From positions 124,001 to 188,000 of the forward strand of contig NW_026937346.1 in the NCBI RefSeq assembly GCF_032062105.1: 64,000 bases of DNA, written 5' to 3'. The notes under the pieces are model-generated. The model made no database searches. It saw nothing but the letters and a program-made list of their open reading frames with translations, and had not been told where the DNA came from. Numbering within the stretch: position 1 is the first letter of the stretch; each line of letters begins with the position of its first letter. The position numbers were made by a program, and so were the translations under genes. Source of the stretch: Saccostrea cucullata (Eukaryota). Shown in pieces: positions 1 through 64,000 of the stretch.

Positions 1-2495
1 TTCGTAACTTCTATCAGAAATGTGAACAAACCCAGTTCGGGAGAACTGTTGCAGAAAAGACATAGCAATGTTTTCGGTATTATTAACATTTGGTCTCATT
101 CCAGCTGTAAGTATACAAAACAGTTTTGTTTACTTGAACAGGCCTAGGAAAATAACTACAAACCTTGATTTGATAAGGCCAGGTAAAATTAATCTTTAGA
201 TTCTCATCCTAATTTGCGGGTGGGCGGGTTTTATTTTTTATTTTTTATAATTGTTAAATTGTAATATACAAAACATGGACTATTGTACACATTTTTTCAT
301 TATGTTAATGCCAATATAAATAGATTTTATTTTTTCGTATTCTTTTAAATATTTAAAGAAAATTCTTGCTTAAATAATTAGATATTTATTGTTAATAACA
401 AATTTCTGTACACAAAAACGGCACACGCAACACAAAATGAGGTGGGGTTCTGATCAATAAATTTTGTATGCATGACTTCTCATCGGCCTTTTCCTATATA
501 CCCTTTAGTTTTACCTACAGATCCCTCTGTTTTCTGTATAGATTTACCTTCCTCAAAAATTGGATTGTTCCTGAGATTGACATGTTCGACAATAAAATAG
601 GTCATATTTACAAAATCTATAAAATATTCTAATAAAATATCCTCGAGAAAACCTAGGCCTGAACAGTTTTAAGATTTAACATTTTCTTAGCACTAAAACA
701 AACTGCCTACAATGTTTTATTTTTTTTTTCAAGCAAATCACACACAGCTGGAGATCATTAAAAAGAGGTGTCATTTTCCATGTCTATTTTTTATATGTCT
801 TAAAAAATCTTAAAAACCTTGCTCATGCCAGTGATTATTAACATTTTTTCTCTGCCTTCTCTATACTGACAAGTAATCTTTTCCTTACATATCTAAACTG
901 CTTTTATTACAAATTCTTCATGGCTACTTTGCTATAAATAGCGACACGCGACTTTTAATACAGACGGGAGATAACTCTTAAACTTCACCCAAATTCTTAC
1001 TGAATAAAGATAGTTGAAAATGCCTTTATTTACACCCAAAAATCAAAATAAAAAACAAGACCTTAAAGATTAATTTTATCTGATAATGCAAAATAATTTT
1101 ATTTTCAAGATGAAAAAAAATAATAACGGCAAAAAACTGTTTTTCATGGTTTATGCTATTAACTTTTTTATAATAGGTATTGTCTACGACGACTCACCAT
1201 CCTCATCACACAAGGCCGCATGCGCACCATCTTGTTAACGAAGGCTTTGCTTTTCATTACGATCATACAACGGTATATAAGAAAGAAATCCCTCTCTTTT
1301 AACATCCCGAAATTTGACATATTTCTTTAATTGTGCATTTTTAGGTTCAAAACCTTATTTTTTTGTAATAATTTCGCAGCACATCTTGGCCTTGACAATC
1401 ACTGGCCGCCATCACTGTTATCTCTATGTGTTATCTGCCATTGAACAGCAAAGCGTCCATACAAGTGCTGGTCTCCATGCTATTGAGGTAAATCAAAGTA
1501 CATTCATGTAGCATAGTTTAACAAGCAAATTCTAAGAAATGTGCACCTCCAGTTTTGGTGTCTGAATGGTTAGGATGCTTTTCTTTTTATCCAATTGTAA
1601 CTCTCCTTTCTCTGTACCCTGTTTTGAATTTCAATTATACAAAAAAAGGTTGCAATGTTTGATATAATAAAATTTCAGCGAAGGTTCAAATCTCTTCAAA
1701 CAACATCAATACATAGCATATGTGCAAATTTTTAAATGTTGATGTTATGATAACTTATTGTAATATTTTTTAACAGAAAAATATGATAGACCTTGTGGAT
1801 TCGCATACATCTACTGCAACCTTCAACTTCCATGATCTTAATCAACTCAGCCACAATCTACGTGTGTTTTGTGGGCAGGTCCCGGCAGTCAAACTAAACT
1901 AAATGTGACATTCAACATTTAACAAATGTGATAGTTTTGTCAAATAAAGTCTGCATATTCTTAGTTATCCTCTTGGCTTTATTTGATAGACCTTTACAAA
2001 ATATGAAAACTTAATATTTACAAAAGACAAATGGCATCAAAGCATCAAATCGACACGCAATCAGAGATTCGCCAATTTACTTCACAGGAACTAAGATTAG
2101 AAGAAAAACATTTGTGGCTGATATTAATTTTTCTATTATAAAAGTTTATAAAATATTATCCCTTTAATCTTTTAACGAGGTTTAGAATTTTTAACAAAAC
2201 ATATCATCAAACTAATTATTCTACTTTGAAATTCTCCATTCAATAGACAACAAAAAGAAAACTGGATCAAGAAACTATAGGCAACAAAAACAATGTAGGA
2301 AATCTCCAAAGCCCGCACATTGCAACTTGGAATGAGATGAGACTTGTTTACAATATACCTAGACGTAGAGGTATCATGCATGAACATCATTCATACAATA
2401 GATCATACAATAGACCAAATATATATAATTTCTGTTTTAATTTTCTCACTTTTCCTTATGCAAGTTAAAATGAAACCCATGGAGATACAATGTAA

Positions 2496-2563
2496 CATCT
2501 TCGCTAGTTTTCCGATCCGAATAGAGTAAATTTCGGATCGGAAACCCTTGGCTAGCAAAGATG
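2496..2563. mobile_element. Second copy of the CATCTTCGCTAG mini-transposon family (hairpin, left arm partly deleted)
   Basis: CATCTTCGCTAG...TTTCCGATCCGAA-loop-TTCGGATCGGAAACCCTTGGCTAGCAAAGATG. Confidence 0.8.
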
Positions 2564-2949
2564 TGAAGATAACAAATAGTATTCAAGCTCATAAGTCCAT
2601 TACATAATAATAAAATTTGAGCAGAGCAAACATGGACCTCTAAAAAATCAAAGCTGGGTTCAGGTGCCATTGAAGAGTGAGCATCTTCTGCTGACCGGAC
2701 ACACCACCCGTGTGCTTCTTGTCATGATCGGGAAATAGCGGAGAAATCCGTCGACAATTCAGTGTGTATGTAATGGCCTAATAATTAGTAAAAAAAATGC
2801 AGTCATCTTTTGACTGAATGATAAATTATATTTGCTGACAAGTTCATAGAACATTATGAAATGATGACTTTAAACGAAACCGCTGATAAAATTGTGTCAC
2901 CAATTTGTTTGTCAATATTTCACTTCGTTTAAGATATTGTTCATACGTA

Positions 2950-3033
2950 CATCTTCGCTGGCCAAGGGTTTCTGATACGCTACTCTCCTCATGAGGAGAG
3001 TAGCGTATCAGAAACCCTTGGCTAGCGAAGATG
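2950..3033. mobile_element. 84-bp palindromic mini-transposon with 9-bp TSD (AcademH- or Mutator-type non-autonomous element)
   Basis: CATCTTCGCTGGCCAAGGGTTTCTGATACGCTACTCTCCTCA|TGAGGAGAGTAGCGTATCAGAAACCCTTGGCTAGCGAAGATG (one mismatch). Flanked by TCATACGTA at 2941-2949 and 3034-3042. Empty site seen in the paralogous copy at ~14133. Confidence 0.9.
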
Positions 3034-3287
3034 TCATACGTAGAGCAAAGTAGTACTCTTGCATAATTAATCAACTGAGAGATATAAAACCCGAATGAAA
3101 GTGATGAAGGTATATTGCTACATATGCAGGGAAAATTGACGATTGAAACGTTTACCATAAAGCTTGGTAGTAAAATTTCCATTTATGTCTTTTTCAAGTT
3201 AAATATCTAAATATGAAACAAATGTGTCAGACTTTGTGGTATCTTTCATTTCAAGATCATAGCGATATATCGTATCGACACACATGT

Positions 3288-3838
3288 TAGTCCGAAAAAT
3301 CTGACGTTTTTCTGGCTTTTTTACGATTTTGATATTTTACATGCCAGGAAAACGTCAGAACCGGCGCCATTACGAAAACCGGGAATTTCACCGTCTTCGA
3401 AGTTTATTTTCTATACTTGGGAACCGAATTAGATGCCGAAATCACAATTTATCAATGGCACAATGCTCCTAGAACTCACCAATATCGATGAATAGAAATT
3501 ACCACTCCACATTCCGATTCAGAACTTGCACGATTTTAAAATGCACGAAATGAAACAAATCTCAACAGTCAGATAAAATGTGTTCATCGGATTATATTAT
3601 TTCATAAACAGTACATAAAAACGATGTTAGTGAGTACTAAAGGTGTAGTACTATTGATAAAATGTGAATTCAGCATTTAATTCGGTTTACAAGTATCGAA
3701 AATCAACCTCTAAATGCCGCCTCCGGTTGGAGGCGGCGATTTCCTAGTTTTCGTAATGGCGCCGGTTCTGACGTTTTCCTGGCATGTAAAATATCAAAAT
3801 CGTAAAAAAGCCAGAAAAACGTCAGATTTTTCGGACTA
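3288..3838. mobile_element. 551-bp MITE with ~92-bp perfect TIRs (5'-TAGTCCGAAAAATCTGAC) and 9-bp TSD
   Basis: 3288-3379 is the reverse complement of ~3747-3838. CACACATGT is duplicated at 3279-3287 and 3839-3847. TAG...CTA termini with a 9-bp TSD fit AcademH or Mutator. Confidence 0.92.
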
Positions 3839-6800
3839 CACACATGTAGGAATGGAAATAACCATTGCTAATTGAAAGTACGTCGTCGGTATAATATCTA
3901 AATATCGAGTTGAAGACCTCAGCAAGTGTTTTCATCTTTTCTCGTATGAATTTTTGGACAAAGGACAAGTGCACATAAGCAATGCTTAATGGGCCCTTTT
4001 TATGTGCCATTTTACTTTGGAATATATAACCAAATCGTTCTCTTTCGGAAATAGTAATATACTAGTGTATATTTCTAATTAAAAAGCACGATAATCACCC
4101 CCATAATCGACAGGGATTTGAGACAATTTACTCTTCTTAAATGCCTATATGGACACCCTAAAAATCCGGAAAAGTCGAACCGAACCTTCTTTTAGTTTCG
4201 TTTATGTAAATCAAGGCGAAGAGATCTTGAACAATCTGATGGTGGATCATAGTCGGGCGCGTTTGTGGAATGTAACTTTATTGTGCTTTATCTGTTTTAA
4301 AAAAAATGAAAGAAGTTCTGTAGTTGCCTGTAGCCATAATAATCAAACTAAGAAATCGGTACTAGTACTCTTGCATTTGAAAAAATATATACCATAAATT
4401 GAATTTGAAATCTAAAGGGAGTGTTTAGGTGGCTTTCAATACCTGTTTCATTGTCTTGCATAAATGTTAAAAATGTCTGACACTTTTATGAGTTGTGCTA
4501 AACTCTCTTTACCCTACCGTAATCTTAAATATAGATACATAGAAATATTTTTAGGCGGCACAACTTTGACAAAATGATAAAAAAAAACCTGCCGATGTTT
4601 TACAGTGAGCACCTTTGAGGAATGTTTACCTTGGTAGAACTCACGTGACTATCAGTATTTTAAATAATTTATTCCACAAGTGGGTTCAACATGGGTCATA
4701 CAGGTAAATACCTCTCACTTGCTATAGGAAAAACATTGTACTTTTTGTAAATTTTTAATTTTTTAACTACCGGCCTAATCGTGTACAAATTTCCTACTTT
4801 CACACCAGTTTTATAAATGTATTATGCGTCTTTTGTCATTCGCACAAGTTTGTACAAAGTTAGGCTCATAGTAAACAAAGGCTTTGAAATGACTGACCGT
4901 TCTCGATTTACTATAGAAAATCACAAATGTCGGTTGACCCCTGCCGCATTCTATGGTTTTGTTCTTTGTAAATACTTGAATTTCAGCGGTAAAATTTGTT
5001 GAATCTTATGGTTTAGATATCAATTAATGATTTGGGAAGAAAAATTTTGCTTAGTTTGAATGTTTATTTTTTCACATTTTACCGGGGCCCATAAGTGCAC
5101 TCGTTCTTTGCTTCATATGGATACAAAAATTGGTCAGCATATATAACGAGGCGCGAGTTGTATCCATGCGAATTCCAACAGATTATGGTGGGGCATGGTC
5201 TCCAAAAACCACATAGAGAGTGTTAATAAGAAATTCAAGAATCTTTAAATACATATATAAACTTCAGAGTACTTGTGTGTACAATCAGAACGTTTTTTAA
5301 CTAGAAAAAAATGATTTTGCAAAAGACTAATGACAAGACAAGTAAGTTTTCGAGTTCCATTAGGTTGATATTTTACTTTCATCAAAATTGTAAGTCGAAA
5401 ATGAAATTAACATCAAATAAATGATTTAACGTCATGTAAAATTACGTCATTTTGATGTTGCTGAAATTGACACCAACACCGTGCGCAACGGATTTCTTAT
5501 TTTCAAAAGAATAAAACAAAAAAAAAAAGTCAGTAGTAATTATATATCTGCTGTACAAACCCACATAACCTAAAGTTGTGCTATTTGACGGCCTACAAGT
5601 TTCTATTGGACCTTCACATAGGTCGTACAAGAATGTTCTTATTAGACTGGTATTGCATGTCTTTACCGTACGCAGGAATATCGGATATCAGACAGGCAAG
5701 CCAGTCTATGTTCTTAATTAAAATGTTATAATCCGGAAATAAAAAGGACCTCGAAATAGTTTTCCTTGTTATATTCGATAGTTAGGTTTCCTGTTTGATA
5801 AAAAAGTAAACAAACCGTGTAACGTGTTTGTGTATATTGAAGAATGCCACAGTGTAGCAGCGGCTGTATATCTGGTACATGTAGCTGTGATTTATCAGGT
5901 TTGTTTTTTGCAGATTTTCTCAAACCTTTCAAGTGATAAAGATTAATTTGCTGTTCATACTTTTCAGTCGGTGATACAGTTATTAAACCACGTGTCTGCA
6001 TGTACCTTGTACAGATGTTAAATCATCAGCTGATCATGTATAATTCAACAGCTGTTGAATGATTTATTTTGTATCATTCAAATGACCAAACACACTATGT
6101 CTCATTTTACATGTAGGGGTATAAAAACATTATTTTGTAAAGTAATTTTTATTGGTGGAGTATTAAGGTGACTTAATCATTGTTAGATGTAATAGTTGGG
6201 ACCTATATAATTGTTCCTGTTTCAATGTTAAGATCCAAAAATAGCCTTACAGTACTAGTGCATAGGCTAGGACACAACGTTAACGTAATCGAGGGTTCGC
6301 TCTGTAAAATAGGTTAGTGCTTAATGCTGAACTGCACAGACAATCTGCATGATTGTATATTCCATGACACTTGCACGTGTTTACTTTTTTGTACAATTAT
6401 GTTGGCTACAAAGCTCTTTAAGAGAGGATAATTTTTATTTACACAATACTTACACTTAAAACTATGATACATTTTAATGTAAACCTTCGGAAAATTTTTT
6501 ATGATTATTTCTGTCTTATTGATTTTCATTCATGCGTAAGCTCAGGGGATTATAGTTGTGCAAATTAAAGTATTCTTTATCTCAAGGACTGCATGGAAGA
6601 TAACATCGATTGTTGAGAAATTTAATGATACATGTAAAACATCTTGAGATCATATACTAGCCTAGATCTCTTTGAATCGTTCTATACTAGGTTTAAAACT
6701 TTTTAGCTTTACGATGTTTCTGACTGGATTTGTTTTAGCTAGCGATTTAGTCAACCCAGTCTTGCTTTTGTGATAGTAGAACACCTTTGTCAATCGAGAT

Positions 6801-7314
6801 CAAAATAATCGCCTTATATTAGATTTAAGTTAAATCGACACATATTTCCACTCTGGCGTAAACATGGTAAATGATTTCTGAATATTTATTCTAAATTAAA
6901 TACCCTGCCATTTGTTGCCTAAACAGGTGTTCTACAAATATTTTATTAATTACGACGTCGAATTAATTCACACAGATATTATCATATGAGGTGAAGTGTA
7001 AATAACGGTACATGTACGATGTAACATGCGGTCATTTAAAAGTGTGTCAATTTGGATCCAGCAATAGCTTTATGTGAATGTTTACAACACAGGTACGTTC
7101 TTTTTTTGAGAGAGATTACATGTGTATAGATGCATTATAGGGGTCATGAAATTAATGTACCCTTTTTAATCACCGCTACCAAGCATTCTAAAACCTGACA
7201 AACAATAGCGTTGGGGTTGGAGCTCCTTAACCTCTCATTCTCATTGACACGCTTATTTCGAATGTATAAAAGCTCTGTACTCATATACACACAGCCACAC
7301 AAAAAATTGTTAAA

Positions 7315-7496
7315 TGTGTATATTTTGGACACAAGGTGGGAGAGACCAACTCTAATCCACCAGTGTAGCTAGCCGGGGCAAACAGTTTGGGGTCAGGATA
7401 GGGGCCCATCACATCAAAATAACGATTTATAAATCATGTATATTTTGGACACAAAAAGGGGACGAGTCCCCTGTGGCCTCTCTAAATCCGCCAGTG
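7315..7496 (+). repeat. Two degenerate direct repeats (120-bp offset), each ending like a hAT-type MITE terminus (CTAAATCCGCCAGTG), upstream of GST
   Basis: TGTATATTTTGGACACAA occurs twice, followed by CTAATCCACCAGTG and CTAAATCCGCCAGTG. Confidence 0.55.
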
Positions 7497-7756
7497 ATAA
7501 TCCCACAAACGTCTTTGATGTACAATTTCATGCAGCATTTCCATCCTTCATAAGTCTTGTTTAACTTGCCCTTTAAAATATCGTTACACAGGTCCACATG
7601 AATGATTTATGAATGTGCAATGTACTTTACCAGATTTATTTAGCATTCTTTCCGCATAAATTCCTATGTCGTTCCTTTTTCAGACGAATATTGGATTTAG
7701 ACGGTGATATTATTTAGATGATATAGCGCTGCGAGCTGACCGGAAATTTGGTAAAA

Positions 7757-7834
7757 ATGGCGCATCTGGTGTATTTCAACGGGCGTGGACGCGGGGAATT
7801 GATCCGCCTGATGCTAGCAGCTGCAGAAATCACG
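7757..7834 (+). CDS. GSTA: GST coding exon 1
   Basis: ATG at 7757 (AAAAATGG context), MAHLVYFNGRGRGELIRLMLAAAEIT, donor GTATGT. Confidence 0.93.
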
Positions 7835-10299
7835 GTATGTGTTTGTATATTGTCATTATAAAGCTTTGACATAGAGATAGAGAGGGATGTAATTTTGCAA
7901 AAAGACAAATCTGTTGCTTGAAATACATGTTCTGTGAAGTCAAACATGTATAATTTATCTCATGGTATGTTTTGTGAACCTTATATGGAAAAGTCGTAAT
8001 AATTAATTTAGATTGTAAACGCTGTTTTGTAATTATTTTCGGAAAGTGCTTTTCAATGACTTTGAATTTTGTTATTCAATCATATTTTTGAATGAAACGC
8101 TAAATGTCTTAAAATTATGTACTCATGAATGAATATGATCATTTTGCGACAAGCATTATATCAAACGCAGATTTGTCTGTTAAAATCGCATAAAAATATT
8201 CTGTATTTAACGATAACTTTGTAATTATGTCTTGTTATTAGTTTACAGAGAGTTTTTTGACCCAAAGAGAGGAATTCACGAAATTAATTCAAGGTAAATA
8301 TACTTAAGTCTAACATTTTTGTCTTTTTAATACGTATCCTTCGTAAATGTGTGCTATAGTGACATGTTATTTTTACTGACAATTAAACCGGTGCAAATGC
8401 TACCAAGTCATGAAAGCGTGACTTCAAATTTGCGTGGGATGAAAACCTCCCAAAACTACATACTTAATATATTGAAGTAAACTTTTTTTTTTGATCAAAT
8501 TTAATTTTAAAAATAAATCTTTGCACAGTGTATTTTAAGCCCCAAATATTTAGTCTGCAAATTCAAGCAAACAAATTTTAGAAGCAGGTTTTAGAAATCT
8601 AAGCGAAGCACAATATATCCATGAATTTTGAATATTCAAATGTTTACATTATTTTATAGATGGTTCTTTGCCATTTAAACAAGTCCCACTTCTTAAGATT
8701 GATGATATGGAATTAGTGCAAACAAACGCTATCGTCCATTATGTGGCGCGAAAAGGTCATCTGTATGGAGCAGACGATAAGGAGGCAGCAATGTAATAAA
8801 GATTTTTATTTAATTTCTTTCATGCATTTTTATTATTTTTTTTATTCATGTCCCTTGAAAATATGTTAAATTTCAAATAAAAATATTTTTTTAAATTTAC
8901 ATCTTCGCTAGCCAAGGGTGACGATCCGCTTCTCTCCCCTTTTCAAAAGAAAAAAAATAAAAAAAAAAAAATGTGAAAATTTAGCTAGCGAAGATGTTTT
9001 ATTTATAACAATTTGAATATATATATTTTTTGGTACATAATATTGATTATGTTGTGAAATAACATGCTTGAAATTATTTGTTTACAGAATCGACATGTAT
9101 TACGAAGCATCACGTGACTTTTTTATGGTGTTTTTACCGGTGAATTTCTTGAAAACGGAAGAACAGGCCATAACAGACGCAAAGAATGCAGGAGATGACA
9201 AATATTTCCCTGCCCTTGAAAAGGTATTAAAAAAGAGGATTTTATAAATATGATTTTAAGAAAAAATAAATCGTGAGAAATATGTAATACAAAGTTGATT
9301 TTATAGAAAGAAAATTAAAGACACTCAGATATTAAGTGCATTTGTGTCATAAAAAAACTAACGACTACGTACATTCACCCCTACAGATTCCATAAAAGAT
9401 TATATCTTCAATCTTCTATTATTTAGATTTAATATTCAACTTGATTTGTTAAATTTCTAATAATTTTATTCTCCGTGCCGGATCTTGCAACATGGTGTTA
9501 ATAGGATTTATGGCTTGATTATTTAACTTTGTGTAAAAATTCCAAGTACAGATGTACCTTGCATACACCAAAGCCCACTATCTCTTGATGAGTGAAGTTC
9601 GCAGATTTGATTACTGCCTAGCCTTTTAAGAAATGAATATGTATTATATGTATATCAGATTGTTGGAATATCCTATGATGAAAATAAACGTAGAAAATAA
9701 TTGTAGGACATTTATAATAATAAATGTCATACCTGAAATATAACGTTATCTGCAGGACAATCCGAAGTTTAAAACAAAATGAATTAATGTGAGACTATTT
9801 GTAACAGAGACTGACAGAGAATGGTACAGGGTTTTTAGTCGGGAAGTCCTTGACGATGGCGGATGTAGGATTTCTAGAGGTGTTATTGTTGTGTGTGGAA
9901 TATGGGGGAGTAAACTTCTTAGATAACTATAGCGAAGTCAAGGTAAGCATTTTAACGAGTTCTCTACCTTTATACCTCTTCAGGTAGATAAATGCAATAT
10001 TATCTGTCAATTTCCTAGCACTTGTTTACAAATATAAGACTTTTAGTGAAAAAAGCAAAAGCTAAGTAATGGATAAGCATAGTAGTAATCACCCCATTTC
10101 TAAACAAAAAAAGTGCATACATTCAATAATTACATGAATATAAAAGCGATCAATATATTTTTTTCATATTTTGTAGAAATACTACAACCGATTGATTTCT
10201 ATACCTGCAATAGCTAATTTTCTAAATGGTCCACTTCGGAAGAGAAAGAACGATGAACAATATGTAACAGAAGTTAAACGAGTTCTTAATCGAAAATAG
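7757..10299 (+). CDS. GSTA: Glutathione S-transferase, alpha-class-like; 6 coding exons, 218 aa
   Basis: join(7757-7834,8242-8293,8660-8792,9088-9223,9808-9942,10177-10299)=657 nt. All introns GT-AG, frame intact. Protein: MAHLVYFNGRGRGELIRLMLAAAEIT/FTESFLTQREEFTKLIQ/DGSLPFKQVPLLKIDDMELVQTNAIVHYVARKGHLYGADDKEAAI/IDMYYEASRDF...KYFPALEK/RLTENGTGFLVGKSLTMADV.../KYYNRLISIPAIANFLNGPLRKRKNDEQYVTEVKRVLNRK*. Catalytic Tyr plus RGR, QVP cis-Pro motif and FLVG..LT.AD N-cap match GSTA. Confidence 0.95.
8242..8293 (+). CDS. GSTA: GST coding exon 2 (52 nt)
   Basis: ttattag|TTTACA...CAAG|gtaaat; FTESFLTQREEFTKLIQ. Confidence 0.88.
8660..8792 (+). CDS. GSTA: GST coding exon 3 (133 nt)
   Basis: ttatag|AT...AT|gtaata; GSLPFKQVPLLKIDDMELVQTNAIVHYVARK. 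Confidence 0.93.
8900..8996. mobile_element. Third copy of the CATCTTCGCTAG mini-transposon, in GST intron 3
   Basis: TIRs CATCTTCGCTAGC...GCTAGCGAAGATG; flanks TTAAATTTA/TTTTATTTA (7/9, decayed 9-bp TSD). Confidence 0.8.
9088..9223 (+). CDS. GSTA: GST coding exon 4
   Basis: tttacag|A...AAG|gtatta; IDMYYEASRDFF...KYFPALEK. Confidence 0.92.
9808..9942 (+). CDS. GSTA: GST coding exon 5
   Basis: gtaacag|AGA...AAG|gtaagc; NGTGFLVGKSLTMADVGFLEVLL. Confidence 0.92.
10177..10299 (+). CDS. GSTA: GST coding exon 6 (stop)
   Basis: tttgtag|AAA...TAG; KYYNRLISIPAIANFL...VLNRK*. Confidence 0.92.
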   Translation, partial: KYYNRLISIPAIANFLNGPLRKRKNDEQYVTEVKRVLNRK

Positions 10300-10959
10300 T
10301 GTCATGTACTGGTAATATATTGTTAATTTATTAAATATTTTTAATGAACTGATATATTTATGCTTGAATGTCTGTGATGTTTTGTTGGGTTTTAACTGGA
10401 TTTTTAGAAAATTCTGACATTAGGTATGTATTGATGATACTAAACGTTTGAGGGAAGACGGGAGTCTTTAATGATAATACTAAATGTAAGAGGATTTAGA
10501 TACAAAAAGTATTATATGGAAATATATGACTATTTGTAAATCATTATTAATTGCTTTGGTTTTTTTTTTAAATTTTAGAAGAAAGTCTTTTTCATTGTGA
10601 AACTTGAATATTTAAAATTAAAAACATATTAATCGAAATTCGTCAGATATTAAAAAATATGCAGTGATCTAATTAATTTTATCTTTTATGAATTGTTTTA
10701 TGTGCTATTCATTACACTTCTTATTGTTAATTAACTTTTAATCGATGGCAATTTTAAAAGTTAGTTTTTAAAATAAGAATTAGGTACTGTACAACTTTGT
10801 TTTAAAAACCTTTAAATTCATACATTTTGTACATGTGCATTATCAATGATCATGTATCTGCGAAAATTTTATAAAATAAAGCGTGTCATCTTTGCTTATG
10901 AAGTTTTTGATGATTTTCTTCATCTTATGATACTTTTTGTAATGAAACTGTAAAATTTT

Positions 10960-11096
10960 CACCGTATAAACCGAGGTCCCGTGTCGCGATGCTTGCACGA
11001 AGAAGATGCCTCCCTGCTCAATGGCCCTGAGTGCCATGTGAATATTCTCCACCGGCAAGTGATGGGATAAACAATATACATTCAATCAGTCAATCA
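10960..11096 (+). mobile_element. 5'-truncated SINE (core TAAACCGAGGTCCC, CAAT-type tail), flanked by a ~37-bp direct repeat
   Basis: Homologous to 58575-58880. CATCTTATGATA(C/T)TTTTGTAATGAAACTGTAAAATT at 10921 and ~11095. Confidence 0.7.
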
Positions 11097-11250
11097 TCTT
11101 ATGATATTTTTGTAATGAAACTGTAAAATTTCCATCGAGATATTCTCGTATCTACATGTTGAATTTGAACGAGGTGTAAGGATCCTGGGTTAAGTGCAAG
11201 TTGTTATTGAATATTCAGTGAAAATGATTCACATTGTGTTTTCAAGTACT

Positions 11251-12310
11251 ATTGTTATACCTCAAGCCTGAAAAGCAGGGATTATATAGTGACAGGGGTG
11301 CATGTCCGTCCGTTATGCTTTGGGAGACCAATCTTATCCACAAGTCCTCTCATACCACTCAATGAAATTTAATGAAACTTTCACATAATGTTTGTTGCAT
11401 TATGCCATTGTTCGATTTCATCCATTTTATTTTTTATTGGACACATATTTCGGGCTTCCTGTGGTAAAACATGAATTCATTCATTCTTTCTATAACATTG
11501 AAGGGTACCCATCTTTTTCCCAACCCTTATCAATACTTCTCCTATATCACTGAATGAAATTTTAATATAAGGATGCTTTCAAAGATTCTTTAATACAAAG
11601 TCCATTGTGTGCCTTCTATTTTACTTTTTTATCCGACACTTTTCGGGCCTCTAGAAGAAATACTGTGAAATCACTTATCTTCGTGGTGGTTTAATTTTGT
11701 TGTTGATGAAATCTTATTCCAACAAAACAATGTTTGTTTTTAGCTAAAATTTGAAAATCTGACCACACGAGAAAATGTGATTTTACAGTACATTTCTTTG
11801 TTACTCTTATCTTTTGGGAGGTGGGATATCATTTTTGAGGATAGTGCTTACAAAACTTCTAGTACTGTAAGAGCTCTCGCTCGAAAAGTGAGAGGGTATA
11901 TATAGAGATCGAGATATCCATCGGTTTGTTAAGCTTTGAACTATCCATCTACTATCCGCAACTCCTCTTTTACCAATGAATGATTTAATGAGACTTTCAC
12001 AGAATCTTTCTTGCAGAGTTCCATTGTACACCTCCAATATTAAATTTTAATCAAACACTTATTTCGTGTTTCACAGAGAAAAAAAAACATGGAAACAGCC
12101 ATTCTTTCTATAATATTAAGGGAAACCCATCTTTTCTCCACAACTCCTCCTTAAGCACAGAATAAAATTTAATGATTCTCTCACAGACAGATTCTGTATT
12201 ACTAATACATAATGCCATTGTGTACCTCATTTTACTTTTTGATCTATCCCTTATTTTATAATCTCCAAGATGAAATCCACCACTTGTCGGTGGAGAGGTG
12301 CACTATATCG
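11251..12310 (+). mobile_element. Old Helentron/HINE-like element with decayed internal tandem repeats
   Basis: TTATACC start, GTCCGTCCGT microsatellite seed, four diverged CC.CAACTCCTC...TGAA.TTTAATGA.ACTTTCAC units. Boundaries approximate. Confidence 0.5.
11661..11790. mobile_element. TA-flanked MITE (TA-CTGT...ACAG-TA)
   Basis: TACTGTGAAATCAC...GTGATTTTACAGTA inverted termini. Confidence 0.7.
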
Positions 12311-12359
12311 ACCACAGAACTGCAAAAGTTACCTTCATCGAGACTGTTGAATTATTGTT

Positions 12360-12780
12360 TCTTCAACTTGTTTGTATGTTACTTATCTCTTTTTAAAAAC
12401 ATGATTGTCATAAAGCCTGCTTGTTAGATAACCATTAAATTCTTTCCTAGTAAATATCCAAATATGAAACATATGTGTTAGATTCTAGATCTGTGGTATC
12501 TTTTATTGCAAGCTACTTTGGATACATGTACATGTATATCGTAGCGACAAATGAATAAAAATAACTTTTGTTAATAAAATGCCGTCGATGTATCTAAATA
12601 TCAAGTTGAAGGCCATAGCAAGTGTCTTCTACTTCCCGTGTTTCTTATGAAAAAGAAAAATAGGTGTACTAATAACGGGGCCCAATCGGTACCAATTGGA
12701 ATTTCAACAGATGGTTGGAAGACTTGCGCCAAAAAAAAAACAAAAAGATATTGTCATTATTTTTATTTGAAAATAAATTA
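12360..12780 (-). mobile_element. Penelope-like RT fragment (internal)
   Basis: Minus strand VFQPSVEIPIGTDWAPLL (decayed QxxGIPMGTNCAP) and the KDTT region. Confidence 0.65.
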
Positions 12781-13749
12781 AAACGCTCATAGTATGTAAT
12801 ATAAAAATAAATTCAAAAGATCATAGTACAGATTGAAAGCTGATATCTTTTCATTGCTAGAATATAATGCAGATACAATGAAACATTGATTTAATTTATA
12901 CTAATTGAAAGACATTATCCTTTTTCACATAGAAACTTGCAAAACATAAACAACTGCATGCGGCAAATATGTTTCGACTAAATGTACTTAATCGAACTCA
13001 ATTCTTAACCAAAATATTAGGACTGTAATTGAAATCAGTTCTTAACCAAGATATAAAGTGTTCTCATTCAACACATCGTTATGTTAAATAATTAATATCA
13101 TTTATATAGAAAAACCAAATGTTTTCATGTGGATTGCAGATCCGTATCTTAATTGCATCATAAACACATCATTTTGCAGAAATGCATTTCAAATTTACAC
13201 CTTTCATGACAATTGATATTTTTTTCAGACACTACAGCCTGTTTAAATTTCGGAAAGTTACCATTCTCATTATTTGATTTTATGAAGGCCTGAAGTGATC
13301 ACTGAACATCAAAGTTTTAAGAGCCAGTAAATGAATGAAATATGTTAGGTGTAAAACCACAAAGCGCTGTGAAAATAAGATTGTTCAGTCTGATCTATAC
13401 AGCTGGGATGTTGCAAAATGCCTGTGGTGTAAAAATGTACACCCTTTCATCAAAGTCAAAATATTTGTTGATTTATTATACAATACATATTTCTGTTTAG
13501 GTGATGTTTTTAAGATTGATACATATTTATTAGTCATATTAATTGAAAAATATCATTTCTTCTATTATTCAATGCACCTGTACGTTTTAAAACAAAGAAA
13601 CGTCTTTCTCAAGCTTTTTCTTCATCTTCCTCAACAGAATTCAAGACATATAAATATAAACACCTTTGTCAATTTAATTATTTGAAATACTTTCCCCATT
13701 CAGATATGTTGTTTAACAGTAAGACGTTCCTTGTTCCAATGTAACATAT

Positions 13750-14460
13750 GGAGTTAAGAATATGGAGATAACGAACAGTATCTCAAAGTCCACTAAACAA
13801 TACAAAATAGGAGCAGAGCACAGACCTCCGAAACATCAGAGGTGGGATCAGGTGCCATGGAGGAGTGAGCATCCCCTTCTGACCGGTCACATCCGCCGTG
13901 TGCTACTTGTCATGATCACGGAAAAATCCGTCGTTAATTCAGTGTATAAATAATGGACTAACAATTAGTATGAAAAGCGTCAGTCAGCATCTGACTCAAT
14001 GATAAATTGTATTTGCTGAAAAGGTCATTGTATCGATCATAAAACTTACGAAATGATGACTTTAAACTAAACTCCTGATATTCTTGTTTCATCAACTTGC
14101 TTGTCAATAATTTACCTTGTTTTAGAAATTGTTCATACGTAGAGCATGCTCTTGCGTGTTGAATCAACTGAGATATATATACCTCGTATGCAGGTGATGA
14201 AGGTATATTGTTGCATAAGTAAGGGAAGTTGGCGATAGAAAAGTTAAATCATCACGTTTATCATATAAGTTTGTTGTTAGATTCCATTAACGTCTTTTCA
14301 AGTAAAATATCCTATTAAACAGATGGTCAGACTCTGTGGTATCTTTTTTCTCAAGCTCACCAGGATATATATCGACGTAGGAGTAGAAATAACAAACAGT
14401 ATTCAAGATCAAAAGTCAATAAAACAATACAAAATTGGAGCAGAGCAAACAAGGACAAAT
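13750..14460 (-). mobile_element. Penelope-like element: RT C-terminus plus 3' tail, with a duplicated tail fragment upstream (pseudo-LTR arrangement)
   Basis: ORF 13958-14167 IQHARACSTYEQFLKQGKLLTSKLMKQEY...LKSSFRKFYDRYNDL..KYNLSLSQMLTDAFHTNC. Tail 13762-13830 is repeated at 14380-14458. Confidence 0.85.
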
Positions 14461-15006
14461 AAAACAAAGGTCTTCATGTTTTACTGGGTAAAAAATATAT
14501 AATTTAAACATTGATAATTATTTTGAATAGTATGTTTATTATGAAAATTTTAAATACATGTAATTAGGGAGTTTTATTCTTGATAAAAATGCTTTCATTG
14601 CTATGCAGTTTGATATGTATACATGCACTGAACATTAAGACTTAATTAGCTTGCGTTTTCAATAAAAGATATGTAAAAAATATATGCTCTTTACGAAAAG
14701 TATTTGAGATAACAAAAACATTTGAAATTCCAGATATTTTGAAAAGCTATCCTCATATTGATCTTCACGGGATGCGGAAGTAATCTGTCAGTTTTATCCT
14801 TACAGCATTAGAGCCAATTTATGAATAAAATGTGTTAGGTCTTGGCCCATCAACACTTAGCAAATATTTACGGTAGATGTAAGTGGAAAATCTTGTTTCT
14901 GTAATTGTAGGAGGCCGTATGATCTGGAATATTATGGAAGCGTTATCAGAATGAATGAAATTCCGGAAATAGCTAATTAAAATAGTTTTGATCAGCATGA
15001 TAAAGG

Positions 15007-15008
<2 letters not shown>

Positions 15009-15092
<84 letters not shown>
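15009..15092. repeat. (TC)42 microsatellite
   Basis: Perfect dinucleotide run ~820 bp upstream of the RERG-like 1 ATG. Confidence 0.98.
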
Positions 15093-15095
<3 letters not shown>

Positions 15096-15908
15096 ACAAG
15101 GAAAGACTATTGAAATGTTCCAAAATAATTTTGAAAAATAACATCAATTGAACAAGCTCAAGACAGCCTTTGCAATCATTTCTCAAAGGTTTTGTATTTG
15201 GAAACTTATACTAAGAGATAACACACCAACATCCTGTAATTGTTCATTATGGGCACCTTTGAGGTAAAGAATAAACCCAAACAACATCTTGTACCCTGAT
15301 AGAGCGTTTAACCAAAGAACAAAATATACAAAGACAAGGAACTTGCCCCCTGTGGTTGCTTGGTACCAATAAACAAGGAGAGAACAAAAAGATACGTATA
15401 CACCTATAGAGCGCTGTGTCTTTGGCAGATGGAAGATGTACTCCAGGCTTTATTTATAGCCGCCGAGAATCTCACGAAAGGATCAGAGCTGATGGGCTTT
15501 CACTCGAAATTAGCTGATATGTCCGACTAGGTTTGTTTTTATGAGTGAGCTGACTGAAGGTGATCAGAAGCATTAGTTTATATGTGCGAAAGTTAATATA
15601 GTCAATGATTTTTGGAATATTTATTTACTTAACACAGGTATGTAACAATATTGCACATTTCTTCAGTTTTATTAATGAAAAATATATTATTCTATGCACC
15701 ATTAGCTTTTTTTTACATAAATTATATTGCCATAAAAATTATATAAAAATCTATGTACTACATGTGTTTGAATTAAAGATATGTATCTTGTAAAAATCAC
15801 GAATACCTTGAAACCATCCAGGGAAGAAAAATGCTATGGCTGAAAAAATGAAAGAACTATAATATTTGACAAAAAATTGCAATAGGTGACGATCAGGAAT
15901 GACGTGAT

Positions 15909-16041
15909 ATGAATCCCGGAAGTGGTTTGACAGAACCAAGTGTTTCTGGTAACACTTTACGTCCGTATCTCCGCCGCAAGAAGTCGTCATTTGGTGAAAC
16001 AAAAGTAGCGGTCATTGGAACAGACGGTGTCGGCAAGAGTG
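15909..16041 (+). CDS. RERG-like 1 coding exon 1
   Basis: MNPGSG...KVAVIGTDGVGKS, phase-1 donor G|gtaaga. Confidence 0.9.
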
Positions 16042-19000
16042 GTAAGATTCTCTTGCATGGAAGCCTTTTGACAACATTTCAAGTACCTGCATGTAACAGC
16101 ATTACATTTCTGTCTACTATCAAACCATCAAAATCTAAATGGTATTGGAAAATACTTTTTAGATATTCGCACCCGATTTTGCTCTTTGTTTTAAAATATA
16201 CATATAAAGATAGAATAGCTATATACAGGTACATGTATATATTATGCATATTGGAAAGAAATAAGTATACTTGGAATACTATTCATTTTTCTAATTTTAA
16301 GGCTATGTATCTAGGAAAGTGCTTAAAACTTAGTTTGTTATTGGATTGTATACCTCGTTGCGCTGTATAATAAATTTAATATACAAATCATCTTTAAATC
16401 AATAAGAAATAATCTAATCGTCTTCATACCAGATTCTGCATATCTATGATATGATTTTCACTGAAGAAATGCAGTAGCTTTCGATGATAACCTATTTGTT
16501 TAAAAAAAAATCTGAGCATTCCTTTTGTACATCAATAAAAATTGCAACTTTACTAATATTAAAAATATATTCTTTAATTTCTTTCTAACCAATATTCAAA
16601 TATCATGCAAATACGTTATATTCAGAATTTTCAATATGAAATGATATACTTATGATATGTGCGATTTAATCCAGGTTTTAATATTCAAACATATATTAAT
16701 TATGAAATTAAACCTCACAAACTAACAAGTGATTTGCAACTTCTAACTGCATGTTCATAAGATAACTGTACTGTTTACTTAAATTATAACAGAAAACGTC
16801 CCATTTGAAAATAAATAATTTTAATCATGTATGTGTCAGTTGCATCAGTCAAAGACAGTTTTAATTATATAAACAATGCACGTTTGCAAATTTGAAACAA
16901 AATAAGACTGACACTCTCGTGTCAAAAGATAATAGTTCAAACATATGTTAACAGTAAATAATAATGAGCAGCTGGATGATTTCTTAGGATTCTATGTCTA
17001 AGCCTTGCGTAAGCTGCAGACTAGGGCTTCTCTACATAACGTACCAACTAACATTCACCCTTCATTAAGGGATACAGATGATATTGAGTGAAAACTGAAG
17101 AAACGTCATTAATGAGATTTCTTGGTGTATGTTCGTTATTTTAATTAAACCAATCGGTTCACTTTTGATGAGAATGACCTCCTTTTTGATATATTTACGT
17201 CATCAATTAACCTCTTGTGTTCCCTATTGTTTAATTGAAATTTTTATTGGTACATTTAATCACAGGCTTAAGTACAAGTAAGAGCAAGGATTATCTGCAT
17301 GTAAAATATGCATAAACCATGCTTATTCATGTACCCTAGCTGGTAAGAAGATTTATTGCCAAGAAGCACGCTTTTCATTATAAGAGACATTATTCTAATG
17401 TAAGGCATTAGAAATAAAGATTTTGGAAACGGTTTGTTTTTCTTTTATATAACAATAAAATGATAATTCACAAACACAGTTCTTATCCTTACACAGAATG
17501 GCACATAATGTACAATGTAGGAGGAATTTGCTCTACACAAAACGTCTTCATTTAAAGATGTTTGTTTAATCAAAAACAACACGTGAAAAGATCTTCTTTA
17601 AGCCAAGGATTGGAGGAACATCACATAGTTTAGCAAAGAAAATGGGAAGAATGAAAGATATAAATAAGAAAATCATTTAAATGCGTGAAGATTTTTTGGT
17701 TATTACTATGTATGATTATAGTTAATTACCGTAGGATTAACAAACAGAAAAGTCTTCAAAATTAACGAGAATGATGTAAAGCAAACAAATATAGAAATAC
17801 ACATGGTTGAAAAAAAAACAACTATTGTTCAAATTGTTGCGTTTCACAAAAGAGACACAATTTTAACAGTGAAACCATAAAGTGTGTGTCATATGTAGAA
17901 TTGAAAATATATTTTGTATAATAGTATTCCTTTCGCAAACATTTTCTATGAACGTCTTATATACAAAATGAAAGCTAATCATGTTCATTTAGAGAAAAAA
18001 AACAAACTACATGGCATCAACAACCTAGAGTTCATTTTTACGTAAGATAAACAATGTGAATAAAAACGAGAGTATCTTTCCTGACAGTTACGACTGACAT
18101 GACGCTATATCTGCCCCGTCTGTGACTATTACGTCATAATTGATAATGTCGATATGCCCTATGCATATGTATTAAAGAAGATAGTGTAGAGCACATGCAT
18201 TATGCAAGATAAAAAGAGGGCAAGTTTTGAGCGATATACCATCTGTCATTTTTACATTGCCAGGATTCTGTCAAATCTATTCCAAATCAATATCAACATT
18301 GATCGAGCCTAAAACACAAAATACTACAATCCCTTCTGTCTGATTTTCTTTTGATTAACGATTCATTGGTTCTGTAGCAAAGTGAAAAGAAATCATAAAT
18401 TGTATGTTTATACGCCTACATAGCGTTTGTAATATCAGTTTGTTCTTATCTACTTATCACATTTAACATCTTTCAACCTTTGGTTTTGTTGCTTTTGCTA
18501 CAAACTAGAGGCATAAAAGATTATTTTTCTTGTAAATTTTTGTATTTGTATCAATCATATTCTGGCAAGCAATCAATTTGTAGAAATATATCTCGGTTAC
18601 TATGTGTAAAATGTGTAGGTAATACATTGAAATTATCATTCCGAGGTGTCTTTCCAATCAATAAAATTCGGGGCAAATTTACATGAAGATAAAAGTAACG
18701 ATTCAATCGCACCAGTCTGATATATTTTTATAGCCGATTTTAAAATGAATGGAATATCCTGTCATTCCTACAGGAGAAGTAAAAGTTTAAAAAAGATAAA
18801 TCTTGATTTTTGATTAGACAAAAGGAACATTTATAAATACACTGTACATTTGTCGATTTGCCAATGTAAAGAATATGTAGATACTTGACTTAATTATAAT
18901 CAAATGAGGTGTTAAATATTAGATACCTTCTCTACCATCGGACACATTTAGTTCATAACACTGCAGTTCTTTGATAACACATGCTAGGTTTTGTTTGTAA

Positions 19001-22000
19001 TTTTTTCTGAAGGACTTTTATCTTTTTTTTCTGTATTAGAAAAGCTTGATTTTTTCATCGACCTTGGTGTTGTAAATAACATTTTTTATCGAATTTTTTT
19101 ACGCAAATCCCAAAAAAATCTTTTGCAAAAATGAAACATGAAGTTTGATCTTATTTTATTATTTAGGAATGTCAGCAAGATATCCAAGGTCAATTCAAGA
19201 GGTCAGCACTACTGTATGATAGAACTTCTATTTTAATTATGAGAAAATTTTTTTTTGTTCTGATGTAACTTAATTCTATAGCATATTTAGGAGAGTGAAG
19301 ACATAGAAAGTTATGTTTCAATCAAATGTAAATTGAGTAACACATTGAATCTAAACGAATGTTCAATTCATTAATTGCAATAAGTGAATAGGGATGTCGA
19401 ATAGGAAAAACTGAAGAGCTTGGTGATGAATAATTTTGTAATTTAAGAATCCCAAGGCCATGTTAGAAATAGAATGGACACAATAAGTAAGATATCAGGG
19501 TTTATTAAGAGTTTTTCTGACAGAAGGATATATATTAATTTTATTATATAAAAAAGCAATGAACGTCACACGAGTCGTATGCTAAAAAAGTAACTTTAAA
19601 CATACGTTTGGGCTCATACAATAAGGTTCAAGCCGAAAAATTTTCCTATACTGCTAAACTTTATCTTTGATAAAATTGAAATTCAAAGAAATAAAACGTG
19701 CATCCTAACAAAGATATTTTAGTAATTTAAATACGTAAACACAAATACCATCGATATGTAATTTGACGAGCAACTGATATTCTGTTTTATCTTAAGACAC
19801 CATATACTAACGTGTTGACTTGTTTTTACTTTTATTGTTGTTGGCAGTTTTCTTTTAATGATAATATCATACTATCTAGAGAAGAAACTTTGAAATATTA
19901 ACATGATAAGACACCAGAATTTTTGAGATCCTGTTACTGTATAGTTAGCTTTGCTTGACATTGCTTTCGTTAACCCTATGTTTACGCAGCTACTTGGAAT
20001 GTTTAAGTAAAAATATCATATTTAATTAGTAACTTGTGTTTTTTAAATTTCTTCTCAGGTCAGATAATACAAATATATAAGTCTACATATTGGTGTGGAG
20101 TACTTTAAACTACTATATTGAATACACAGTGTCTTTTGTAACATTTTATTTGAGTTAAGTATGATAACATTTATATTTGTCCTTTTCCCCTTGTAGCACT
20201 ATCCGTGAGATTCCTGACGAAGAGGTTTATAGGTGAATATGACCAAACAGTTGGTGAGTGAATATATTCATGTTTTTCTGTAGTTCTACATCTTCTTGTT
20301 ATTTGATTAGAATGATAGATACCTACCTTGCCTAATGCCCATCAGGCAGCTTCGTTGATAGGTGTATTGCTTATCTACAAAGATACCTCACTTGTTTTTC
20401 TTGGAATTGTTGTTGTATGCATGGATGACCGTTGAGTTTTATTTTACTCAGATCGGTTCACTTTTAAAACTTTGAGTGTGCGTAAATTTTGTCAGAGTGC
20501 TTTACTTTGAAGAACAACTGATTGAAAGATTGAGCTGAAAATCCGACAAGAAAGTATTATCTATAGCCTACACTTTTCACGCTCGGCATTTTTTTAAAAA
20601 CAAAAATCACTGAAATGAATTGCATGAATATTTTGAAAACTTTTTTCATTGGCATAAATTTGTGTGTTCCTAAGTGTGAATGACCTTTATTTCTTTTATC
20701 ATACATGGATCAAATTGCATTTATCTGATGTAAAAGTGTAAAAGCTTGTCAGTTTTTTTTCAAGATCGATTTATTCTTAAGCGGCAATAGATCACATTGC
20801 TTAAAATGGGGGTTTATACTTGACTGACAAGTAAAATGTCGATGAAAAGTGCCTTCGAGTTGCGTAAAAGCTATTTCACACTACGATCTTCTGTTAATAA
20901 AGTGTTTGAACTTAATGAATAGGCTGCACTTAAGCGGTGCATTCTGTTATGTGGGGTTGCCATGATTTCAGTAATTAGGGAAACCTCTTCGCTCTATTAT
21001 CTAATACAGATAGTTAAAGAAGTATAAATTCTGAGCATTTTTATTATTGGAGTTACTGTATTGATTTGGTGTATAATTTGATCGTTTCAGTGCAAAATGT
21101 GGGGTTACATTTTTGTGAATTTTTTAAGACACTTCTAAATATTCTATACAAATTTTGTTTCCCATCTACAGTACGTTGATGACGTTTCACTTGTGAGCAA
21201 TATTAACTGATTATAAGATACTTTTTGTATGTTGCACGAGACAAACAAACAGAGCGCTTGCCTGTATACGAACATTTTCAAACAAATTAAGTAAAATATT
21301 TGTTCTCACTTCAATGTGGATGAAATTAATTTTTTTTAAGCTCTTAATTTTGTTTTAACTTTGTTAAACTTAAATCTCTTTTTTTGATTTCAATACTTGT
21401 AAGGCATTGTCATAAACGAAAACCGAAAAATCATAACCAGACAAAAACTAAATAAAACAAGTGCGTACAGTGTAATGATTTCATGCAGAAATGATGAGAT
21501 TAAAAGACAGTAATTTTCTTTATACTTCACTTGCAGCTCAGTATTGCCTTGCTTTGCTATAAAGCTGCAAACAATATGTACGACTATGTGAATATTATGG
21601 GAAATTTCACAGCAACTAATTACAGTTATGCCACAAAACACACGTTTCTTTAGAAAAAACATCGGGATAGGGTACAGAAACATACATCGTTTATTACAGC
21701 AGAAAAGCACATTATTCTAGACTAATGTTTATTATAATAATAAAAGTTATTATCTCTTTTACAGAGTCCAAATATAAATACACTACAACAATAGACGGGG
21801 ATACGATAACATTCGAAGTACTGGACACTGTGTCGGAGGTAATTAACTATCACGATCTCCTAGTTTTAATATTTTTAATACAAACTGGATGAAAAACTTG
21901 AACATATTGAAATTCAAAATTTTGAAACTAATAATTCTGAATATTTGATAATTCCTAAATATATGTATGTTTTCAACAATTTAGAAATATAATGTTTAAT

Positions 22001-23570
22001 CGGTGTTTTATAAAATGCCACTTTTTAATTTATGTTTAGCATACACAATCATTAGAGCCTCTAAGCCTTATCTCTTTTGGGCATTTTCAGACATTTAGCA
22101 TAATTCCCTCTCTGTATGAATTTTTAAAAACGAGTGTAAAACAAAATCAGCAAATCTGCAATTTTAAAAATTAAGAAAATCAATTAAGATTCACAAAAAA
22201 TGAGTAAAGAGGATTTTCCTGTTAGTAAAATTATTGAAAAAAGGAAGCACTTGCTTGTTCATTCAGTGCAATTACTTTCTTTATCCTCATTTGATTGTTT
22301 CTCCCAGTGCATAATTCAAAAATATGCTAGTTATTGAACATACACGTAATTACTCTTATCCCAAATTTTCATTTTTTGTGCATTGCTGTATGAGATTAAG
22401 ATGCTACTAGGAAATTTGAGAAGCTTCTATGTGTGTGTGAGTAGCCAGATGTTTAAAAAGAATGTTCACCGATTTCCTACCCAAATTTACATTTACCTCA
22501 AATTGTTTGGACAATAAAGCATATTCATAATAATTTAAATTGTTCCACTTGTACCTTATATAAACCTGTACTCGGGATGTTACGGTAAATTCATAACTGC
22601 TTAACAAAAATATATTTGCTTTAGACGCTGATATCTAATCTTACTTGAACGTATCTATTAATAAAATAAATAAACGAACAGTTTTTAAAAAGAGAAATCC
22701 ATTCAAGCAATACAAATCAGGTCAGAGCAAACAAGGTCCTCTAAAACATCAGAGGTGGGATCAGGTGCAATGGAGGTGTGAGCATCCTCTACTGACAGGT
22801 CAAATCCGCCGTTTGCTCGTTATCATGATCAAGAAATTACGGGAAAAAATCTGTTGACAATTCAGGGTATAAATAATGGTCTAATCAACTAGTTAAAAAT
22901 TGCAACAAGTATACATTTACAGATTAAATTGGCACAAGGATTTTGTTGTACTTCAGAATGATGACTGTGGAGCCCGTGATGATGTTTTAAGATGGGCGGA
23001 TGGAGTCCTAGTCGTGTACTCAGTGGTGAGCAGGGATTCTTTTGACATAATACAAGAGATTAGGAGAAGAATCGACGAAAATAGAAAAGGCGCAAGCATT
23101 CCAATGGTACTTTTAGGAAATAAATGTGACCTTGCTCACATGAGAAAAGTCACCCAGGATGAAGGTAAGGTAGAATAGATCCTAGTACACATATTACATT
23201 GTCCCAGTGGAAAGGATTAATGATATCTTAGACCTAAAGCTGTTTTATGTCTATGATGATATCAATTACAGTTTACGTTTTTTTTCCCCTTTTACTGCTG
23301 TATTTGGAAACAAGGTCGTTTTATCATATTATTTTATGCATAGAATTGCATTGTAATGTAAGTTTAAGCAATACATTTTATTTGGTAGGACAACGTTTAG
23401 CCAATGAAATGGGGTGTCCTTTTCTCGAAGTTTCTGCCTCTGAAGATGTTGACACAGTGACCGAGGCATTTCTTACTTTGTCACGTGAGGTTGTAGATTT
23501 CAAGAGGCGTTCCCGGACTTTCTTTGACAGAGTTTTTGGTGCGTTTGGAAGAGAAAAAGTATCGACTTGA
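15909..23570 (+). CDS. Ras-family small GTPase, RERG/RASL11/RASL12-like (paralogue 1); 5 coding exons, 217 aa
   Basis: join(15909-16041,20197-20253,21765-21838,22957-23164,23389-23570)=654 nt, GT-AG, in frame. G1 GTDGVGKS; ALSVRFLTKRFIGEYDQT; LDTVSE; RWADGVLVVYSV; G4 GNKCD; G5 EVSA; no CAAX. VRFLTKRFI.EYD and .WADG..VVYS are RERG/RASL-family signatures. Confidence 0.92.
20197..20253 (+). CDS. RERG-like 1 coding exon 2 (57 nt)
   Basis: ccttgtag|CA...G|gtgagt; ALSVRFLTKRFIGEYDQTV. Confidence 0.92.
21765..21838 (+). CDS. RERG-like 1 coding exon 3 (74 nt)
   Basis: ttttacag|AG...GAG|gtaatt; ESKYKYTTTIDGDTITFEVLDTVSE. Confidence 0.9.
22665..22900 (-). mobile_element. Penelope-like 3' tail fragment in RERG-like 1 intron 3
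   Basis: CATCAGAGGTGGGATCAGGTGCAATGGAGGTGTGAGCATCC matches the 13830-13880 copy. Confidence 0.8.
22957..23164 (+). CDS. RERG-like 1 coding exon 4
   Basis: cttcag|AAT...G|gtaagg; RWADGVLVVYSV...LLGNKCDL. Confidence 0.92.
23389..23570 (+). CDS. RERG-like 1 coding exon 5 (stop)
   Basis: tttggtag|GA...TGA; GCPFLEVSASE...REKVST*; AATAAA at 23732. Confidence 0.92.
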
Positions 23571-26024
23571 TTCACTTGTCTTTCACGTGTTTGAAATATG
23601 ATGGAAGTGTTTACAGTTTTTATTGTGTTTTTGTTTTTTATGTTGTTAATGTATAATAGTTTTCATTAAATATATCTTGTTTTGATTCTTTGTTCTGCTG
23701 TTTTATTTTTGCGATACAGATGTTGATTCAAAATAAAATCCTGTGCATAGTAACCATGGCAGTAACATCATAGTTTTTACAATTTCTATCATTGTATATT
23801 TTTCACATATATCTCCTATTTTATATTCTACAATCATTAAAAATATTAATACCAGTCAAACTAACTTACTTTTACGCATAAAATAACAATTATACTACTT
23901 TTTAGTTTTCAATATGTTTGAAATATTTGCAGAACTATTAAACAGATGGTGTATGTTAAAAATATTTATTAAGACTATATAACAAATTTTGCTCGCAAGC
24001 AGTATATTTCTTATCATAGCGTTTACATTTTACACATTTATAATATGGATATCACCATTGAGCGCGCTCTTGATAATTACAGACTTAATAATTAACGAAA
24101 TAAATATGAATTGATTAGGAAATCATTAGTATACAGACCTGCTTGAACATTGCAAATCAGATGAAATAATGTGTTCATAATATAGGAAACACATCTGATA
24201 AAAGCAGTATTCACATTTGAAAATGTACTTTGACATAATGATACAGTTTATTATTACAAAAAAAAATGCCGTTGGGGTTATGATTGCATTTTTCGATTTA
24301 ACTGGATCCCATTTTGTCAAAATATTCTTTTAAAACCATTTTTAGTACTTTAGTTAATTTCAGATCGAAATTGTCTTACCTTTCTCTATCCAGTAAATTA
24401 TACAAAATTTATACTGGGCAAAGGCTATATCTAGATTTTTTTCAATATATTAACATGCCCAAGTAATTTTCCTAAAGATTCTTTCCAAATAGGAACTCGA
24501 GACTGTTTATTGTCTCATGAACTATCAGTAATGAGCATGAATATATCCTTTGTTACATGCTAATTCCATACTTAAGGTCTAAATAAAGTGCAAACAATTT
24601 TGCTTTAAAAATAACAGTTGTTTGGGGCAATTCATCAGAAGAATTATGTGAATATAAGAATTCAATTTTTTGAAGATTCAGGAGGAAATGAACTACACCG
24701 CTTCACACTGGTATATTTATCATGAAGAGCTATGTCTTAAAACAACTAGAAGAAGTGAAAGATCGCTTGGTATTGGTAACGAAAAGTAGTCAGGATTAAG
24801 GAACAAGGTTCACTAATGGCCTTTTTGGCCCTGTGGATTTCTGAAAAAATTAAACTGCCTTAGTTTTAGTTACAATGCATTTAATATCATTTAGACCTTT
24901 AGTGAATGTCTATCTATCAGAAATGACGTGAATTTCTGGCTAGTCAACGTATTATGACGTACGTCACGAAATGCGTCCAAAAGGTGGTCTTTGAGAGGAA
25001 AATTTGTAATAGGAAATTAAAGCACTATGTTCATTCTTTATTTTAATGTTTAAAATGGAACATAAAGTGTTTGTCAATAAATTGTTATATTCAAATGGTT
25101 GTTTTATGCATAAAGTGAACCGAACTCTTTCCCTGAAAATAAATATATTTTAAAGAGATCTAGAACAAGAACAAACCTTTAAAATATCAGAAGTGGGACC
25201 AGATGTCAATAAGGAGTAAGATTCATTTTTCGATTGCCACTTATCGTGAAGTATTTCAGTTGAAAAGTAATTGAGGAAGATAAAATTACTTGACACATGA
25301 GTATATACTTCATACATTTTTTTGCATTTTGACCCATTCTTACTACAAACAAAGCCAATGATACGAAGAGACATAACTCACATTGTGTCTGATATACGAG
25401 CATTGTATGCTTGATCTTACCGCTCATACAAGAGTTATCTATCCTGGTCTTTAATTTAGAAATCTCTACTGGAGATTTTTTTTCTATACGCAATATTAGC
25501 TTGTCCCTGGAAAACTGAACACTTTTCATATAAAATTATGTGCAACTTGTATATTAGCTCACAAGCTTGCACGGAAACAGTCTAAAATTTCCTGACAATT
25601 GCATTTACCTTAGAATAGCACTTAAGATACTCTGTCAACCTTCTTAATAAGGTATAATTCATCATATGAACCCTATCCCTCGTAAGAGGAAGTCCAGGAT
25701 AAACTGGAAATGTAAATTATTTGATGATACATTTCTTAAAAATAATACTCATGATTTAAAGAATTCTAAAATTAAAGAAATGCATTAACATTTAATTGAA
25801 TCAGATAAAAATTCCTGGCAAACATCTATATGAATAAATTTCGGGTATTTACATGAGTAATACTATATGATTTATCTGATTTAACAACTGAGCAAAATGT
25901 GTCTAATTATTAACCGTCTGCTGTACTATTAGAATTTTTTTTTTAACAATTATTTCTACGGATATAGTTTTAGAAATATTTAGCAAAGTAATTTCGAGAC
26001 AAACTTTTGTTCAAGTAAGCATAT

Positions 26025-26500
26025 TTGTTTTGACATCCCTTTTGAGAATTTGTCAATCATATCGCGACGTTTAGACCTGTACTCGGCAATAACAATCTTG
26101 AGAAATGTGGGGGTTTTTTAGTCTCAGCACCTACTGTGACACAGGACCTTGAGTTATTAGCCCCTTCCAAGGAACTGGTCTCTACGTCATGTAGAGCTCG
26201 CTCCGTGTTCGGAAGGTTGTGAGTTTGAATCTCGGCCGCGACTGACCTCAATCGATAAAAAAAATTGGATAGCAACTGTTTCTTTGCCATCTGGAAGTTA
26301 AAGTTGCGAGTCCTTTGGATAAGACCTTAAAAACCGAGGTATAGTGTCGCGGCAGACTTGGCACGATAAAAAAAATCCCTAACTCCTTAATAGCCATGTT
26401 TGTCTAGTAAAGGTAAAAATTTGAAGCCCATCACCAGTATATGTTAAGGTCCCTATATGTGTGAAATATTCGAAGAGACATTAAACAACATGCAATCAGT
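26025..26500. mobile_element. Two divergently oriented SINE copies (- ~26025-26165; + ~26190-26500)
   Basis: The + copy has a tRNA-like head (GAGTTTGAATCTC), AAAACCGAGG core, GGCACGATAAA and CAATCA tail. The - copy is the reverse complement of core and tail. Confidence 0.7.
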
Positions 26501-29500
26501 CTACATCATGCAACAGATTCAAACCCTCGACTTAAGGATTAACTCCTTGTCCTTACTCAAGAGAGAAACCTGACAGTGTGTTTTTGTGTAAATATTTTGT
26601 AAAACTATTTAGGAATGCTGTTTATCACAAACGTTTTCGTAAATAATCAGTTTGCATTGTAACAAAATTGTCTAACCATCTGAATTAATGTTTTTAATCC
26701 AGCTGTAGAAGTGAATGAAAGAATTAAATTGTATGACGCAAGAAAGGAAATGGTGCAAAACAACAGCACAAGAAAGTGTTCCTCTACATCGTGCTTATCA
26801 ACACCTGAAATCAAACTGAGAATTTCTCAGCTAAATTCAGCTTAAAAACTGACAAGGAGAACTCTTAAAACTAAAATGCGCTGACAATGCATTTGAAACA
26901 AAATACCAATCGTAAACAATGACACCTTTCACTTTCTCTTTCTTTTATAAATTTAAGTTTTTATCACCGATTTTATTGATTATTTTTCCAAATAAAATCT
27001 ACGGCATCACTTTGAGTTCAGATCACCTATTGTCCTAGTAAAAGCTTTGAAATATCTTCAAGTTGTCTGGAAGATGTCATCAATCTGAAATATGTGTCAG
27101 ATAAATCTGATAATTATGGGCTCCAGTTTCTTATCAAAAGCATTAATTTGATTTACACTGAATTTGTTGACGTCTTTATCATCTTGTTCATTTCTCCTCT
27201 TTTGAGTAGTTTAGTAGAATTTAGAAGATTTATGAAATTGGATTAGAATGGAATTTGTCTTTGATTAAGATTAAGATTAAGAAGAAAATTCCTGCTGAAG
27301 ATTAACTTTCTGTATAAAATATATCCATGTGCAATTAAAAATACATTCAAAGTACATGACTTCAAAGGAAAACATTTTCAAATTGTTTAATAATTGCGTA
27401 ATATTTTTCCACATATTTGTCAACCACAAAGTTGTCATATATTTTTATTGTGCTTAGGAATACACAATTCAGCACATTTTACTGTAGTATCAGATGTTGT
27501 CGATACATCTTAACACATAATTTATTAATATCCTAAAGCAACACCGTTGGGAGGAGAAGTACTCTAAGTGTGATTGCACCCCTTTTTGTATTGTAAAAAA
27601 CATCAACGTTTTATTGTCGGTTTATAATAATGTTACCAGATTTTGTTTAAATATATTGTTTAAAAATGCCTTCATATCAGAACATGTCACTTTTTTCGTG
27701 AAAAAGAAGGCGACATTCTTTACCACACAAGCTTTTACAGAAAAAATTGAGACGGTTACAAAGAAGCTTTCATTCGAAGAATTACTTGAATAAACATAAA
27801 AGTGTGCTGATGTCTTGGATTTTTTTCAGATGATAAATGCGTATGTGAAAAACAAAAGAAACAAAAAACTCCATTGTGTCATTTGTTCTAAATATGTGTT
27901 GGCTGTTAAGTGGGTAAAAGAACCGTCTCTTAGGATTAATCAATGAACCATGGTATGTTATCATTATTCTGATCCCCATATCTACCAATGGGATTTTTTT
28001 TTCGAAACTTCTCTCACAATTCCAGCAATTGGTTCGCCATCTTTAGGAATATATATGGTGATGTCCCCTATATATATAGTTTGTGATGTGTTTGTAAAAC
28101 AATGTGTTTGTATATGTGTTTGCAAAAAAAAATGTTGCTAGAATTCCTCTAACATTATCATACGTCATTAGTACATATATATCATATTACATTTTGTTTT
28201 TTTGCTTTTGTGATTTCCGTTGAGTTAACTTTTTACCCGTATGTGATTTATATACACCCAGCCTTCATTTCAGCTCTGTAAAAATGAACCTCTTATCACG
28301 ATCTCTGATACTTCGTCATACATCGAAAAAAAATAAGTGCATCGTATGCCTTTAATAATCAAAGATAATTACCACCAAATTATACGGAATGCAGGTGTGT
28401 CAAATGTACATGTAGCAAAATATAAGAATAGCACTTTTCTCTGATATAATTATGTAGTTTATTGTTTCACATGTTTACCTATAAAGATTTGGTAAAAATA
28501 ATAATGAACCAATAAAAAAAACTACAAATTATACTTATTGGCACCTAAAAACCTAACAATATACGAAAATAAAGAATGTGTACAGTTTACAATATAATCT
28601 TAAGCGTTTTGTCAGATTTCATTTTTTGGCACTTAGCATTTCTTTAAGCAAGTGAAAGTACTTAAAGGTATATTTCGTTATCACAATTAGATTAACCATG
28701 CACTTAATCTCAAAAGCCTAGTAACACAATAAGTTCTTGTATTTGGAACATCTTTGTAATTTATAATTATACGCCTGTCAATAAACAATGAGGCATTGTA
28801 AATCGTTTTAGATTAAACTTTTCATTTGCGATGCGAAGCTGATTTTGATGTCAGAAATGCAACAATTTCATGAAACAAGGTCGAAAGCGTTGTTTAATAC
28901 TTGTCAATGGTTGACAAGAATAAGACGCATCATTTAATGTATCTAAATAATTCCGTCGACAGACTGTTTATTATATGATACTTTACAGCTGACTGGATGT
29001 TTATTACACTAATAAACCTACATGATCGTAAGGAAGTTAAACCCCCTAAATCTTGATCATTGGTTATATCACCTGATGACCTCGATATTCCTGATGCTCT
29101 TGATTTCTTAAAAACAACACAAAGAAATATCTTATTCTTGTTACAAAATCTCCACCTGATTTTCTAAGTTGGTTCAGAATCAGGTGGAAATTTCGGAAAA
29201 GCATTTTTCAAATATGTTACATATGTCATAACTTACACCCACAACTGGCACATTCGCAATATTTTATTATTTGGATTCCTGTGTTAGGGTGATTGTTTCT
29301 TTGGCTTCTCAGCAATGGCTAATGTTCAAAGCTTGAGAAATTCTTCTATTATATCTGCGATTACTTGAGACTTAACAATCAATTTGCTCTAATCTAATCA
29401 ATGAATGATAGTTAATCATTATATATACTAAGTATGCCATTTTCTAAATAATTTATCAATATAACTCACCTTGTAGATTTTTCATATCGCTATAGTTGAT

Positions 29501-29974
29501 AAACAAATAAATCTTTTAAAAGATTACGTAAAATTTATCTTCCTTACTCTTAGGATTAAAAATTACTCAATGAATGCTCTCCGAGCACCTGCTTACTTGT
29601 TTGTTTATTTCTGATTAGAGCAATGACATGTTTATTGCGGTTAGTCAAAGACAAGTATTTCTATGTTGTGCTTCCAAAGATTTTCATACCAAGATTGTAT
29701 CATTGTGGTTAACTTTAATTTAATAGTAATCTCAATAAAACTTTAATTAAAAGTTAATTTGAAGTTATTTTTACGTTAGTTTCATGGTACATTGACGTCT
29801 GATGTTTTACTTTAAAATAGCACTAAATGTCGTAACTAATGTTTCTAAAAGTTTATTTAACATCAAAAAAAATTCACAGTATTGTGTCTCCTTTTTAATA
29901 TAAATAATAAAAAAGAATACAATAGTTGTATGTTAAACAACTTAAGCTCAGCATAACAGTTTTGAAATCCTGTA

Positions 29975-30172
29975 TACTGTAACCAACTTTTATTCACGAC
30001 GACTTTACTTCGCCATATTCCGGGGGTAAACTAGTTTGCGACGATTAATTTTCGCGAGCAAGCCTTTTTGGATCTGTTGTTCATGGACAAAGAGACGTTA
30101 AGGACCAGTTCGCCGCGAGAAATATTAGCAATGACGAGGCTCTCGCACGCGAATAAAAGTTGCATTACAGTA
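29975..30172. mobile_element. TA-flanked MITE (TA-CTGTA...TACAG-TA)
   Basis: TACTGTAACCAACTTTTATTCACG...CGCGAATAAAAGTTGCATTACAGTA. Confidence 0.8.
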
Positions 30173-30554
30173 TACTGTACATTTGAGAATGAAAGTTCTA
30201 ACAAAAGTTCTTACTATTTAGAATGTTGACTGTCTATTCTATTTTTTAGCTAAAATGTTGAACACAAAATAAAATAAACTAAAATACATACAATATTCAT
30301 TGTAAACGTTATGTCTCTAAATAACAATTACATGCACTTCCCATAGCCTTGCCTGTATTATGCCATGTACTTGTCAATTTTTTTCCAATAATATCGAAAA
30401 TGAAATAAGCATTTTTAAAAAGAATTAATCTCATCTTTTTCTCCTGAAAGATGAAGCACACATCTGAGATACATGGATAGAAGAGCAAGTTACACATTAT
30501 ACTATATATGTAGAATCTTCTGTGGGTAAATTTTCTTTATCATCATTCATTAAT

Positions 30555-31640
30555 TGGTCGATACAATGACCTTGTCAGCAAATACAATTTGTCATTGAGT
30601 CAAATGCTGACTGACGTTTTTAGCTCTACTGGTCAAAGACCAGAAGAGCTTATGCGATAGTAAAATAGTAAATGTCCGTCCGTCTGTCTGTAAACAATTT
30701 TTCAAAAAAAACTCCTCCTACAGTTTTGGTCTGATTTTAATATAACTTGTCACACAAGTAGACTACACTAAGATACATAAAACAGTGCATCGGTTTTTTA
30801 TTTCGATGAACGATGTTGCCATGGTAACTAAAAATAGAATTTCCTGTGAAATTCCTTTAAAACGCTACTCCTCCTACAGTTTTGATCTGATTTTAATATT
30901 ACTTGGCACACAAGTAGACTACACTAAGATACATAAAACAGTGCATCGGTTTTTGATTTCGTTGAACGGTGTTGCCATGGTTACTAAAAATAGAATTTTC
31001 TGTGAAATTACTTTAAAACGCTACTTCTTCTACAGTTTTGGTCTGATTTCAGTATTACTTGGCACACAAGTAGACTACACTAAGATACATAAAACAGTGC
31101 ATCGGTTTTTGATTTCGTTGAACGGTGTTGCCATGGTTACTAAAAATAGAATTTTCTGTGAAATTACTTTAAAACGCTACTTCTTCTACAGTTTTGATCT
31201 GATTTCAGTATTACTTGGCACACAAGTAGACTACACTAAGATACATAGAATAGTGCATTGGTTTTTTATTTCGATGAGCGGTGTTGCCATGGTTACTAAA
31301 AATAGAATTTTCTGTGAAATTCCTTTAAAACGCTACTCCTTCTACAGTTTTGGTCTGATGGCAATGGCTTCTTTTTTCATCCTTTGTTATAAGTACAAAC
31401 CAGTAGAGCTACAGTCCCGACAGAGACTTCTGGTTCATATTAATTATTAGTACATTATCTAAACACTGAATTGACGACCGATTTTTCAGTCATTTCCAAA
31501 ATTTGACAAGAAGCATAAGGCGGGTGTGACCGATAGGCAGGGGATGCTCACTCCTTTATGGCAGCTGATCCCACCCCTGATGTTTTCCGTGTTTTCTCTG
31601 CTCCTATTTGTATTTTTTTTACTTTTGAGCTTGAATACTG
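30555..31640 (+). mobile_element. Penelope-like 3' end split by a HINE insertion
   Basis: GTCAAATGCTGACTGACGTT|...|CATATTAATTATTAG continues into GGCGGGTGTGACCG...CTGATCCCACC. Confidence 0.75.
30617..31435 (+). mobile_element. Helentron-associated (HINE/DINE-1-like) element containing about 4 copies of a 156-bp satellite
   Basis: Sub-TIRs TAGCTCTACTGGT (30621) / ACCAGTAGAGCTA (31399); GTCC/GTCT microsatellite; 3' hairpin; TT target. Monomer starts at 30721, 30877, 31033, 31189, 31345. Confidence 0.88.
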
Positions 31641-31679
31641 TTCTTTATCTCCATATATTTCATAAAGGGAACTAATGAA

Positions 31680-32030
31680 ATAGTATGAGATAACATTGGA
31701 GATAAAGAGTATTCAATCTCAAAGTCCATTTAAACAATAAAACTCGGTTTAGAGCAAACATCAGATCTCAAAAACAGTATAAGCAGGATCAGGAGCCATG
31801 GAAAAGTCAGCATCGCCTGTCGACCTTTGTCTCGCAATGTGCTCCTTGTCGTAGTCGAGTAAACGGGAAAAATCCTTAGTTCTCTAAATAATGACCTATA
31901 TAGGAATAAGTATGAAAAATGTTAGTCAGCACTTAAGCAATGAAAGATTGTACTTTCTGAAAATATCAATGTGTCAAACAAAAAACTTGCAATATGATGA
32001 CATCAAACGAGACTGTAGATACCCTCGTTT
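31680..32030 (-). mobile_element. Penelope-like 3' fragment, tail-to-tail with the preceding copy
   Basis: GGAGATAA..AGTATTCAA.CTCAAAGTCCA...GGATCAGGAGCCATGG homology. Confidence 0.7.
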
Positions 32031-34095
32031 ACAAAAAGAAACCAAAATGAATTTGAACAAAAAAATTTTAACTAAAGAGCAGAGAGAACCATATTCATCT
32101 TGCATTTTTCTGCTTATATTTACAAAAAAACATGCAACCCATTTACCAAATTAGGATACTAGTGTAAGAAATCAAAGGAAAACTGCATTGTGGTTACAAA
32201 ACATTAAATGTTGTAAGAAAAAACATCAACAAACATCATTAATCTGATATCACTTAAGTAATTGCTGTCATTAAAACGGGTCAGGAAAAAAATCAAGATG
32301 AGAAAGTAGAAGCATATATGCGGGAACTACGATGTATTTCTACAGATCAAATAAAATTATAAAATGGCAAGGATACAAAAAATGTTTCTTTTTATAAATA
32401 TCTTTAAAGGAGTTCTTTGTCGGTAAAATATTACAAGTATAAGGTTTTCAAAAGTATGCAACCACATCAAATTCGACTAATACAGACTATCAGTTACTTA
32501 ATGTTTTTTTATTAATACATGTAATAAACAAACATTGAAGTTGGTTTACAATATAAAGATTATTATTAAAACAAGGTTTCCTTGAAATGTGTATCTTTTG
32601 TTATAAGTTACACTCAAAAACTTATAATGAATATATTCAAAGACATCTGAAAAGTGTAAAGATTTCAATTTCAAAGACTCGTAAACCTAATCTTAAACTA
32701 ATCTCTGCAAGATTTTAAAAAATGAATACAATTTAAAGCAAAATAACTAAAGAAATTCAAAATCACATGAAAACAATCCTATCTTTAACGACAAACATCT
32801 AATCTAACAAAAACTTACACATACACATGGGATCTAATTAGATAAAATGATTTTCCAAATGAGTGTTATTTTTAAAGTTCAAAGACTTGAGAAATGTTTA
32901 TCAACAATCAGATTTAACGACAATTTGTCTCCGTTTATTGTACTATTTTTCTAATGATTTTTCCCGTGTTTCTCAAAAGCATCATATCTTGTGTATAACG
33001 ACCTTTTTCTGCTCTGTATTCTAATGGTAATATACAATATGTTTCGTTCCTTTGCATTTTCCATTCAAAATATGTTTTGTAAATATATTTGTTGTATCTG
33101 GATGCAAAAAATATTTTTCATTTAAAAATAATCAAAATAATTCATAATAATGAACTTCAGGTCAGTAATTAATAAAATAATTAAATTTTGAATATTTACT
33201 TAAGGGTCATAAACCCTCTGCTCACTCATATAAAATGTTGCTTGAACCGTCATGATTTTCCAAAACAAATGTATTTTATAAGCAAAATACAAAAAAGTAT
33301 TGCATAGTTTGCGGGGCAAAATTGGACAAAAAAGACACTTCAATTTGGCAAATCTATAAAAGAATAATAGACAATTATGTTATTAAGAGTTATCTCTCTT
33401 ATCAGAGTATCAATGAACCTTAAAGTTATGGAGACAAGGAACAGTATTCAAGCTCAAAAGTCTATAAAACAATACAAAATGGGAACAGGGCGAACGCTGA
33501 CCCCCAAAGCATATTGTATTGAACGTATTACTGAACCATTTTTGTCTTTCATATGTTTGTTTCCCTTTATCAGTAATATTCTTCTTACCTTTGTAAATTC
33601 AATTTATTTAACTCAATACAAACCATTCATTGTACTTATTTTAAGTTCATCCACGTTTATCCACAATGGTACCTCTTATTTTGGCATTATATCTAATTGT
33701 GTGGAAGTTGGCCAATCATCTGTCGAGATCAAGCCTGCACGACACCCTGTCTCCACTGTCAGGTCAATGTACACTGTAACAGTTAACATTATATCATTTT
33801 TGTGTACATTAGTTGCCATCATACTAACGATATAATACACTATATTGTCAGTAGTGTCAATGTACTTTACTGTGCCGTTTCTCCTCCTTCTCCATACTCT
33901 TCTGTTGTGAATCCAATTCTTGAACGTAAAAGCTCATTTCTTTTTCTATATATTCATTCAAAAACATATTCTTAATTGAAGCATCACAAGATAACGAACC
34001 TTTTATTCCTTGTAGTTAATTTGTACTTTTCAACCTTAAAAGATTTATTGAAAATCAACATTAGATCCTAGATATAGGAACAAGAAATCCTTAAA

Positions 34096-34310
34096 TACTG
34101 TAGACGTAATTTTATTCCATGAGGTCATAATTCCACGGAAATACTAATTCTGTTTAATCCGTGGGTGGAAAATTATCATATTTCCTAGATTCTCACTAAA
34201 TGCCTTACATGTATATAAATTAAGTACATTGGAACAAATTTCCCAGGAAAATTTGTGAACACTTACATAGTGTAAATTAATACCACACGGAAAAAAGTAC
34301 TTCTACAGTA
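34096..34310. mobile_element. TA-flanked MITE (TA-CTGTAGA...TCTACAG-TA)
   Basis: TACTGTAGACGTAATTTTATTCC...GGAAAAAAGTACTTCTACAGTA. Confidence 0.75.
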
Positions 34311-34779
34311 TCTTAAACTTTCGTCCTACCGAATTCATTCATATTTTACTAATCACACAAATCTGTTCGTTCTATAGTTATCTTTGAAATATCTAAAAAA
34401 TTATAGGGGATGTGCTAATTGGTGGAAAGTACTGCTAAAGAGTGTGAAATGAAAGACACCGGTCAAAGACATCATAAATAATCAGAATGTTTTGGGTTCA
34501 CGGTGATCCGGAACATCTTCAAACAAGCAGCAAAAATATTTTGAATTCATGTATAGCGCAGATTCATTATAAATGCCTCTGGAAATATAATTGATCAGTC
34601 ATGTAAAGAGTGCATATATACTATTAAATTAATTCATTTGAATGTTATCATGCTTTACAGCACATATACAAAAGGATTGGCCACTATGAAGTATTTAATT
34701 TTATATCTATTTTCTGACCATTTATCTGAAAATAAATTTAGCCTGTCTTCTATTCTTCTCACATACGATATAATAAAAA

Positions 34780-35340
34780 AAAGATTAGGAAAACGAAGAG
34801 CGATCGATCTCAAAAAAAAATTCAAACAATTCAATTCTGTGAGCAGGGCATAAACATAAACATAAACATAAACACATACTCGGTGATAGGATCAGGTGCC
34901 TAGAATACGTAAACTTCCCCTGCTGACCGGCCCCATCAGTCGTGAGCCTTATGTATTGATCAAGTATACAAAATATTCTGCAGTCAGAGTTAGTATAAAA
35001 ACTAAGGTCTTACAGTTGGTAATTAAGAAACAAAACAGTCGAAATAAGACTTAGTGATTGGTTATGATAGCTAATAAGGTCATCAGAACGACAACAGAAT
35101 TTATTCAATGCTGACTTTAAATAAGGTTGTTGATTTTCCTTGCAACGTCAACTTATCAGTGAGTAAGCATCCCTTGCTGTAAAATTGATCGTTCCCATAG
35201 CATTCTTTAGAGTAGTTTTTAAGTTGGGAGACATAAGTCACATGCAGATAAAAGCAGAATATGATACTTTGTACTTCATAAGTAAAGAAATTTGACGATG
35301 GAAAAGCTAATGTTTATCTGTATGCCTTTTAATTTAGTGG
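34780..35340 (-). mobile_element. Decayed Penelope-like fragment (second subfamily)
   Basis: GGATCAGGTGCCTAG...CCCCTGCTGACCGG motif followed by RT C-terminal homology (GCTGACTTTAA...GTCAACTT). Confidence 0.6.
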
Positions 35341-37889
35341 TAAATTGGCCATTGGTAGATCAGTTCAAATAATTAGGCTCTTAATCCTTAAAAAGCATTC
35401 TCTGTAAAAAGTCTCTAACAGCAAACCATCTGCAATGTTACATACAATGTATGAGGTATAACTTTTCGAATAAAGCGATCATTATTTACTGAAATTGTGG
35501 ATGTACATTCAAATAGACACGTAATTGAGTTTATGCACACTCAAAGACGGTAATACCAGATAATTTTTTTTAAATAACTTCAATATTGGAGACACCTGTC
35601 TACAGGTTTAGTATCGAGGGACTGTTGACTGTCGTAATTTCACGTGGTGCGAATGGTGATTTAGATACTAATGCACGTGCTTTTTCCGATATTTATTTAT
35701 ATGATTCATTCATACATGTACATATTAGAGAAAACAAAGACTATTCATCCTGATATTTGATAATAATTTTTGCAAACATTTCCTTTAAAAAAGGATTTAA
35801 AATGGAATTATTTTTTGGATATTATTCATTTTGATATCTTCGAATTTTTTAAAAGCAAATATAATTTTCTATGGTACATGTATATCATGTATATGATCAT
35901 ATTTTGCAAACATCAAAATTATTTTCAAAACATGACTTCTAATTTAAGTTTTTTTCCTTGAATTATGTTTAAAATGAATATTTTTGATTGAACAGAAAGT
36001 TCTTGGAATACTTATTTGGATTCTGTATGGTTGATCAGAAGCTAGAAGACAGCATTTTTTTAAAAATCCAGTATTTCATGCAAACGTTAAAAGAATTTTC
36101 CAACAGGTTTTGATCTAAATATGTTCCAACTGACCAATTTAGCACTGGTAACACATGTGCCATATTAACGATAATTCCTTTTGACACGTGGTTTTGTTTA
36201 CGTTTTATCGAGTGCTATTCAGTAGTACAGTTTATTTAATCTGTTTTATCTCAAGCTTTATTTATTGGCGATTAAACAGTGGATCTTGGTGCGCTGATAA
36301 AACTCATATTTTTATCATTCTATCATTTTGGCGCACTCGTGGTCTTCTGATAAGATAATTCTTGGTAACATATTACATGTTAGCCTGCAATGTTCCTCAT
36401 TCAGGGCGTCTTGTTTTTAACATCATCATCAAATAACTGTCTAAAATAGTTTTTGATGGTTTATTCTTATTGATATATCTCGTTTTTACTTATATAATAT
36501 AATAAATATCTGTAATATCAAAATAACTACAAGAATATTTTTTTTAATTAAGTGCTTTATATATATATAATATAAAAATAAAATGACAGTTAAGACCTTT
36601 TTATATAAAAATACATAGCATATCAAATAAGAACAAATTTTTACCTCTGATTATCATTCATCAGGTAGCATCTTTTCTTAGAGTCTTTACAAAGTGATAC
36701 TAAAAAGAGGTTCAAAAGGTCAGAGAGGAGTAACTTTTAGCTGAATTGTGTTGTTGATACTGGAAATCACCCAATGCTTTCAAAGTCACAATGCATGTGA
36801 AACTAACGAGCATCAAAACAATTTACGCAGAGAATTGGCCATAAATTTTCGTTTCTAAAAAAGACAATAAACTTTTATTGACTAATTGACATGTAAAAGC
36901 AATGTCACTATGTTACTCTGTTCAAGTGAAAAATGTCACTTGTCTGACGAATGAGAAAAATGTACGAGGTCTTATTTTAGTTGGCCTGGAAACATAAAAT
37001 AAGAATTATTTTCAAGCAATTTAACTTTCACAGCAACGCACTTGTACAGTATAGCACAACCTGAGCAATAAGCACATTTTTCTTGCCTTCATTGAAAGTG
37101 AAATATTTACTGCATCCTTTGAAATACTAGTAACATACTTGTCAAATACAATGCAATTATTACTTCGGATTTTTTGTTCTAACGAACATTTTAACCTAGA
37201 CATTTTTTTTCCTGTTTATATTGCTAAATATTTTTCCATTTTGGTTTGATTTAGAATTTCTGTTTGGTTTCTTTATGCATGCAAATATACACTTTTCTCT
37301 TTAAATCCGTATAACTTGTGTAAGTGTCGTCAGAGATCTGGCTCCTGGGCCATAAAAAGTAATGAGTTACTTCTTGTTCTCAAAAAGAAATTTTGAAATT
37401 CCATCGTTTAAAAAAAATGAGACTGAGGTTAGAAGTGTATCCTCCAGAATTTTGCTACCTCGAAACTTGATATTATGTAGACCCTTTTGTTTTCAAATAT
37501 TATAGTTTTTTCTTCTTCTCGATTCTAGTAACAGTAACGTCGTTTAAAACTAACTACTGCAGTTTGGAATAAAACTGGGGGTGGTTGAATACTTAGTAGA
37601 TGTTTTCTTTAAAATTTCGACTTGATTTATCCAAGTTAAATAAAAAAAACTTACATAGTATTTCATATCAGTTTCACATTAGGTTGTTGTTTTACCGACT
37701 ATAAATGATAAGGGCCATGTAACAATTAAACTGTATGACAAATGAGGTGACTTCAGATTTTACATGTTGAATTCTCTTTACTTTTGCAATATTTCTAACT
37801 ACCACCTATTTAGGGTGTCTATATTTTTCAACTTATTCGCTACTCATGGACTTAATTGCTCTGATCATGACTATAATCCATTCTTTTAA

Positions 37890-38270
37890 AGCGAGGCAAG
37901 TTACTCACTGATAAATTGATGTTACAGGGAATTCAATAACCTCATTTAAAGTCTTCATATTTATTTTAAATTTCTTGATCGTTATAATGACCTTATGAAC
38001 AAAGCAATCTTTCACTTGTTCCTTGCTTCTCTGATCTGTTTTATGCTAAACGCGAGGCCTTTATTTTTAATGTACATTTCGACTTGCTACGCAATCTATC
38101 CTTGATCATTTCATAGGGCTCACGGCGGATATCACCGGTCAACTGGGGATGCTTACTCCTCTTAGGCACCTGGTCCCATCCCGGGAATCCCCCTTTGCAC
38201 GTATCAGGGTAATATTGTTGTCATATTTATAAAATTTTTGGATCGATCTCAGCTGGTTCGTTTTTCACCA
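37890..38270 (+). mobile_element. Decayed Penelope-like 3' fragment
   Basis: GGGCTCACGGCGGATATCACCGGTCAACTGGGGATGCTTACTCCTCTTAGGCACCTGGTCCC. Confidence 0.7.
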
Positions 38271-39267
38271 TTTATACACTACCAACTGAATATCTGTTTA
38301 CATGCAGTAGAATTTATTCATTTTGCGATGGAATGTAGGAATACTTTTGTATTGTTCATGTTGTTTTCGGATATTTCCCAATCGAAAATTGTGAAATTAA
38401 TATTTAAATAGTATACCTGAGATAAATGATTAATATTAGAAAATGATAAATTAAAAAGTCTGCTGAGATTTAATTCCGTGAGAGGGAATTGTTTGAGGGA
38501 AAACTGCATGTGTCAGGAAAAAGAAATTAGCATTCTCAGTCGAATGAATCATTATGGGTCAAAATGTAGATAATGTTAAATAACCACTGCGAAGTTTCTG
38601 ATTTAGGTTAATTTTTATGTAGATTTTTCTACACCTAAGAATATTAATGGAAACCATATAATTAGTAAGCATCATTGCAAATGGCGTAGAAGATTTGTTA
38701 ACTTCACAGATTCTGAAAAAGTCTGGTGTCTCGAGTAATAGTTATACGTTCTATGTGTAAATGATGCCTGATGGCAAGTCAATGAACCTAAGGTCGTGTT
38801 GTTCCCGTGCTGTGCAGAAATTTTTTATGCTTCTGCTTGATAATATCGTCAGGGTCTTATGTTATCGATTTCATTGTTCTCAAATTTTTCTTTAAACATA
38901 TGTACATCTGTGGCCAAAGTTCCTACAGATAGGTGCCAAAATCTCTTGCTAAGTAAATTGTAATATTAATGTTGTTTCAGCAACCTGTCTCTAATCAACA
39001 TTTTCTGCAAGATTTGCCTTCTGTTCATCTGAGTCTGCAATGCATGTTTCTATTATTTTTTCCCCACAATTCACGGGGAAACTATTTGCTAACAATACAA
39101 ACTCTACAATCCTTGAATATGCATGTTAATTGCTGCAATGACTCAAGATAAAGAGAGAAAAGACCCAAAGGTCTCAACTCTTTACTATTGAAACAAAAGT
39201 TGAAAAAAACGGATGGTTATAGGTCTGAAGAGGTGGAATCTGATACCTATAGTAGGGTTTCGATGTG

Positions 39268-39269
<2 letters not shown>

Positions 39270-39315
<46 letters not shown>

Positions 39316-39505
39316 GGTTTTTTACTCTCTTTTCAAGAATTTCTCACTTATATGCTTGTAGAGACTTCTCCATTCACGAAAAAAGATCTTCAAATTTATA
39401 CCTATATTCAGAAATGGGTGTTTTGAGTAGTAAGGGTTTTTTTCGTGCTTTTGTTTACCGTGGCGCGAAACGTCGTTTCTTAAGGTCTCATCCGAAAGAC
39501 CATTG
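39270..39505 (-). mobile_element. SINE fragment with (ATTG)n tail
   Basis: (ATTG)11 at 39270-39313, followed by the reverse complement of the SINE 3' end and core (AAGGTCTCATCCGAAAGACC). Confidence 0.7.
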
Positions 39506-40986
39506 ATCCAGTAATTAGCCCGACAAATAACTTATTTGTCTCAACGATTTCTATATATAAACCGTCTAATTCGTCCGAACGAATTTCTAATTTGTCCGAA
39601 CATTTTTTTTTACCTAGCCCTACAACATGAATTAGTATATGAAATAAAATTCTGGTCCCAGAAGCGTTCCTCCCTGAAAGATGCATGTAAGCTCTAGCAT
39701 TTTACGGGAGATACATTTTGTATAGCTATTAAATTAGATTCATTTGGATTTTTGAAATATTTTCTTGCTTTTTTGTTTTTCGATGTGCTGTATTTCCGCT
39801 GAATTTAATATGCATTTGATTTTGCATTTTATCGAGGCAGGTTATCAAAATTCTACAGATTTAGACGCCTTCCTATAAATTCCAATGTCTTCGTGATCTT
39901 CGCCTACAAAACTACTGCTTGTCTGTTGCGTGATAGCAATTTGTCGATTTTAATTTGATCAAAGATGAAAATGGTTATCCAGTTGATTAAATCAGCAATC
40001 TTTAAATTAAAGAGGTTCTCTGTTTTCGGTTTGAACAAATTTCTTTTCACAACTTAATCAGCAAACAGAAGAGTTGCAAAAAGAAGTAAAATGTGTATTC
40101 TCTAATGTGAAATGAGTCTGTTGTTGTTACACCATACTATTATCAAGTATTTCTATAACTTGCTTTATTAAATTGCTTTGAATTTTTTAGTATAATCAAC
40201 GGCAGTTAACTTGGCCGTGAACAGCAAAAGCATCAATTTATACATAATTTTGTAAATGCTAAAGTGCAAAACAGATATATTTGATCTCAAACCAAATTTT
40301 ATGTACCGGTTTACCCGTGAAGCAGCATTAGTGCCATTTTCTTGTACCTATGAAGGGTCAGAGACGACATGCACTCGGACAATGGTCAACCATTACTGAG
40401 TGGGCAGGTACTTCTATGTGTATGTTTTGTTTTCATTTGTGTATTTGCAGATACATTTAAAAAGAGTACCTGGGAAAGTTTTATTTTGGGGTCAATGAGT
40501 AATTAAACCTACTCAAAGAAAAATACATTAAAAGATCTAGGTCTAAAGCAGGATAATAAAATGTTCATGTAAGAGGATTGCACGATCGCGAGTAGTAGTA
40601 AATCGTAGTACATGTTTATAAGTCAACAGGTTCTAATACATCTTTTTAATCGTCGCGTAAGCTCTAATCCCCTTTCCAGATTACACTCAAAGGAATACTT
40701 CATAAATTTTAAGATAACAGATAATTTTCTATGAACGCATCAATTTCTGCTTAATACATGTAATTCACTGGATCACGATTTCACGCTGGTATCGACGCAC
40801 GGATGCCCTGTCATTTCCTATTAATGCGACGATGGGCATGCTTAAGCAAACACTTCGCTAAGAGCTGTTCGATAGTGTTAACCTCTGTAAGAATAAGGTG
40901 GTGCTAAATTTGTTTACAATACACTTACGCCGTTTACCCTACCGTGTAGTTTTTATTTACTAAGTCCTTCCATTTATGTCCACGGC

Positions 40987-40994
40987 TATATAAA
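40987..40994 (+). promoter_or_regulatory. Putative TATA box of RERG-like 2
   Basis: GGC-TATATAAA about 270 nt upstream of the ATG, in a locally CpG-richer stretch. Confidence 0.45.
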
Positions 40995-41258
40995 TCAATT
41001 TATCCGGACATCGCCTTTTAATCTTTTCTTGACCATAAGTAGCAGAGAGACTGCAAGCGCGCTACTAGATCGTACAACGCTGGGAAGCAATTTACGATTC
41101 ATTATGTGTTTATCAATGGAGATGTAAACTAATGTGTGAACAACTCACCCTCTAGGGTATTTATTAGATGTATTAGATGTAGATATTGGTTAACTACAGA
41201 ATTACTCTCGTCTAGTGCTTTTGTGTGGTGTTTTGTTCCGTGTAAAATTGGAGAAAAT

Positions 41259-41358
41259 ATGCGAACCATGTCGACACCTCGACGAAAAATTTCGATGTCT
41301 TCCAAACAGAAACCCTTGCGGATTGCAATTCTGGGACAAAATGGGGTTGGAAAATCGG
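41259..41358 (+). CDS. RERG-like 2 coding exon 1
   Basis: MRTMSTPRRKIS...IAILGQNGVGKS, donor G|gtaagt. Confidence 0.88.
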
Positions 41359-44300
41359 GTAAGTAATTTTCTTTTTAAATATTTAATTGTTGTTTGCTAA
41401 TATTTTTTAAGATGTTGCTTTTGTTTCTCTTCTTTTTTTCTCTCCATTTTTTGGGGTGGCAGGGGTTTAATGTATAGTTCAATTTTTCACAGGGTTTCAG
41501 ATATTTTGATTTTATTTCATAAATTTAAGATTACATTCAGACTTTTGCAAAATAAATACTGAAATAAGGCTTTTTTTTCATTTTAATTCATTCGCTCAAA
41601 GATCTTTCGTAAATGCATTGTGAATATTTGCAATAGAAAAATAACATTTCAATAGTGTGGCCAACGCTTTAAAATTTTCTCTGTCATTTTGAAAATACAA
41701 TATCAAAACCACCGAGTTCCAGTTCCAGTAAGACTATTTATCGTTTCAATTGGTTTTCAAAATGTTGATAATTAGTTTAGTTTTGGCTTAATAATCAACA
41801 GGGTTGTTGAACAATAGCTTCAAAGAACATTTCTGTAAATAGATAAACATCATAGATGTTTGTTAAAGTCAATACGTTTGTTAGCAATATAATGGTATCA
41901 CAAAATAGTTTTTCCTGATAATAAAATCTTAAGAAAAATCTATCAACATGATCAATTGGACCATTTGATAATATTTTTGTGTAGTATAAGAAAAAAATTG
42001 ACATCAACCATGTAAAAATACGTGACCAGTAAAATACAGTGAGAGTCTATTATCGTAAACGGTATTAATTCCATGACGTTACAAAATACGTTCTGTTTTG
42101 TTTTCATCAACAAAAACAATATTGAATAGCCGGTTTCTCATTTCGATCAAAGATAGTTTTGATTAAGTTAAAGCCAACATTCGCATTATTTTAGCATGTT
42201 AATCTCTTTTCTCGTCCTACACGGAAATTTGAAATTCCAGCAGAAATGAATTTCAGGAAATTATGTTTATTCAAGTATATATAGATCGAGGAGGAAACAG
42301 AGAAATAGATGTTTAAAATAAGATTCTTGTGCCATCTTGGCAATTTCTTATCAAGACCTGCACTGCAATATGAATTGATTATAAACCTAATTTTTGAAAG
42401 AACAGAAATCCTAGGAAAGGGTGTATCGTTTTGCAATAACCTTTTTCTGTTTGAAAATTCCTCACACAAATGCAATTCAGTTTTCAATTATCCGGTACCC
42501 TCTCCCTTTCATAACCTTTGCGAAACGAATGTTCAAATGGGATAATGAATAAAAAAGTAGCAGAATTTAAGAATAATGAAATGGTGTACAAGTTGACATA
42601 AATGGTTATTACATTGTAATACATGTATCTGTAAGTCCGGTTCTGCCAGACATATTTTTATGACCAAATTCTGCAACGAATATGAAAGGCAGAGTACATC
42701 TTGTCATGATGAAATTTCCACTAGAAGGAGAGACTGTTGTGGCTAAGTAGAGTAACATTTTTTTCAATGAAACTGATGACCTTGAAAGTGCACTACCGAT
42801 GATTTCACAATGCCACTAAGTTATACTAGTATTCGCCGTGTGCCAACCAATGTTGGAAAAGAGGAACTATTTATTTTAGACAGTACATGTATATCAATTT
42901 GGAAATCAAATGGCCCGGTTAACCTAAAACAGAATTTTAAATAACATTATTACGATCTTTCACTCCTAAAAGTGCCCTAGAAAAACATATCATAACCAGC
43001 CTCTCCCTAATATTATTATCTTATATAACTGATTTCCTCATATGTTCGATTATAGAATTAAACTGTTTATATTAAAGGTACTAACCATTTAAATGGCGGA
43101 AATGAAAGATCAATAAAACAATTAACTGTTACTCATTTATTTATTTGAGAGAGAAAAATAACGCTTTCTGATTAAGCAATAGGATTTAAGTAAATGGGGC
43201 CCAAATGTAGCATTATGTAAATCTTTGTGTACATTCGATGTTAATCTCGATCAAGTAGCGAGACGTGTAGTCACAGATGGGCCTCCGATAAGGAATGATC
43301 AAGCTAATCCCCCATTAAGCGTGCCAGAGTTCTTGAGTACTAGTTTTTTTCCCTCCATTTCAAAATTTGTAAGTTTTACTCCGATACTAGATTCCACTTA
43401 TTGTGCAATTTAATAAGTTGTAGTTGATATGTTGTATATTTTTCGAGTTCTGAATTTTTTGTCAAAGCGTGAAAAAAATCAAAGAATTTTGGTGAAACTT
43501 TCCTTCGAGAATACTAGTATTCCATTGGTCAGAAGTTCATTTGTTTAAGTATCTACATGTACATGTATAATAAATTCATTCCGTTAGGCCATCAATTTAC
43601 AGATTTCTTTCTGTGATGAGTAAGAATTCTTTTATTAAATATTGCATAATATGCTCCTTCTTTGAAAGATAAATCCTAACAAAAACTTCTGACCAGTTAG
43701 TGCAAAACTAAATGAGCAATGACAACCGACAATTGCAAGTAGTGCATTCAATTCATGGGAGCTTAAAATTTTGTTAGCAGATCTAAACTGTATTGTTAAA
43801 TTTCTTTAATGTGTGAAAAGCTGAACCATTTAAGCTTTTCAAAAATGTTTTATTGAAAACGTCGTCAGAGAGTTTAATGCCGAAAGAGCATTGTTGAACT
43901 ACTTTCGTGAGATGGGAATTTCTACGCAAAGAAAAAAAAAACATACATGAAAATCAAATGTTTGCATGTGTATTATATTTATTAAACTGAATTTCTGAAA
44001 GTATAGAATTGGGCTAGATCACTAAGGTTTTTTTCAATTAGTTTAATGTCTTTAATATGTAAATATTTGATGATAATCGGAAAATTGTTTCTGATTTGTA
44101 CATGGAGAGAAAAAATGTTCAGCAATATTCAGGCCACACGCAAGTTGGAGGCATCAAAAGCAGTTTTCAACAATGGCAAAATGTAGCAAAGTATATTTTC
44201 TGTACACAGTTCTTTTGCTTTTCGAACGCTTTTCCTTTCATTGGTAAATGCCTATGATGTTTGATAAACTCTCTCGTAAATTTTTAAAGAATAAATAAAT

Positions 44301-46160
44301 TACATTATATTGTTATAAGCGAGATGGCTGCATTTTGATGAGATTTTCTCAGAGAGGGAAACTTACCGAAAGATAGTGCTTCTCGTTACCCCTGCATCAG
44401 CTTATTTTTATCTTCTATTCTAGAGAGCTCCTTTATCGAATTAAGATTAGACGTACTCTTATTTGTACCTTTACATAATTCGTATGATTAGATTAATGAA
44501 GACTTGATAACAAAAGTTTTTATAAATAGATTTTTGGATATCAATGCATCTGAAAAAAAATAAAGTCACATGCATGAATGATAAATTGCTTGCTATTCTT
44601 TAAACCAATACTTGTATTTAAAGAGACCATTGAACTTTTCAGTTCATAAAGGCCCGAAAGTTTAAGAAATATTATGCAGTTAGATAAAACTAATCAATTT
44701 GCTTTTCCCACAATAAAAGTCAACCTGCCAAAATGTATCTTTGCATGAAGGAATAGGTCAATTTTTGCACCACATAAGATTTTAAAATGGATGAAATCAT
44801 ACACATCGCTGCAGAGAACGTATGCAACATGCATCCTCAAATCCGCTGATAACGTTAACAGCTTGTGGATATAAAAAAAATATAGAAATGTGCTAATAAT
44901 CTTTTGAATTGATGCTTGATCTATCTTTATCTTTTTCTTGCAGCTTTGACTGTGCGTTTCATCACACGACGGTTCATTGGGGACTACGATCCAGATTTAG
45001 GTATGATCCAAGGTCAAGGACTCTTTATTAAATATAAATCATGCAGATATACACATGATACATGTAAAGCATTATATTTATTATTTATTCAATTTTTAAA
45101 AATTGAATTCGTACCAATTCAACGTGTCTGAAATTACATAAATACAAACTCCTTCATCTTTTAATTTAATTAATGCAATTTGTTCTTTCTTTTTGTTTGG
45201 TGCATTTCGGGGTCATTTTTCTTAATTTTGTAAAACCAATGACCCAAAATGTGTCTTCGAGCCATATGTAAGGGTAAAGAACCGTCTATTAAAAATGTAA
45301 ATATTTTCTAACTAAAAAATTTCTGGTCTCTTCATTTTAGTTTATTCATAAATGCGAATGCATTCTTGGACACTAATTCACATATCGCCTTCCTGTCTCG
45401 AGTTTTACGTTTGAAAGCAAATCAGGTGGTAAAAACGGAAAAATAGTAAATGCGTACACTTGTGTCTTAATCCGCTTAATCTAAAAATGTAAACACGCAC
45501 TAGACATTGATTCAAAAATATAAAGTTCATGCTCTGAGCATTTGTAAAAGTTTGAAGACAAGATAATCTTATTTTACGGTGTACTGCTTTTTTTCTTTGT
45601 AGAAAAAGTTTACGCTTGCTCAAGATGTTTAGATGGTGACACAGTGACCTTAGAATTATTGGATACGGCCGCGCAGGTAAATAGTTCTTTTTTCAGCATA
45701 TGCTGATTTTTTCTTCTTCTGCTTGACCTAGCTTATTTCCTGGGTCTGTTTATGAAAAGATTCAATATTCAAGACATTTTTCCCAATTAAATGTTTAATC
45801 TGAGAGAGTGCAAATTTCTTTAACGGTAAACGATTTCGATAATCAATCCAATTAACAATTAATTTAATCCATTTACAAAGATTAATCCGTTTGATATTGA
45901 ATCTTAAACCTACTTTCTCTATCTTGTGTGGTCTTAATTACTATATTATTTTACTCGTATATTAAGTCCAATTAATGATTAAAATAATGGTTCCGACCCA
46001 TTTGTTTGATGACAACATTGCTGATATAAGCAAAATTGAAAAACCATGCAACAACTTGAAGGCTAAATTTCTCAATTAGTTCACTGTATCTCGTGTCATT
46101 GAAAAATAATTAGTGAAAAAGCTTACTGGGTTTTTATACCCCACGCAACTAGTTGCGGGA

Positions 46161-46202
<42 letters not shown>

Positions 46203-48205
46203 CGTCAGTCAGTCAGTCAGTCAGTCCTCTTTTTTTGTCAGCGCAACTCCTCATAAACCGCTGCACAGAATTTCGTCAAACTTTGCAGGTATTTAGGACA
46301 CAATGTGTAGATGTGCATATTACCAGGAAATGCCGATTCCATTATTTTTTCCGGGAATTTCCGCACTTCTTAACTTAGGCATTTGACCATACCTTGAATA
46401 TAGAGATGAACAGTTTGTCAGCGCAACTCCTCATAAACCGCTGCACAGAATTTCGTCAAACTTTGCAGGTATTTAGGACACAATGTGTAGATGTGCATAT
46501 TACCAGGAAATTCCGATTCCGTTATTTTTTCCGGGAATTTCCTCACTTCTTAACTTAGGCATTTGACCATACCTTGAATATAGAGATGAACAGTTTGTCA
46601 GCGCAACTCTTCATAAACCGCTGCACAGAATTTCGTCAAACTTTGCAGATATTTAGGAAACAATATGTAGATGTGCATATTCCCAGGAAATGCCGATTCC
46701 ATTATTTTTCCGGGAATTTCCGCACTTCTTAACTTAGGCATTTGGCCATACCTTGAATATAGAGATGAACAGTTTGTCAGCGCAACTCCTCATAAACCGC
46801 TGCACAGAATTTCGTTAAACTTTGCAGATATTGAGGACACAATATGTAGATGTGCATATTACCAGGAAATTCCGATTCCTTTATTTTTCCGGGAATTTCC
46901 ACACATTCCAACTTAGACTTTTTGGCCATACCTTGAATATAGAGATGAACAGTTTGTCAGCCCCACTCCTCTTAAACTGTTGTACATAGTTTCGTCAACC
47001 TATGCAGATATTTAGGACATATTCCATTATTTTATCCCAAAGAGTTTTGCCTATTATTCAAGAAAATTTCTCAACCCCCCCCCCCCCCCCCAACCACTTC
47101 AAATTAATGTTTGGATTTGTAAGAGAAAAGAAATTTTGATTCCATTATTTATCTAGAAACTTCATTCCACATTTAAATGTCCTTATATGCAAGACATTTT
47201 GATGTGAAGATTTTTTTGCAATTATTGCCCTTTTTTGATCTATATTATGTATTTAAAGTGCACTGTGCCTTTCATTATGTGTTTCACCGTCAAGTTTTGG
47301 GGGAGCGTGGGGTATGTGAGCTAGCTCACTTTTTCTTTCATTTTTCATAGTCACGATAATGAGCATAAAATTGCACTTAATATATTTTTTGAACAACATC
47401 ATACGTGTAATTAAGCATGTAAGAAAATATGAAATGGGCGAAACTATCTTCCTGTGACGTAAAAATCGAGGGCTTGACCATATCGTGCATTTGAAGAACA
47501 TGCCCAACTGTTTCGCATGTCAAGGCGCACGTAAAGAAATAAAGGTCAAATTTTTCATATGAATGGATAGCTTTCTAGGAAACATTTGGTAAAAATTCAA
47601 AATTCATATTATGATCAAGAAAAAGACATAATGGCTTCCAAAAACAGCGGCTTTGTACACATAAGCAAGCAGGAAAGTTATCGAATACTTATTTGCCAAT
47701 TTTTTCCACATTTCAGGCAGAGAAAAGTCGTATAGAAGACCATATAAAGTGGGCAGAGGCATACATTCTTATGTACTCAGTGACCGATCGATGCAGTTTT
47801 GGGGAAGTGAGCAGACTAAAATTCCTCATTAATTCTTACAGTAAAAAACAACGCAAAAGTGTGTCGTCACCAGATTCCGTAATGACGTCAACACCGGTGG
47901 TTCTAGTAGCCAATCAGATTGATCGAACTCATGACAGAATGGTTACACAGGAAGAAGGATTTCAAAGATCTCTAGAACTTGGTTGTTTGTCTTTTTATGA
48001 AATTTCTGTCAGAGAAAGTATAGACTCTGTGTCAAAAATTTTTGAGGATATTTATCTAATGTGCCGGAAACCGCGCAAGTGTCGTCAACAGCTGTGTAAA
48101 CAATTGTCGTTACCAAGTTTTATCAACGAGGAGAAACCGGAAGAGACAATCGACACGTCTGCTACCTTGAACAGACGGCGGAAAGCAATCTTTACCGTTA
48201 GCTAA
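41259..48205 (+). CDS. Ras-family small GTPase, RERG/RASL-like (paralogue 2); 4 coding exons, 239 aa
   Basis: join(41259-41358,44944-45000,45603-45676,47717-48205)=720 nt, GT-AG, in frame. The start could instead be ATG 41268. G1 GQNGVGKS; ALTVRFITRRFIGDYDPD; LDTAAQ; KWAEAYILMYSV; ANQID; EISV; no CAAX. Confidence 0.92.
44944..45000 (+). CDS. RERG-like 2 coding exon 2 (57 nt)
   Basis: cttgcag|CT...G|gtatga; ALTVRFITRRFIGDYDPDL. Confidence 0.92.
45603..45676 (+). CDS. RERG-like 2 coding exon 3 (74 nt)
   Basis: ctttgtag|AA...CAG|gtaaat; EKVYACSRCLDGDTVTLELLDTAAQ. Confidence 0.9.
46131..47338 (+). mobile_element. Helentron-associated (HINE) element with about 4.3 copies of a 180-bp satellite, in RERG-like 2 intron 3
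   Basis: Sub-TIRs ATACCCCACGC (46136) / GCGTGGGGTAT (47305); 5' palindrome CGCAACTAGTTGCG; (GTCA)n seed; 3' palindrome GTGAGCTAGCTCAC. Monomers at 46241, 46421, 46601, 46780, 46960. Confidence 0.9.
47717..48205 (+). CDS. RERG-like 2 coding exon 4 (stop)
   Basis: tttcag|GCA...TAA; matches ORF 47693-48205; AATAAA at 48288 and 48436. Confidence 0.92.
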   Translation, partial: AEKSRIEDHIKWAEAYILMYSVTDRCSFGEVSRLKFLINSYSKKQRKSVSSPDSVMTSTPVVLVANQIDRTHDRMVTQEEGFQRSLELGCLSFYEISVRESIDSVSKIFEDIYLMCRKPRKCRQQLCKQLSLPSFINEEKPEETIDTSATLNRRRKAIFTVS

Positions 48206-49304
48206 TCAGGTTCATTCTGGACCATTTATCAGTAAAAGTTGAAAAGAAGTTTTCATCACCTCAAGCTTCTGATGAGCTTCGTTATAAAATAAAGCTTATC
48301 TGTGATACTTGTTTACAAATGAGGACTGATAAGAGATAAATTACGCATGTACGTTCATGAACGATGCGAGAAAGGCGGATATTCAATATTTCTTGTTTTT
48401 GTTTTAACTTCCATTTTATAGATCATGTTTTACGTAATAAAAAATGATAACACAAATTCATTTTTGAGTGGTGGATTGAAAGCTATTATATACTATAACA
48501 AACTATGAGGAATCGTAAATTTCCCCTAGTTTTAAGGAACTAACACATCAAATAAGGCCATATAAACCGAGGTCCTTGTTGTTCGAAAGTTGGCATTACC
48601 TGTTCAACATCCGTATAAGATCAAGAATGAGTTAGTCTAAATTCCAGGGACCCAGAGTCTTGCAAGTATCTAAAGTGTCAGCTTTTCACTGCCAATATAT
48701 GGCGTCCCATTATACGTAAAACAATTTTGAAAGGACGTAAAGGAAAGCAAGCAAACAAACAAACTGTAGAGGTATGAAAGCTATAGCCAGGAATACGGTA
48801 CCACACACTTAGTGCTGGAGAAAGCACGTCAAGTTTATCAACAATTACTAGTTGTGTTGGCCTTTGACGTATTGTTACTGAGCTCACACCCCAGAATAAT
48901 TCACCAAACAATAGGAGAAGGAATCCGACAGAACAATGTAGCATAATATGCTTACATGTAAACATGGCTGTTCTTAATATAACTAGCAACAAAAGGTCCA
49001 GCGCGCAGAATAGAATCTGGCAAAGTGTAATTCATTAATTTTTGCTGGTATTTCAACATGTTGAATTTTTATATTTTTAAGATGGTGATATTTTTTTTCA
49101 AAGGTAGTCAGGAAATTATCCCTCTTCTTTATGACTTTTTATCAATTGTTTCCCATAGTCACATTTTGTCCTTGGTGACAATAGATACACCAGAGTAGGA
49201 ACTCCAGCAAAACACTATATCAGCTGTTATACCTACAACACTGGATGTCCTTAAAATGTACATGATATGTCTGTTAAAATATCAATTTGAATTTCAGAAA
49301 TCTT

Positions 49305-49835
49305 TTGTAAGTATGCTTTTTTAACATCCCTTCGAAAAGGTTTCTTCGAAGTGAGACGCCGTGGGGCTGTAGGTTTAGACCTATACTATCGGCTTTTGAG
49401 CAGTAAGGGATCTTTTTCGTGCCATGCAGCATCTAATGCAAAACGAGACCTCACTTTATACGGTCTAATCTATCGGAAGGACCGGTTTCAAACCCACGAA
49501 ATTAGGATCAACTTCTTACTGAAGCGACCCTACGGCAAACGCTCTTACCATTGCGCCACGCGAATTTGAGTAGTTAGTAATAAACAGAACCCACGAAAAC
49601 CCAATACCACTCTAAGACGTGGAGACTGGTCCTTTGGATGAGACCGTATAAACCGAGGTCCCACGTCGTAGTAGGTGCTAGCCCTAAAAAGATCTCTAAC
49701 TGCCCATGCAATGGCCTAAGCCTGAGTGTCGAGTATACTAGCTAGTAAGTATGATTTTGCAGCTTTCCACCGGCAAGTGGTTGTGTCTCCATATGAGTGA
49801 AAAATTCTCTAGAGGGACAACTAACAAACAAAACA
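49305..49835. mobile_element. Two divergently oriented SINE copies (- ~49305-49562; + ~49625-49835)
   Basis: The + copy GGATGAGACCGTATAAACCGAGGTCCC...CATATGAGTGAAAAATTC matches 58575-58880. The - copy carries the complementary core and tRNA-like head. Confidence 0.75.
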
Positions 49836-51409
49836 AAGACATAAAAATTCAAATTGAGGAGCATGCCGTTTTATAAACAGAAACTCAGACAGATGTTTTA
49901 TGGACAATGAACGAATTCTTTTATGTTGCATACACATTATGCCTGATGTCGCTAAAGTCTTTGAAGGCTAATGGCATCAAAATTTATTTATAAAAATAAT
50001 TATTTCACAAACTTGCATTAAGTCTATTATTGCGCTTGATAAAAACATATCTTATGGAGAAAATGTGTACCCTTGTTTTTAGACAATTCAACATTTTTTT
50101 TTTTTCGTAACGCTTTTTTTAACTTGAGGGATGATAAAACAGAGGTACATGTAGATGTATTTTTTCACTAATGACATATACTGTACTATAAACATAATGC
50201 AGCTTTTGTACATGTATAGATGCATGGTGCAGTCTTTATAGAGAAATCAAAAGGTCAATATCAATTGGATTTTTATATAAAGTTCACTACTCTTTACAAA
50301 AGCAATAAGCATAAATCTGGAGAGCAAAAAAAAAAATTGTTCGAATTACACAGTTCAAATTTAAGTTCCGGAGATGCCTGAATGGAATTAAATATTTGAT
50401 GATTTAAACTTAGAGACCTTCAAATCAAATCCTGTTCATGTGATTCCATAAATTCTGTACTCTTTATTTCAAAATGATAAATTTCTATAAATTTTCTAGA
50501 TATTTAATCAAAATATATTCTGTGATGATGCATGTTACAACTCTGATATACATTGTACTTGTCTGATAAGCTTCCTTGCAGAATTCTTTAGAAAAGACTG
50601 TTTTGACTTATTTTGTATACAAACTGTGTTCCATACATTTTTTGATTCTTGTCTATAAATTCCAAAACTACTGAGGTATAAATGTCCATCAGGTGTTTAC
50701 AAATAAAATGAAAGTAAACACATTCACATTTAGGAATTTCACATACATGTATATTGTGAATACAAACAGCGTTCCATACATTTTGTTTACATGATTGGTA
50801 ATTGCAACCATGTGTAGATGATATTTGGCCGGTGTGGAAGTCAAAACTTCACTTCTTTAAAAATCAAATGTATAAATTTTTTGATTTAGATTTGACTGCA
50901 TATCAAACTACAGGTAAAAACAACAACTTTTAATGCTAATTGGCTATTGTTTACAGGCTGTCTGTCATAGAAAGCTCATATAGAAAAAGTACGGTGTGCA
51001 AATAGGTAATTCTAAATTCATATTGATCCCTAATTTTAATCTTTCGATTTCCCAACTTTCCCCTGAGTGAATTTTTCTAAACTTTTTATATGTGAGTTAC
51101 TAATAGCTTATCTACAAATCTGCATTAAAATATGAACTGTTGCAATTAGTTCTCGTTTTTCAGTAGAATGACTAGAACTCAGGAAAGTTTGTTAATTGCA
51201 TATTATATTAGTATGCTTAATTAAGAAGCATTCGAACCAATGTCAGATTGATTCAGTACAAGTTCGCTTAACCCATTAAAATATTCTTTGTAACGTTTCC
51301 CTTCTTCTTCGAATGATTTGTAAAGAACCATTTAAATATTTACAATGAAAACATTAATAGGCATATTTTTAATTTGAAAATATCATTAATTGCAAAGATG
51401 GAAAGGGTA

Positions 51410-51700
51410 TTCAATGGATCAGAAAGATATAACCTATCATTGGGTCTTCTTTTCGATGACTTGTGTCACACCAATTGCTAGGTCTTTGTTTTTATGCTGA
51501 ATTTGACTGCAGAATGTTCTGTCCACCTGATCAATATATATGGGGTGTGATCGGTCAACAGGGGAAGTTGAGTCCTCCTGGACACCTTATTCCATCACCT
51601 TTTTTCCAGGGATCTGTGTATAATGAGTATACCCTTTAAAGATTTACATTGTTAGAAGATTTTTAGACCGATCGTTGATTGTTTTCTCACAATTTTCACA
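51410..51700 (+). mobile_element. Decayed Penelope-like 3' fragment
   Basis: GGGTGTGATCGGTCAACAGGGGAAG.TGAGTCCTCCTGGACACCT motif. Confidence 0.6.
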
Positions 51701-52900
51701 CATTGGACAATCAGCGTGTATAAATACAGGCAGATTTGCAGAAAAAAATGTTTCAAGATGTTTAGTATTTCCTATTGAATTGTTTTGTTTCCTACAGATA
51801 CAACTTCCAATGCCGGAATTTATTATAGCAGTCTAGTTTCTGATCTATATATAAAGTGACACGATGGGTTATGATGCCAGACAGAACTGGTTTTTATGAC
51901 GACATATGTACGTCTGCTATTCGGTGTGCTTGCGTTCGTCTGCGAACAGTAATGAGGATCGGAAATTAAATTCGAAAGCGAAAAGATACACACAAAAAAC
52001 ACAAATATTAATCCGCTTTGGTATTTTTCTGTGATTGTCCAGCACTTTTGGCAAAATTCCTCTTTTTTTACGTTGGTTGAAGGAAAGATTGGTAGTATGA
52101 CGTCTAACATTTAATTAGCATTGAAGAATGCTGAAGAACCCAACTCAGTCTCGACGTGAGAATCTAATTTTAAATTACAGTTGTATATGATACTATGTCG
52201 GTCAAACGCCGCCCGGGGAAAAAGTTTGACCAAAGAAGAATGTAAGTTGTACAATGTAACGAATATATTTTAATCCTTCATGATTTTAATAAAATATCAT
52301 GAGATACATGTACATTTCATATTCAATACAAACGTACACCTTTTTCTATAATTATATTTCCAATATGCATGATTGTAAATTAAACATTAATTTACTTTTC
52401 GGGCTGCACCTGCACATAATAAATAGAAAATCAATAAAGATTAATACATAATTATGATTGCGGTTTTTCCGCTTGCACCTGTGAGTAATTTATATAATGT
52501 TTAGAGAGCGACGACCTAGCCAGTCAATATATTTAGTGACTTTTCATTTGTTGTCAATTGTCACTTGGTGTGGGAGGAATAGCACTTTTATACATAATTT
52601 TTAGGATCGTTGGGTATAACGGAATGCACAAAAACTATTTCATGTAAAAGTCAAAGCGCATATACTTTGTAGAGTAAAATAAACGAATATTAACATATAT
52701 TAGAATGTCAAAATAAAATTCATTGTTGAATCTATCAGATTCAGTTATAAACATAAGTCTTCAAAGCAAAGAAATACACTTTCGACCATCAAGAATAAAT
52801 CCATCTCATTCTTACATATTGTTTTTTTTCAATTGTAAATTCTGTTGCTGAGAAAAATTATGTGATGTTGTATAAAAGCATTTACGAATTTTTTGTATGG

Positions 52901-54230
52901 TGTTATGCCCCCGGATCGAGAAGGATATGGAGAAAAAAAGTCCATAAAATGGTACAAAATAGGAGCAGAGCAAACACGGAACTCCGAAACATCAGAGGTG
53001 GGATCAGGTGCCATGGAGGAGTGAGCATCCCCTGTTGACCTGTCACATCCGCCGTGTGCTCCTTATCATGATTGGGAAATAACGGGAAAATCCGTCGTCA
53101 ATTCAGTGTATAAATAATGGTCTAACAATTAGTATGAAAAACGTCAGTCAGCCTTTTCCTTAATGATAAACTGTATTTGCTGACAATGTCATTGTATCGA
53201 CCATAGAACTTACGAAATGATGACTTTAATCGAGATTGCTGATATTCTTGTTTCATCAACTTGCCTGTCAATAATTTACCTCGTTTAAAAAATTGTTCAT
53301 TAGTAGCGCATACTCATACTATCCAATCAACTGAGATATATACTCCGTTTGCAAGTGATGAAGGTATATTAATGTCTAAGTAAGGGAAACTGACGACAGA
53401 AAAGTTAGAGTCATCACGTTTATCATAGTGCTTGGTTGTTAGATTACCATTATCGTCTTTTTCAAGTAAAATATCCAAGTATGAAACAGATGTGTCAGAC
53501 TGTGGTATCTTTTTTCTCAAGCTTACCAGGATATATCTTATCGACGTAGGAATGGAAGTTACCATTGTTAATTGACAATACGTCGTTGATATATCTAAAT
53601 GTCGAGTTGAAGGCCACAGTGAATGATTCCGGGGGGTACATTGCTTTTGTCCTTTCCTGTCTTTCTGTTTGTTTGTCTGTCTGTTTTCTGTCTGCCCGTT
53701 GTCAACTTTAACTTGGCCCATAACCATGATGTGGTTGTGGCTATGGCTTTCACTTTTGACTGGTGTATTCCTTGTATCAAGACCTTTCTATGGGTAACAC
53801 CAAATTTGACGTCTTGACCTTGACCATGGAGTTTGACCTACTTTTACAAAAAATACCACACTTTAACCTCGGCCAAAACTTTTGAACAGTTGGAATTAAG
53901 GCTTTCGTACTTTACAAGTGTACAATTGTATATATTGTGACAAGACCTTTCAGCTGGTATAAATCGTTTTGACCCTTAATTTTGACCTTGAACTAAGTGT
54001 TAGACCCACTCTTTAAAAAAAATTAACCTTGGTCATAACTTTTGAACAGTTTATGATAGAGCTGCTTTCATATTTCATAGGTGTATTCCTTGTAACAAGA
54101 CCTTCCATTGGGTACCAACACCTTGACCTTATTACCTTGACCTTTGGAGTTTGACATTCTTTTTTTTAAAGAACTCAACATTCGCCATAGGCTGCTATAT
54201 GTGAACATCAGTGTTTCACAAACACAATAT
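52901..54230 (+). mobile_element. HINE-like element with GACCTTGACC-rich repeats; its 5' hairpin is split by the Penelope-like insertion
   Basis: TTATGCCCCCGGATCGA (52903) and GAATGATTCCGGGGGGTACA (53621) are the two hairpin arms. Then (TGTC/TGTT)n, about 3 decayed monomers and the 3' hairpin GTGTTTCACAAACAC. Confidence 0.65.
52920..53620 (-). mobile_element. Penelope-like RT C-terminus plus 3' tail
   Basis: RHLDISTTYCQLT (frameshifted FRYIDDVLSI), SVSYLDILLEKDDNGNLTTKHYDKRDDSNFSVVSFPYLDINIPSSLANGVYIS; tail highly similar to the 13760-14380 copy. Confidence 0.88.
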
Positions 54231-55005
54231 TCAAATTTATTTTTATTCACAAATCTGTCGGACTCAAACAAATCTCAGTGGATATTTTCACTTTATTTAC
54301 TATCCATAAGATGTAATGTATGCTCATACCAGTACAGTTTACTAGAAACTAACCCACGATCTTCAAAGTCCTAGGAACAGGGCAAGGAGGCAGGGGTTAA
54401 TTGCCTCGAGCTCCCTGTCATAACCTTTAGAACGTGCGCCACTCATTGCATGTTTGACAACAGCTTAAATTGTTTGTATACATATAACTAACGTTTTTAT
54501 CGAGATACCGTCATTTTATTGTTCAATAAATAAATGATCAATAAACATTAATGCATAATTGTAATTGCGTTTTTTCTGCTTGCACCTGTGAATTATATGT
54601 ATAAGATTTACTTAGAGGGCGACGACCATTAGTCAGTCAATATGTCTAGATATTTTTCATTTGTTGTCAGTTGTCGCTTGGTGTTGGAGGAAGAGCACTT
54701 TTATATATAATTTTAAGGTTTGTTGGGTATACCGGAATGCACAAATACCATAATTTTTATGTAAAAGTCAAAGCACGCGTTTTTTTGTAGAGTAAAATAT
54801 ATGAATATTAACATTTTAAATAGTTCCAAAATTAAAATTCTTGTTAAATCTATCAGATTCAATCTTGATTCAAAGTCTTCAAAGCAAAGAAATGATTGTT
54901 TGACCATCAAGAATGAATCAACCTCATTCTTATATAACAAATGTAATTTACGTTGCTGAGAAAAATTAAGTTATGTTGTACATGTATAAAAGCATTGACG
55001 GATCT

Positions 55006-55155
55006 NNNNNNNNNNNNNNNNNNNNNNNNNNNNNNNNNNNNNNNNNNNNNNNNNNNNNNNNNNNNNNNNNNNNNNNNNNNNNNNNNNNNNNNNNNNNNNN
55101 NNNNNNNNNNNNNNNNNNNNNNNNNNNNNNNNNNNNNNNNNNNNNNNNNNNNNNN
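55006..55155. other. Assembly gap (150 N)
   Basis: Run of N. Confidence 1.
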
Positions 55156-56030
55156 AAACATTTGTCGAATGCTTGCATGCTCATTTAAAAACAAGTTTAA
55201 ATAAACATCATAAATATGTTTTAATATTTAAATTATTTTACATATAATATAGAATATTTTACTGCTTTTGACATCTGTATCCAAAATTGTAAGTTTAGAA
55301 TAGTTACACTGAAAAAAAGGACATATCCATTTTAAAATTGTAGAGTAACCATGTGCCAAGAGAGAAAATAACAAACCAGCAACGAAACAAACGACAGCTA
55401 GCCAGCATTGTTACAACGCACTTTGAAAAATTACGCACTTTGAAAAAAATTTTCAAAGTGCGCCACGCACTTTGAAAAAAATAAATTTTTTTTCATTGCA
55501 TGTTTGACAACACGCACTTTAAATTGTTTGTATACATATAACTGGTTTGATAACTTTTTTTCTAAAGTCACAAGATATACGTTTTAAATATTTAAGGTTT
55601 TGATAAAATAAAATGGAAAAAAATTAAACTTAATTGTTTTATTGAACGCGATATATAAATCATAAGTTCGCAGCAATGCAACAGCTTTACCAAAAAATAT
55701 ATCTTTGCGAATGACGAAAGCTTGCATGCAATGCATTTAAAATAGCAAGTTTATATCATAAACATCATAAATATGTTTTAATAAAGTGTTCTCTTGAAAT
55801 GTACATTTGTCTATTTTACACATATAATATAGAATATTTTACTGCTTTTGACATCTGTATCCAAAATTGTAAGTTTAGAATAGTTACACTGAAAAAAAGG
55901 ACATATCCATTTTAAAATTGTAGAGTAACCATGTGCCAAGACTTTCGAAAAATTTTTCAAAGTGCGTTGAGCACGCACGAAAAAAACAAACGTAATTTTT
56001 TCAAAGTGCTTGCCACACAGCATAAATGCG
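55156..56030. repeat. Complex repeat: identical ~120-bp block at 580-bp spacing plus clustered direct and inverted GCACTTTGAAAA motifs
   Basis: 55240-55361 = 55820-55941. CGCACTTTGAAAAA x3 and TTTTCAAAGTGC x3 at 55417-55480 and 55955-56010. Confidence 0.85.
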
Positions 56031-57559
56031 AGCACCCGAGTAGCAAATAAAAAGTGCCATAATTTCAGCATAAAATGTTACTGCTCAAAAGTGCAAAAGT
56101 ATATGATGAAAACTACATGTATCCGATTTTGTTGTCACTCATTTCCGATCATCTATTTTTGAGCAGCAATTCTTGTTAACAGACTTCCTCGGGTAAACTT
56201 TTGGGCTGATAGAATTAAACATAATGCTAATTAAGCAATTATTTAGCCGGTGTTTATAATTTTGCAACACATCGATAACTAAACAAGGAAGACTACTTGA
56301 TTATCTTTTGGCACTTGATAATTTGAAAGTATTCAATTTGTCACATTGCCAAAAAATTTCATAGCGTAACATTGAAAAAAATGAATGAATATATTGTACA
56401 CGAAAGAATAGCTTTATCCTACACAGTACATCTTTGTGATGAATTGCTATTCATGTTGTTGACCTTTATTTAATTTTTTCCCATGACAATGCAAATTTAC
56501 AATGTATATTTAGTATTCAGGTCAACTGGTCAATGGACAGAGACGGTTAAGAAATTGTTTTAAATGTCTGTTTCCCGTCTTTCTATGTATCTTTCTGTCT
56601 GTATACTTTTTATTTAGAATAAACAGTTTAAGTAAAATAACACTTCAATTTCCTTGGTTATTTTTCTCTTCTTTTGTAATAAATACTGACCAGTAGATCG
56701 AGAGCTATACACTTTTATCAAAGACTTTTGATTAAACATGCAAACAAAGGTCTCTGACTTTTAAAACGATAAAAGGAAATATATATATGTATGTATATAA
56801 AATAAATAAGGAGATAAATATTTTGACTCAAGGATTTTAAAGTAAGCGTTACAAAAGCCTTGTTTTATTCTTTAAAATTCATTGGGAAAATAATCGCGGG
56901 AAAACGATTTATCCTTGAGTTAACTGCATTTTCAGATTTATTTATAATTTTTGCGCTCACTTGTTTATTTATTGACTTCAAACAGAGTATAACTATTCTA
57001 ATATAAACCACTCTTCCAAAAAAGCAATTTTCATTTTAAGAAATTAAAATTTCAATCATCCCAAGACATTTTTAATTCTCTGAATGGTAAAAAGAGTGAA
57101 TTGTATTGTCACATGCCTGAAAACGTTAAAATTTCTGTGTCTTTTCAAATATCTTGTCTATGACGAAACTACATGCGTAACAAGTAATTAGCACAGTCTG
57201 AATAAAAACAGAGCAAATTCCCAGACAACAGTCTAAGCAATGTTTATAACAAAAGTATAGTAAACTGTGAAAGCATGCAGGCTTATACCCGTATCAATTT
57301 TCCGAATAATTCGTGTGTTATTCAGTGTAGGTGTTCGTCATATTATTGTTTACTATCTATTATATACATGTATTTCAAATTATCGCCTTTAATTCTTTGT
57401 GTCGCACGACAATTATAATTATGAATCACCTACAATCTAATGATAAAAGTACATTGTACAATAAAATGACATTCATTTTTGGTAACATTCACTGAAAACA
57501 TCTTTTACAAAATCAGAAAATGACATTTATTTTATCTAGTAAAATATTATACACATGCG

Positions 57560-57830
57560 TCTGACGCTGTGGTATCTTTTATTTCAAGTTCAATTTGGTA
57601 TATCGAGTAAACATATGAAGTAACGATTTTCAATTGATAATATCACAAAATCGAGTTGAAGCCAAAGCGAGTGTTTTCGTCTTTTCGTGTATACGTTTTT
57701 GAATACATATTTTTGTGTCATATAAATTACACAAACGTCGGGAAAAACAGGGTTTAAATGTAACAATGGAATTCCTATAAATTATTGGAGACCTGTTCTC
57801 CGTAAAAACATAGATACTTAACATCAATTT
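57560..57830 (-). mobile_element. Highly decayed Penelope-like RT fragment
   Basis: TGTGGTATCTTTTATTTCAAGTTCA (ELEIKDTT on the minus strand), TCGAGTTGAAG, GGAATTCC. Confidence 0.55.
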
Positions 57831-58574
57831 AGAGTGCTTGTACAAATGTACAATCATAAAATGTGTAGCAAATTAAGTATGCAGATGATCAATTAAAAGG
57901 AAAATTAATCAACTAATTCAATTTTTATGCAAAAATGTCTCTATGTATGATGACAAAAGTTTTAAAATTTAATTCTTCATTGGAAATTGTGGTATAAATG
58001 GTTCAACAGTCGTACGTTTTGATTTTGGTAAATTTTTTCGATTTTAAATTATTTTAATGTTCTTTTAGCGTACACAATTTCCAGAATATATTGTAAACTT
58101 TTCATAGAGTTTCCCCTTCACTGTTGTTGATCCTTTAGTAATTAGTAAAGAAAGACTATTCGTAAAGCATTTGCTGGAACCTGCTTTGTATATTTGTTTG
58201 CTTTACTTTAGACGTTTATGAATCCAGAAAAGATATGGTAATTCAAATCCATTTTATTGGTTAAGAATATTAAAAATATCAAAAACTTATGAATTTGAAG
58301 AATTCCCTTCTAAAAAAGGAGTTAATGGTAAATGTTTCATTATCCCTTGCATAATTAAACCTACGTTCCTCTAAAGTACATGAAACCAATGAGTTTAAGC
58401 TTGTACATTTCAATTCAGAATATCAGAAATTTACTTGAAGACTCGGATATGCCAATAAAAATTCAAATGATCTCATAAAAGAAAACATTTCATTGATTGA
58501 ACGTCATTATATATCAGAGGATAAAACTTTATTGATGTCAACTGCAACAATAATAATCGTAAACGTAGCTATCA

Positions 58575-58880
58575 GGTCGCCCGCGCGACGAAGTAGTTAG
58601 AGCGTATGCTCTGGAGTGGCTAAGTAAAGAGTTGATCCTTATGTCATGGGTTCGAATCCCACTGTGGGAGGTGGAAAAGGGTCTTTTGGATAAAACAGTA
58701 TAAACCGAGGACCCGATTCGCAGTAGGTGCTGGCACAAAAAGATCCCTCCCTGTTCAATGGCCTTTAGTGCCTAGAATAGGATGAAATATGCAGCTCTCC
58801 ATCAGCAAGTGGTGGCGTCTCCATATGAGTGAAAAATTCCCAAGAGGGACGTTAATCAACATACATACAAACAGATAAAC
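58575..58880 (+). mobile_element. Near full-length tRNA-derived SINE (Meta/MESC-like core, tentative)
   Basis: A-box-like AGTAGTTAGAGCG; B box GGTTCGAATCC at 58649-58659; core TAAACCGAGG.CCC...GGCAC.AAAAGATCCC; CATA/CAAA tail; multiple homologues in the window. Confidence 0.82.
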
Positions 58881-59009
58881 TTAGCTATCCGTGATTTCAC
58901 AAATTTACAATTAAAACATCCTTCCTTATGAGAGAATGGCAATAAAATTGCATTTATTTATATAATTTAAACTGTCTTAACGTTAAAGTACAGTTATTCA
59001 CATATATGC

Positions 59010-59560
59010 ATGGAATATGTATATGAAGATAAGCTCAAAAGACCATTTACCCATACAAAATAGGAGCAGAGAAAACAAAGATCCCCAAAACATCAGAAGT
59101 GGGATCAGATGGAGGAGTGAGCATATTCTGCATGGTCACATCCGCCGTGTGTTCCTTGTAATGACTTGGGAAATATCGGGAAAATCTGTCGACTATTCAG
59201 TGTGTAAATTATGACATAACAATATGTATGAAAAACGTCCGTCAGTATAGGAAAAATTGTATTCGATGACAAGGTCTTTGTATCGACCGTAGAACTTACG
59301 AAATTATTACTTCAAAGGAGATGCCGAGATCCTTTTTCAGCAGCTGGGTTGTCTGTAACTTATCTTTTTTTAAAAATTGTACATACGTAGATCATGCTCT
59401 TGCGTATCAAATCAGTTGAAAGGTATAAGCCCCGTATGCAAGTGATGGAAGTATATTGCTGCATAAGTGAGGGAAGTTTACAATTGAAACGTTAAAGTAA
59501 TCTCGTATGTCTTACAACTTGGCTGTCCATAAACGTTCTTTTCAAATGTAACATCTTAAG
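59010..59560 (-). mobile_element. Penelope-like RT C-terminus plus 3' tail
   Basis: Collinear with the 13760-14330 copy. Confidence 0.8.
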
Positions 59561-61579
59561 CACCCTCTCTACACAAGTGCAAAGTACTTTTTGGACATGG
59601 AGAAAAATATATTGTATAACTATAAAGGAGTTAATATTGAGCCTATTTATTTAATTTTCACCATGTGGTGCGTGGCATTTACCCCCGGGAAAAATGTTCA
59701 AAGACAACACTGTATAAGTGAATAGAAATCACTGTTAATTACTTCAATGGAAAAAATACATGTAAAAAACACGTTCATATTATCGCCTTTTAAAATGTTT
59801 GAATACTTTAATTCATTACAAATTGAGTAATATATTGTAAATTTTTATTTTTTGGTTAATTGACAATACCAGAAAAAGTCTTAGAATCAGAACTCTTTAT
59901 GCAGTGTGTGGGAGGTTGATCTTTGATTTACATGGCATATAGTTGATATAAAGTGGAAATGACCATTGTTAATTTAATGCTGTTGATGTATATAAAGTTG
60001 TAAAAAAAAATTTTGTAAAAATTTGAGGCTACAAATTTTCCAAAAAATTCTTGGAATTTTTAAGTATCCACATCTAGTTAACATCACTTCTAGATAACAT
60101 TTTTGCACAGTTTTACTGAAGTTTCTCCTTCACTAAGGTTAATATTTTAACATAGTGAGGAACGTATAATAAAGAAAAAGAGACCGTTGTTTTGTTGAGC
60201 TGAAAATTTTATTGTTGAATACATGTAATGTTTCTTTGGTTAGAAAAATAACATTACAGGAAAAAATGAAAATCTTACAAGTATAAAAGATAGGAAACTT
60301 TTTCATTCAATTTTTTTTTATTGAAGACTTTACAAAACAATTGTCATATTCAGAGGAACAACTTCATCTACTATTCGTTATAATGCCGTTTGAAGAATTG
60401 CTGACTTATTAATTATCATTGAATAAACCATCAACTAGACATGTCGAAATGATTTGAACAATGTCTAGAAAAAATAAATCAAATGTGTTGTGAATTACAG
60501 GGAGTGGCTGTAAGTGTTTACTTGTATTCTAAGACATGTACATTAGTACGCTTTACTGTAATAAACATCATCCAATTCTTCGTCTGTTTATATTGCGTCT
60601 CATACATCCCCACATTGAATGAAACGAAAGAAATTACATAGAATTTCCAGCAAAATGTTGCATTGAAATTTGTTATAAAAAAAAAATAAATTCTACTTTT
60701 ATTGTTTATGTACATATTTACGTAGAAAATATTTTTTTCACATCTTATGAAGTAAAATATTACTGTTTATCACTCAAAAATTGTAAATTAAACAAAAATT
60801 GGCATTTTGCAACATAATTTTTTTTAAATGGACGATGCATTCAATTTAGGAATTAATTAGTTCTTTTTTCGATTAAAATCATATGTTTTTTTATCATTTG
60901 ACCTTTTATTTATTTTTCATAGATTTCAGGTGGAAAAATTATTTACGGTATATTCGTCATTTTCTCGAAGAAAAACGCTTTTCTTGATGCTATGTAGACA
61001 ACCCCGTTCATCAAAACATCTAAAATTCAAATTTTCACTCAAAGAATTTGTTCCTACATTAACTTGTGTGTGATGTGCATGTATGTTATAAGTAAGATAC
61101 AAACCATTATTAAATTGAAAATCTTGCGGAAAGAAAATGGATCTGACAAAATGATTAAGAAATAATACAATGCAGACATTCAGGTCTTCTTTTTAAGTGA
61201 AATCAATGCTACTTTACTTAACTTTATTTAATTAAATATTTCAAAAATTCATTATATGTGTTCGTTTCATAACGACGCCTTACTCACTAATTAATTCTAA
61301 ATCAAAATTTGCGGGGAAAAAATATTTATAGCAAAAATATGGCCGTATTCTGCAGAAAAAAATATGAGCATCCAATACGCTTAGTAGTATTTGAAAATAC
61401 ACAGTAAAGACATATTAATCAAAATGGACGGAGTCAGATAATATACATACATGTATAGATTTATATGTATGAATATAATTTTTAAAATCAATCTGGGAAG
61501 AAAGTTTTGATAAAAAAAATATGGAATAGGATAAAGTTGACTGATTTGTACAATCAAACATTAGAACACACCATGTCTG

Positions 61580-61703
61580 TTAATTTTTGGACTTGTTGTT
61601 AAGGTTAATAGGAATGTCTAAAAGCTTGTCAATATCCGGTGGTATATATTTCTTCAGAAGTTCCCTTGTACAGCTCCAAAGAAAATTTTGATATTCAGGA
61701 TCT
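61580..61703 (-). CDS. SDR/RDH-like terminal exon
   Basis: tttttctctag|A GAT CCT GAA...AAT TAA; D....Q..LW..T..L is a typical RDH C-terminal helix. Confidence 0.75.
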
Positions 61704-63219
61704 CTAGAGAAAAATCAAAAGCAAACAATTACATAATTACGTAAACTCTGACTTGAATGTAATGTTTGCATCTCCATGCAGATGCCTCGATAATATTATA
61801 ATATTTTAGTCGAAACTATATATATAAAAAGTTAATAATTGTGCCTTGATTCAAAATTTATAACAATGTTTGTAAATAAATTGTTACGTTATTATTTAAT
61901 AATTATATAGTATTTGTAATCTTGAAAATAAAAGATGAGGAGACAAGAAATATTAACGAAACTAATAAAAGAATTCGAAAGTGCACAATTTACTTCAATT
62001 TGTAATACTCTGTCATGCCTTTCCCTCTCATTTAAATTGTTTCGTAAACTTTTAAGACAATATTTCTTTGATGTATCTTACGCAAGTAATTAATAAATAA
62101 TCAAAGTACTGAAACTGAATACGACAAAAATTGGACATGACATAAAATAAGGCATAAAGTTTGTAAGTTAATAAATCTCTCTTTGCAAGATCATCATGAA
62201 AATTCTTTAAAGATTAATTTTTAAAAATAATTTGTTTTACTGGGCCAGCTGGGTGCAGACTAACGTGTAAGAACAGAGGAAATTGAATGTTTGTAATATC
62301 CAAACTGTGAAACATTTATACCAATAAGTCCTTTGGGAATAAATAAATAAATAAATAAATAATAACGTAAAGCATAAAACCCGTGTGTGAAATCTTTAAT
62401 GTTTTTGACCTAAAATTGCACTAAGTTATTAAAAGAATATTTTAAAAGATTTTAAATATAAAATTAGAGATTAATCTTTAGAAATACAGTTCTAATAAAA
62501 ACTCAATAAAAAGCATAAAAAATATTTTGATGAATGCCATTTAAATCGTGAAAACCTATTTTCATGGATAGAGATACTATGAGCTACATTTTTTCTCTAA
62601 TCAAGTTAATAATAATAGGCTGTATATAGCGTTTTTTTTTTGTTTTTTGTTTTTTTTTTCAATATATATATATATATATTTTACATAATACATAATTTTA
62701 CATACAAATTTTAATTTAACTTTTATTTTAATTTTACCAAAGCAATCCATGCAAAACTTTCGAACCCCTGGCTGCCCTTCTGGTAGTGCATTCCTGAACA
62801 GTTCCGTGTCTACGGTTCCAGGATTTACGCAGCAAACTTCCACATCCGAATCAAGAAGAATCTTATCAACATAGTACATTTGCATAATCTGTAAACATAT
62901 GACTGCTTTTATCCAATCATCCTTTTTGATCATTTACATTTTTCATGAATCAATAAATATACAGTAAACATTAAGCAATTCAATAAATTTATATCAAGAA
63001 AAGATGATTTCATCTTAAACTAACCTGAAAGAGCTTCGTATTGTTATATATGGAGTCGGCGTCAAAAGGACTTGTTTTACCGTTTTCGGCGAGATTAACG
63101 TCAAACTTTGCTTTATGGTGTGCTTCACTGCAAACAAATACGATGCGACAGTCCTTTCCCGATTTCGTCAAAAGAGGAATCAGATGAGCGACAATAAGAA
63201 AATGTCCCAGATAATTCAC
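61580..63219 (-). CDS. Short-chain dehydrogenase/reductase, retinol dehydrogenase 11/12/13-like; 3' exons only (5' exons lie beyond the window)
   Basis: Exons complement(63025-63219) VNYLGHFLIVAHLIPLL...RIVFVCSEAH...YNNTKLFQ; complement(62738-62888) IMQMYY...CVNPGTVDTEL...; terminal complement(61580-61703) DPEYQNFLWSCTRELL...KN*. VNYLGHF, catalytic S and YxxxK, and PG.V.T motifs are present. Confidence 0.88.
62337..62363. repeat. (AAAT)n microsatellite in SDR intron
   Basis: AATAAATAAATAAATAAATAAATAA. Confidence 0.85.
62738..62888 (-). CDS. SDR/RDH-like exon (NPGTVDT)
   Basis: tttacag|ATT...G|gtaaaa, 151 nt. Confidence 0.9.
63025..63219 (-). CDS. SDR/RDH-like exon with catalytic Ser and YxxxK
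   Basis: ttacag|GTG...CAG|gttagt, 195 nt. Confidence 0.92.
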
Positions 63220-63559
63220 CTGTAAGGTATTTCGAAACAATAGATAATTGAAAGTAAAATAAATTTACATTGCAATTTACTCGTAACTGTATACTTTTAC
63301 TTATACAGTGTAGAGTGACTTACAAGTAACATATATTTGAAAACAAGTCGATGTTGCTTTCATATGTTTATTAATTTCTATTTTTGTAAATATTTTAAAA
63401 TTCCGCCTTGTCCTTTTCATTTTTATGTTTTGATTTCTTTTTTCTTATTCTAAATCAGTAAAAGATGTAATCGTAACCTTTACAGAGTAGACACTTATGG
63501 CTTATGATAGTAAAAAAAATTGAGAGAGCTTCAAGTTACAAAAAAGAAAAAACAAATTT

Positions 63560-64000
63560 ACTTGCGTTTCAATTAAACGAATTTAATGAAACAAATGGAT
63601 CTAAAGATTTCGATCTCATAAAAACTACAAGCAATACAATTCTGTAAACGGGACATAACGCCAACTCCTGGAAATACTAGATGTCAGATCAGATGATCCT
63701 GTTGATCAGTCGCAACCGTCATGAACCCTACGTTTGATCAAGTGAACGGAACAGTTTATAGTCAAATTAAGTGTACATTTAAAACAAATGCTTAACTTTT
63801 GTATGGAACAAGTCGAAATACAACCTAGAAATAGTTTTGTGTATTTTGCTGATAAGTTCATTATAACGACTTTAAAATTTACGAAATGCTAACTTGAAAA
63901 GAATTTGTTGAAATTCTTGTAACAGTAACTTATATATATGAATAGCTGCATTGGTTTATGAATTGATCGTATAAGGCTCTTGGGTAGAGAATAAGTTGGA
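63560..64000 (-). mobile_element. Decayed Penelope-like fragment in SDR intron
   Basis: GATCAG...CCTGTTGATCAGTCGCAACCGTCATGAACCC and TTACGAAATGCTAACTT homology to the 34780-35340 copy. Confidence 0.55.

Follow-up and report, generated by a model that had tools for sequence, protein, structure and literature searches.

A genome-wide excess of one eight-letter palindrome in Saccostrea cucullata, probably left by excision of TA-targeting transposons

The window analysed here is a 64-kb stretch of contig NW_026937346.1 of the oyster Saccostrea cucullata (assembly GCF_032062105.1; positions 124,001 to 188,000). An exact-match count found the palindrome TACATGTA 30 times in this window, at the positions given below and at no others. 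A sequence-only reading had claimed at least 30 exact copies, and each of its positions was verified. The copies represent 28 loci rather than 30, because the pairs 12523/12529 and 43554/43560 each overlap to form TACATGTACATGTA. None of the features is assigned to a strand and, unless stated otherwise, each was located by exact match.

5876..5883, TACATGTA copy
6108..6115, TACATGTA copy
6629..6636, TACATGTA copy
7009..7016, TACATGTA copy
12523..12536, double copy TACATGTACATGTA, by a second gain in a TA of the first scar or by hexamer slippage
14555..14562, TACATGTA copy
16230..16237, TACATGTA copy
28407..28414, TACATGTA copy
32516..32523, TACATGTA copy
34206..34213, TACATGTA copy
35713..35720, TACATGTA copy
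35875..35882, TACATGTA copy
40755..40762, TACATGTA copy, old and shared with other organism labels
42620..42627, TACATGTA copy
42884..42891, TACATGTA copy
43554..43567, double copy TACATGTACATGTA
45059..45066, TACATGTA copy
48953..48960, TACATGTA copy
50146..50153, TACATGTA copy
50209..50216, TACATGTA copy
50744..50751, TACATGTA copy
52305..52312, TACATGTA copy
52871..52872, empty TA at the paralogous position in the second arm of a local duplication (paralogue comparison)
54979..54986, filled TACATGTA site in the younger-looking arm of the local duplication, six letters more than at 52871
56114..56121, TACATGTA copy
57365..57372, TACATGTA copy
59757..59764, TACATGTA copy, also present in a 79%-alike paralogue (L018:2266)
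60220..60227, TACATGTA copy
61448..61455, TACATGTA copy

The assembly gap at 55006-55155 touches no copy, the nearest one ending at 54986, 19 letters ahead of it. The gap is irrelevant to the excess described below, since what was counted are dispersed 8-mers.

Dinucleotide shuffles of the window yielded a mean of 2.06 copies (maximum 7), and Markov models predicted 1.9 (order 1), 3.9 (order 3) and 5.7 (order 4). The excess estimated from the sequence alone, about 10-fold, is therefore borne out (30 copies versus 2-6 expected), and it persisted when the background was raised to order 5, which predicts 14.8 copies (P = 3e-4 for at least 30). Order 6 predicts 25.6 copies; this is no refutation, because the 7-mers of that model derive mostly from the motif itself and the signal is thereby absorbed. 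We also examined 191 kb from 20 other places of the genome, giving a sample of 255 kb together with the window. The 20 places contained 70 copies (0.37 per kb, compared with 0.47 per kb in the window), indicating that the excess is not peculiar to the window. Over the whole sample, 100 copies were observed versus 7.0 (order 1) or 12.5 (order 3) expected, and TACATGTA was the top 8-mer, microsatellites and words of repeat families excepted. In the complete genome, 362,932 copies were counted, i.e. one per 3.2 kb, while the reversed-letter control word occurred 125,227 times. The exact word is present at approximately 0.34% of the TA dinucleotides of the genome.

The enrichment was largely confined to the exact word. 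Among the 16 palindromes of the form TA-xy-x'y'-TA in the 255 kb, CATG was the only core in strong excess (8-fold), followed by CTAG (3.5-fold). All 24 one-letter neighbours lay between 0.5 and 2.8 times their expectation; the many one-mismatch variants noted in the sequence-only reading are thus present, but weakly, neighbours being 1-2.8 times over expectation. These numbers bear on a compositional or mutational bias, which might act through an excess of alternating pyrimidine-purine words, CpG decay in TACGTGTA/TACACGTA or conversion of near-palindromes into perfect ones. In line with this, TACATGTA alternates perfectly between pyrimidines and purines, all such 8-mers are jointly at twice their expectation, and ATGTACAT reaches 4.5 times. 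However, the exact palindrome stands at 14 times its expectation, whereas neighbours and alternating words of the same composition stand at 1-3 times. The CpG precursors were observed 4 and 2 times versus about 2 expected, which is no telling depletion, and the differences between paralogous sites are in every case gaps of six letters and not substitutions (see below). An origin by compositional bias is already contradicted by the low neighbour words and by these gaps, and we regard it as highly unlikely.

Homologous sites, both paralogues and copies of satellites, differed by clean presence or absence of CATGTA at TA and not by substitutions, as the sequence-only reading had anticipated. In the window, two arms of a local duplication (52418-52872 and 54525-54980, 82% alike) differ at 52871 versus 54979 by exactly the six letters that separate TA from TACATGTA. 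This comparison is limited to the letters left of the assembly gap, as the flank right of it has no match in the paralogue. Equally clean six-letter differences were found between L020:7083 and L012:~3744 and between L017:3378 and L017:~3572. In a fourth, messier case, six letters were missing from 7 paralogues. Empty sites carry a single TA and filled sites two, and no substitution-type difference at the motif appeared in any informative paralogue pair. As for the copy at 59757, which is shared with its paralogue, it either predates the spread of its repeat or was gained twice.

Paralogues were present for 5 of the 100 sampled sites and mostly lacked the motif. The remaining 95 had no paralogue in the 255 kb, so the statement that the flanks share no homology and do not form a repeat family was essentially right. 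One copy could be followed further, since contigs with two other organism labels, about 3-5% diverged, cover position 40755. One of them (X5) aligns over 40702-41101, the site included, with 0 gaps; the pieces of two others (X1 and X2) point to an unchanged overall length between 40702 and 40840. The absence of a length difference in diverged contigs indicates that this copy is old and shared. Among the 12 indels listed between the window and contigs of other organism labels, none lies at a motif site. Nothing but the abundance speaks for an artefact of sequencing or assembly or for a family of dispersed repeats. Both are contradicted by the unrelated flanks of the 95 sites and by the independent run of another organism label that spans 40755 without a gap; their probability is negligible.

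Recurrence of the gain was examined at four TA sites within satellite families, probed genome-wide. The site AAAAG-TA-GGTCA... was empty in 20,106 copies, while 44 copies contained 1-8 extra letters, CATGTA accounting for 8 of these 44 and occurring in three different neighbouring variants. At ...TTTTACA-TA-GGAATATA, 13,230 copies were empty and 80 carried insertions, 12 of them CATGTA, on 12 different contigs. The site CAAAGTTT-TA-CATAGG... contained two CATGTA and two TATGTA insertions. At the fourth site (C-TA-A context) no CATGTA was seen. Overall, CATGTA made up 22 of the 35 six-letter insertions at the probed sites. As thousands of empty copies face 8 and 12 filled ones, the empty state is ancestral and CATGTA is derived. 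Where a satellite position carries several identical insertions, these could represent duplicated haplotypes in this fragmented assembly or go back to a single event that was copied. Per TA, the rate of the exact scar would be 0.04-0.09% in two satellite families, compared with the genome-wide rate given above.

The probed TA sites also contained companion insertions, namely CTAGTA, CCGGTA, CCCGGTA/CCGGGTA, CCAGGTA, CCGTA/CGGTA, CTGTA, CAATGTA, CGTA and TA. Their common form is TA followed by a short inverted core and another TA, the cores at these sites being CATG, CTAG, CCGG, CC(C/G)GG, CCAGG, C(C/G)G, CTG, CG or none. As a control, a non-TA junction two bases downstream was inspected in the 20,000-copy family; all of its 14 events were homopolymer changes or duplications, and none was palindromic. 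Palindromic insertions at TA that are absent from a non-TA control are what excision of TA-duplicating elements predicts.

Elements of the IS630/Tc1/mariner superfamily insert at TA, which is duplicated. Upon excision, one strand is cut 2-3 letters inside each end, so that short 3' overhangs consisting of the outermost letters of the element remain on the flanks and are sealed by end-joining. The outcome observed here is TA to TA-CATG-TA; this change adds exactly six letters and recurs at unrelated TA sites. The excess of TACATGTA, about ten-fold, is thus explained by repeated addition of CATGTA at TA, most likely as an excision scar, and we consider it likely that most copies were left behind in the germline when cut-and-paste transposons of this TA-targeting type excised. 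The clean gains at TA, the companion cores, the control and the plentiful transposase open frames (see below) all support excision, as first suggested from the sequence alone. The source elements would end in CA...TG and be cut with a 2-letter stagger, both overhangs being kept. Alternatively, they might end in CAT...ATG with a 3-letter stagger, in which case two 5'-CAT-3' overhangs could pair via AT and yield CATG without loss; such perfect pairing would account for the uniformity of the scar. As each jump may leave a scar while the element moves on, there can be more scars than resident elements.

DNA transposons and MITEs are abundant in bivalves, Tc/Mariner being among the richest groups (PMC10294476). 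A profile of the Tc1-type transposase (DDE_3) gave 1,183 first-look candidates in the genome, and all 150 of the candidates scored were above the Pfam cut-off. Many loci contain open frames of 340-370 amino acids without stops, some forming multi-copy groups with identical scores. Judging from these frames, a transposase of the superfamily is present in the genome and plausibly active. Neither elements with TA|CA...TG|TA ends nor remnants of Tc1 transposase were found in the 255 kb read, which leaves the assignment to any one family a matter of inference.

The missing source element in the 255 kb and the unusual uniformity of the scar would also suit a process of breakage and repair specific to TA in which CATGTA is added but no mobile element takes part, as when cuts by a domesticated transposase or some other nuclease lead to a fixed repair product. 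However, we know of no repair pathway that adds a constant CATG without a template nearby, and the varied companion cores (CTAG, CCGG, CCNGG, CNG) point to several element families and not to one product. We find such a process improbable.

The overlapping doubles deserve separate consideration. They occur twice in the window and 7,180 times genome-wide, i.e. in 2% of copies and at about three times the expectation for uniform use of TA, and could suggest that TACATGTA marks the beginnings or remains of a (TACATG)n hexanucleotide microsatellite growing by slippage. Against this, 98% of copies are single units and the sample contained two doubles and no triples. Slippage cannot make single units from nothing, and empty sites such as AAT-TA-TTAAC hold nothing of the unit except TA. 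Slippage is thus contradicted for the singles and very unlikely as a general source, but it may contribute to the doubles. The flanks of TACATGTA are themselves biased: purines are favoured and T is depleted at -1, A is enriched at -3, and the pattern is mirrored on the other side. This agrees in direction with the published target preferences of Tc1 and Sleeping Beauty, and the TA within the scar itself lies in the favoured flank context.

Being an exact 8-letter palindrome, TACATGTA might instead be a functional site, bound for instance by a dimeric protein, that selection has retained or multiplied; the word is a known promoter motif in oomycetes, which are unrelated organisms (PMC11134190). 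Yet the approximately 363,000 copies show an even distribution over non-coding DNA, gains occurred within satellite monomers and decaying repeats, and birth by a six-letter insertion at TA is not explained by selection. The neighbour words occur in the amounts predicted by neutral decay, the excess of one-mismatch derivatives being about equal to that of exact copies. This fits a long-running process with neutral decay and suggests that the average age lies around 0.1 substitutions per site. Selection as the source of the copies therefore has very little probability in our estimation; a subset of copies may have been co-opted later. A more far-reaching version of the excision explanation is doubtful. 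On this view, the scars would document roughly 10^5-10^6 cut-and-paste events in the germline, brought about by a 'ghost' family with few or no resident copies, whose CAT...ATG ends give self-pairing overhangs and one uniform scar. The host would have put some of the ~363,000 palindromes supplied in this way to use, e.g. as structural elements or as sites for dimer binding; or else an excising enzyme kept by the host, and not a selfish element, would be the driver.

Comparable footprints are known from other systems. The canonical footprint of Sleeping Beauty is TAC(A/T)GTA, with TACATA, TATGTA, TACTA, TAGTA, TACGTA and TATA as minor forms (PMC6943129; bioRxiv 10.1101/659086). As in the oyster, a duplicated TA surrounds a few terminal letters of the element after end-joining of 3' overhangs, and the minor forms also occur at the probed oyster TA sites, so that the companion series matches. 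The core has 3 letters there, whereas the dominant oyster scar has 4 (CATG, a six-letter gain), and the Sleeping Beauty footprints come from an assay, while the oyster scars represent germline accumulation across a genome. In our sample, TACA-N-TGTA was enriched about 3-6-fold whichever of the four letters stood in the middle, and CAG ends are thus not singled out; TACAGTA/TACTGTA were mildly enriched (76 observed versus 35-54 expected).

The commonest scars of Tc1 and Tc3 have 4 letters, TACATA/TATGTA (PMC12632400; bioRxiv 10.1101/659086), and make up about three quarters of somatic events in Caenorhabditis elegans (PMC12632400). These elements share with the oyster case the TA target, the CA...TG ends (deduced for the oyster) and a scar of the same letters. 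However, one overhang is usually lost in the nematode (+4), whereas the oyster appears to keep both (+6). TACATA and TATGTA were at 0.99 and 1.16 times the order-3 expectation, i.e. not clearly enriched, and the dominant six-letter form thus departs from the textbook nematode outcome. In Triticeae, excision footprints of Stowaway MITEs were traced on a phylogeny (PMC1925063). These were likewise natural, heritable excisions of TA-targeting non-autonomous elements, recognized by comparing homologous sites, but that work concerns single loci, whereas the oyster excess amounts to hundreds of thousands of copies genome-wide. The process itself is textbook knowledge, yet we found no description in the literature at such a scale (about 360,000 copies).

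Past cut-and-paste transposition is normally invisible, because the only elements that can be counted are those that stayed. A uniform scar ranking first among the over-represented words of the genome would provide a direct count of past excisions, allow an excision rate per TA to be derived, and read out how such breaks are repaired in the germline, here with both overhangs kept. The lifetime activity of DNA transposons (frequency of excision, growth in number) could then be tested by word counts and alignments. Such a mutational signature is absent from repeat-library annotation and will distort both the discovery of motifs and the modelling of indels in bivalves. In the oyster genome, about 2.2 Mb consist of six-letter insertions of one sequence.

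Thirty copies of TACATGTA had been listed in the window by the sequence-only reading; a pattern search of the window recovered all of them and none besides, including two overlapping pairs that read TACATGTACATGTA. In 100 dinucleotide-preserving shuffles of the window, the mean was 2.06 copies and the maximum was 7. Markov expectations derived from the window were 1.9 (order 1), 3.9 (order 3) and 5.7 (order 4), and the claimed excess held against higher-order models up to order 5 (expectation 14.8, P = 3e-4). The agreement at order 6 (25.6) is circular, because the 7-mers used stem mostly from TACATGTA itself. When all 8-mers were ranked, TACATGTA came first after simple repeats. A further 191 kb from 20 other places in the genome contained 70 copies (0.37 per kb), so that the pooled 255 kb held 100, compared with 7.0, 12.5, 21 and 41.5 expected at orders 1, 3, 4 and 5, respectively. 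In the genome assembly (1.17 Gb in 23,869 contigs), 362,932 copies were counted, or one per 3.2 kb, as opposed to 125,227 copies of the reversed-letter word. The excess is a property of the whole genome. Spacing within the window was close to random, with no clustering apparent when short gaps were counted by hand and compared with an exponential distribution. No copy reaches the assembly gap at 55006-55155, the nearest one ending 19 letters short of it, and nothing in the local paralogue corresponds to the letters right of the gap; the gap does not matter for the finding. Other words were abundant in the 255-kb sample as well: C/G runs of at least 8 letters were far above expectation (CCCCCCCC and its complement had 202 occurrences, where order 1 predicts 0.7), and CCCCCGGG-type words were likewise over-represented.

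The excess was specific to the exact word. While TACATGTA was 14x above expectation, its 24 one-letter neighbours ranged from 0.5x to 2.8x, and same-composition palindromes and other alternating words from 1x to 5x. Alternating pyrimidine/purine 8-mers, the class to which TACATGTA belongs, were all together 2x above expectation, which cannot account for 14x. The 16 TA-xy-x'y'-TA palindromes had a sole outlier, CATG (8x, order 3), with CTAG reaching 3.5x. An origin of TACATGTA through composition bias, CpG decay or palindrome correction is contradicted by these neighbour-word counts, as well as by the six-letter gaps between paralogues described below. Summed over the neighbours, the excess was about equal to that of exact copies, a ratio that a long-running source combined with neutral decay would give. 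In counts of TACA-N-TGTA all four N were enriched, so the third letter of an element end was not decided by them. A dispersed repeat family is excluded, since the flanks of TACATGTA sites are unrelated, just as had been asserted from the sequence alone.

Five of the 100 sampled sites had a paralogue inside the 255-kb sample, and these were compared after global realignment. Three pairs differed by exactly six letters, with the remaining flanks aligned:

Paralogue pairs with a six-letter difference at TACATGTA (L numbers denote pieces from the other genome places)
Window 54979 versus window 52871: the two copies of a local duplication
L020:7083 versus a paralogue in L012
L017:3378 versus its tandem neighbour

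In all three pairs, TA-CATG-TA in the long copy corresponded to one TA in the short copy; one of the empty sites, AAT-TA-TTAAC, contained no further part of the motif. In a fourth case, with a messier alignment, seven paralogues lacked the letters, indicating that the gain is derived, and in the fifth the motif was present in both copies. No substitution differences at the motif were seen among the five cases. A clean presence or absence of CATGTA at TA, rather than substitutions, had been anticipated, and the paralogues within the sample bear this out. Hexamer slippage cannot account for the single copies, as it has no way of generating a lone unit where nothing but TA is present. All-against-all alignment of the sample, followed by realignment, gave 11 strict six-letter indels, of which 2 were of the CATGTA type, numbers too small to weigh alone. 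The duplication in the window (52418-52872 and 54525-54980) is direct, with copies 82% alike and about 2.1 kb apart, the second reaching up to the assembly gap at 55006. At L018:5440-5460, the sequence TACAGTACTGTA comprises the Sleeping-Beauty-type scars TACAGTA and TACTGTA with the middle TA common to both, and a paralogue is without five of the letters.

The best-matching public sequencing runs, filed under other organism labels, were about 3-5% diverged from the window. The best public runs do not come from the assembled individual. Contigs of three of them (X1, X2 and X5), compared over window positions 40700-46100, showed about 3-5% letter differences and many small indels; they are close relatives or very divergent haplotypes, usable for comparison. 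Among the 12 indels listed out of 143, none lay at a motif site, and the sole six-letter difference among these 12, TTAAAA at 41669, was unrelated to the motif. Site 40755, the sole motif site judged (in piece coordinates), was shared with the other-label runs and showed no gap; a sequencing or assembly artefact is excluded, as an independent run spans this site. A 2.8-kb query around five TACATGTA sites matched nothing but itself. In the same region, the reference carries a 9-letter tandem duplication at 41162-41179 (TATTAGATG twice) that contigs of three other runs lack. The adjoining stretch 46100-46699 is a very high-copy repeat with many alternative joints, where summed contig depth in public runs rose from about 8 to tens of thousands.

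We then turned to very abundant satellite-like families, in which the letters between two anchors around a TA were retrieved by genome-wide pattern searches. The TA sites were picked by abundance alone, and the results of all four are given:

Insertions at fixed sites in satellite-like families
Site 1, AAAAG-TA-GGTCANNNTGACC: 20,106 empty copies; 44 copies with 1-8 extra letters
Non-TA control, GG^TCA, two bases downstream of site 1 in the same family: 14 events
Site 2, C-TA-A context: 14 events, CATGTA in none
Site 3, CAAAGTTT-TA-CATAGGAATA: 24 events, including CATGTA twice, TATGTA twice, CGGTA and CTGTA
Site 4, AAGTTTTACA-TA-GGAATATA, in a 166-bp tandem satellite: 13,230 empty copies; 80 insertions

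At site 1, the six-letter class consisted of CATGTA eight times (adjoined by three different variable triplets), CATTTA, CTAGTA, CCGGTA and one tandem duplication; the seven-letter class included CCCGGTA/CCGGGTA three times and CCAGGTA, the five-letter class CCGTA twice, and CGTA and TA were present too. Insertions at site 4 included CATGTA 12 times, in 12 different contigs, together with CACGTA, CAATGTA, TA 13 times and many xTA triplets, which may be subfamily variants. Pooled over the four sites, CATGTA made up 22 of 35 six-letter insertions (26 with one-letter variants), although identical insertions may partly represent duplicate haplotypes of the fragmented assembly; by chance, any given six-letter string would be met once in 4,096. 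Every non-duplication insertion of at least 4 letters at the four TA sites consisted of a second TA and a short inverted core. The 14 control events consisted entirely of lengthened homopolymers or local duplications, with no palindromic insertion among them. Birth by insertion inside satellite monomers is not accounted for by selection for a binding site, although some copies may have been used as one later.

Flanking bases appear in these data as well. Per-site rates were 0.09% with A and 0.04% with G at position -1, and 0.015-0.03% with T, about 13,000 empty copies being assumed at the latter site. This order agrees with the flank preference of the 100 sampled sites, which differ from TA in general in having fewer T and more purines at -1 and an excess of A at -3, with the mirrored pattern on the opposite flank. 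Doubles of TACATGTA numbered 7,180 genome-wide (2% of copies), about 3x what uniform re-use of TA would give, and the TA within the scar itself provides a favoured flank context.

As for the families themselves, the 166-bp satellite (for example C116:11357-12703 and C132:42599-43780 of the genome, G000) contains AAGTTTTACATAGGAATATA, with 13,230 exact 20-mer matches genome-wide. Other tandem satellite-like repeats, at L005:700-2100 and 7900-9200 and at L009:3400-6600, have units of about 110-145 bp organised around the palindromic core AAAAGTAGGTCA-nnn-TGACCTACTTTT, which has 20,106 matches in the genome; they may match the Helentron-carried satellite-like repeats of the Pacific oyster, for which PMC10294476 cites a description.

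An added TA plus a short inverted core has the structure of a Tc1/mariner excision footprint. Insertion of such an element duplicates the target TA; when it leaves, the cut in the non-transferred strand falls a few letters within the element, and end-joining of the resulting 3' overhangs places its first or last 2-4 letters as a scar between two TAs (PMC6943129, PMC7827188). The excision scars proposed from the sequence alone gain support from the fixed-site insertions of this form, with nothing palindromic at the non-TA control. An element-free, TA-specific break-repair process that adds CATGTA is the only rival to which we give more than a few percent probability, and the variety of insertion cores speaks against it. 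Under the excision reading, elements with CCG...CGG ends and three-letter overhangs would yield CCGTA/CGGTA when these overlap by three letters, CCGGTA by two and CC(C/G)GGTA by one. With CAT...ATG ends, the AT of the two overhangs would pair perfectly, so that each joining would produce CATG; this would account for how uniform the main scar is. The same product would result from CA...TG ends, given a two-letter stagger and retention of both overhangs, and either would fit. The minor scar forms of Sleeping Beauty, TACGTA, TACTA, TAGTA and TATA (bioRxiv 10.1101/659086), were all present at the probed oyster sites. In contrast, TACATA/TATGTA, the commonest scars of nematode Tc1/Tc3 (PMC12632400, bioRxiv 10.1101/659086), were not clearly enriched, so the repair outcome differs from the nematode model.

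The excision-scar mechanism itself is textbook. Our literature search found no report of a genome-wide excess of TACATGTA or of another scar word, no animal genome with one scar word as its most over-represented non-repeat 8-mer, and no genome-wide count of natural Tc1/mariner scars.

DNA elements and MITEs are reported to abound in bivalve genomes, Tc/Mariner being one of the richest groups (PMC10294476). A six-frame genome search with PF13358 (DDE_3, the Tc1-type catalytic domain) returned 1,183 first-look candidates; 150 of these were scored and all 150 exceeded Pfam's cut-off, many having stop-free open frames 340-370 residues long and several falling into equally scoring groups. Within the 255 kb, inverted-repeat scans, repeat searches and end inspection found no element with TA|CA...TG|TA ends, and Pfam on the ten longest ORFs and a six-frame motif search found no Tc1 transposase remnants; given about one DDE_3 match per megabase, this is not surprising. 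TA-flanked inverted-repeat candidates starting with CA were rejected as inner parts of longer inverted duplications, and the one good TA-flanked MITE (3288-3838) has GT...AC ends. This MITE-like element of 551 bp, with TA on both sides, ends GTCCG...CGGAC and has terminal inverted repeats of 98 nt (98% complementary) with a further inverted repeat nested inside (3396-3487 and 3622-3713). Long imperfect inverted repeats (75-87%) at 34885-35166 and 37901-38180 bracket about 3.3 kb with two TACATGTA copies, a structure that may be an old DNA transposon. Gene-like sequences were also noted: farther upstream in the contig that holds the window, LRR+TIR (Toll-like receptor type), IL-17 and C1q domains occur in open frames at L016:1432-3285, 5392-6018 and 9101-9583, a set that fits a bivalve, and the window has a Ras-family exon-like frame at 47615-48202.
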